Source of the DNA: a virus
Lineage: Duplodnaviria > Heunggongvirae > Uroviricota > Caudoviricetes
Strand: one strand, 5' to 3'
DNA: 42,580 nt
Virus record (IMG/VR): IMGVR_UViG_3300012344_000014
Location: 1 to 42,580 of that record
The notes under the pieces were generated by a model, which worked only from the letters and a program-made list of their open reading frames with translations, made no database searches and was not told the DNA's origin. Shown in pieces: positions 1-42,580 of this stretch (position 1 is its first letter; each line of letters opens with the position of its first letter). The position numbers and the translations under genes were made by a program.

Positions 1-67
1 TATGCCGCCGGATTTTCTCAACCAGCGGTTCAAGTTCCGGGGAAAGTTTCAGGTTCCCACCCGCCAT
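1..67 (-). CDS. Hypothetical protein, 5' part only (MAGGNLKLSPELEPLVEKIRRH...), runs off the left edge
   Basis: ATG at 67 preceded by GGAGG, directly after the stop of 69-503. Confidence 0.55.
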   Translation of the reverse strand, partial: MAGGNLKLSPELEPLVEKIRRH

Positions 68-68
68 A

Positions 69-503
69 TCACTGCACCTCCTGCAATTCGTCGAGACAGT
101 CCGCAAACAGTTCCCGCAATTTTTGCCCATGCTCGTTAGAGGTAAGCAAAATGCGGTTGAGTTTGTCAAATTCGCGCCGGTCGTCAGGCGCGTCATAACC
201 GTATTCGTCGATCATGTCCCACACGTCGCCGCAGTCAAAGCGGGAATCCACCGATGCGCACGCCAGAATGTTGTAATCGGACGGCTCATGGCGCGGGGAT
301 TTCTGCGTGTTGGCAAAGCTGTCTCCGAACGCGAAGGAATACCCGTGGTCGCCGCGCTCCAGCGTAATTTCCCACACGTTGCGCGGTTCGCGGTCATACG
401 GGAAGTACCGCATTTTTCCAACAAAATGCCGGCGAATCTTCACGCCCCATTTGCGCATGAATTCGCCGGCCTGAGCGTCGTATTCGGTTTTGTAACGCTG
501 CAT
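69..503 (-). CDS. Hypothetical phage early protein (144 aa)
   Basis: ORF with GGAGGAGG RBS, tightly packed in the leftward operon. Confidence 0.75.
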   Translation of the reverse strand: MQRYKTEYDAQAGEFMRKWGVKIRRHFVGKMRYFPYDREPRNVWEITLERGDHGYSFAFGDSFANTQKSPRHEPSDYNILACASVDSRFDCGDVWDMIDEYGYDAPDDRREFDKLNRILLTSNEHGQKLRELFADCLDELQEVQ

Positions 504-506
504 GGT

Positions 507-884
507 TCATTCCTCCTCCCTGTGCCACTGCAGTCCGCGCGCCTTATACAGCGGAATCCAGTGCTCGTCCATGAAGCTGTAACCGGCTCCATCGATGCCG
601 AAGAGGTAGCCGAAATCCTCCTGCTCGTAGATGCGGAAGCCACACTCGGCCATGAGCTCCAGCCCGTCTTCTTCCTCAAGCCAGTAATCGTCCTCGGAAT
701 CGCCGAACGACCACATCGTGCCCCACATGGGGAGATAATCCGCGTCCTCATCTCTGCGGCCGGGCGTAATTTCCCGCACCTCGTCGGGGTCAAGCCGTAT
801 CAGCTTTTCAACTACCGTAGTGGGCACCGCGTTAAATGAATTCACCCACGCGGTCGCAGCTTCTCGAATCGTATTGTACATCAT
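507..884 (-). CDS. Acidic hypothetical phage protein (MMYNTIREAA..., 125 aa)
   Basis: AAGGAG RBS before the ATG at 884; tight packing. Confidence 0.75.
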   Translation of the reverse strand: MMYNTIREAATAWVNSFNAVPTTVVEKLIRLDPDEVREITPGRRDEDADYLPMWGTMWSFGDSEDDYWLEEEDGLELMAECGFRIYEQEDFGYLFGIDGAGYSFMDEHWIPLYKARGLQWHREEE

Positions 885-886
885 GG

Positions 887-1015
887 TTATTTCTGCTCCT
901 TCCACACGTTATAATCCTGCGCCTTCATGACTGCCCAGCCGCCGTCCACCTTGACGACAACTTCATCGCCATAGGCGAATTCTTCCGCTTCCTTGCGAGT
1001 TGTAAAAATCATCAT
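887..1015 (-). CDS. Small hypothetical protein (42 aa, MMIFTTRKEAEEFAYGDEVVVKVDGGWAVMKAQDYNVWKEQK)
   Basis: GGGAGG RBS; fills the gap between its neighbours; below the ORF-track cutoff. Confidence 0.65.
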   Translation of the reverse strand: MMIFTTRKEAEEFAYGDEVVVKVDGGWAVMKAQDYNVWKEQK

Positions 1016-1033
1016 TGCGATATCCTCCCTTTG

Positions 1034-1633
1034 TCAGGTATGCACGTTATACTGGCTATGTCCGCGATAATCCGAATAGATCAGCCCGCCGCAGATTCCA
1101 CGCTTGCCGTTCTCGCACGTCTCCACGAAGTAATAATCCTGCGCGCCGTCCGGGTACAGCGTAATGGTCGCGCCCTCCCAGCCAAACGCCCGCGCCAAGG
1201 CTTTGCTGAACGCGCGCCGCATGTGTGGGTTCTGAGGAACATGGGCGCTCTGCGCCAGTTCAATCCGCGCCCTGCCGCTCCGATTCTCCGGGACGAACAG
1301 CTTCAAGGATTCCTGTTCGCCGGTGATGAGCTGTTTCAGCGCCGCGCGGTCTACGCGAAGGGTCTGCGTTAAACACATACCCTTGTTGCCGCCGACACTG
1401 CTCACCCAGCACAGCTGCAGGGTTCCCGCCGGAGTGATGCGCAGCCAGTTTCCGCAATCAGAATCGTAGAATTCGTCGCCGGTATTTGAAGCCAGCCATT
1501 TGCCCAGCCGGTCTGCGTTGATTAAAAAGCGGCCGTGCCGCCCGTCCAATTTTGCGCAGGTGCTCAGCGCGATGAATTCGCCGTCGCAATCCCGGCGCAG
1601 TGTGGCCAACATGGAATTTCCGTAAATGGACAT
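1034..1633 (-). CDS. Hypothetical protein (199 aa)
   Basis: ORF with GGAGGAGG RBS in the leftward operon. Confidence 0.75.
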   Translation of the reverse strand: MSIYGNSMLATLRRDCDGEFIALSTCAKLDGRHGRFLINADRLGKWLASNTGDEFYDSDCGNWLRITPAGTLQLCWVSSVGGNKGMCLTQTLRVDRAALKQLITGEQESLKLFVPENRSGRARIELAQSAHVPQNPHMRRAFSKALARAFGWEGATITLYPDGAQDYYFVETCENGKRGICGGLIYSDYRGHSQYNVHT

Positions 1634-1635
1634 GG

Positions 1636-1857
1636 TTATTTCCTCCTCCGTTTAATTTCGATTTCGTCCCAGTTGTTGCCCAGCTCCGGGTCAAGCAAAT
1701 GTTCCCGCCATGCCTGATGAATCGCGTCCTTGCGTGTCGGCGCAAACACGCTGCGCTTGCGCTCTCCGCCGGCAATGGTAACGTCGTAGGTTCCGCGATT
1801 ATTGGAATTTTCGCGATTATCCAGCCCGAAAAGGTCTGCCGTTTTGAGATTGCTCAT
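1636..1857 (-). CDS. Hypothetical protein (MSNLKTADLF..., 73 aa)
   Basis: AGGAGG RBS; ATGA-type tight coupling with the upstream gene. Confidence 0.65.
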   Translation of the reverse strand: MSNLKTADLFGLDNRENSNNRGTYDVTIAGGERKRSVFAPTRKDAIHQAWREHLLDPELGNNWDEIEIKRRRK

Positions 1858-2051
1858 TTTATTCCTCCTAACCAATCGTCTCCCGCATTGCTCAGCGGGT
1901 TCAACAGCCAGATTCCGTCCTCGTCCACCGACACGATTAACAGCCCGCTGCGATGTTCCGCGATGTCCCACGCATGCTGCGGGCAGGTATTATAGGCCGC
2001 CGACGCGGCCATGCTCAGCGCCAGATACAGCGCGGCAAGTTTCGCAATCAT
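1854..2051 (-). CDS. Small secreted or membrane protein (MIAKLAALYLALSMAASAA..., 65 aa)
   Basis: Signal-peptide-like N-terminus; GGAGG RBS; overlaps neighbours by 4 nt. Confidence 0.6.
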   Translation of the reverse strand: MIAKLAALYLALSMAASAAYNTCPQHAWDIAEHRSGLLIVSVDEDGIWLLNPLSNAGDDWLGGIK

Positions 2052-2269
2052 TCCATCCGCCCCCTCCAACTGCGAATTTGCCCGGCGTTATGGCTGAACA
2101 CATTGCCGAATACCTCCGCGCGGACTTCTCCGCCCTGCCGGGTGTAGACGTGCATATGCGTGACCGCCCAGATTCCGCCCACAAAAAATGCGCCGGTCAT
2201 CAGCACGATCACCAGCGCCACCGCTCCAACCTTGCGCCCAATTTGCGCAGATTCCCAGATTTTTCGCAT
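2048..2269 (-). CDS. Small single-TM membrane protein (73 aa)
   Basis: Hydrophobic stretch VGAVALVIVLMTGAFFVGGIWAV; GAGGAGG RBS. Confidence 0.65.
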   Translation of the reverse strand: MRKIWESAQIGRKVGAVALVIVLMTGAFFVGGIWAVTHMHVYTRQGGEVRAEVFGNVFSHNAGQIRSWRGRME

Positions 2270-2272
2270 GGG

Positions 2273-2449
2273 CTATTCCTCCTCTTCCTTTGCGCGCTCT
2301 TCGAATTCCGCGAGAAACTCGCAGAGCTTTTCGGCTTCTTCGATGCTGCATTTGTACTCTTGCATAAGCTCTTCTTTGTCCTCTTTGCGCCAACCGCCGT
2401 CATACAGATATGCCGCGCTGGTTTGGAGGACGATGTCCTTTTCACTCAT
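2273..2449 (-). CDS. Acidic hypothetical protein (58 aa, MSEKDIVLQTSAAYLYDGGWRKED...), ends in TAG
   Basis: AAAGGAGG RBS; TAG at 2273-2275 followed in frame by CCC ATG of the next gene. Confidence 0.65.
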   Translation of the reverse strand: MSEKDIVLQTSAAYLYDGGWRKEDKEELMQEYKCSIEEAEKLCEFLAEFEERAKEEEE

Positions 2450-2527
2450 GGGGTTCCTCCTTTGTTTTGCTGTGCTGAATTAATTAATTAGTATTGCTAA
2501 ACAAGAGGGTAAAAAATAAGACCAGCA

Positions 2528-2731
2528 TCATGGCTGGTCTGGTTTGGTTTCGTCAGACGGTGATAGATAACCGTCGGCGATGAGCTGCTTTGTCAGTGCG
2601 GCTATAATATAACTGTTAGTAGAATTGCCTGACGCAACTACATTTTCCAACGCTGCAGGGATACCTGTCTTATTCAACACACGAATAGTATATTTATGTG
2701 TGTTTTCTTTTTTCCAAGCTTCATTAGACAC
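2528..2731 (-). CDS. Putative ribbon-helix-helix (Arc/MetJ-like) DNA-binding protein
   Basis: Alternating beta-strand KYTIRV followed by helices ending NSYIIAAL; own extended -10 (TGATATAAT) near 2757-2765; GTG start chosen from RBS spacing. Confidence 0.5.
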   Translation of the reverse strand: MSNEAWKKENTHKYTIRVLNKTGIPAALENVVASGNSTNSYIIAALTKQLIADGYLSPSDETKPDQP

Positions 2732-3121
2732 ATCAACCGCCCCCAATCATAAGGGCATTATATCATGGCCGTCCCGGCAAAGTAAACCCCCTTCAACATC
2801 CGGGCAGATAGTGCATTTGGTTGAAAGCTCCCGCGCCGCGTCAAGGCATGCACTTTATGCGGGAGAAACAACGGCTTCAAGCTGGCATCAGAATAACCCG
2901 CATCGCAGCCTATTCGAATGAAACCGCCGCCGCGTACAGAAGTCGGGTTCTCTCACCACGCCGCCACTCATACACTACACGCCCGGCCGCAGCTCGCAGA
3001 ATGCAAGCCTATATGCAGCCTCCTATGCCATGTTTTCATGGCGGTACGTGCCCGTGTTTAGCCAAACCAGCAACCGCTTAACCATGCGGTCAAGCAAATG
3101 CCACGCCCTTCTGTACACCGG

Positions 3122-3140
3122 TATTCTGTTATCAAGGTTC
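3122..3140 (-). promoter_or_regulatory. boxA-like antitermination motif (GAACCTTGATAACAGAATA)
   Basis: Resembles Bacillota rrn boxA elements; near-copy at 11879-11897. Confidence 0.45.
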
Positions 3141-3356
3141 GGTTGATTTTGGTTTTCATCCGCGCTGTAATGGGTCATGGAGTTTGGCTATACGACAATC
3201 GTCGAACCATGATAGCGCGGGCAATAAAGGGATTGCATTCAACCGCCGCGGAGTTTGGTTATACAGCGTTCGCTGAACCGCGGAATTTAAGGTTTCCTGC
3301 GACGGCCGCAAGGGCCGTTTCGATTGCGAACCACACAATCATCATCAGGCAGGGTT

Positions 3357-3926
3357 TCAGGCAGCGACGTTCTGAGCATACCACTCAGGCAGGGAAGGGA
3401 ATTCAAACTTTCCGGCCGGAGCGTCCAGCGGCTTTTTCAATTCGGCATAGTCAAACTGTCCCTTTGCAATGCGCTTACAAATGTTGTACTCGCTGCGTTT
3501 CGCCTCAATTTCAGGCGCAAGCTGAACCTTTTCAGCCTTTTCGCGCGGTTTGCGTTCAGGTTTCGCCTTTTCATCCATGTGTTTCGCGTCAACAAACACA
3601 TCAGACGCAGCAGCAGCGCGGACAATCGAAGGAATGTTTTTCATGTCGATATGAATCGCGCAGGTTTCCTTTGTTACTTTGATTTTCGCGCAGGACATGC
3701 GCACAATTTCCTCCGGAACATGGTAACGAATTTCGTTCATGTCCAGCATGGTGAAATAGGTTTCGGACAGGTTCGCCATAATGGCGACCATATCGGTTTC
3801 GGGCTTTGCGCGCAACAAGGCGGAGAAGTAGTCAATGCAAGCATTGCGGTAACGGATTGCGGCATTCCCGGCCAGGCGTTTCTGTTCGGTTTTAGAAATG
3901 GTTTTCACGGTTTCGTTCGCGTTCAT
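3357..3926 (-). CDS. Hypothetical protein (189 aa), first gene of the leftward operon
   Basis: Long ORF, GGAAGG RBS, consensus promoter upstream. Confidence 0.75.
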   Translation of the reverse strand: MNANETVKTISKTEQKRLAGNAAIRYRNACIDYFSALLRAKPETDMVAIMANLSETYFTMLDMNEIRYHVPEEIVRMSCAKIKVTKETCAIHIDMKNIPSIVRAAAASDVFVDAKHMDEKAKPERKPREKAEKVQLAPEIEAKRSEYNICKRIAKGQFDYAELKKPLDAPAGKFEFPSLPEWYAQNVAA

Positions 3927-4000
3927 CGTTTTACTTCCTTCCTGCCCTCTATGGGGCGGTTCATTGTGGTGTTGGGGTGTCTGTCCCCTTGACGATTGCC

Positions 4001-4029
4001 ATTATAGCAAGGTGTCTGTCCCCTGTCAA
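4001..4029 (-). promoter_or_regulatory. Consensus sigmaA/sigma70 promoter (TTGACA-17 nt-TATAAT, extended TG) with a repeated 14-bp operator-like site
   Basis: Exact hexamers on the minus strand; GGTGTCTGTCCCCT at 3976-3989 and 4011-4024. Confidence 0.8.
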
Positions 4030-4149
4030 CCCCTTCACGCAAATTTTTTTTCGAATTTTCGCAACTTTTTTGTTTCGCGGCGGTTCTTTCATTATATAGC
4101 AAAGGGAATAATGTTAGATATATTTAACTGGTATTATAATGCAATATAA

Positions 4150-4366
4150 TGAAGGGATAGGGAAAAGATGAAGGGAAGGGAAGGAAGGGAAGGAAGGGAA
4201 GGCAGGGAGGGAGGAAGGAAGGGAAGGAAGGGAAGGAAGGCGAAGGACGGCGAAGGACGGCGAAGGCAGGACGGCAGGGCATCGGGGGAAAACGCTTTAT
4301 CAGGGTAGAGCGCTTCCCTCCGAGGGGTGGAGGGGTGGAGGGGTGGAGGGGTGGAGAGGTGGAGAG
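4150..4366 (+). repeat. Strand-biased purine/G-rich tandem repeats: (GGAA/GGGAA)n, GGCGAAGGAC repeats, (GAGGGGTG)n
   Basis: Directly visible low-complexity arrays. Confidence 0.9.
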
Positions 4367-5353
4367 CCAAGGCAGACGCTTCAGCAAAGTGAAGCGCTTT
4401 GGGCTGGACTACGTTAAATATTTAACGAAAAGGTAAACAGATGTTTACTGTTGTGAACAATTAAATGAGTGTTTAATTGTTAAATAAATAACTATTGCCA
4501 TGATGTGAACGCTCGTTTACCTAGGGCGATGCTAGACATTCCCTGCCATGGCTTTTATTCGCTTTATTGTGTATCGATATATATCATATTTATTTGAAAA
4601 AGTATGGGCAGGGACAAAAAAATAACAGGGCATAACAGTATATTATGACCTGTTATTGTATTTACGTTTGTGGCGTGTGGCGGCCTTCTAAATCCCCCAT
4701 GCCTGTTACATATCAACATATTTTCGCATTTTCTCTCGTGAACTCTCACAACCTTTCCTCACTTCGCGCCAGCTGATCTGGCAGAATGCCTTGCCTTAAC
4801 CCATTTCGCCGTGAATTGGTTATAAAACTATATTATAAAATGACCGCTGAAGCCCCCTAAAATGTCTCCCAATTCCCCTGAAAAACGTCCAAAAATTGCC
4901 GTTTTTGCTTCGATAAATATCAAAATAAATTTCGGCCTTGACCGTTGTTGGATATGTCGGGGGTGGGGTTCAGGCATAACCTTCCCGTTGCAGAGATATT
5001 TTTTCTTTGAAGCAGCAGCCCCAAGGCCGAGCCCCCAGAGCGAAGGCCAAGGCTGGGCACCGGTTTGCAATGTGAATTATTTAACAATACTTCTATGGAG
5101 TCTGCAGCCGCAAGGGCAAGGGCGGAGTTGGGGTCAGGTTGGGGTTCGGGGCGGTAGACCATAAATCCCTATACTTCAGAGCGTAGCGAATGAAGTTTAG
5201 GGATGCCCCTTTTCCTTAATTATAATTTCTTTGGTATATATCTATCTACACTACGTAGTAGTATATACTATTGACGGGGCTAACTCTATTTAGATCACCA
5301 AGAAATTGATCGCATAACGCAGGTCTAAATTTGGTATCACAAAAAATATTTTT

Positions 5354-5396
5354 CAAAACTGAAAAAATGGGCATTAGAATGTTCCCTTTATTAATG
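5354..5396 (+). promoter_or_regulatory. Phage-specific bipartite motif CAAAACTGAAAAAATG-N8-AATGTTCCCTTTA, copy 1
   Basis: Identical blocks and spacing recur at 11818-11854. Confidence 0.55.
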
Positions 5397-5421
5397 ATTG
5401 ATTAAATCAGGGGGACCTGCC

Positions 5422-6822
5422 ATGGAAAACTTTTACGACGTTGTGAACCGCCTCTGCGACCTGTATATCTCATACCGCGGCCGTTACGTGATGATGCTGC
5501 CCCAGGAGGGGAAGATCTTCATGCCAAAGACCAGCTCTGGTCCCGCGAAGCTGACCAACCGTGCGGTGTGCCAGCACCTGAACCGGCAGATCGCAATCAG
5601 CGTCTTCGCCGGCGCGTATAGCAGCAAATTCATCTGCTTCGACGTCGACTATCCCGATCCGTTCGAGGTGAAGAAGCTGATCGAGATCCTGACCGGGTAT
5701 GGTGTGCCCCGCGATCTGATTTACGTCAGCACCAGCGGCGGCAAGGGGTATCATGTCGAGATCTTTTTTGACGGGCTCGTGTACACCGAGCAGCTGCGCA
5801 AGTTCTACGACTGCGTATGCGTAGACGGCAACTTCGACCCGCACAAGATAGAGTTCAGGCCAACCAGCGGGCAGGCCATTAAACTACCGCTGTCGGTGCA
5901 TTGCAAGACCCGGCGGGTGTGCTGGTATTTGGATCAGGATACGCTGCAGCCCATCGAGGATCCGGCTTACGTATTGCAGATTCAGCAGATGGCGGTCGCC
6001 GATTTCGAAAAGGTGCTGGAAATCCTGCCGCCGCGCAAACCGTTCGATATGCCGGAGAATGAAACAGTTCCCACGCGAAAGATGAAGCGTGCAGACCTGG
6101 ATCGGCTAGAAGGCGACGGCTATCCCGATTTGTTAGAGCCGGGGCATCGGCATAACACGATGCTGGCTATCGGAATTCATAACCGCTATCGCGGGCTGAG
6201 CCAGGAGCGTAATCGCGAGGAATTGCTCGCCTGGGCGGCGCGTCAGCCGGAGGATTTCCTGCTTCAGTCGCCGGCGGCATTGGAGCGCGAGACAGACGAT
6301 ATCATGCGTTGGGTCTACAGCGAGCAGTTCGCCATGAAGGCGGCCGTTGACAGGCCTGTCGTGTTTACACCCAAGGACATTGCGTATTGGGCGGAGCAAC
6401 CGAATCGAATTTGCCGGCGGCTGATGTTCTTGCTGGTATGGGGCGGGAAGTATTGGAACTGCTGTCAGATGAGTTATGAACGGATTGGGAAGTTCCTTGG
6501 CGTTACAGACGTCAGCGCGTCAGGCGCTGTACGAAAAATGGTTGAAGGAAAACAGATTTCTGTGGAGCATGGGCGTGTGCGGATAAAGGACGGACAGCCG
6601 GTGCGAACGGCGAATCGGTACTACCTCTTCAGTCCGGAGCCTGATCCGATCGCGTGGGACTGCCTGGCGGACGAATTTACGTTGGAGCCGCAAATGGCTG
6701 CTCCTACGCCGGAGAATTTCAAGACGGTTTACAAGGCGGTGCTGCAGGCCATGGTGCCGCAGGCGCGGCTGAAAAAGATTATGGGGGCGAAGGAATATGC
6801 CGAAATACAAGCCGATGAATGA
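5422..6822 (+). CDS. Archaeo-eukaryotic primase (AEP)-superfamily replication protein with C-terminal helical/wHTH region
   Basis: Motifs FICFDVD (DxD), STSGGKGYHV (sxH) and IKLPLSVH; C-terminal HTH-like SYERIGKFLGVTDVSASGAVRKM. Confidence 0.75.
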   Translation: MENFYDVVNRLCDLYISYRGRYVMMLPQEGKIFMPKTSSGPAKLTNRAVCQHLNRQIAISVFAGAYSSKFICFDVDYPDPFEVKKLIEILTGYGVPRDLIYVSTSGGKGYHVEIFFDGLVYTEQLRKFYDCVCVDGNFDPHKIEFRPTSGQAIKLPLSVHCKTRRVCWYLDQDTLQPIEDPAYVLQIQQMAVADFEKVLEILPPRKPFDMPENETVPTRKMKRADLDRLEGDGYPDLLEPGHRHNTMLAIGIHNRYRGLSQERNREELLAWAARQPEDFLLQSPAALERETDDIMRWVYSEQFAMKAAVDRPVVFTPKDIAYWAEQPNRICRRLMFLLVWGGKYWNCCQMSYERIGKFLGVTDVSASGAVRKMVEGKQISVEHGRVRIKDGQPVRTANRYYLFSPEPDPIAWDCLADEFTLEPQMAAPTPENFKTVYKAVLQAMVPQARLKKIMGAKEYAEIQADE

Positions 6823-7084
6823 AGCTTATGCGGCCGAGCAGGCGCAGAAGTGGCGGGAATTCTATGACGCGAACGCCGCGCTGTTCAAGGCCGACCCCGA
6901 AGCGCACAAGGCCGGAGTCCTACAGATGGCGGCGGAATTTGGGGCAGGACTGGATGAGGACGAAGATCTTTCGGCCTGCTATGCGGGGCTGATGGCTTAC
7001 AACTGTATCCGGTTGGGGCTGAAGCTGCCGGTGTCTAACGGGGAATTTGTAGCCGCTATCCAAGGCGGCGTTAAAAGGGAATAA
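6815..7084 (+). CDS. Hypothetical protein (~89 aa)
   Basis: ORF overlapping the stop of the primase gene; start could be 6797. Confidence 0.6.
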   Translation: MNEAYAAEQAQKWREFYDANAALFKADPEAHKAGVLQMAAEFGAGLDEDEDLSACYAGLMAYNCIRLGLKLPVSNGEFVAAIQGGVKRE

Positions 7085-7139
7085 CCCCTTAAAATCGATG
7101 GGGTTGGTGTATCCGGAATGAAGAGAACGGCTCCCTTAT

Positions 7140-7409
7140 TCAGCCGTACCTCTTGTTTCTGAAAGCTGTTTCTGCGAATAAGGCGCAGAGAACTTTTATG
7201 AATGTGTATACAATGGAGACGCATACGGCCACCGTTGTAATGAATCCAAAGAAGTTCAGGCCGAAGTCCTACACCGCTGCTATGCTGCCAACTCGAATCA
7301 TTTGTACGATCGAGAGGAGCAGGCTGATGTCATTCGCAGCTTTGTATTTCAGGAGCAAGACGTCGAACAGGGTGGACAGCTTTTCAGAGTGCAGGTTCTA
7401 CTTCTACAT
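7140..7409 (-). CDS. Hidden small membrane protein, family A copy 1 (89 aa; TAG at codons 2, 4, 47)
   Basis: GGAGG-9nt-ATG; open to TGA if TAG is sense; ungapped similarity to 8088-8357 (AANDI..SIVQM..LCALFA). Confidence 0.75.
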
Positions 7410-7640
7410 AGGCAAATACCTCCAAATTTATTTGCCAAGGTATGCTATGCGGGAGAGCCCGACAACACGTTTTCTTTATTCTGGATGGGATTGGGTGGGG
7501 GAAACCTTGAAAACTGAATAACAATTTGGTTGACACAAAGCAACACGCGACGCTGGATTGCGCCGTTCCCAGGAAACCGGCGGTTTATCCTCAGCAAAGC
7601 ATTACGATTTTACATTCCCAAAGTATGAGCAATATTTCGA

Positions 7641-7934
7641 TTACTCATGCCGCGGAAATTGGGCAGCTGATGCCGGTTCGTTGCCCGACATCGCAATTGC
7701 CCATTCCTAGAGCGTGAGCAATAAGCCTATTACTCCTACCGCGGGAATAATGCAACCGAAGAATGCCAGCAGAAAATCAACCACAGATATGTCTGTACAT
7801 TCCTTGAGCATAATAGCCAAGGCCAGAAGCGCTCCGACAATGGATATGGCGGAGACAAACAATCCGACGCATGACAGGACAAGGCAAATACAGGCAATGA
7901 TCTTTTCTTTTTGAAGATTCTACAGATACTACAT
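7641..7934 (-). CDS. Hidden small membrane protein, family A copy 2 (97 aa; TAG at codons 2, 5, 76)
   Basis: AGGAGG RBS, extended -10 TGATATAAT at 7996-8004, two long hydrophobic segments; DFLLAFFG aligns with DFGLNFFG of copy 1. Confidence 0.75.
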
Positions 7935-8087
7935 AGGCAACTACCTCCTGAGATATATTGCCGAGGTTTGCTATGAGGCGTGAACCTTCAAGTTCATTAT
8001 ATCATGCGTTCGTTGCTTTGCGTAGGGTTAGGGGCGGGTAACGTTGGAAACGGAAAGAGGCAACCTCCAGGAAGCTGCCTCTCTGGC

Positions 8088-8357
8088 TTATTGACTTTGC
8101 GGCGGTGCAAATAGAGCACAGAGCAGTTCTATTACAAGCAGCACCTATGCAGCGCAGTTTGCAATTTCCGTAGAGTACCCGGCGCAAGATAAGATAAACT
8201 CTATTGCGCCCAATACAGTTTCGGAGGCCACCATTTGCACGATGGACCAGAACAGCGCTATGTCGTTTGCCGCACCGTATTGTATTCCAATGCAAAACAA
8301 TGTGATGCCAAGGAATACGATCAATAAGTCTTTGTGCCAGGAATTCTACTTCTTCAT
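8088..8357 (-). CDS. Hidden small membrane protein, family A copy 3 (89 aa; TAG at codons 4, 71)
   Basis: GAGAGG RBS, extended -10 TGCTATAAT at 8422-8430; paralog of 7140-7409. Confidence 0.75.
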
Positions 8358-8573
8358 AGACAAAATACCTCTCTTTTCAAAGTATCGCTGAGGCATGCTA
8401 TGGGGCGAACCCGGCAAGTTCATTATAGCACATCTTTTCGTTTCCAACATCTCTTCTTTGCTGAGAAACCCTGTTATTATACGGGTTTCGAAAGATATGC
8501 CGACGAGGTGGTACAACCTATCTACCTCGCCGGTGGAACTCATTGAACATCATGAATTATTGGAGGAAAACAC

Positions 8574-8831
8574 ATGAAACAGGAACATTACACCAATCTC
8601 ACGGACGCGCACATTGCTTATGAATCTGCGAAGGCGCGGGGAAACGGTATCGCCGGCGCAAAGGAAACACTGAAGAACCTGCTGTTTAATTACGCGCAGG
8701 AAATCATTGACGATCTTGGCGGCCAGCAGGCGCTGCATGATAAGATCGCCGATCTGGAGGCTGAGGTGGAGGCGCTGAACGAGGCGCTGGACGAGGCTGA
8801 TAAGGAACTGGCTGGCAAGAAGAACAAGTAA
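8574..8831 (+). CDS. Coiled-coil hypothetical protein (85 aa)
   Basis: GGAGG RBS; heptad pattern LHDKIADLEAEVEALNEAL. Confidence 0.8.
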   Translation: MKQEHYTNLTDAHIAYESAKARGNGIAGAKETLKNLLFNYAQEIIDDLGGQQALHDKIADLEAEVEALNEALDEADKELAGKKNK

Positions 8832-8860
8832 ACGACAACAAACAGAGGAGGTATTCAAGG

Positions 8861-9937
8861 ATGAAAATGGTTGAAGATCGTGAACTGCGCGGGTTCTGGG
8901 AAAAGGCTGAGGGCAAGGTTGAGCAGATGCTTTCGCGCATCGAAACGCTCGAAAAGGTGAAGCACCTATTTACCATTCCCGGCACAGATTTTATGACCAC
9001 ACGGCAGGTGGCGGAATATTACGAGGTCGATATCGAAACTGTTCGCAAAGTATATCAGCGTCATAAAGCGGAAATTGATTCGGATGGCACTGCGGTGAAG
9101 AAGGCGGCGGATTTTTTAACTGAACCTGAGGTTCAGGTTAAAGATGCAGATAGGCCAACTGGGCGGGAAGTCACGTTAGGGCGCGGCGATGGTAATGTTA
9201 GGGCTGGACAGCCTGTCCAGTCCAAAGGTTGTACGCGCGGGGTTACCTCTCTCGAATTCCGCAATGGTGTTGTGATTGAAATCAATAATGGCGGTACCCG
9301 CGTCTTTTCCCGCCGAGCTGTTCTTCGCATCGGTATGCTGATGCCGGGCTCGAGGGTTGCAACTGAGGTGCGCACGCAGTTGCTGAATGTGTTTGAGAAG
9401 GTGCCCGGCTTCGCTGCGGTTGAAGATCTTGATAAAGAGACGTTTTTGTATAAGCGTATTGGGGAAGCCTTTACGAATGGCAATGTGGTCGAGGCGTCGA
9501 GCTACATGACCCAGCTTACAGAGTATCTCAGCCGGAACAACAAAGCGCTCCGCGAGGCCAACAAAAATCTGGCAGACGACAATGAAAGGCTCGATGCTGA
9601 GAACAAGGTTTTGCTCAAAGAGGAGATGGAGTGGGACACCCGCAAACTCATCAACGCCGTTGTGCGCCGTGTTGCCGGCATTCGTTTCCCTGATGGCGGG
9701 GAATGGAAGTATGGCAAGATGTGGAATTACTGGAAGAGCCTGATGTATAACAAAGAGGGTATCAGCATTGGGCGGCGCCAGGTCGGTTGTAAAGGTTCTT
9801 ATCTGGACATGCTGCGCGATGACGAGTGGCCGGCGGCAATGAGCTGCACGCTGACGTTTGCGAAGCAATATGGAGTCGATATTGCCGACCTGTTGGCACA
9901 CGCGAAGGAGGGACTGCTCGATGAATGTAAATGCTGA
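8861..9937 (+). CDS. Antirepressor-like DNA-binding protein (ORF6N-like N-domain, coiled coil, C-terminal domain)
   Basis: MTTRQVAEYYEVDIETVRKVYQRH and FSRRAVLRIGMLM..SRVATEVR resemble phage ORF6N/antirepressor proteins. Confidence 0.65.
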   Translation: MKMVEDRELRGFWEKAEGKVEQMLSRIETLEKVKHLFTIPGTDFMTTRQVAEYYEVDIETVRKVYQRHKAEIDSDGTAVKKAADFLTEPEVQVKDADRPTGREVTLGRGDGNVRAGQPVQSKGCTRGVTSLEFRNGVVIEINNGGTRVFSRRAVLRIGMLMPGSRVATEVRTQLLNVFEKVPGFAAVEDLDKETFLYKRIGEAFTNGNVVEASSYMTQLTEYLSRNNKALREANKNLADDNERLDAENKVLLKEEMEWDTRKLINAVVRRVAGIRFPDGGEWKYGKMWNYWKSLMYNKEGISIGRRQVGCKGSYLDMLRDDEWPAAMSCTLTFAKQYGVDIADLLAHAKEGLLDECKC

Positions 9938-10307
9938 AGGGTATGTCAGCCTGAGTGAGCCGCGCGTGGTATCGCTTCTGATTTCGGGGAGAAGCAAGCT
10001 CGATCCATCTTTTTACCCTGAACTGGCGGCGGTGGGACCCACGGAGTCAACCGGGGTTCCCCGCTTCAACGACGCCGTAATCTGCACATATGCAGATCTC
10101 GACCGGCTGATTGGGGAATGCGGACTGTCGAAGGCGGAGCAATATACCGTGAACAAGCTGATGCGCGGCTATACGGTTATGGACATCGCTGAAATAAATA
10201 ACGTCAAGCACCCGACGGTGAGCGTCTGGTTTCGGCGGGCGGTGCAGAAAATTTGTAAATGTAACGAATCCCGGTGGGATGCTACTTATGTGTCTACGAA
10301 AAACTGA
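9921..10307 (+). CDS. Sigma-70 region-4-like HTH protein (128 aa)
   Basis: LSKAEQYTVNKLMRGYTVMDIAEINNVKHPTVSVWFRRAVQKI matches the region 4/LuxR HTH pattern; AAGGAGG RBS. Confidence 0.65.
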   Translation: MNVNAEGYVSLSEPRVVSLLISGRSKLDPSFYPELAAVGPTESTGVPRFNDAVICTYADLDRLIGECGLSKAEQYTVNKLMRGYTVMDIAEINNVKHPTVSVWFRRAVQKICKCNESRWDATYVSTKN

Positions 10308-10336
10308 ACTTGTTTGATATTAATATAAGGGAGGGA

Positions 10337-11056
10337 CTGATTATACTCGGTTACAATATTATTACCCCGAACGGGAAAGTAAAGAAGCTGCGCGTTGCAG
10401 ACAGCGAACAGAGATCTAAGGCAATAGCTGAATAGATCGAAGTTTGGAAGCAGTATTGCGAAAACAACTGGATCAGCACGCGGCACTATGATCAGCGGAC
10501 TCCGGAGGATAAGGTGAAGACCTTCCTCGACGGACTTGCATATTTTCTGATGCGTTCCGACACAGAAGGTATCGTGACTGATTACAAGGATATTCTGAAT
10601 GGTAAGAGGGAAGTCCCGGTATCTTCCTGCCCCCGCAGCGTGGAATATACTCTTTACGGCAATGGCGCTCCGCCCGAAGACGAAGACGAGAGCGGGTTTG
10701 GGATTCTGCTTGAGAATCTTGACCGCAAGGCTGAGCGCATGGAGCGGCGCAGAGCTGCGCAGAAAAAGAAGCCGAAACGAGTATCACGCATTGCCCGTTC
10801 TGAGCAGATTCGAAATGAGCTCGGAGCGTGTGAATTCTTTTTCCCGGTTGTCGACACAGATAATGAGTTTGAGCTGTTCGGCAACCGATACCATATTTCT
10901 TTGCAGGCAGAGCAGTATGGCGTGAAGCAGACCCGTGAGGGCGAGCTTTACGATATGGATCACATTGCGTGCGCTGTAAAGGGCGGAAACGTGGTTGCGT
11001 TTTTTGATGCGGACTTGAACCGGATATCGGACGAACTAATCGAGAGGGTGAGCTGA
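10337..11056 (+). CDS. Hypothetical protein extended through an in-frame TAG at 10433-10435; non-ATG start (CTG/ATT/ATA at 10337-10343)
   Basis: Strong AAGGGAGG RBS at 10327-10334; frame open except for one TAG in context KAIAE*IEVWKQY; continues into ORF 10514-11056. Confidence 0.6.
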
Positions 11057-11057
11057 G

Positions 11058-11834
11058 ATGGCAGCGAAGACTGCGGCTGGACTGGTTGCGTTTGTGAAAG
11101 AATGGGTTGGGCAGCCTTATTGGTATGGCACGCACTGTCACGATTGCACGACCTCTCTGTTAAAGCGTAAAGCTGCTCAGTACCCGGCTCATTACACGGC
11201 AGCGAGGATGCCGCGCTATCGTGCTGATATTGAAGCCGGTAAAAAATGCGCGGACTGTATTGGGCTTATTAAGGGGTATATGTGGATGGACGAAGAAACC
11301 GGCAAAGTCCGATATGGGTCGAACGGTTGCCCCGATAAGGGCGCGAACGGGATGTTCTCCTACGCAAAACAGCGCAAGCTGAAATGGGGAACAATCAACA
11401 CGTTGCCTGAACGGCCTGGTTTGGTGTTGTGGCGCAGCGGACATGTTGGCGTTTATATCGGTGGGGGAAAGTTGGTTGAGGCGCGCGGGTTTGCTACGGG
11501 TATTGTTGAGGCAAATGTTGCGGATCGAAACTTCACACACTGGTTTGAGATGCCGGCGCTCGCATATACAGAGCATGATGAACCTGTGAGCAAACCTGTT
11601 GCCGTAACAAGGATTACGTTGAAGCGTGGTATGAGCGGCAATGAGGTTCGCATGCTTCAGAACCGGCTGAATGAGATTGGCTATTCCTGCGGGGCGGCAG
11701 ATGGTAAATTTGGTGCGCTTACGCAGCGGGCGGTGAAAAGATTTCAGCGGGACAACGCGTTGCCGGTGAACGGAATCGCAGATGAAAAAACTTTGGAAAA
11801 AATTGAAAAAGTTTTTGCAAAACTGAAAAAATGA
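11058..11834 (+). CDS. Endolysin / cell-wall hydrolase: NlpC/P60 domain plus C-terminal peptidoglycan-binding domain
   Basis: ADCIGLI (catalytic Cys), GHVGVYIG (His); LKRGMSGNEVRMLQNRL..DGKFGALTQRAVKRFQ (PG_binding_1). Confidence 0.9.
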   Translation: MAAKTAAGLVAFVKEWVGQPYWYGTHCHDCTTSLLKRKAAQYPAHYTAARMPRYRADIEAGKKCADCIGLIKGYMWMDEETGKVRYGSNGCPDKGANGMFSYAKQRKLKWGTINTLPERPGLVLWRSGHVGVYIGGGKLVEARGFATGIVEANVADRNFTHWFEMPALAYTEHDEPVSKPVAVTRITLKRGMSGNEVRMLQNRLNEIGYSCGAADGKFGALTQRAVKRFQRDNALPVNGIADEKTLEKIEKVFAKLKK

Positions 11835-11860
11835 CCCTCAAAATGTTCCCTTTAATAGTG
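11818..11860 (+). promoter_or_regulatory. Phage-specific bipartite motif, copy 2, upstream of the tRNA cluster
   Basis: Repeat of 5354-5396. Confidence 0.55.
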
Positions 11861-11878
11861 AACGCAAAAGTTCACGGC

Positions 11879-11897
11879 GAACATTGACAACTGAATA
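11879..11897 (+). promoter_or_regulatory. boxA-like antitermination motif (GAACATTGACAACTGAATA) at the start of the tRNA operon
   Basis: Resembles Bacillota rrn boxA; position at the head of a stable-RNA cluster. Confidence 0.5.
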
Positions 11898-11899
11898 TT

Positions 11900-11989
11900 G
11901 GGCGCTGACAGCAAACACAAGTGATATAAGTTCTGAAAACTTTCAAGTCACTGGTTCCCACCAGTGATTCATCAAAAACATGCGCCCAG
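11900..11989 (+). ncRNA. GCGCT-ACAGCAA module copy 1, enclosing a degenerate anticodon-arm/T-arm-like fragment
   Basis: GGGCGC/GCGCCC closing stem, TGACAGCAA motif, internal CTGAAAA and ACTGG-TTCCCA-CCAGT hairpin. Confidence 0.55.
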
Positions 11990-12003
11990 TCTTATTACGT
12001 TAT

Positions 12004-12126
12004 CCGCATGTAGCTCAGAAAGGTAGAGCAACAGACAAAAAGAAAATGCGCGCAGTTAAAGGTGCGCTGACAGCAAAAGTTATTGGTTCAATCTGTGTGT
12101 CCCCGGTTCGAATCCGGGCGTGCGGA
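12004..12126 (+). tRNA. tRNA with a ~49-nt insertion in the anticodon loop; identity undetermined (possibly TTC)
   Basis: Canonical acceptor (CCGCATG/CGTGCGG), D arm, anticodon stem ACAGA/TCTGT and T arm GTTCGAATC; loop is 56 nt instead of 7. Confidence 0.7.
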
Positions 12127-12129
12127 AGC

Positions 12130-12189
12130 GGGCGCTAACAGCAATCTATTTGGAGAAGATTCGTAATCTTTATTTCATAACGCGCCCAG
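12130..12189 (+). ncRNA. GCGCT-ACAGCAA module copy, enclosing anticodon-like hairpin AAGA-TTCGTAA-TCTT
   Basis: GGGCGC-TAACAGCAA...AACGCGCCCAG. Confidence 0.55.
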
Positions 12190-12215
12190 TATTATTCAAG
12201 AAACAAGAGTCGCCC

Positions 12216-12470
12216 TTACCGGGCAGCCCCTGTTTGTTTGCGCCGTTTGGACCTTCTTATCAGGCGAGTTTTCCAGCGCTTCCGCCCAAGTGGTCGTTCC
12301 AGCTACGTGGCATATGTCGCAGGAAAGAGCAGCGCCAAGAATTCCCTGGCGGCGCAAACACCTTTTGCTATACTGACAATCGCACGAGGTAACGGAATAT
12401 AATCCGCCAGGAACGATACGGCGAACGCCGCACACAAAAGGACGACGAGTAGGATTCTCTATGTTTTCAT
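12216..12470 (-). CDS. Hidden small membrane protein, family B copy 1 (84 aa; TAG at codons 4, 56), basic C-terminus
   Basis: GGAGG RBS, TGCTATACT -10 at 12558-12566; aligns with 12681-12935 without gaps through WKTRL. Confidence 0.8.
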
Positions 12471-12572
12471 TGGTTTACCTCCATGTAATGTTTTCTCGCC
12501 TAATAAAACACACATGCGGCGACCGCGGAAAGCCAGAGCGTTCCAACCCGTACGAACAGTATAGCATATTAT

Positions 12573-12659
12573 GGAGAGATACTCAAGCGGTTTAAGAGGT
12601 CGGTTTGCTAAACCGATAGGCCGTAAGGCGCGCCTGTTCGAATCAGGCTCTCTCCGCCA
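12573..12659 (+). tRNA. tRNA-Ser(GCT)
   Basis: Class II cloverleaf with long variable arm, anticodon GCT, G discriminator, CCA. Confidence 0.92.
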
Positions 12660-12680
12660 GTAAATAGCAAAAGCCGCTCC

Positions 12681-12935
12681 TTAACGGAAACGGCTTCCGG
12701 TGTTATGTCGTCGTTTTCGCCTTTTCAGGCGGGTCTTCCACTGTTTCTGCGGATTTGTCCATTCAACAAACTTAGTGTACTGAGTCGGAATGACCAACGA
12801 AAGAATTTCGTGAACGACGCACAGCGCACCTGCTATGGCTGCCCACCATGACGGCAAGGAGAGAAACTCTCCAAGGAATGGAGTCATGATGGCAAGGCAC
12901 AGCAGCTATACAAACAGTTTCTTCTAAGTATTCAT
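12681..12935 (-). CDS. Hidden small membrane protein, family B copy 2 (84 aa; TAG at codons 4, 10)
   Basis: AAGGAGG RBS, TGATATAAT at 13024-13032; MNT*KKLFV*LLCLAIM; paralog of 12216-12470. Confidence 0.8.
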
Positions 12936-13037
12936 GAGAAAACCTCCTTGAATTATTTCGCCGCCCTGACAAAATAACCAAGGCTGTTCTTCACAAAACC
13001 TCGAAGTATACTGCTGTGCCGTAATTATATCACACAT

Positions 13038-13108
13038 CGCGCGGTAGTGCAAAGGCAGCACGCGGGATTCATATTCCTGCGATCCGGGTTCGAGTCCCGG
13101 CTGCGCAA
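13038..13108 (+). tRNA. tRNA-Met(CAT), initiator-like (C1:A72 mismatch)
   Basis: Cloverleaf, loop TTCATAT, GTTCGAGTC T arm; no encoded CCA. Confidence 0.8.
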
Positions 13109-13224
13109 TGGCACCTGTGTTCAGAGCCAAATCTATTCTTCTTAAGGCGGCGAGAAGTAAAGCAAGCCACCCCAATTCGAGGTTGGGATAATGCGTTATA
13201 CGCAAAAGAGCCAAACCTCACCCC

Positions 13225-13295
13225 GTGCGATTAATGTAACGGTAACATAACGCCCTTCCAAGGCGTTGTAGCGGGTTCAAATCCCGTATCGCACT
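13225..13295 (+). tRNA. tRNA-Gly(TCC)
   Basis: Cloverleaf, loop CTTCCAA, U discriminator. Confidence 0.9.
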
Positions 13296-13297
13296 TT

Positions 13298-13373
13298 GCC
13301 GTCTTAGCTCATTTGGCAGAGCAGCGCTCTTGTAAAGCGCAGGCGCTCGGTTCGAGTCCGAGAGACGGCTCCA
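13298..13373 (+). tRNA. tRNA-Thr(TGT)
   Basis: Cloverleaf, loop CTTGTAA, CCA end. Confidence 0.92.
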
Positions 13374-13456
13374 GCATCGTGTCGGCGGAGAGTTGCTGCC
13401 TCGAGGCCGGCTTTTCATTGAATACCTCCTTTCTGGGCGCCGGGAAACCGGCGTTT

Positions 13457-13529
13457 GGGGCCGTGACGCAATTGGCAGCGTACTCGCCTTGCACGCGAGA
13501 GGTTAGGGGTTCAAATCCCCTCGGCTCCA
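13457..13529 (+). tRNA. tRNA-Ala(TGC)
   Basis: Cloverleaf, loop CTTGCAC, G3:U70 identity pair. Confidence 0.92.
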
Positions 13530-13532
13530 TTT

Positions 13533-13593
13533 GGACGCTTACAGCAAATATTCTAGAGCAAATTTGTAACTTGCATTTTAGAAACGCGTCCAG
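13533..13593 (+). ncRNA. GCGCT-ACAGCAA module copy, enclosing anticodon-like hairpin GCAAA-TTTGTAA-CTTGC
   Basis: GGACGC-TTACAGCAA...AACGCGTCCAG; compensatory change in the closing stem relative to the other copies. Confidence 0.55.
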
Positions 13594-13606
13594 GATATCT
13601 TGACTT

Positions 13607-13683
13607 GGGCGGTTGGTGCAATTGGCAGACACAGCGACTTCTAATCTCGCGAGTTGAGGATTCGAATTCCTCACCGCTCACCA
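13607..13683 (+). tRNA. Amber suppressor tRNA (anticodon CTA), Leu-like body
   Basis: Acceptor GGGCGGT/ACCGCTC; D arm GTG-CAATTGGCAGA-CAC as in tRNA-Leu; loop TTCTAAT with CTA at 13641-13643; A73; CCA; short variable loop; C:C mismatch at 31:39. Confidence 0.88.
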
Positions 13684-13832
13684 ACGCCAATGGCCAGAGG
13701 CAACAAGCAGAGGGCGCGCAGATGCGTCCTGCTTCGGGAAGCGCTCCCGAGCGAAGCCTTCCGGAGGGTCGTCTGCCGGTTAACCGCGTCGAACCGAAAC
13801 CGCTGACGCGGATTCCATACAAACATGGCGTT
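13684..13832 (+). ncRNA. Unidentified multi-hairpin structured RNA directly 3' of the suppressor tRNA
   Basis: Ends pair (ACGCCA/TGGCGT); at least four internal hairpins; no credible ORF. Confidence 0.4.
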
Positions 13833-13889
13833 CAGCTTCCTGACGAAAAAGGAAAGCACAGGGGTCGAGTTACGTACAAGACCCCGCAT

Positions 13890-13967
13890 CGCACGAAACG
13901 CGAAACGGTATTTTCGCTCCGAGCTTATACCTCGGCTTAGTCAGTTCGACTCTGAATCGTGCGACCA
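13890..13967 (+). tRNA. Non-canonical tRNA-Ile(TAT)
   Basis: Acceptor CGCACGA/TCGTGCG, anticodon arm CCGAG-CTTATAC-CTCGG, T loop TTCGACT, ACCA end; atypical D arm. Confidence 0.65.
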
Positions 13968-14068
13968 CGCTCGTATAACGGGCTATGGCGGGCGGCTTGC
14001 TTCAGGTGGGGCCGGGAAGCCGGAATCCCATCAAGGCTTAGCCTCTATCGCATAACAGCTTGGGGCTG

Positions 14069-14176
14069 TTACTTCAAGCGACCTTCAAGATACCGTTCGA
14101 TAAGAATACCGACAAGTATCCAGAAAATCTCTTTGGCAATATTGAGCTATGTAGCCAAGATTGAAATCAAGATCAT
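14069..14176 (-). CDS. Hidden 35-aa hydrophobic peptide (MILISILAT*LNIAKEIFWILVGILIERYLEGRLK), type I toxin-like; TAG at codon 10
   Basis: GAAAGGA RBS; hydrophobic helix with charged tail; complementary flanks at 13987-13995 and 14240-14248. Confidence 0.6.
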
Positions 14177-14281
14177 ACTGTTTGTTCCTTTCCAGGATTG
14201 AGATTTATTTCATCTCTGGTCGCTGACAATTCTTCCCTTCCGCCCGCCCCAACATTTTAACACAAAACGGAGGAACTTTTA

Positions 14282-14776
14282 ATGCTGAAACCTGTTATTT
14301 CTATGAATAAGATGTCTATGAACGAATCGATCGCGACCACGTGCTGCTATGTCTGGAACGGCAACAGCCTGCTTGGCGCGGCGACGCTTCCTCACGGCGG
14401 CAAGCTTGTAGCGGACGCGAAGACCGATTCTTTTGTCCAGATCGAGAATACTCGCTACCCGCTGAATAGCACATGGTGGGATTATACGGACGGCCATGCT
14501 GCAAGCGGCGTGGCTGCACGAAGCGTTGTGACAAAGACCACGGATGGCAAGTGGGGCTATCATGATTATGCTAACCCCGGTGCGTTTACCCTGATGGAGA
14601 ATGGCCAGGTGACGAAGGAATTCTGCGACCACAAGAATCCGGAGATTTGTCCGTATTTCAAGGTTACAGAATATCTCGGCACGTTCACACACGTCGGCGC
14701 TACTTCCGCTCATTATAATCTGACCAGCGGCAACGAATGGCTGGCAGATCATCCGGCGCAGCAGTACATGTCCTGA
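14282..14776 (+). CDS. Hypothetical protein (164 aa)
   Basis: GGAGG RBS; followed by a terminator. Confidence 0.8.
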   Translation: MLKPVISMNKMSMNESIATTCCYVWNGNSLLGAATLPHGGKLVADAKTDSFVQIENTRYPLNSTWWDYTDGHAASGVAARSVVTKTTDGKWGYHDYANPGAFTLMENGQVTKEFCDHKNPEICPYFKVTEYLGTFTHVGATSAHYNLTSGNEWLADHPAQQYMS

Positions 14777-14793
14777 CGAATCGATGTTTCACT

Positions 14794-14825
14794 GGGCGGC
14801 ACAACTTCTCTGCCGCCCTCTTTTT
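14794..14825 (+). terminator. Intrinsic terminator
   Basis: GGGCGGCA/TGCCGCCC stem plus T run. Confidence 0.7.
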
Positions 14826-14857
14826 GTAACGGTGTTTCATGGATAAAGGAGCAGACA

Positions 14858-16042
14858 ATGAGCAGATTGTTGGAGGAGCTGACGGCGCAGGAAAAAAGAA
14901 ACCTGATTGGCGTCATTGAGGAAAAGAAAAACGGTCTGAGCGACAAGGATTGGAGCGAGATCGTTGAGGAATATGGCCTTGGCATCAACGCTGAAACGCT
15001 ACGCAAGGCCGGCGTTGGAATAAAGCTTGCGGCCGACGCGGGAATGCTGGGCGGCGGGCAGGAGAACGGTTTCATCGAACGGCAGAAGATGCGCGACTTG
15101 ACGAAACAGGTTAACCAGATGTACCGCACGCAGTCTCGCAGTGAACTTTTGCGGGAGACAATTCGCGAGACGGTGAAAGCGCTGCCTTCGGCGGGGCAAT
15201 ACAAATGGACTCCGGTGCGGCTTGACAGCGACAATGGCAATAAGGCGTTGACGCTGGCTATCGGCGACTTTCACTATGGGGCTGAGATAAAAATCAAAGG
15301 GCTGCGCGGAGAAGTTGTGAATCAGTATGATCACAATGTGTTCGAAAGCCGAATGGAAAGACTTCTGGCCGAGACGAAAAGGATCGCAGTAAAGGAACAT
15401 CCGCACACGCTGTATCTGTTCCTCATGGGCGACATGCTGGATGGGATGCTCCGACAATCTCAATTGATGCGGCTGGAATACGGGCTTGTTGAGAGCACGA
15501 TTCAGCTGGCGGAATATCTTGCGAAATGGATACAGCGACTGTACATTGAAACAGGATGTCTGGTTTCTGCGCATGCGGTAAGCGGCAATCATTCTGAAGT
15601 TCGCCCGCTGAAAGCAAAGAGCCGCGAGTTTGAAGAGGAAAATCTTGAGAAGATCATTATGTGGTATCTTGAGAGCCGGCTTGCAGAGGACGGAATTTAT
15701 ATCGACGCGAGCTGCGAGCGGATGAACTACGTGAGCGTGGAAGGGTTTAATTTTCTCTTGCTACACGGAGACGAAGAACGCTCCATCTCAGATATCGCGC
15801 GCAATGCGGTGAACCTTTATGGGGAGTCGATCGATTTTTTCATCTGCGCGCACAAGCATCGGGAGCAGGAATATCCATCCGGCCTTACGCCGGACGGGAA
15901 CAGCGTGATTGTTCGGGTGCCAAGCATTTGCGGACCCGACCGTTACGCACAGACAAAACATTATGGAGGAGCCGCCGGGGCGATCGCTATGCTAATAGAA
16001 CATGGTTACGGTCGCCGGTGCGTGTATCCAATCAAATTGTAA
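14858..16042 (+). CDS. Calcineurin-like metallophosphoesterase (394 aa)
   Basis: Motifs GDFHYG, MGDMLDG, SGNH, LHGD, AHKH. Confidence 0.85.
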   Translation: MSRLLEELTAQEKRNLIGVIEEKKNGLSDKDWSEIVEEYGLGINAETLRKAGVGIKLAADAGMLGGGQENGFIERQKMRDLTKQVNQMYRTQSRSELLRETIRETVKALPSAGQYKWTPVRLDSDNGNKALTLAIGDFHYGAEIKIKGLRGEVVNQYDHNVFESRMERLLAETKRIAVKEHPHTLYLFLMGDMLDGMLRQSQLMRLEYGLVESTIQLAEYLAKWIQRLYIETGCLVSAHAVSGNHSEVRPLKAKSREFEEENLEKIIMWYLESRLAEDGIYIDASCERMNYVSVEGFNFLLLHGDEERSISDIARNAVNLYGESIDFFICAHKHREQEYPSGLTPDGNSVIVRVPSICGPDRYAQTKHYGGAAGAIAMLIEHGYGRRCVYPIKL

Positions 16043-16046
16043 GTTC

Positions 16047-16078
16047 TACCCCTGCCGTAAGGCCGGGGTATTTTTATT
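16047..16078 (+). terminator. Intrinsic terminator
   Basis: TACCCC/GGGGTA stem plus T run. Confidence 0.6.
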
Positions 16079-16090
16079 GGAGGAATTATT

Positions 16091-16969
16091 ATGGCGCGGC
16101 AAAAACAAGCGGGTGTAATCACCAAGATTTGTATGCGCTGCAACAGGGTTCTTCCCCTTATCGAATACTATCCCAACAAAGGCTGGAAACAGCAGCTATA
16201 TCGCGACTCCTGGTGCCGCGATTGTGTAAAGGAATACTGCACAGATAAGGAGAAGCTGGAGCAGTATTGTTATGAAAACAACCGCCTTTGGAAAGATAAA
16301 TACTGGGAAACTGCAGAGAAGAAAGCGTTTGTGCAGCTTTCTGCCGACCAGACATATTGCAGTACATCCACGCCGATTGAAAAGAAACGCGAGATGATAA
16401 CGAAGTTCACGATCAAAAACTTCTGGGGGATTATGAACCTGTCGAACATCTATGTGTATGTCGACAATATGGGGAATTCCCAATCAACCGACGGGGAGCA
16501 GATGATCGATGACGCTACAAAGGCGGAGAAGATGGTATACAGCAAAGTCTGGCGCGGTTATTATACACCGACCCAGATTGAGTGGCTGGATGATACCTAC
16601 GCTCGGTATGAAGAGGACTTCGTATTGGACAATATCAATATTCAGGATTACGCACGCAAAATTGCGAAGGCGAGCCTGAACGCCGACGTTGCGGAAGACA
16701 GGATGCGGCGCGGCGAAGGGTCCTATCAGGAATACAAGGAAGCGCAGAAAATATTTGACGACCTTTCAAAGTCTTCGAACTTCGCGGCATGCAAACGCAA
16801 AGCAGGCGAAGCGACGGGGCTTGGATCGCTTGGCGAAATAATCCTGCGGCTCGAGGTATCGGGGAAACTGAACACGAACGGCTTTACCTTCCCGGAGGAC
16901 GACGTGGATAAAATTATACACGACTTTGAGCATACGCTCCGGTCGGTCGGACTGGAGGGGCAGCTATGA
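16091..16969 (+). CDS. Zn-finger-containing protein, probable terminase small subunit
   Basis: CMRC...CRDC; coupled to the large terminase (ATGA overlap); call is positional. Confidence 0.5.
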   Translation: MARQKQAGVITKICMRCNRVLPLIEYYPNKGWKQQLYRDSWCRDCVKEYCTDKEKLEQYCYENNRLWKDKYWETAEKKAFVQLSADQTYCSTSTPIEKKREMITKFTIKNFWGIMNLSNIYVYVDNMGNSQSTDGEQMIDDATKAEKMVYSKVWRGYYTPTQIEWLDDTYARYEEDFVLDNINIQDYARKIAKASLNADVAEDRMRRGEGSYQEYKEAQKIFDDLSKSSNFAACKRKAGEATGLGSLGEIILRLEVSGKLNTNGFTFPEDDVDKIIHDFEHTLRSVGLEGQL

Positions 16970-18654
16970 ATCCCATCGACCACAGCCGGATTATGAAGGC
17001 AACTCAGATCCGTGAGATCAAAAATGATCCTGGCTGGGAAGAGCAGATCTGGTATTGGCGGACACATCTGGATGTATTCATTGAGGACTACTTCAAGATA
17101 AAGCTTAAAGACGTCCAGAAGGTTGAAGCCCGGATGTTTGGAAACCGCGAGACAATCTATTTTGTGCAGAGCCGCGGCTTCGGTAAGACATGGCTGACGG
17201 CTGTGTGCTGCCTGGCTATGGGGGTGCTGTACCCCGGAAGCTTGATTGCGGTTATCAGTGGTACAGCCGAGCAGGCGACGCTGGTCATTAAAAAGATTGA
17301 TGATTATTTTGTACGGAATACGGATGTGTTGCGGGAGATAGAAACGAATGGGCACTCCGCCGTGCAGCTTTCGCGTAACAAGGGCGTGTGCCGGTTGAGA
17401 AATGGAAGTAAGATTGAAAGCTATTCGATCGGCACGTTCCGTGGCAACCGCGCAAAAGTTATCGTTATTGACGAGGCGCCGGAAGTGAAAAAAGAAGACC
17501 TTGAAGCTATTGCGAAGCCGGTTCGAAATACAACTCGCGATAATTGTGTGCAACTGGGAATACCGGATTACCCGTCCAAGATGATCAGCATCACAAGTGC
17601 GTGTTTGAAGAGCAACTACTTCTTCGACGCTTTTACCGGGACACTGCGCAACATGGCGAAAGGTGAGAAAGATTGTTTCGCCTGCGCGCTCAACTATAAA
17701 GCGGCGGCGCGCGTTGGAATCTCCCCGCTGTCCTTTTTTGAGAAAGAACGCCGGGATATGGAAGAATCCAAATTTGCGATGGAGTACGACTCGATATTCG
17801 TTGGCGCGGAAGCAGGAAGCCTGTTCCCATACGAATTGACAGAGAAATGCCGGGTATTGAAAGACGTTGAAGTGGCGATGCCGAAGTCAAGCACATCGGA
17901 TTATATTATTGGCGTCGACTTGGCTACGTCGGCTTCGAAGTATGCAGACAACGCGGTTATTACGGTAATCAAATTGATCGAATGCGACGATGGAGGCTAC
18001 ATTAAGAAACTTGTCTACATTCGATCTTTTCACGGCAAACGGCTGGACGCGTTGGCTGGCGAGGTACGAAAGTTGCTGGTGAAATTCCCGCGGACAGTCA
18101 AGGTTGTATTCGACCATCGCGGCCTGGGTGACGCTTTCCCGCAATTCCTGGCACAGCCGTGGGTTGACATAAATGGGAAGGAATATCCGCCGCTGGTAAT
18201 GGACACAGAGAAATCTATTATCCACAATGCGGTGCCGCTATTGCATCCGGTTATTGCGAATATCACGGTAAACCAGCAGATCGTATCCGCCATAACAATC
18301 GCTCTTGAGCAGGAATCGCTTGAGCTACCGGTTAACTCGCGCCATGTGCTTGGGAACAAGGTGATGCTGCGCGACGAAGAAGATGACGAAACGCAAAGCA
18401 AGTCTCTGACGCAAGAAGAGAAAGCGATTTTCATCGAGGCGGACGCGCTCCAGATCGAGATGGGCAACGTGGTTGCGAAAGCGACACAGGCGGGCGCGGT
18501 CGTGTACGACGTGGCAAAATCAACGCAGCACAAAGACCGGTACAGTTCGCTGGGCATGGCGTTGCTATATATCAGCGGGCTGGAAGAACTGCGCAAAAAG
18601 AAATACATCCAGGGCTCTTCTGAGGAGTGCATTGGGCTGGTTACAAAATTTTAA
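16966..18654 (+). CDS. terL: Terminase large subunit
   Basis: Walker A SRGFGKT, Walker B VIVIDE, RNase H-like nuclease IGVDLA...DNAV...HKDRYS. Confidence 0.92.
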   Translation: MNPIDHSRIMKATQIREIKNDPGWEEQIWYWRTHLDVFIEDYFKIKLKDVQKVEARMFGNRETIYFVQSRGFGKTWLTAVCCLAMGVLYPGSLIAVISGTAEQATLVIKKIDDYFVRNTDVLREIETNGHSAVQLSRNKGVCRLRNGSKIESYSIGTFRGNRAKVIVIDEAPEVKKEDLEAIAKPVRNTTRDNCVQLGIPDYPSKMISITSACLKSNYFFDAFTGTLRNMAKGEKDCFACALNYKAAARVGISPLSFFEKERRDMEESKFAMEYDSIFVGAEAGSLFPYELTEKCRVLKDVEVAMPKSSTSDYIIGVDLATSASKYADNAVITVIKLIECDDGGYIKKLVYIRSFHGKRLDALAGEVRKLLVKFPRTVKVVFDHRGLGDAFPQFLAQPWVDINGKEYPPLVMDTEKSIIHNAVPLLHPVIANITVNQQIVSAITIALEQESLELPVNSRHVLGNKVMLRDEEDDETQSKSLTQEEKAIFIEADALQIEMGNVVAKATQAGAVVYDVAKSTQHKDRYSSLGMALLYISGLEELRKKKYIQGSSEECIGLVTKF

Positions 18655-18668
18655 GGAGGCGACAGGCG

Positions 18669-20255
18669 ATGGGATTTTTTAACAGGCTATGGAACCGTTC
18701 GCCTCAGCAGTCTTCGCTCGCCCCTCCGAGGGAAATCGCGGTGGGCGCGGCCAAGGACGATGTGAGTATTACATTTAATAACCGTAACATCACCTACACA
18801 GGCGATCTTGCGAGTTATGACTATGATGCGATACTGAGGGATAAACAGACAAATATTACAAGTCTGTTTCAGCTGAGCGATTATTACGTAGACGCCGATC
18901 CTTTGTATCGCGGCATTATCAAAGAGGTATATACGCCTTTTAGCATCGCGGATGACTTTCGGCTTGTTGGCGCGAACGAGAAGGTTAAGAAGAAATATCT
19001 TGACTATTATGACAGAATTCACCTAAAGGACAAGATGAGAAGTATCTTTCTTCAGTATTACAAATACGGAAACGTATATGTATACCTGATGGAAGATGGT
19101 TCTCTTATTACCTTGCCGGTGCATATGATTCGCATTGCGAACGTCATGGTAGATGGGGAACCGGTGCTGGAATTCAACTGCCGCACCATTACGCAGGACC
19201 TGAAGCGCGAAGGTATTAAGGCAAAAAAGGATTATCTGGACGACGAATTGCTGGACGTTCGGCTGCGCGGCTTCCCCAAAGAAGTGCAAACGGCCGTAAA
19301 GGAAGGCAAGGAATATGTCCAGCTGAATCCGGCGAATACGTTCGTACTGCAGGACTTGAAGGAAGACTGGGTGCGGTATGCGGTGCCGATGGTGGCGACA
19401 TGCCTGCGCGCTTTTTCTAAAAAGGAAATTATTTCGCAGTATGAAGATTCGCTGCTGAACTTGGGCGCGATGGCTTTTCTTCATGTAAAATACGGTGACC
19501 CGAAGAACGAAGTAGTCCCGACAGTCGACGCGCTGCGGCAGGTGTCGAACATCTTCAAGAGCGCTATGACGGGCACTGCGCTGGCGGTTACCAATAACTG
19601 GTGCGCGGCAGAAGTGATCCAGCCGAAGATGGACGACATGTTCGAGTACGATAAGTACAAGGGCGTGAACGCCGAAATCCTGAATGCCGGCGGAATCAGC
19701 GGCGTGATCGTCAGCGGCCGGTCGGAAGACGGCTCGACGTTCGCGAGCGCGCAGGTCAGCATGAAGACGGCGGCGATGCGTATCCGCCAGGCGAAGGACA
19801 GCTTCTGCGAGATGATGAACAAAATCAACCGCAGGCTAAACGGCGCGGGCGGCGCGGCTTCTATCCCACATAGCGCAGAATCCAGTATTCCCCTGTTTAC
19901 ATTCCCGCCGGTCGACCTTTCTGGCGACAAGGACTTCCGCGAGGCGTGTATGAAGCTGTGGGAGAAGGGTGTGGTGTCTGACAAGACACTGCTGCAAACT
20001 TACGGCTATGATTACGATCAGGAAGTCGAGCGGAAGAAGACAGAGGACAGCAGCGGCAATGCGCATGTGCTGATGCCGAAGAAAGAGACAGACGCAGGCA
20101 ACAGCGCAGATAACAACGCGGCTTCTAATATGGAACCGGATGAGCCGCTGATTGAAGGAAAAGTTGGGCGGCCTGAAGTGGACGAATCGGAGCGCACGAG
20201 CGATCCGGCGAACGCAATAACAGGCAAGCAGCCGAAGCCCAGCACAGATGGGTAA
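18669..20255 (+). CDS. Portal protein (528 aa)
   Basis: AAGGAGG RBS, position after terL, size, YYKYGNVYVY portal-like motif. Confidence 0.8.
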   Translation: MGFFNRLWNRSPQQSSLAPPREIAVGAAKDDVSITFNNRNITYTGDLASYDYDAILRDKQTNITSLFQLSDYYVDADPLYRGIIKEVYTPFSIADDFRLVGANEKVKKKYLDYYDRIHLKDKMRSIFLQYYKYGNVYVYLMEDGSLITLPVHMIRIANVMVDGEPVLEFNCRTITQDLKREGIKAKKDYLDDELLDVRLRGFPKEVQTAVKEGKEYVQLNPANTFVLQDLKEDWVRYAVPMVATCLRAFSKKEIISQYEDSLLNLGAMAFLHVKYGDPKNEVVPTVDALRQVSNIFKSAMTGTALAVTNNWCAAEVIQPKMDDMFEYDKYKGVNAEILNAGGISGVIVSGRSEDGSTFASAQVSMKTAAMRIRQAKDSFCEMMNKINRRLNGAGGAASIPHSAESSIPLFTFPPVDLSGDKDFREACMKLWEKGVVSDKTLLQTYGYDYDQEVERKKTEDSSGNAHVLMPKKETDAGNSADNNAASNMEPDEPLIEGKVGRPEVDESERTSDPANAITGKQPKPSTDG

Positions 20256-20342
20256 AAATTTTTTGATAGATATGGCGAAAGCCATGTTTATATAACTTCA
20301 CAAGAAACTGTGGCCCTCCTAACGCAGTTTTGAGGAAGGATT

Positions 20343-21530
20343 GTGGTTATGTTGACGGACGAGAAACTTTACTTTCTTGCTTCCGACATCTCCATCTCTG
20401 AACAGAAATCGAATGACATTTTTCTTTATGTCACGATGAGAATGTTGTCTACGCGCCCGAATGGAAACCGGGAAGGCGTCACGCAGGCGTTCATTGATGA
20501 AATTGTTATGAACCCTGCGAAGTATGACTGCCTCCCGCTCTATGTCGATATCAATCGGCTGCGGGCGCGCGACTACAGAAACCTGGGGCATATGTACAAT
20601 CCGGGCACCGGAAAGTTCGACTCTACCCAGATTGGCAGTCTCTGCCGCTTCTGGAAGGAGAGCGACGAGTATGGCATATCGCTGATGGGCGAAGCGCGCA
20701 TCCCCAAGCGGGAAGCGGACGTTTGCCAGTGCGTACTGGAATTGTACAACATTGCCGCGCTGAATTTTTCTTTCGAGATCAAGTATGTGCCGGATAACAC
20801 GGTTGTGATCGAGGGCGTTCGCTATGTGGACGCGGCAGACACAAACGCGTTGACGGGCATGGCGATCGTATCGACTCCGGCTTATCGCGAGTCTACGGCG
20901 CTGTCGCTGGTGGCGGAGGAAAAAGCGGATGGAGCGGAAGTGGAAAACGCGACTGAAGGAGTTGAAAACAAAGTGACGATTGAAGAAGCCAAGCAGGCAA
21001 TTGCTGAAAAGGATCAGCTGATTGCGGAGCTTCAGCAGCAGAACGCTGCGATGGCCGAAGAGAATGAAAAGCTGAAGGAAGAGGCGAAGCCCGATCCTGA
21101 GGCCGAAGAAAAGGCCAAGCGCGATGCGGAAACCGCTGCGGCGGCGGAAGAGGAGCGCAAGCAGTGCGCCGAGAAGCTGGAAGAGGCGAATGCGGCGGCC
21201 GCTGAAAAAGACCGGAAGATCGAAGAGCTGAACGCTCAGATCGAGGAACTGAATAAGGCCAAGGCTGAGCTGGAAACCATTAAGGCGGAACAGGCGGCGA
21301 CCGAACTGAAGGCCAAACAGGAAAACGCGAAAGCATTCGCGCAGAAGCAGGGGCTGGACGTTGAGGACGAAAAGGTTCAGGCGGCAATCGCGGAACTAAA
21401 CTATGAAACTATCGCCACGATGGCGATGGAAATTTCCAAGCCGGAAACACAGACTGCTACGGCGAGTTTTGTGATTACCGAAAATATGAAAGTTGAAAGC
21501 AAGTACGGCGGCCTGCTTGAAAGCCGCTGA
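20343..21530 (+). CDS. Prohead protease / scaffold fusion
   Basis: N-domain with LGH, NFSFEI and GMAIVSTPAY; long Ala/Glu/Lys coiled-coil C-terminus; position. Confidence 0.75.
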   Translation: MVMLTDEKLYFLASDISISEQKSNDIFLYVTMRMLSTRPNGNREGVTQAFIDEIVMNPAKYDCLPLYVDINRLRARDYRNLGHMYNPGTGKFDSTQIGSLCRFWKESDEYGISLMGEARIPKREADVCQCVLELYNIAALNFSFEIKYVPDNTVVIEGVRYVDAADTNALTGMAIVSTPAYRESTALSLVAEEKADGAEVENATEGVENKVTIEEAKQAIAEKDQLIAELQQQNAAMAEENEKLKEEAKPDPEAEEKAKRDAETAAAAEEERKQCAEKLEEANAAAAEKDRKIEELNAQIEELNKAKAELETIKAEQAATELKAKQENAKAFAQKQGLDVEDEKVQAAIAELNYETIATMAMEISKPETQTATASFVITENMKVESKYGGLLESR

Positions 21531-21548
21531 TTGCGAGGAGGAAAAATT

Positions 21549-22001
21549 ATGGCAGGATATATGAAGAAGCTGCAGGGCTACGTTTACGACGGAGCCAATA
21601 CCGCCGCTGCCGCAATGGAAAACGGCGTGTTTGTTGAAATCACTACTGATGGCGTGAAGCCTGTCGCAGCCGCAAAGACCAGTATGGTTCTGCGCGTTGT
21701 GGAAAAGACCACGCTGTGGAACCGGCCGGCGGTTGTGCTGGATGTTGTGAACCACGGCGACGACGAGGTCTTCTTCCTTGAAAACGAATGGGATATCAAC
21801 GACGCGGAAGCTTACGACACCGCGAAGTACACCTGCAAGGTGGGCGACTATGTCCGCATGCATCGCTGCCTTGACGGCGAACAGCTGATTATGACCGTTG
21901 GCGATACCGTGTACGCGGCGCTGGCGGTTGGTGATCAGGCGAATATTGCGGCCAACGGCACCATCGCCAAGAAGACCACTGGCCAGGGCGGCGGCGGCTA
22001 A
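21549..22001 (+). CDS. Capsid decoration/cement-like protein (150 aa)
   Basis: GAGGAGG RBS; lies between scaffold and major capsid. Confidence 0.6.
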   Translation: MAGYMKKLQGYVYDGANTAAAAMENGVFVEITTDGVKPVAAAKTSMVLRVVEKTTLWNRPAVVLDVVNHGDDEVFFLENEWDINDAEAYDTAKYTCKVGDYVRMHRCLDGEQLIMTVGDTVYAALAVGDQANIAANGTIAKKTTGQGGGG

Positions 22002-22040
22002 TTCGCAGATACCGGAATTGATAATTTGAGGTGAAAGATA

Positions 22041-23048
22041 ATGGCTATTGAAATTCGTAAAGATTCCAAGATTGTCGATGTTATGGTGGCACAGGCCAAG
22101 CATGAGAATGTCGACTCTAACGTTGCAGCGGAGGCCAGCAACCTGATTAAGGATCTGGCATCCAATCCCACCCCCAACAACCGCTATCAGATTGCGCAGC
22201 TGGTTGGCTTTGCGGTGAACGAGATCGTTCGTCCGGCCACCAACTTCCTTGATATGGTCGCCGATGTGAAGCGCGTGGGCTTCAACGAGAAGGCCGCCTT
22301 CAAGGTGAAGCAGGAAGGCATCCGTGCCTACATCCAGGCGAAGGGCGCCACCACTGCCCGCAGCAAGGTTGCCAACAAACAGATTACGTTGGATACCGTT
22401 GCCGTGTCTGCCCGTCCGGTGATCAACATCGTCGAGCTGAAGACCGGCCAGACGCAGATGGCTGACCTGATTAACGATGCGGCATACCAGATGGAACTTA
22501 AGGAACTCGGTTACATCAAGGGCGTGCTGAACGCTGCGGCCACAGCTTGGGCTTCTCCGTTCTATGCTTCCGGTTCCGGCGTTGTGAAGGCGACCATCGA
22601 CAACCAGATCCGTTTCTGGAATCGTGTGTCTGCTGGCGGTGGAGCGGTTATCGTCGGCGACATCGATATTGTTTCGAAGCTCGCTGAGCAGACCGGTTTC
22701 TCCGCGAACACCACAACCAAGCAGTTCGCTGACAACCTCATCGAGGAAGCGAACCGCATGGGTTATGTTGGCATCTACAACGGTGCAAAAGTTATCAACA
22801 TGATCAACCCCATCGTTGAAGGCACCAACACCTTTGCTCTTGATACTGATAAGCTGTATATCTTCCCGGCTGGTGCTGATGCAGCCATGCGTCCGCTCAA
22901 GGTCGTGTTCGAAGGCGATATCTTCTCTCAGGAAGCGACCAATATTGACGACAGCTCCTACGAAGTCCGTCTGGACCAGTATCTGGGCGCCGGTATCGTC
23001 TATGGCGATCGCCCGTATCTGAGCGTGTACGAAGACACGACTCTCTAA
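22041..23048 (+). CDS. Major capsid protein (335 aa)
   Basis: Position, size, high-expression codon bias, terminator downstream. Confidence 0.8.
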   Translation: MAIEIRKDSKIVDVMVAQAKHENVDSNVAAEASNLIKDLASNPTPNNRYQIAQLVGFAVNEIVRPATNFLDMVADVKRVGFNEKAAFKVKQEGIRAYIQAKGATTARSKVANKQITLDTVAVSARPVINIVELKTGQTQMADLINDAAYQMELKELGYIKGVLNAAATAWASPFYASGSGVVKATIDNQIRFWNRVSAGGGAVIVGDIDIVSKLAEQTGFSANTTTKQFADNLIEEANRMGYVGIYNGAKVINMINPIVEGTNTFALDTDKLYIFPAGADAAMRPLKVVFEGDIFSQEATNIDDSSYEVRLDQYLGAGIVYGDRPYLSVYEDTTL

Positions 23049-23057
23049 TCTTCGCAA

Positions 23058-23090
23058 AGGGGTGAGGGGAAGTTCCCCTCCCCCTATTTT
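23058..23090 (+). terminator. Intrinsic terminator after the capsid gene
   Basis: GAGGGGAA/TTCCCCTC stem plus TATTTT. Confidence 0.7.
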
Positions 23091-23108
23091 AATAAAGGAG
23101 CAAAGGCT

Positions 23109-23537
23109 ATGGCAGAAAGAATTAAAGTGTACAACCCGCAGAAGTTTGATGTCGGCGTCGTAACGTTCGACCGCCCGATGGGCCTGAACATTGCCCCGGG
23201 CAGTTTTGCGCTGCTGAGTGAGGACGATATCAGCTATATTGCGTCCATCAGCACGCTGTTCCAGCGGGGTTATTTGCGGGTGGACAAAAAAGAAGAAGCC
23301 GTGATGCAGGCGATTGGGATCGACCCCGAAACAAATCCCGCGTTCATCACTGATGAGGAAATCCAGAAGAGACTGGGCGGGACGCCGAAGAAAATTGGCG
23401 AATGGCTCGACACAGTGAAGGAGCCGTATATCCTTGATCGCATTTATGATATTGCGGTTAAGATGAATCTGACAATGGGGAAATTGAAGGTGTTGCGCGA
23501 GCACATGCCTGAGCGCGCCTTTGTTGACGAAGAGTAA
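23109..23537 (+). CDS. Hypothetical virion-module protein (142 aa)
   Basis: AAGGAG RBS; position. Confidence 0.75.
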   Translation: MAERIKVYNPQKFDVGVVTFDRPMGLNIAPGSFALLSEDDISYIASISTLFQRGYLRVDKKEEAVMQAIGIDPETNPAFITDEEIQKRLGGTPKKIGEWLDTVKEPYILDRIYDIAVKMNLTMGKLKVLREHMPERAFVDEE

Positions 23538-23542
23538 AAGGA

Positions 23543-23974
23543 GTGGACGCCATGACTGACGTGATTAATCTTGCGCACCGGCTTTTTCAGCGCATTGAAT
23601 GGCAGAGCGTTCCGGATACGGTTGGCGAGGATGAACTCATCGAGTTCGTGGTGGATGCTATTCGATATTTATATGTGATGACAGGGCGTACGATGCAATA
23701 TTCTGAAGATATGTTCGTTTTTGACGGATGTATCCGTACGCAGTTCGCGGCCGACCTGTTGCTCGACGAGCAGGAATATGTGCTTACCACGGCGGAAATC
23801 ATGTTCTACCGCAAGGTGCAGGCAAGCGTGGACGACATCACAAGTTACACGACAGACGCGATGGCTGTAACACACGGCGATAAACCGTTTGCGAATCTTC
23901 AGCAGAAAATCACAGACCTTGACGCCAGGCAGAGGATGATCTGGTACAAGATGGCGCGCTACAACATTCTGTGA
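23543..23974 (+). CDS. Putative head-tail adaptor (~140 aa)
   Basis: Helical, connector-sized; positional call; start 23543 or 23552. Confidence 0.55.
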   Translation: MDAMTDVINLAHRLFQRIEWQSVPDTVGEDELIEFVVDAIRYLYVMTGRTMQYSEDMFVFDGCIRTQFAADLLLDEQEYVLTTAEIMFYRKVQASVDDITSYTTDAMAVTHGDKPFANLQQKITDLDARQRMIWYKMARYNIL

Positions 23975-23984
23975 GGTGACGCGC

Positions 23985-24257
23985 ATGAAGGTTAAGGTTA
24001 CATATTATAACGAAAAGCTGGAACCGCTGTATGAGAAGAGCTACCGGCTGGATGAGTACACCGGCATGTTGCGAATGGATTAGCTGCGGCTGATTACAGA
24101 CGTTGAGGATATGGCTTATCTGCTGAATGATAATAAGCCGAAGAGTGAATGGTCAAACGAATCATGGGCGGCGTTTTGCAAGATCAAACACAAGCTGCTG
24201 GACAAGGCCGGTGAAATTGAGCGCCTGCCGCAGAATATTGTGGAGGGCGGTGAGTAA
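23985..24257 (+). CDS. Hypothetical neck-region protein (90 aa) with in-frame TAG at codon 33 (24081-24083)
   Basis: GAGGTG RBS; with readthrough it fills the gap exactly and its TAA abuts the next ATG. Confidence 0.8.
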
Positions 24258-25043
24258 ATGGCATTTGTTGTGTGGGGGCGAACAGACGAAATAAAAGACG
24301 CGAAGAAAACCATCCCCGCAATTGTTAAAGGTTCTCGCCGGGATTTTCGGCCGCCGCCCACATTGGACGCGGATTTCAGGCGGCTGTTGCAACATGATAT
24401 TCCGTATGTTAACTTTACATTTGAGCTGATACACGACTGGTACAAAGCGCAGGAAGCAGACTATGTGCCGACTTACCTGCGGGCGCAACAGACGCCGATT
24501 GACTGGAAGTCGAAGATTGGCAACTCAGACATGTCCACCAACTTCAAAGTGACGCATGATATTCCGATCTATAAGGGTGACATGGTTGTGCGGGACGACG
24601 GCATGATTTTTCTGCTGAACTGGAATGTGCAGAACCATCCAAACAATCAGGCGACACAGTCGATTGAGTGTAATACAGTGTTTAAGTTCACCCGGCCGGG
24701 GGAAGAGAAAGTTGACGAAAACGGGTTCCTTATCGAAGGCGCAAAAGAAATTATTGTCGCCGAAGACATCCCCGGCGTACATGCCGAGTATGCCGGCCGG
24801 CCGGATTATTCTATGTCGCAAGGTATCCCGGGCATTCAGGCGGATCATTTGATTTCGTGTTATTTGCAATGGAACTCGCAGACACAAAACATTGAGATCA
24901 ACGACCATTTTGTAATCAATGGGTTTACGTACCGTGTTATCAATATCTCCGCGGCGGAAGTGGAAATCAACCGGCGCTTTGGTGTGCTGACTATTCACGC
25001 AAAACGTGTCGCTGGCGGGGATTTGGACGAGGCTGGTGAATGA
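24258..25043 (+). CDS. Putative head-closure/neck protein (261 aa)
   Basis: Beta-rich ORF; positional call. Confidence 0.55.
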   Translation: MAFVVWGRTDEIKDAKKTIPAIVKGSRRDFRPPPTLDADFRRLLQHDIPYVNFTFELIHDWYKAQEADYVPTYLRAQQTPIDWKSKIGNSDMSTNFKVTHDIPIYKGDMVVRDDGMIFLLNWNVQNHPNNQATQSIECNTVFKFTRPGEEKVDENGFLIEGAKEIIVAEDIPGVHAEYAGRPDYSMSQGIPGIQADHLISCYLQWNSQTQNIEINDHFVINGFTYRVINISAAEVEINRRFGVLTIHAKRVAGGDLDEAGE

Positions 25044-25046
25044 CCG

Positions 25047-25613
25047 ATGGCAGAGAGCAAGATCAATCAGTTGACGCTGAATGAGGCAACTGTGAGAGCC
25101 GAGCTGCGGGACTATTACGTGAAGGTGCTGGAAGGTATTGAAGACCAGTTGATTGATATATTGAAGCAAGAAGTCATGGTTACAATGCACGGCGATGGTC
25201 CCGGTAAGCCTGCGTGGCGGGAAGAGTTGCGAGATTCTATGGCGGAAGTTCTGCGTGAAATTGCGACAGACTATATTGAGCTTGGCGCTGGAGCCCCCGC
25301 TCTGTTAGGGAGGAAGGGGCTAGCGAAGAAAGTTCGGGCAATGATTATTGCGATCGGCAGCGGGTCAGTTGTCGGCAATCCTTTTATCACAGCAGGCCCT
25401 CCGGGGCGCTCTGTCTGGGACGACGACATCACCGGGAAACAGCCGTCGGCCGCGAAGTCTGAATACGCGTTGCCTGAACAATTCAATCAGGTTGGCAATT
25501 TTTTTATCGAGAACGCGGCGCAAAGAATCGCTGTGCGTGCGGCAAACGCGCTCGATGAAGCGTCTGCAAATATACCGGACAGTATGTTTTCCAAGAATAT
25601 ATACACGCAGTAA
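25047..25613 (+). CDS. Putative tail-completion/neck protein (188 aa)
   Basis: Position; helical ends typical of HK97-gp10-like neck proteins. Confidence 0.5.
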   Translation: MAESKINQLTLNEATVRAELRDYYVKVLEGIEDQLIDILKQEVMVTMHGDGPGKPAWREELRDSMAEVLREIATDYIELGAGAPALLGRKGLAKKVRAMIIAIGSGSVVGNPFITAGPPGRSVWDDDITGKQPSAAKSEYALPEQFNQVGNFFIENAAQRIAVRAANALDEASANIPDSMFSKNIYTQ

Positions 25614-25625
25614 GGAGCTGATTGG

Positions 25626-26111
25626 ATGCCGGATGAACGTGTGGTTGAGAAAACCAGAACTTGGGCGGACAACTGGAATAATGTTATGCGTTACGTCCTC
25701 TTCCGGGATGAAAAGCTCCGTGCGCTGATGCTGATCCCGGAGAAGGCAACCATTATAGATTTTATTACGAAGTATTTCATAGAGGACGCGAACCCGGATG
25801 AGTTGTTGACAGATGAAAAAGTCCGGGTTATCTGCTATGACTCAGACGGGGGCGCGCTGCGTAACCCCAACGTAAAATTCCATTATAAAGAGATGGACAT
25901 TTACGTAAAAGATGACGTGCTGTATAACGCATCAGACGACCGGCTTCGGCGGCGTTATCACCTGATTGCCGAGCGCCTGAAATATCTTTTGCTCAGGGAG
26001 AAGAACATACAGCATATGAGTTTTCGATTTGAAAACGAAAGTAATTTGTGGACCAAGGTTGTGGGGTACAAAAGGTATCACATAACCTTTTCCTATAAAA
26101 CTACTGTGTGA
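25626..26111 (+). CDS. Putative tail terminator (161 aa)
   Basis: Directly before the major tail gene; ends YKRYHITFSY. Confidence 0.55.
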   Translation: MPDERVVEKTRTWADNWNNVMRYVLFRDEKLRALMLIPEKATIIDFITKYFIEDANPDELLTDEKVRVICYDSDGGALRNPNVKFHYKEMDIYVKDDVLYNASDDRLRRRYHLIAERLKYLLLREKNIQHMSFRFENESNLWTKVVGYKRYHITFSYKTTV

Positions 26112-26168
26112 CGCAACTGATTTTAGGAGGAATCGGAAACGGAACACACCGCAAGGAGGAACTCCAAC

Positions 26169-27618
26169 ATGGCAATTTATATCCCGAAGTACGACGGTTA
26201 TATCGCCGACGTTGCGACCGTTGACTTTATCCGTTGCGACGGTGCGGTCTTCAACTTTGATGAATAGACCAGCACAAACTTCTCGAACACATCCAACTCG
26301 ATCTCCATCAATGGCGGTCACAGCTTCTTCCCTCTGGCGGTTATCGATACCGATAAGACGCTGGAAATGAGCTTCGCCAGCGCGCAGTTCACCATGGATA
26401 TGTTCGTTATGGCTAACGCCGTCACCGACACGACCGCAGACTATGGCAAGTTCGAAACCAAGCGTTATGATGTTGTGGATAATAAGATTACCATCCCTTA
26501 TGAGGTGCAGGTTGAATCCGTTGCTATCCGTAACATGACGCGTGCTCAGGCTGCTTCTGCTGGCAAGTTTGCCGTTGCGGTGACTAAGGCCACCGCGTCG
26601 TCTGACCCCAAGACGGAGATTACGTTTGCTGAGGGTGATTTCGCAGAGGGCGAAACCATTCGCGTCTCTTACAAGCGCCGCAGCGTGGGCGCAACCCGTA
26701 TTGCTATCAGCACAACCACCCCGATGTCCAAGGGCGAAGTGTATGCTACATGGCCGGTTAAACTGAATTGACCCTTTAAGGAGAGATCCTTATCGAATAA
26801 CTCATCTAAACGGGGAAAGCCCTCTGGCGAGGGTAACCTGCCGTAGTAATCAATCGACCAAGCGTCGATTGTGAAACTCTAACGACTATCGAAAGCATAG
26901 GGAAACCGAAGAAGCGAGTAGAGTAGGACGCAAGCTATTGGCGTTCGAAATGGTGAGGCTCCAAGTTGGAGCATGATATAGTCTGCTCTGCATGTATGTA
27001 TAAAGATGCAGCGGCTGCGAAGTTGTACACCGCAGCGGCACAAGAAGTAGCGATCTTGTGTGAACATAAGGTATTCCAGTGGTACAGACTGCACAGAGTC
27101 CACACAGAAGGGCGAAATCCAGGTCCACCTTTACCGCGTCCGCGTAAGTGCTGCACCTGGTTTTGACACGAGCTTAACAGATAGGTTCCCTGCACAGAAA
27201 TGTGCTTGACAAAACCTTCCTTAAACGGAGAAAGTCTTATCGGTTGATGCAGCGCCGGTAAGATAACTCACCGTGCTAAAATGGATTAATTCCATAAAAG
27301 CCTAACGACTATCCCGCAAGGGAGTAGGGCGCAAGTTATTGGCGCTCCAAATGGGAAGACTCCTACCTGAGAAGGAGGAGGAAGATATAGTCTCATCTGC
27401 ATGTATATATAAAGATGCAGCAGCGTAAAGACGCGGGCATGGCATAGCGAACCATGTTGAAGATAAATGATAAGACAGCTGCAACCAACAGTGTTACTTT
27501 CAGCTCCATCGACCCGAAGCGTGCCGACGGTAAGATGTGGTCGCTGACCTATGAGCCGTTCGACGCAAATGGTAACATCGTTACTAAGACCGAGGAGACA
27601 ACTGTCGACTGGGCGTAA
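26169..27618 (+). CDS. Major tail protein (280 aa after splicing): exons 26169-26758, 27071-27174, 27470-27618; in-frame TAG at codon 33 (26265-26267)
   Basis: AAGGAGG RBS; exons total 843 nt in one frame (...ATWPV|YSSGTD...GFDTSY|KTAATN...); precedes the chaperone pair and tape measure. Confidence 0.8.
26759..27070 (+). ncRNA. Group I intron 1 in the major tail gene (~312 nt, no ORF)
   Basis: Exon ends in U, intron ends in G; P7 halves AACGACTAT / GATATAGTC; removal restores the frame; boundary ambiguous by 1 nt. Confidence 0.85.
27175..27469 (+). ncRNA. Group I intron 2 in the major tail gene (295 nt, no ORF)
   Basis: P1 GAGCU/GGUUC with U:G at the splice site; AACGACTAT / GATATAGTC; terminal G; restores a TAT codon. 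Confidence 0.88.
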
Positions 27619-27625
27619 AATTTTT

Positions 27626-27662
27626 AGGAGGGGATCTGAGAAATCAGGTCCCCTTTCTTTTT
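27626..27662 (+). terminator. Intrinsic terminator after the major tail gene
   Basis: AGGGGATCTGA/TCAGGTCCCCT stem plus T run. Confidence 0.75.
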
Positions 27663-27682
27663 GGATAAAGGAGTAAAGGAAT

Positions 27683-28132
27683 ATGGCCACAAAGAAAAAG
27701 GAATTGCCGAGTGCTGAACAGCAAGAAAAAAAGCTAAACACAGCGCCGGCGAAAACAAAAGAACTTCCGAAGGTTGGAAACCCTGAAAATACGGTAATGA
27801 TCGGCGGCGAGCCGATTGAAATAAAAGCGACGAAATTAAAATACCAGCGGAATCGAACAGCGATGCTTTACAAACTGCTTGACGTATATCCGGTGACGGA
27901 TGTGCTGGCGATGGACGCGGGGGCATTTGGAGATGAGCGGGATGGCGACAAAGCATTGATGGACTGGCTCATCGCGGCGACGGATAATGAAGCGCTCATC
28001 CTTGCGAACTACGACGAGATGGATACCGCGACCATTGAAAAGATTCTCGCTATCTTCCGGCGCGTAAACAAGATTGACGAGAAGGAAGAAAAACTAAAAA
28101 ACATGGAGAGGACCAGAAAGGCGGCGGTATAA
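27683..28132 (+). CDS. Tail assembly chaperone (gpG-like, 149 aa)
   Basis: Follows the major tail gene; slippery A-AAA-AAC at 28096-28102. Confidence 0.75.
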   Translation: MATKKKELPSAEQQEKKLNTAPAKTKELPKVGNPENTVMIGGEPIEIKATKLKYQRNRTAMLYKLLDVYPVTDVLAMDAGAFGDERDGDKALMDWLIAATDNEALILANYDEMDTATIEKILAIFRRVNKIDEKEEKLKNMERTRKAAV

Positions 28133-28449
28133 GCCTTGATCGGGCTGTCGCGATGGTGGCAACCTATCTGGGTGTTGTGGACGAAGAACAGATTAATAAC
28201 ATGAGCTACGTCTTTTTCGAAGACATCTTGACGGAACTGGGGTACCGGCTCACCTATGACGCGGTGGTCAATTATGCCGGGAACAGTTTCTGTGAGAGTA
28301 GCTGGGATATGATATTAGAGCATAACCCGTTCAACGTTGGTGAACAGAACGGTATGAACAATAAAGCCATGAACGCGCTGGCAGATTTCTTTGGCAGCGC
28401 CGATGTGCAGATTAAACCGAGCAGGAAAATTAAAGGGGCGAAAGGGTAA
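28102..28449 (+). CDS. Tail assembly chaperone C-terminal extension (gpT-like), reached by -1 frameshift
   Basis: The -1 frame is open from the slippery site into ORF 28153-28449, which has no clear RBS. Confidence 0.7.
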   Translation, partial: HGEDQKGGGISLDRAVAMVATYLGVVDEEQINNMSYVFFEDILTELGYRLTYDAVVNYAGNSFCESSWDMILEHNPFNVGEQNGMNNKAMNALADFFGSADVQIKPSRKIKGAKG

Positions 28450-29045
28450 TGGAAAAGATTAAGGTTGATATGACGGCAAAGTCGGAAGTGTGGGCAGACG
28501 TTACGCTGGAAGACGGCGTGCAGGTGAAGGTGCGAAATTATCTGCCTTATGCGGAGCGGGAAGAGGCGGCGGCTGAGTATGCGGCGCGGGCGCTGATAGT
28601 GGCAGATGAAGAGAATGGTATTGCTTATGACAGTTACCGGATAGATATTGAGGCGGATTATATGATGGTGAAGTATTACACCAATATTGATGTTGACGGT
28701 ATCCCGACGGAAGATGTGTTTGATTATGCAAAACGGACGGGGTTGCTGGATAAAATAAAACTGGTCACTAACGATGATACCTATCTCACGTTGGCTATGG
28801 GCGACAAGATGGTATTCGCCGCGACAACAGCCATTGAAAAACGCGGCTCGCTGCCTTACTTTATTAAGAACCGGATGGGTTATCTGCTGGACGCGGAGAA
28901 GACGGCTGAAACGCTTGCACAAGCAGAAGACCTGAAGGAGAAGATGATCGATATTCTGGGTGCGGTAAAGGAACGCGACATGATGAAAAGTGTGCAGAAG
29001 AAGCCGGCCGTTATCCCGGGCGGGGTGAATTTGGCAAAAAAATAA
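28449..29045 (+). CDS. Hypothetical tail-region protein (198 aa)
   Basis: TAATG coupling to the upstream gene. Confidence 0.75.
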   Translation: MEKIKVDMTAKSEVWADVTLEDGVQVKVRNYLPYAEREEAAAEYAARALIVADEENGIAYDSYRIDIEADYMMVKYYTNIDVDGIPTEDVFDYAKRTGLLDKIKLVTNDDTYLTLAMGDKMVFAATTAIEKRGSLPYFIKNRMGYLLDAEKTAETLAQAEDLKEKMIDILGAVKERDMMKSVQKKPAVIPGGVNLAKK

Positions 29046-29066
29046 AACCGGAAGATCCGGTTTTAT
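29042..29066. terminator. Bidirectional terminator between convergent genes
   Basis: ATAAAACCGGA-AGA-TCCGGTTTTAT. Confidence 0.65.
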
Positions 29067-29755
29067 TTTAAGTGGTAGTTCCCATAGGGGTCGGGCGCGT
29101 TTTTGCGGGCACGGACTAACTCATCATCGATTTTCTTCCACTCGGCGTAAGTTTGACCCGGGGCAGCGTTAAACGAATAGGTGCGGATATAGCGCATTTC
29201 CTTATCGGCAGCTTCACAGAACTCTTTCGTTTTTTTGATACGGGAAGAGCCAACGTTCTCAGTCATGTCGAAAATAAAAGCGGGGGAGTAGTGGCAAACA
29301 ACACCATTGCGAATCGGTGTAATGGTTGGCTTATACCCATCAACCCGTGCGTTGAAGCCTGTGATGCCGTCGTACTTTGTTGTTACTGATGTATTGCCAA
29401 TGCGGGTCGTCACATATTGGGTCCTGCTCGATCCGCCCTTTAAGGGAGTGGGATCTTTGAACCAAGCGTCAGGATAGAGTGAGAAGAAATCGCTATAAGG
29501 GATAACAGAAAAGCGGTTCGACCTCCCGGCGTATACAGCAATACGTTCGGATTTATCGTCGCAACGGATGAACGAGGTGCTATAGACGTCGGAGAATTCT
29601 TTGGTGCGTTGAATGCCGAGGCGGTCACATTCTCTGTGGAAGTCTTCCTGGGCTTTGTCATGTATTGGTATCATTTCTTTAGCAGTACGCCAGTGCTTAT
29701 ATACAGGCCATAAAAACGGAAGCGCTACAAGGAACCACACAAATATACCCAGCAA
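29063..29755 (-). CDS. Moron: N-terminally membrane-anchored protein (~230 aa)
   Basis: TTG start after AAAGGGGG; N-terminal TM LGIFVWFLVALPFLW; own promoter and terminator, antisense within the tail module. Confidence 0.75.
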   Translation of the reverse strand: MLGIFVWFLVALPFLWPVYKHWRTAKEMIPIHDKAQEDFHRECDRLGIQRTKEFSDVYSTSFIRCDDKSERIAVYAGRSNRFSVIPYSDFFSLYPDAWFKDPTPLKGGSSRTQYVTTRIGNTSVTTKYDGITGFNARVDGYKPTITPIRNGVVCHYSPAFIFDMTENVGSSRIKKTKEFCEAADKEMRYIRTYSFNAAPGQTYAEWKKIDDELVRARKNAPDPYGNYHLK

Positions 29756-29776
29756 ATCAATACCCCCTTTATTGAT

Positions 29777-29805
29777 AATATAGCAAGTTCGTTTGCTTTT
29801 GTCAA
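29777..29805 (-). promoter_or_regulatory. sigmaA promoter TTGACA-17-TATATT (extended TG) for the moron
   Basis: Near-consensus hexamers with 17-nt spacing. Confidence 0.75.
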
Positions 29806-29839
29806 ACGAATCCCAATAAGACAAAGGAAGTGAAGGAAT

Positions 29840-32800
29840 TTGGCGGATGAAAAATATATTGCCTCGTTGCGGCTGGATCTGAGCAAGCTCAATAAGGACA
29901 TCGAGGGAGTCAATAAGCTTCTGAAGTCTATTGGCGCCGGCGTAAACCTGAATATGAGCGACGTGGTGGAGAAGCAGATTAAGGCGATGCTGACACGGCT
30001 CAAGAACGAGGTTCAAAGCGCGGCTAAAACGGGCGGGCAAGCCGGGAAGGAAATGGCTTCCGGATTCGCCGGGGCGACAACCGAAATCGAGCGGGTGATG
30101 AGCGTCACCTCCAAGCTGGCAAAAGACGGCAGCGTGACGCAGACCACAAGGGGTTACAAAGATCTTGGAACCGCGATAACAGAGGTTCGGAAGCAGGGAG
30201 AATAGCTGAGCCGGACGACCACATCCAAGGGCGACCTTGCAAAAGAAATCGACAAAGCGAATGCGCTCTACAAAGAGCAGATCGGTTATCTAAAAGAAAT
30301 GTACTCCCTGCGGACGCAGCGACTTTCCGCTACGGATGGCAGTGACCAGGCGAAGCGCTTGGACGCGGAAATTCAAAAATACGGCGAGCTGATTGCGAAA
30401 AGCAGAGAACAGTCCTCAGCGTTGAGTGATGAGGCGAAACAGCTTTCGAACTTGAATAAGCTGAGCGAAGAGCGAGCGAAAATTATCAAACAGTATCAGA
30501 GCGCGCTGAAGGAAAGCGGCAGCGGAGAAACCGGACTCAAGCAGATGACGGAGGAATATAAGCGGCTGTCTGAATATGTCCGCAACTATAACAGCGCGCA
30601 GAAGAGCGGGCAGGATACGTCCTACTGGCAGGAGCGGATTGAGGCATCTAAAAAACTGCTGACACAGCAGAGCGAGGAAATCCAGAAGCTTGACTTGACA
30701 ACCGAACGGAAGCAGCAGCTGCTTACGCTGGAGCAGAAAATTTCCGACGTGCTGGCAAAGCAGAATACGAACACTGGAAACGCCGGGGCGGAGCAGCTGG
30801 CAAAGGCACAGAAGGCGTTGGCGCAGATGCAGACCGCGCTGAGCGGTATCGGCAGGTCGTATGCGAATAAAGATATGGACGGCATGAAGGCGTGGGCGAA
30901 AGTCGGGGATGAGGCGAAGAAAACCACTGATGAAGTAGCTGAACAATTGAAAAAACTCCAGCTCTCAGAAGAAGAACTTGCCGCAATTGAAAACGCGCTG
31001 CATCAGGTCAACGACCTGTATTCCAAGCAGGGCGAGATGCTGGATATTAACGGGCAGTTCCTTGATAAAATTGGGACGAAGCTCGCGGAGCAGGCGGTCA
31101 CCTGGACGACCAATACGCTTAAGAATATGTTCCAGGATGCGATCTCTTACGCATCGGAATACTACGATCTGATGAACGAGATCCGGATTGTTTCGGGATA
31201 CAGCGAGGAACAGGCGGCCAAGCTGGGCGCGGAATACCGCACGCTGGCGAAAGAGATGAGCGTATCTTCTACCGACATTGCGAAGGCGGCCGTGGAATTT
31301 TGGCGGCAGGGTCTGGATGAAGACGAAACAAACCGGCGTATCAAAGCGGCGACGCAATACGCGAAGATCAGTTCGCTGGAATTTACAGAGGCGGCTGAAT
31401 TGATTACGGCGGCCACTAACACAATGGATATATCTGCGCAGAAAGTCGCGGATGTGTTTGCGTACTTGGGAGATGAATCGGCATCGGGTTAACGACAAAC
31501 AGCCCGTATACACAGTAATGTGTTATAAAAGAATCCACTTGTTCGGGGAAAGCCCTGAGGAGGGTAACTCCGATGCGCGTTAAGCGCGGTAACGACTGAA
31601 TGTTGTATTAGTAATGATGCAGCTACGGTGGACTCCCTATTCGGGATGAAGATACAGTCTGTTCTGCAACGTACCTTATTGAAGTTGCAGAGGTAGGATG
31701 AAAATCCTATCCGCCTACAAAATATTTGTAGGTCATAAAAGTAACAGAAAGGCCGATGAAATTGGTGTGGCGATGCAGAAAGCATCTGCGTCCGCCGAAG
31801 AATTTGGCGTGAGTTTTGAATGGCTTGGCGCGTATATTGCGACCGTCAGCGAAAAAACGCGGCAGGCACCTGAAGTAATTGGTACGGCGTTCAACTCTCT
31901 GATGGCGCGCATGCACTCCATAAAGCAGAAGGGTTTCAACGAAGAAGACGCCACCCAGATCAACGACGTGGCGAAAGCATTAGGCACACTTGGTATCGAA
32001 CTGCTGGACGAAGAGAACAACTGGCGCAGCATGTCCGACATTATGACGGAAATCGCTGGGCAGTGGGACACACTGGATGCAAAACAGAAGGCGTATATTT
32101 CGACCACTATCGCCGGTGCAAGACAGCAGAACACTTTCCTTGCGCTGATGAGCGATATGGCTAAGGGCGTGGAGGGCGGCAGCCGTGCGTTTGAGCTTTA
32201 TGAGGGCGCGCTGAACGCGGCCGGCACAGCGACGCAGAAATACAGCGTGTATATGGAATCGGTTGAGGCGGCACAGGGACGGCTGAAGTCGTCGTTGGAA
32301 AGCCTTTATGGACTGCTGAGCGCGGACTGGATGAAAGGCGCTTATGACGGACTGGCCGGATTTGTTGACCTGATCGCGAGCGGTACGGAATCCCTGAAGG
32401 GGCTTAACGTTACGATCCCTGTGGTGGCAGCCGGGCTTGGAGCGGTTGTGGTGGTAATTACCAAGATCGTTTCGCTGATTAAAACAATCAAAACTATGGG
32501 GCTTGTTGCTGGCATTGCGTCGGCATCGAACCCGATCGGGCTGATCGTCACCGCGCTGGCGGGGCTCGTTACGGTTATCACGGCCGTTACCGGTGCGATC
32601 AAAAAAGCGTCTACGGTAAAACTGCCGGATTACAGCGAACAGCTGAGCACGCTGAAGGATTATACGGGGACGATCTCCCCGCTGATCGACGAATACACGA
32701 AACTCGCCGGAAAGCAAAACAAGACGACGAGCGACACGGAGCGGATGGACGCGATATTCGCGCAGTTGTCCGGAACCTCTTATACTCTGCAGACAAAACT

Positions 32801-35800
32801 GGAAGGGCTGGAAGGCCAGTACAACAGCGGCAGCGAAGCCATACGGGCGATGAATAAAGAACTGCGGGAACAGGTAGACCTGCAGAATTCGATCTCACAG
32901 CTGGACGCGTTCAGCAAATTTGCGGAGCAAGTTCAGACGGTTAAGGACGCGTACTCGGAGATGGATAAGGTCGATCTCCAGAAGAATGCGCTGAAGTATT
33001 GGAGCGAATATACGCAGGGACTGGAGAACCCGTTGGATGCGACGAAGGGCGGGTTTGAAGATTACCTGCAGAGCAAGTATGTGGAATACAGCTCCAAGGG
33101 AATTGACCGGGAAGCGAACGGCATGAAGGACTGGGCTGGGCAGCTGTACGCCCTTGCAGATGAATATAATGATGCGTTTGCGTATGTGGACAAGTTGGGC
33201 GACGACATCAATACAGAGATGATGAACCTCAACACGTTAGTTGGGGCGAGCGCGGAGAAGGCAGCGGCTGGCATCTCTGACGCATGGGATGGCATTGAAC
33301 AGAGTCTGAACGCGTTCGGGCAGGACGGCAGCTTTATGGACGTGCCGGCGGAAATTACGAAGAATATCGATTCGTTCATAGGCACGATCGTGGATTCGAT
33401 GCGGAACTCGGTTGGTGGAGACGTGGACGCGTTGACGGAAGAAATGCTGAATAAGGCCGCCTCCTTGATCAAGAGTTATGTGGGCGCGGTTAAACAGAAT
33501 CTTGAAGGGGCCGATATGGCTGACGTGCTCCCGGACAACTTCAAGAGCGCGCTAAGCGAATACAGCGACGAGCTGTTTACATTCCTGCAGAAACTGTACG
33601 AACAGAACCCGGCGGCGGTCACAGAGGAACTGCTCGGCTCGGTCACGGAAATGTTCACGGTATGCAGAGATACGCTGGCCAAGCTCGCCTCCTCGCCGGA
33701 ATTTACCAAGCTGATGGACGAATATAACGAGATGCTGAAAGCGCCGGAAGCTGTGGATTATGACGGCTACAAGAAAATTGTTGACGGCATTAACGGATAC
33801 ATTGCCGAATACAACGCGCAAGTTGAAAACGGCGAAATTGAAGGCGCGAAGATCGACTTGCTCCCCGACTATAATGAAGAGGAATTCGTCAAGTGGAAAG
33901 AAACGGCAGTAGCTTCTGTTACAGCTGTGGGTGAAGCGGCAGATGCGGCGGCCGAAAAGATGGGGAGTTTTGGCAAATACTACGCGGAATGGCTGGAGAA
34001 ACAGAAGGCGGCTGATGCGGCGAAGAACAATTACCGGGACGCAACGAGTGATATCTTGAATAGGTCGATAAACGCGGACACGAAGAAATTTGACGTGAGC
34101 CTTTTCAAAGCTGCAATGGATGAAGCGCACGCGGCGAACGCAGACCTGGTGGAAGAGATGACGAAAGCCTATCCGATGCTGGGCGATATTTACGCCGGGC
34201 TGATGAAGGAAGGCGACGCGTACAGCTATCTCAAGAGCATTATCAACGGAACCACGGTGGCGTACGCTGAAGAACGTTCGGAGATGGCGGAGAACCTGAA
34301 AGCGCAGGAAGCGCTGGCGAAAGCGAAAGAGGCCGGGTTTGCCGACCAGGTGGGCGCGCTGGACAAGGCGTTCACGGAAGGTCAGGTACCGACGTTCGCC
34401 AATGGCGTGATGGGACTTTCGGGCGGACTGGAAAACGCGCGGAAGGAATTTAACACATGGTCTTCTGACATGCAGGAGAGCTTCGCGCAGACCTATCCTG
34501 AACTTTACAATATCCTCGCCGGGACGGTAGAAGTGACCGACGAAACGGGTGCATGGGCAGAGGCGCTCGCAAGAGTTTATGAAATGCTCGCAAACATCTC
34601 TTCAGCGTCGAAAGAAGATTTCTTCGCGGAGCAGACCGAATATGCGAAAAACGAAAAGCTGAACGCGGAAGCGCAGACCGCGGCGGATAACAGTTACTCT
34701 GGGCAGATCAACGACCTGGCGGGCGTATTCATGGATTCGGCGAATATGGAAGATAAAGCCGAGGCCATTGAGATGTTGCGGGAAAAGATCTACGAGATGT
34801 ACACGGAAAACGCCACGCTGGCAGAAGGCTTCCGCGAGGACTACGGCAGCTTCTGGAACGTACTTTTTGACCCGGACAGTGATTGGGAAGACGTTGTATC
34901 GGCTTATGTGGAAATGCTTGAACAATGCCGCGGGAGTTTGCAGGAAACAGCAGACGCGCTTTATGAAGCGCAGAATGGTACGGCGGAATACAATGCGGCC
35001 TTGGCGAACATTCAGGAGGCGTTGGACACCGGCTCGGAGGAGGCGTTTATCGCCGTATGGAACAGCCTCGGTAAGACGATGCAGAAGGCGCTGCTGGAAG
35101 GCTCGGATGCGGTTAAGGATTATGTGACCAGCCTGAGCGATATGTCGGATGCACACGAAGATGCGCTGGACGCGGCGAAGAAGCTGACGCGCGAAGGGCT
35201 GACAAAAGAAGGCACACAGCTTGCCAAGCAGAATAAAATCTGGGAGGAAGCCGTCGATGTAATCAGCGACAGCGGCAAATCACAGGCGGAGTACCTGAAA
35301 TCTATCGCTGGTATTGGAACAAGGCTGAACGACCTAGCGCTGGCACAGGCAGATCTTGCGACCGTGATGGATACAACCCAAGCCGGCACTGACGCATACA
35401 CTACAGCGCTGGCGAATCTGGCGGACTATTGCGGATTCGCGATCAACTCTGAATATGATTTGGCTATGGCGGCGGCATTGCTGGCAGGCGACACAGACAT
35501 GGCAACCAGCAGCGTGGAGTGGTTGATTAATTCAATGCTGACGTTAACCGGCATTGACTTGAATCCTAGCACATGGATCGCACAACTACAAGCGCTGGCG
35601 GCTCAAAACGACGTGACAGCAGACGCTGTTTTGAACTTGATTGAATACCTCGCAAGCGTAAACGGCGCGACTGTGAGCCTTGACAAGAACGGCAGGGTAA
35701 ACGTCACCGGGCTTGGCTCGAAGAGCAACGGGCGAAGAAGCAGCTCCAGCAGCCGACGCAGTGGTGGTGGCGGAGGCGGAAGCAGCCGGAGAAGCAGCAC

Positions 35801-37865
35801 CCCCAGCAGCTCTTATGGAGGAAGCGGGAGCGGTGGCAACAGTGGCCCCTCTGAAATTGAACGCTTCCTGGACGTGCTCGACCAAATCCAGACGATTCAG
35901 AACCACAAGAAAGCAATTATTGAACTGGAGAAGGCATACTTTGAAAGCCGCGGCGAAATTCAGGGCGTGCTGAAATGTATCGAATATGAAAAGCAGGCGA
36001 TACAGGCTAATACGGATACCATACAGGCGAACCTTTCCAAAGTTGAAGCCCTGATGGAAGCCAAGCGGGCAGAAGTTAATATGATGGACACCTCCGCGGA
36101 AGGGTATTCTGAGGCGGCGGACGATCTGAAGAGCTTGCAGCAACAGCACATGGAATACAGCAAGCAGCTGAAGCAGAACCGGAACGACATCGAAGCGCTG
36201 AACAAGGAAATTAAGGAATGGAAGAACAAGATCCGGCAGATGGAAATTGATCTGCGGAACACCATTCTGGCGGCGATTGAGGATCGGGAAGAATTGAAGG
36301 AGCGCATGCTGCAGGGCACGATCGAAACAGAGGAAGCGATACTCGATATCATCAAGGCGCGATACGAGAAAGAACGCGACGAGATTCTTGAGACGGCGGA
36401 CGCAAAAAGAGACGCACTAGAAGAGGAAAAGAAGGCACTGCAGGAGCAGCTGAACGCGCGCAAGGAAGCACAGCAGGAAGAGGAAAAACTGATTGAGCTG
36501 AAAAAACTTGAAGCGAAACTGGCTCGTATTTCGGCTGACTCGACGCGGCGCAAGGAAGCGCTGGAGCTGCAGGAGCAGATTAAAGACCTGCGCGACGAAA
36601 TCGCATGGGATACGGCAGAAAAGGAAGTTGAGGCGCAGCAGGAAGCGATTGACCAGCAGATTACGAGTACGGAAGAATACGCAGACTATATCGAAAAATA
36701 CTACGAAGACCTGCTGGAAAACCCGCGCAACTTCATCGAAGAAGTGCAGAAGATCATGGCGCAGTCCGATGAGGAAATCCTGCAGTGGCTGAAGGAAAAC
36801 AGCGAGGAATATAAAAACTCCACAGACGCCACGCGCACGGATATCACAAACGGCTGGCAGGATATGCTCAACGACATGCGCGGCGCGATCGTCACATATT
36901 GGGATGAAATCGAAGAAATCATTTCGAAGGGCGACGATGCGATTATCCAGTTCCTGATGGACAACAGTGCGGACTATAAGGCGGCGGGCAAGCTGCAGGC
37001 GGAGGCGTATGTCGATGCGTGGAAAGAGCAGCTAGAGAACCTGAAGAACGCCTACAAAGATGTTGCGGTAGATATCAGCAGCTATGACTACCAGCCGGTA
37101 ATGCCGGCGTCTGGAAGCCCTGGTGGCGGTTATGACGGAGGGTATGACTATAGTCCGAGTCCCGGCCCCAGTTCCCCAGGTGGGGGGTCGAAGCCTAAGA
37201 CACTTTGGTCTTTTACGTTTGATGGGCAGGTATATAGTGGTTATTCTTCCAGATCGGCTGCGAACAGCGCGGCTAAGAAGGCCGCTCAAAGCTGGCTGAA
37301 CAGACATATGGCAGCGGCAGGAGGTGCGGCTGGGCAAGCGCAGGTACGCGCCCAGTACAACACAATGCTCAACAGCGCGATTCTTTCCATCCGGAGCTAT
37401 AGCAGCGGAAACGCAAGCAGTAGGGCTACGAGTTCTGCGACGGACATTTTGAACAGATTGAAGTCGGGGTCTTCAAGCGGTGGAAATTCTACGGCTGGTA
37501 CGCGTAATACCACTGTGTCGAAATATGCTACGGGTGGCCTGAGTACCGAAACCGGACTTGCATGGCTGGACGGCACGCCGAGCAAACCGGAGCGCGTCCT
37601 TTCTCCTTACCAGACCGAATTGTTTGAAGACATGATCGACACGCTGCACGCAATCAAGACAATCAACGTACCGACAATGCCGGCGTTTGGCGCGGAGACG
37701 AATTCCCGCTCTCAGCCGACGCTGACATTTGGGGACGTTGTGATCCAGGTGGATAAGCTTGATAACGACACGGACTATGATGAGCTGGCTGAAAAATTCT
37801 TCGATCATGTTTTGGAGAAATCCGGGCGGGTTCAGTCTGTAGGCGGCATAAGGTTATCCAAATGA
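29840..37865 (+). CDS. Tape measure protein (~2587 aa): exons 29840-31489 and 31752-37865; in-frame TAG at codon 122 (30203-30205)
   Basis: ORFs 29840-30205 and 30299-31492 share a frame separated only by TAG; spliced junction LGDESASG|ADEIGVAMQK lies in a TP901-type TMP core; TM segment; YATGG..AWLDG..PERVL C-terminal motif. Confidence 0.88.
31490..31751 (+). ncRNA. Group I intron 3 in the tape measure gene (262 nt, no ORF)
   Basis: P1 CGGGU/GCCCG with U:G; P7 AACGACTG / GATACAGTC; terminal G; removal restores the frame. Confidence 0.88.
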
Positions 37866-37870
37866 ATAAT

Positions 37871-37893
37871 GGGGGAGGGGAATTCCCTCCCTC
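37871..37893 (+). terminator. Hairpin after the tape measure gene (possible terminator)
   Basis: GGGAGGG/CCCTCCC stem; weak U-tract. Confidence 0.4.
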
Positions 37894-38011
37894 CTCTCCG
37901 CTGTAAAAGGAATGAAGTTATAGAACCGGCCGAGCTGTTCGAGCGGCTTTGCCTCCGGGAATAAGAATGGCTGAACACCGTATTTATAAAGGATAAAGGA
38001 GTGAACACCGT

Positions 38012-39091
38012 ATGGATGGATTTTCCTACAATGGGATTCACAGTGACGCGATGGGAGTTGGATTCGCTCCGGCAGCCGACTCCAGACAGCGGAAATAGGC
38101 GGCATATGAAGTCGCCAGCGATGAAATTACCGGCCGTGACGGCGGGTATTTTTATTTTACCCGGCTGAAGACGCGCGAGTTCTCTTTGCCGTGCTGGTTT
38201 GAAGAGATCACAATCAAGCAATGGGAGAAGATTAAGCACTGGCTTGACCGGAAAACAGAGGGGCGGCTGATATTCGACGACGCGCCGTTTATGTATTATA
38301 ATGTGCGCCCAACAAAGGCGGTTACATACAAAATCTACCCGGCAGACAAGGGACGCATCAGCGGCACATTCACCGTGACGTTTACGGCCTACGACCCGTG
38401 CGGATATCTGCTTTATGACAGGTTGGATGTGGCAAATGACGACTGCCTGAAGGCGGCTGAATACTGCGATATGCTCACGCCCGCGTTGATGCCCGAAACG
38501 CCCAGCAAAAACACAAACGACTTTCTTCTATACAACTGTGGGACGGAGCCGTGCGACACGCGCATTTGTATTTCTGGCCTGATAAACGACAAGGTGCAGA
38601 TTCGCAACGCAGCGAACAACCAGGTCTGCACACTGGTGCCGCTGGAAGGCTATCAGCGGATGCCAGTGGACGATAATAATGCCGGGTCTTATCTGGAGAT
38701 TGACAGCCAGTATGGATCAGTGAAGCTGCTGGGGCTTGGTTCGCCGACGTTTGCGTTCGGCTACCATGACGACGGCTTCATTAAGCTGGAGCCTGCGAAC
38801 CTGGAGCGCGACGGTGTTACCGCAACCACCACGGAAGACAGCAACGTTGTGGCGGTGGCAGGAGTGACACTGGACGAGAGTTATGCCGGGCGGTATATTT
38901 GGGTTGAGAGCGCATGGCGAAAAATCCTCAACGTAAAGCTGGCAGACGGCGCGAATAGCGTTGTGATCGACACGAAGGCCGCGACCTCTTCCATGGCGGA
39001 GACAATGATCGCAACGCTGAACCGGATACAGATTACCGGATTCAGCAAAATGGAAAAACTTGAAGTTGAATACAAACCGAAAATTTTATAA
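38012..39091 (+). CDS. Distal tail (Dit-like) protein, 359 aa, with in-frame TAG at codon 29 (38096-38098)
   Basis: AAAGGAG RBS; MDGFSYNGIHS...ITGRDGGYF...REFSL is a Dit-type N-terminus, in frame with ORF 38186-39091. Confidence 0.85.
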
Positions 39092-39109
39092 GGAAGGAGC
39101 TAAGCGATA

Positions 39110-42100
39110 ATGAAACGTGTATCTCTTTCCGTTTATGATTATAAGCACAGAAAGCTTTGCGACCTGTACGACTCGGAGGTGCAGGCTGAGGGGCAGGCAT
39201 ACGACATCGTATACAAAGAGGAACTGAACGGTTGGAAAGAGCTTTCCTTCAGTATCCCGCCGACCGGATTCCGGTGGCATTACATCAAGAGTGAGTACCT
39301 GCTGCGGCTGAAAATCGGGACAGCCGAGGATTGGTTCATTATTCATGCGCCGAAGAAAATAAAGGGCGGCCGGTACACAGGGCAGGAGGTCAGCTGCTCC
39401 CATCTTTCTTCTATCTTGAAAACGAAGAACCTGTATCTGGCTTTTGACGATGAGAATGGTATCGGCACGGCGGACTACCTGCTGGGGCAGATTCTCGCGA
39501 ACACCGGCTGGAGCATCGGCACATGCGACACGTTCTACGAGCGGGACGGCTTCAGCGAAAGCGGTGAGAAAGTTGTCAAGCAGCGGTCGCTCAAGACGGA
39601 GAGCAAAGTGGGCAGTTATCAGCTGATCAATGAGCTATGCGGCCTGTTCAACGCCTATCCTGTATTCCACGGCGATACAAAAACGGTCGACCTGCACGCG
39701 CTGAACGACCGGGACATTATGGAAACGCGGGAGCTTTACATCGGCAAGAACCTCGATTCGCTCTCGGTGGAATATGACTCGGAAAGCATTGTGACCCGGC
39801 TGTACGTGGAGGGCGAATACGGCGACTACGGCTATGTGGGCATTGACGACGTAAACCCGACGGGGCTGAGCTACCTGCTGAACTTTGATTATTACAAAGA
39901 AATCGGCGTGTTCACAGACGAGCACCAGAAGGCGCTGGACACTTATCTTGCAAACATGAAAGAAGCCACGGACAAGATCATGGCGAAGACGACCGAGATC
40001 AACGAGAAAGAGACGGAGCTGAATGGCCTCTGGGGACAGATCCCCTACGTGATCTACAAGGTGGAGAACGGCCAGATCGTTAACGACAGCGCGGGAAACC
40101 CGGCGGCTGTATATGGCGGGGGCGCGACGCTGGAAGACCGCGACCTGAAACAGGGCGACAGTATTATTGTTCTTTATACGGCGAAGCGGGACGGTGTGGT
40201 GGAAGACACTCCGGTGGCGCAATGCGCGTATGAAACTGTAGACGACAACAAGGAATTTGACATCCCGACCGGTTCGACTTATATACTGAAATACGCGAGC
40301 AAAGCCAAATCGAACAGTCTGGTTGGTGCGAAGGAATGCGCGATCGAGGCGAAACTGAAGCGGCTGGAAACGATCACGAAGAAATACGAAGACCCGAACA
40401 CGAGCGAGAGCGCGAAGAAGGAATTCGAAAAAGAGATCACATCCATCCGCGCGGAGCTGGCAAAAATCCGATTCGGCGTGGAGGCGCAACCGGCACAGGA
40501 TGCGACGGAGGACCAGGAGGCCATCCCGGCGCAGGAAGCGATCGAGGGGCTTTACAGTATGGTACATCGTGCGGTGGCGCTGGCGCTTGAGATCGACAAG
40601 CTGAAGAACGACGGCGCGGACAGCCAGGCCGGCCTTTTGCAGACGCAGGCGCAAATTGAAGCAAACTTCATGAACGCGATGGGCGACATGCTCAAGGACG
40701 GATACTGGTCGGACAGCAACTATACGGTAGGGCAGGAACGGTTCCTCTACGAGGACGCGGTCGACGTAATGAAGCAGGTGAGCCGGCCTTCCGTGTCTTA
40801 CACGATGTCGCTGGTGCCGCTTTCGGAAGCGATGGGCTACAAAGAAGGAAACCTGACGCTGAACTGCCGGGCGCGGGTTTATGACACGGAGCTGGGTGTG
40901 AACGATATCGTCTATGTAAAAACGGTTACGCGTTATCTGGACGACCCGAGCAGGGACTCGGCGGAGGTTTCGAACGAAGATGTGCTGATGTCCGGCAAGA
41001 CATTCGATAGTGTGCTGAGCCGCATCACCCGCCTGTCTGACATGGTATATCAGAAGAACAGCCTGTACAGCCGCGCCGGGGCGATTAATGGGGATGGCTC
41101 CATTGCGATCGACCGGCTGGAAGGACAGCTGGATATCCTGAAGAATAAACTGCTCTTCTCCCGCTCCGGCTGGTACACGGACGACAACGGCAATATCATT
41201 CTGGAATCGGCGACCGGACAGAGCGCGATGTTGCTGAGCGGCGAAGGGCTGATGATCGCCTACGGCAAAGACGATGAAGGTAACTGGAACTGGCGCACCT
41301 GCGGCACCGGCGAAGGGCTTGTGGCGGACACGATTACGACGGGTTTCTTAAGCTCCGACAGGATTCGGGCGGGCAGCATCACGGCAAATAAGCTGGCCTC
41401 AGACGTGGGGCAGAGCCTTGATCTGAGCAGCAACAAATCCATTACGATGATCGTTGAGGATGTAATCCCGAAAGCAATCGAATCGATGACCGACCTGTTT
41501 GGCGTGACGCTGACGCTCACCGCTGACAACGGCATCTATCTGGACAATATTCTGACACAGACCACGATCACCCCGATGGTGACACGCAACGGCGCGAACA
41601 TCACCAACAGCCTGGGCGCGGAAGCTTTCGCATGGACGCGAAAAACCTACAGGACTTACGAAATGGAAATTGGCCTGCGCGCCGGCGGGATTAGTTCGGC
41701 GAACGGCGAAGACGTGAACCCGGACGAAGAAAGCGTCACGGCGGCTACAACTGCTTACTGCAACGTGTATTATCCCATCGCCGAGTATCGGATTGGAATT
41801 ACGCCGATTGAAGGATTAAAGTACGCGATATACGGCTACGACGACAGCAACAAATATCTTGGCTGGACGGGGTGGACGATCGGCAGAAGCTATACACTGC
41901 CGGCGGGGACGACAAGAGTCCGGTTCAGTCTTGGGTTTGAGGACGAGCGCGACATCACGGACGAAAACATCTCTTCGCTCAAGAAAGTCGTGAACGTGAC
42001 GGAACTGGCGAAAACGGACGAAATGTGGCGGCCGAAACATCCGGCGGGGGATCCGTACAGCATTGTGTTGACAAACGAGGATGTAGACTTCCACGCAGTG

Positions 42101-42580
42101 TTCAGCTGTAAGCTGGAATACACGACGGTTGGAACATATTTCGATATTGACCACAACAATGAGCTTTCCTACTATCGTTCCGGTGACTACAAGGGTGGCG
42201 AATTTGCCATCGAAGACGGTCAGTTGGTGGTTTACAGCGCGGGTAAGATTCAATATTCTATCGACGGCTCCGATCTCTACACGGATACATTGGGAGAAAT
42301 CCACAGCGTCGAAACAAATATGACGATCGTCGACCGGACAGACGACACGTATAACGCGGAAATCCTCAGCCAGACGCGCTCCAATTTTGAAGTGCTCTCG
42401 GCCAAGATTAACTCCGAAGTGGCGACATTGGACGATCGGCTCTCCTCCCGCATTGAGCAGACGACAACCAGCATCACGCAGACCTTCACGGAGCAGGCGG
42501 AGGAAATGGACGGGCGACTCGGATCACTGGAAACCTATATCCGCACAGATGCGAGCGGCATGGAAATTGGCAAATCGAAC
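39110..42580 (+). CDS. Large minor tail protein (prophage endopeptidase/Tal-like), >1150 aa, truncated by the window end
   Basis: AAGGAG RBS; frame open to the end; EELNGWKELSF, IGKNLDSLSVEYDSESIVTRLYVEG and WNWRTCGTGEGLVADTITTG are typical of Bacillota phage tail proteins. Confidence 0.8.
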   Translation, partial: MKRVSLSVYDYKHRKLCDLYDSEVQAEGQAYDIVYKEELNGWKELSFSIPPTGFRWHYIKSEYLLRLKIGTAEDWFIIHAPKKIKGGRYTGQEVSCSHLSSILKTKNLYLAFDDENGIGTADYLLGQILANTGWSIGTCDTFYERDGFSESGEKVVKQRSLKTESKVGSYQLINELCGLFNAYPVFHGDTKTVDLHALNDRDIMETRELYIGKNLDSLSVEYDSESIVTRLYVEGEYGDYGYVGIDDVNPTGLSYLLNFDYYKEIGVFTDEHQKALDTYLANMKEATDKIMAKTTEINEKETELNGLWGQIPYVIYKVENGQIVNDSAGNPAAVYGGGATLEDRDLKQGDSIIVLYTAKRDGVVEDTPVAQCAYETVDDNKEFDIPTGSTYILKYASKAKSNSLVGAKECAIEAKLKRLETITKKYEDPNTSESAKKEFEKEITSIRAELAKIRFGVEAQPAQDATEDQEAIPAQEAIEGLYSMVHRAVALALEIDKLKNDGADSQAGLLQTQAQIEANFMNAMGDMLKDGYWSDSNYTVGQERFLYEDAVDVMKQVSRPSVSYTMSLVPLSEAMGYKEGNLTLNCRARVYDTELGVNDIVYVKTVTRYLDDPSRDSAEVSNEDVLMSGKTFDSVLSRITRLSDMVYQKNSLYSRAGAINGDGSIAIDRLEGQLDILKNKLLFSRSGWYTDDNGNIILESATGQSAMLLSGEGLMIAYGKDDEGNWNWRTCGTGEGLVADTITTGFLSSDRIRAGSITANKLASDVGQSLDLSSNKSITMIVEDVIPKAIESMTDLFGVTLTLTADNGIYLDNILTQTTITPMVTRNGANITNSLGAEAFAWTRKTYRTYEMEIGLRAGGISSANGEDVNPDEESVTAATTAYCNVYYPIAEYRIGITPIEGLKYAIYGYDDSNKYLGWTGWTIGRSYTLPAGTTRVRFSLGFEDERDITDENISSLKKVVNVTELAKTDEMWRPKHPAGDPYSIVLTNEDVDFHAVFSCKLEYTTVGTYFDIDHNNELSYYRSGDYKGGEFAIEDGQLVVYSAGKIQYSIDGSDLYTDTLGEIHSVETNMTIVDRTDDTYNAEILSQTRSNFEVLSAKINSEVATLDDRLSSRIEQTTTSITQTFTEQAEEMDGRLGSLETYIRTDASGMEIGKSN

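Follow-up and report, generated by a model that had tools for sequence, protein, structure and literature searches.

Probable decoding of in-frame TAG codons as leucine in a gut phage family

In-frame TAG codons in the window

What does TAG specify in the genes of a tailed phage (IMG/VR record IMGVR_UViG_3300012344_000014) whose reading frames it interrupts again and again? The initial annotation of the window, i.e., the whole 42,580-nt stretch of DNA that was analyzed, had assigned 18 such codons to leucine and their decoding to a tRNA gene at 13607. Translation of TAG as Leu in the lytic phase is, in our view, very probable, given the position of in-gene TAGs at mostly Leu sites and the presence of a CUA tRNA that is likely leucylated by the host leucyl-tRNA synthetase (LeuRS).

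All 18 TAGs were found in frame at the positions claimed, spread over 11 genes. Five lie on the plus strand: 10433 in a conserved late-region gene without an assigned function (10310..11056; start uncertain), which adjoins a sigma-factor-like gene; 24081 (codon 33) in a small head/neck-region gene (23985..24257); 26265 (codon 33) in the major tail protein gene (26169..27618; PHROG 2729); 30203 (codon 122), the single TAG of the tape measure gene (29840..37865; PHROG tape measure matches, one probable intron); and 38096 (codon 29) in the gene of the distal tail protein Dit (38012..39091; PHROG 33). The major tail protein gene carries two group I intron-like inserts, and a further TAG, 27445, lies within an intron. 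The other interrupted genes are six small genes on the minus strand. A Shine-Dalgarno-like motif within the 20 nt upstream of the start chosen for each gene was present in 10 of the 11 genes. As annotated, all 35 genes called from 5.4 kb onward end in TAA (21) or TGA (14), a result that is partly by construction, the gene calling having read through TAG. The whole genome has ~36 sense TAGs among 143 genes, and its coding density rises from 0.856 to 0.882 when TAG is read through, short of a 5 to 10% increase.

Three of the small minus-strand genes encode hydrophobic proteins of one family (family A): 7140..7409 (TAG codons 2, 4, and 47, at 7406, 7400, and 7271; GGAGG before the ATG), 7641..7934 (codons 2, 5, and 76, at 7931, 7922, and 7709; AGGAGG before the ATG), and 8088..8357 (codons 4 and 71, at 8348 and 8147). 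The first and third are paralogues (E = 2e-15), and the second is a weak member (E = 5e-4 against the first). Family B, with a hydrophobic N terminus and a basic tail, comprises the paralogues 12216..12470 (codons 4 and 56, at 12461 and 12305) and 12681..12935 (codons 4 and 10, at 12926 and 12908), with an E value of 1e-14 and identities of 0.57/0.66/0.33 at the three codon positions. The least certain of the six is a 35-codon hydrophobic ORF at 14069..14176 (codon 10, at 14149; AGGA before the ATG), for which PHROG and Pfam searches found no family match. Codon use in the six genes is atypical, no homologue was found among 109 related sequences, and indels separate close strains, as in 7140..7409; the strain differences listed for 8088..8357 are synonymous in 6 of 6 cases. 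The TAG columns of these paralogues read as claimed (TAG/V/I, I/L/TAG, I/TAG/I, V/TAG, and TAG/F), but the amino acid cannot be inferred from them, contrary to the initial annotation. They say only "aliphatic": judged from the sequences, they set a hydrophobic residue apart from Gln, not Leu from Ile or Val.

TAG columns in homologous genes

Among the plus-strand genes, the column at 10433 contains L 22, I 10, V 7, M 2, Y 1, and TAG 1, and the column beside it has TAG in five other clusters; that at 24081 (n = 42) contains L 30, I 9, M 1, V 1, and TAG 1. At 26265, Leu is present in all six full-length members of the 90% cluster, two further members of which end at the TAG codon, while the distant homologues have V 48, L 15, I 2, and A 1. 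The remaining two sites are covered by two of the three proposed test peptides. TAG 30203 lies in a polar, badly aligned stretch, and 11 of the 15 tape measure cluster members among those listed are 121 aa long, matching a product cut at this TAG. The column at 38096 is polar as well, and the two closest full-length homologues (71% identity) carry Gln, not Leu. Elsewhere in the genome, of 144 homologues in the column at position 47197, 100 have L and none has Gln, the sole homologue covering position 45294 has L, and polar residues are preferred at a glutaredoxin-like site and a PAPS-reductase site. The five plus-strand window sites alone place Leu only 0.9 nats above Val and 2.0 above Ile; with 12 sites of this genome combined, the scores relative to L (0) are V −5.0, I −8.8, M −8.8, and Q −15.1 nats. 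Summed Pfam scores of five genes follow the order L (224.7 bits), M (222.3), V (221.6), I (221.5), and Q (214.3).

The family data set consisted of 110 related sequences, 79 of which contain in-frame TAG; its 23 core families yielded 253 distinct TAG columns. Over these columns Leu is ahead of Met by 350 nats, Ile by 399, Val by 485, and Gln by 749, and the same method recovered all 61 sense codons used as a control. The majority residue is Leu in 129 columns and Gln in 6; of all Leu codons, 12 to 16% lie at TAG columns, against ~0.9% of all Gln codons. Leu scores highest in all 50 sources with at least 5 TAGs and in 26 of the 30 clusters with any TAG, including 15 of 15 having at least 5 columns; the other 4 clusters, with 1 to 4 columns each, score highest for Ile, Tyr, Pro, or Cys. 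Among the core genes, the sigma-factor-like gene (9921..10307, plus strand; PHROG 3512, E = 7e-7), which has no TAG in this genome, is the richest in TAG among relatives (18 of 174 Leu-type codons), with two TAG columns common to 6 and 7 clusters. The family columns, this genome's own sites, and a Leu-type tRNA body (see below) all support TAG = Leu.

The best of the alternatives, albeit an unlikely one, is that in this genome TAG stands for Ile, Val, or Met, aliphatic like Leu, or for a mixture with Leu. The paralogue columns of the small genes (V, I, I, L, I, I, V, F) would allow it, as would the mainly Val column of distant homologues at 26265 and the genome's own margins of only 5 to 9 nats; in addition, the tRNAs predicted for other gut phages include amber tRNAs of the Ile isotype (PMC10879173). 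However, the near relatives of this genome have Leu at 26265, and in phylogenetic trees the relatives on either side of it give Leu by 12 to 65 nats. When the method was calibrated on 114 columns, 0 to 0.5% of draws miscalled an Ile, Val, or Met codon as Leu; with 3 sites, true Leu codons were correctly called in only 48 to 71%. Furthermore, IleRS, ValRS, and MetRS read the anticodon of their tRNAs, while LeuRS largely does not.

A leucine-type tRNA with a CUA anticodon

The annotated tRNA gene is present at 13607 to 13683 on the plus strand, with the anticodon CTA (ARAGORN) and a score of 42.2 bits against the Rfam tRNA model. Its body is of the leucine type (A14, A15:U48, unpaired 13-22, and A73); it has a G1-C72 pair, a normal GG in the D loop, a normal T loop, an encoded CCA, a C31-C39 mismatch, and a variable loop of 5 nt. 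A73, A14, and A15-U48 are listed among the E. coli Leu identity elements (PMC6614811). Of the phage Leu tRNAs, 17 of 18 combine A73, A14, A15:U48, and unpaired 13-22, as do 20 of the 23 distinct CUA tRNAs of the family and 3 of 154 other tRNAs, none of these three being a Gln, Ser, Tyr, or Trp tRNA. An isotype classifier called the 13607 tRNA Leu by 9.8 nats above Tyr, with Gln outside the top three, although only 14 of the 23 family CUA tRNAs were called Leu and 5 were called Tyr. The D arm is identical to the one in a Leu(UAA) tRNA (L069), the T arm is identical to the one in a Leu(CAA) tRNA (L068), and in a BLAST search against annotated phages the best four matches were tRNA-Leu (E = 0.05).

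The 13607 tRNA lacks the long variable arm (type II) of bacterial tRNA-Leu, which is present in 7 of 7 Leu tRNAs of candidate host genomes. Yet the arm is at most 6 nt long in 7 of 18 Leu-anticodon tRNAs of related phages, and 16 to 20 nt long in 7 of the 23 family CUA tRNAs. E. coli LeuRS charges only long-armed tRNA-Leu, while the type I tRNA-Leu of Streptomyces coelicolor is a precedent for a bacterial LeuRS charging a short-armed one (PMC6614811); the latter is a sense (CAA) tRNA of an actinomycete, and the candidate LeuRS here would be clostridial. Domain scans, including one for class I synthetases, detected no phage-encoded RF-1 or synthetase domain in the genome, which is 98% complete. 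Host LeuRS is therefore the likely charger, and we infer that the 13607 tRNA decodes TAG.

It is very unlikely, more so than the use of another aliphatic residue, that TAG does mean Leu but is decoded by the host, which would itself be recoded or supply a suppressor tRNA, with the phage tRNA being incidental. Such host decoding could be accommodated by the weak anticodon stem of the phage tRNA and by several TAG-using relatives with no CUA tRNA in the stretch examined. On the other hand, CUA tRNAs recur over the phage family, in some cases with no other tRNA beside them in the stretch examined, and the 13607 tRNA had no match in five candidate host genomes, all of which are incomplete; RF1-type PxT motifs were found in two of the five. 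A standard-code host can be seen for a relative, albeit not for this exact phage: a Clostridia contig (G004:C59) contains phage homologues at 205 to 296 kb, and this prophage has in-frame TAGs and a long-armed CUA tRNA. In the first 190 kb of the contig, TAG terminates 18 of the 95 coding-like ORFs, the coding signal is lost after TAG as it is after TAA or TGA, and PolA and ABC permeases are complete when ended at TAG. From its sequence, then, the bacterial genes of the relative's host stop at TAG.

Glutamine has precedent on its side. TAG = Gln (code 15), the code of recoded phages such as the crAss-like ones, is the sole experimentally validated phage amber code (PMC9523058), amber anticodons draw GlnRS (PMC9976931), and Gln stands opposite TAG 38096 in the two homologues mentioned above. 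The last point is accounted for by mutation, because TAG is one transition from CAG and the site is tolerant. Against Gln stand its deficits relative to Leu in the 253 columns and at this genome's 12 sites, the scarcity of Gln codons at TAG columns, and the A73 and G1-C72 of the 13607 tRNA, since A73 occurs in 0 of 4 phage Gln tRNAs. We give the Gln reading scarcely any credence.

It is negligibly probable that TAG is a genuine stop or an error at these places, be it through nonsense mutation during decay of the phage, an artifact of sequencing, or a gene start downstream. A few TAGs do look like stops (see below) and the small genes vary between strains, but in essential virion genes homology extends through TAG on both flanks, the PHROG 33 match of Dit beginning at residue 3, 5' of TAG 38096. 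Within alignments of 16 core proteins of relatives, all 572 in-frame stops are TAG and none is TAA or TGA, and 354 of the 572 stand opposite a Leu of this genome. Nor are the TAGs assembly errors: all 4 runs compared, from 4 studies, have contigs that retain TAG 26265 (one is identical and possibly the source), identical truncation points recur on dozens of contigs, and the 32-aa product ending at TAG 26265 is found in public gene calls on 24 contigs.

Equally negligible is pyrrolysine, which is in use in some Clostridia and is the ARAGORN label of the 13607 tRNA, but that label reflects the anticodon alone. The tRNA has A73 instead of the usual G73 of tRNAPyl (PMC9976931) and the normal D-loop GG and T loop described above, the Pyl synthetase family was absent in a Pfam scan of 126 proteins, and the TAG columns are Leu.

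Probable dual meaning of TAG and a possible switch

TAG is probably not fully reassigned, however, as it still appears to be a stop in a few genes. TAG 2275, outside the range first claimed, is followed 3 nt downstream by an ATG preceded by GGAGG, and it is probably a true stop, as are the TAGs at genome positions 58502, 80987, and 108099. Thus, a dual meaning (stop and Leu) is likely. The sense TAGs are concentrated near gene starts, most of them within the first 60 codons, a bias that suggests a translational gate. The TAG share of Leu-type codons is 0 of 458 in early, 4 of 966 in middle, and 10 of 1,093 in late genes; with phases assigned from position alone, the difference between early genes and the rest (14 of 2,059) is not significant (p = 0.09).

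These data would fit a scheme in which host LeuRS leucylates the phage CUA tRNA, which then competes with host RF1 at TAG; TAG would be a stop while the tRNA is absent and Leu once it has been made, so that lytic growth would give it a Leu reading in a host where it is normally a stop. Since most TAGs lie no further into the gene than codon 60, a ribosome that failed to read through would leave no more than a short peptide, and the early-placed TAGs would likely tie middle and late proteins to expression of the tRNA. It is tempting, if speculative, to extend this scheme to a temperate family of Clostridia gut phages with a private TAG = Leu switch, in which a host-charged tRNA unlocks middle and late genes with an early TAG. 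The sigma-factor-like late gene might then be the conserved gate in sparse users of TAG, and the counter-oriented small membrane proteins, with TAG at codons 2 to 5, might be made only in the presence of such a tRNA and sense or effect lytic entry or superinfection by a relative.

Comparison with known recoded systems

We compared the family with a set of recoded phages (10.1101/2021.08.26.457843; Peters et al., PMC9523058; Cook et al., PMC11210395; phAss-1, PMC10607447). Features common to it and gut phages with code 15 (TAG = Gln) or code 4 (TGA = Trp) are structural genes with in-frame TAGs, a phage-encoded CUA tRNA, the lack of a phage synthetase, prophage examples, a proposed role in timing, and, for a related prophage, a standard-code host. 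It differs in that the residue is Leu and in that TAG is sparse and biased to gene starts. Screens for recoded phages demand a 5 to 10% gain in coding density, and the gain in this genome is smaller.

The literature search found no phage with TAG = Leu, phage TAG being resolved there only as Gln, in agreement with the initial annotation, which knew of no described case. UAG = Leu is indeed found in algal mitochondria, as the annotation had stated, but not only there, being also nuclear: besides NCBI table 16 (chlorophycean mitochondria), it is used in the nucleus of the rhizarian exLh (PMC5304391) and in phyllopharyngean ciliates with tRNA-Leu(CUA) (PMC11687900). With these eukaryotes the phage family shares the codon meaning, TAA and TGA stops, a Leu-type suppressor tRNA, and the inference from homologue columns. 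Theirs are whole-genome codes of a cell or organelle, however, while here a virus within a bacterium is concerned, and the host, like a few phage genes, likely retains TAG as a stop. The huge phages labeled "code 16" (Al-Shayeb et al., PMC7162821) also combine repurposed TAG, a CUA tRNA, and the table 16 label, but in genomes of >200 kb and with code 16 as a mere proxy; the residue was stated to be unresolvable, and Leu was not assigned.

For phages whose code differs from that of the host, Borges et al. (preprint 10.1101/2021.08.26.457843) state that they saw no changes other than TAG to Gln and TGA to Trp. If TAG = Leu is true, it would be a third resolved stop codon meaning in such phages and would weaken the inference, drawn in that preprint, that phage recoding suits GlnRS and TrpRS alone. 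Because it largely ignores the anticodon, LeuRS offers a simpler route. With start-biased TAGs and a prophage in a standard-code host, the view of phage recoding as a timing switch becomes directly testable with one tRNA gene, and natural short-armed Leu suppressors are candidate amber-suppression tools for Bacillota.

A search with the terminase found no close cultured relative in the annotated-phage collection; the nearest, SPbeta-like siphoviruses and the siphovirus Clostridium phage c-st, are very distant (28 to 31% identity). The family is nonetheless widespread in animal and human gut collections. As it is missed by coding-density screens, public gene calls shorten its proteins, and tools that apply code 15 would put Gln where Leu belongs.

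In-frame TAG codons in the phage genome

The phage record, whose bases 1-42,580 form the window, comprises 112,324 bases, is estimated to be 98% complete, and has overlapping ends; the window encodes terminase, portal, capsid, tail, tape measure, and Dit proteins and also contains a tRNA cluster. The initial annotation had reported 18 TAGs within 11 genes, and every one of them was found in frame as claimed, while the TAG columns of the paralogous small minus-strand genes (families A and B) read as given there. In the whole genome, 41 TAGs lie within 143 gene calls made by read-through, of which 36 remained after the exclusion of five TAGs in four genes that are probable stops or lie downstream of one.

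The TAGs are real and not artefacts. The codon at 26265 in the major tail gene was retained in all four runs, from four studies (one run is identical and possibly the source), with no direct TAG-to-Leu polymorphism among them. Public gene calls, in which stop codons are not displayed, include the product cut at this major tail TAG in 24 contigs and the TAG-cut products of three middle genes in 26 to 90 contigs. In an early minus-strand gene, the TAG at 2273-2275 resembles a true stop: the next ATG follows three bases on in the same frame, and suppression would therefore fuse both proteins.

Family-wide comparison points to leucine

Alignments of 23 core families combined this genome with 109 related loci or records. 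Fourteen duplicate-contig loci and one false family derived from an intron were excluded, as was the tape measure past 500 residues of its second exon. Each codon was scored against a profile restricted to sequences sharing less than 80% identity with its own. In-frame TAGs are present in 79 of the 110 sequences. Over 253 distinct TAG columns Leu fits best, surpassing Met by 350 nats, Ile by 399, Val by 485, and Gln by 749; although these columns are partly dependent on one another, the Leu margin is still far above the calibration error, and the same scoring recovers 61/61 sense codons. All 50 sequences that contain five or more TAGs gave Leu. Clustering at 85% identity yielded 40 groups, 30 of them with TAG; 26 of these 30 gave Leu, the other four being based on 1 to 4 columns each. 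In a tblastn control using 16 core proteins, all 572 in-frame stops were TAG, and Leu stood opposite 354 of them. These alignments give good support to a code, shared across this family of Clostridia gut phages, in which the stop codon specifies leucine.

At the twelve scored sites of this genome, Leu is favored over Val by 5.0 nats, over Ile and Met by 8.8, and over Gln by 15.1, while the five plus-strand sites of the window alone place Leu over Val by just 0.9 nats. At 24081 (head/neck gene), 30 of the 42 rows have L, and the column at 10433 contains L (22), I (10), and V (7). Outside the window, 100 of 144 homologs have L and none has Gln at genome position 47197, and the sole homolog covering position 45294 has L there. 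At 26265, Leu is found in 6/6 full-length members of the 90% cluster, two members of which terminate at that codon; such cut forms point to gene calls made under the standard code, and the Leu is therefore likely to be encoded by an ordinary Leu codon. Summed Pfam scores for five matched genes were 224.7 bits for L, 222.3 for M, 221.6 for V, 221.5 for I, and 214.3 for Q. Contrary to Leu, the Dit gene site at 38096 falls in a polar column with Gln in two 71%-identical homologs, and polar residues are preferred at 30203 in the tape measure gene, at a glutaredoxin-like site, and at a PAPS-reductase site. Taken over all columns, family-wide as well as in this genome, the homolog tally gives Leu, and together with the Leu-type tRNA features described below it upholds the proposal of the initial annotation; TAG very probably means Leu in this phage.

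In the accessible text of the Borges preprint (10.1101/2021.08.26.457843), solely TAG to Gln and TGA to Trp are described where the phage code differs from that of the host. Gln was validated by proteomics in Peters et al. (PMC9523058) and used by Cook et al. (PMC11210395), a jumbo-phage survey, an infant-gut preprint, and the phAss-1 paper (PMC10607447). The accessible portion of the theta-ribozyme paper (PMC10879173) lists predicted amber tRNA isotypes of Gln, Trp, Ile, and Tyr, with Leu not among them, and Al-Shayeb et al. (PMC7162821) treat “code 16” as a mere proxy, leaving the residue unresolved. UAG is read as Leu in a rhizarian nucleus (PMC5304391), as well as in ciliates (PMC11687900) and in NCBI table 16. 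Our literature search, for which subscription journals and preprint supplements were mostly out of reach, found no report of TAG as Leu in a phage or bacterium.

In trees built with FastTree, this genome is nested among lineages that are each strongly Leu, with a support of 0.985 in one tree and locally weaker support in a larger tree, where its closest neighbors have only 0.34 to 0.65. One lineage of relatives (L013, L094 to L096, and L131) possesses a CUA tRNA and at most one in-frame TAG in ~4,300 aligned core codons, and the TAG-free lineages L008, L024, L066, L076, and L123 are nested among TAG users.

The CUA tRNA and its charging

The tRNA gene at 13607-13683 (+) encodes a cloverleaf with anticodon CUA, A73, A14, A15:U48, an unpaired 13-22, a 5-nt variable loop, and a C31-C39 mismatch, position numbers being those assigned by our own parser. 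Leu identity elements of E. coli include A73, A14, and A15-U48 (PMC6614811). The features A73, A14, A15:U48, and unpaired 13-22 occur together in 17 of 18 Leu tRNAs, in 20 of 23 CUA tRNAs, and in 3 of the 154 remaining tRNAs from these phages. A leave-one-out isotype classifier (123/171 correct overall, 17/18 for Leu, and no false Leu) assigned the 13607-13683 tRNA to Leu by 9.8 nats and, among all CUA tRNAs, just 14 of 23 to Leu. The CUA tRNA of one relative (L098) shares its acceptor stem with this tRNA and has an arm of 17 nt.

Decoding quite likely proceeds through the phage tRNA and host LeuRS. As stated in the accessible text of PMC6614811, E. coli LeuRS charges long-armed tRNAs only, whereas the Streptomyces enzyme takes both types. 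Short arms occur in 7 of the 18 Leu-anticodon tRNAs from related phages; the Leu tRNAs found in candidate hosts are long-armed in 7/7 cases, and one search pattern detected no short-armed tRNA-Leu in five candidate hosts. In view of this arm-length mismatch and the limit of E. coli LeuRS, host LeuRS is the probable rather than the established charger of the phage CUA tRNA. Searches of this genome detected neither a release factor nor a class I synthetase domain, and three relatives likewise showed no release factor. An RF motif test left 3 of 9 matches unclassified, including the second one of the Eubacteriales MAG G004.

Several other structured elements accompany the CUA tRNA. In a tRNA gene at 12004-12126 (48 bits), overlooked by ARAGORN, a 55-nt stretch replaces the anticodon loop and contains the word ACAGCAA, as do hairpins nearby. 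All three of these hairpins (11899-11989, 12129-12189, and 13532-13593) have a GCGC-type stem and ACAGCAA at their beginning and an anticodon-like stem-loop inside; like elements are present in 19 other family loci, and no Rfam family was found for them. A degenerate tRNA-like cloverleaf with anticodon UAU lies at ~13889-13967, and strong folding is predicted for 13684-13880, immediately behind the CUA tRNA.

Small minus-strand genes

The six small minus-strand genes, which comprise family A (7140-7409, 7641-7934, and 8088-8357), family B (12216-12470 and 12681-12935), and 14069-14176, look translated through their TAGs, judging from the pattern of codon differences between paralogs and between strains. 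Within the family B pair, codon-position identity is 0.57/0.66/0.33 and 24 of 36 shared residues use different codons, as measured in a protein-guided alignment that itself favors such a pattern. Among the family A strain differences listed, 16/25 are synonymous; the strain contigs cannot confirm every small-gene TAG, since 40 of their 697 differences over 7000-14400 were listed. Counting against translation are atypical codons, indels between close strains, and the absence of homologs from the 109 related sequences; the six genes also had no match in PHROGs (4/6 searched), Pfam, or NCBIfam. Of the Leu-type codons in 12 small genes, 22 of 147 are TAG, versus 14 of 2,458 elsewhere; this share was left out of the evidence because the set was picked partly by its TAGs.

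Two of the four runs lack 465 bases between the family B genes (12259-12725), which are fused there at a short repeat, and whole family A genes are missing from one further run. Additional TAG-bearing small genes opposed to their neighbors were seen in related loci (L036:5756-5998, L036:6128-6382, L036:9544-9699, L037:9625-9903, and L035:4387-4596); the counter-oriented small genes of L035 to L037 include a third paralogous pair, with Leu facing TAG, and a HicA-like gene that carries TAG twice.

TAG codons are concentrated near gene starts

With small genes excluded, the first 60 codons hold 12 of 14 sense TAGs versus 635 of 2,444 other Leu codons (p 5e-6; within-gene permutation p 0.002), and TTA and CTA are unbiased. 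The corresponding numbers in relatives are 134/293 for TAG versus 1634/7492, with 39/58 in sparse users. Among core families, the sigma-factor-like gene (9921-10307 (+) in this genome) is the richest in TAG across relatives (18/174); it adjoins the 10310-11056 gene and has two TAG columns common to 6 and 7 clusters. The contrast between early and late genes was not significant. The 5' bias would arise under regulation or, alternatively, if suppression is leaky and long truncated products are selected against.

Intron-like inserts

Two group I intron-like inserts interrupt the major tail gene at 26760-27071 (ends fixed by script) and ~27175-27469 (ends by eye). They score 32 and 44.9 bits against Rfam RF00028, under the gathering score of 50, and an intronless close homolog (P0214) is continuous across both sites. 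The TAG at 27445 was dropped as a sense codon because its position is intronic. The tape measure gene contains a third insert (~31490-31751, ends by eye), whose core motifs are similar and which has no Rfam match.

Relatives and hosts

The nearest annotated relatives of the terminase are c-st and SPbeta-like phages (28-31% identity), and a large serine recombinase gene outside the window suggests a temperate life. In the scan of a genome collection, the capsid alignment returned no relative and the terminase alignment 11; the diversity of the major-tail alignment A3 precluded its use in the locus scan. Ten of the 11 terminase matches lie within Clostridia MAGs (three are titled Aristaeellaceae or “Ca. 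Faecivicinus”), on contigs that are mostly short and may be binned phage fragments.

A related prophage occupies ~205-296 kb of a 300-kb contig from an Eubacteriales MAG (G004:C59). It carries in-frame TAGs, eight of which were scored and favor Leu over Ile by 3.6 nats, as well as a long-armed CUA tRNA and a terminal recombinase. Within the first 190 kb of the contig, TAG terminates 18 of 95 coding-like ORFs, whose coding signal disappears past that codon. In 20 ORFs of this kind, Pfam domains do not extend over the TAG, the one exception being a separate gene that starts beyond it. As a prophage with in-frame TAGs thus resides in a contig whose ORFs stop at TAG, at least one family member would differ in code from its host, provided that the contig is not chimeric. 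The prophage CUA tRNA (G004:C59:291007-291092) sits in a replication block, between DNA polymerase and remA-like genes and outside any tRNA cluster.
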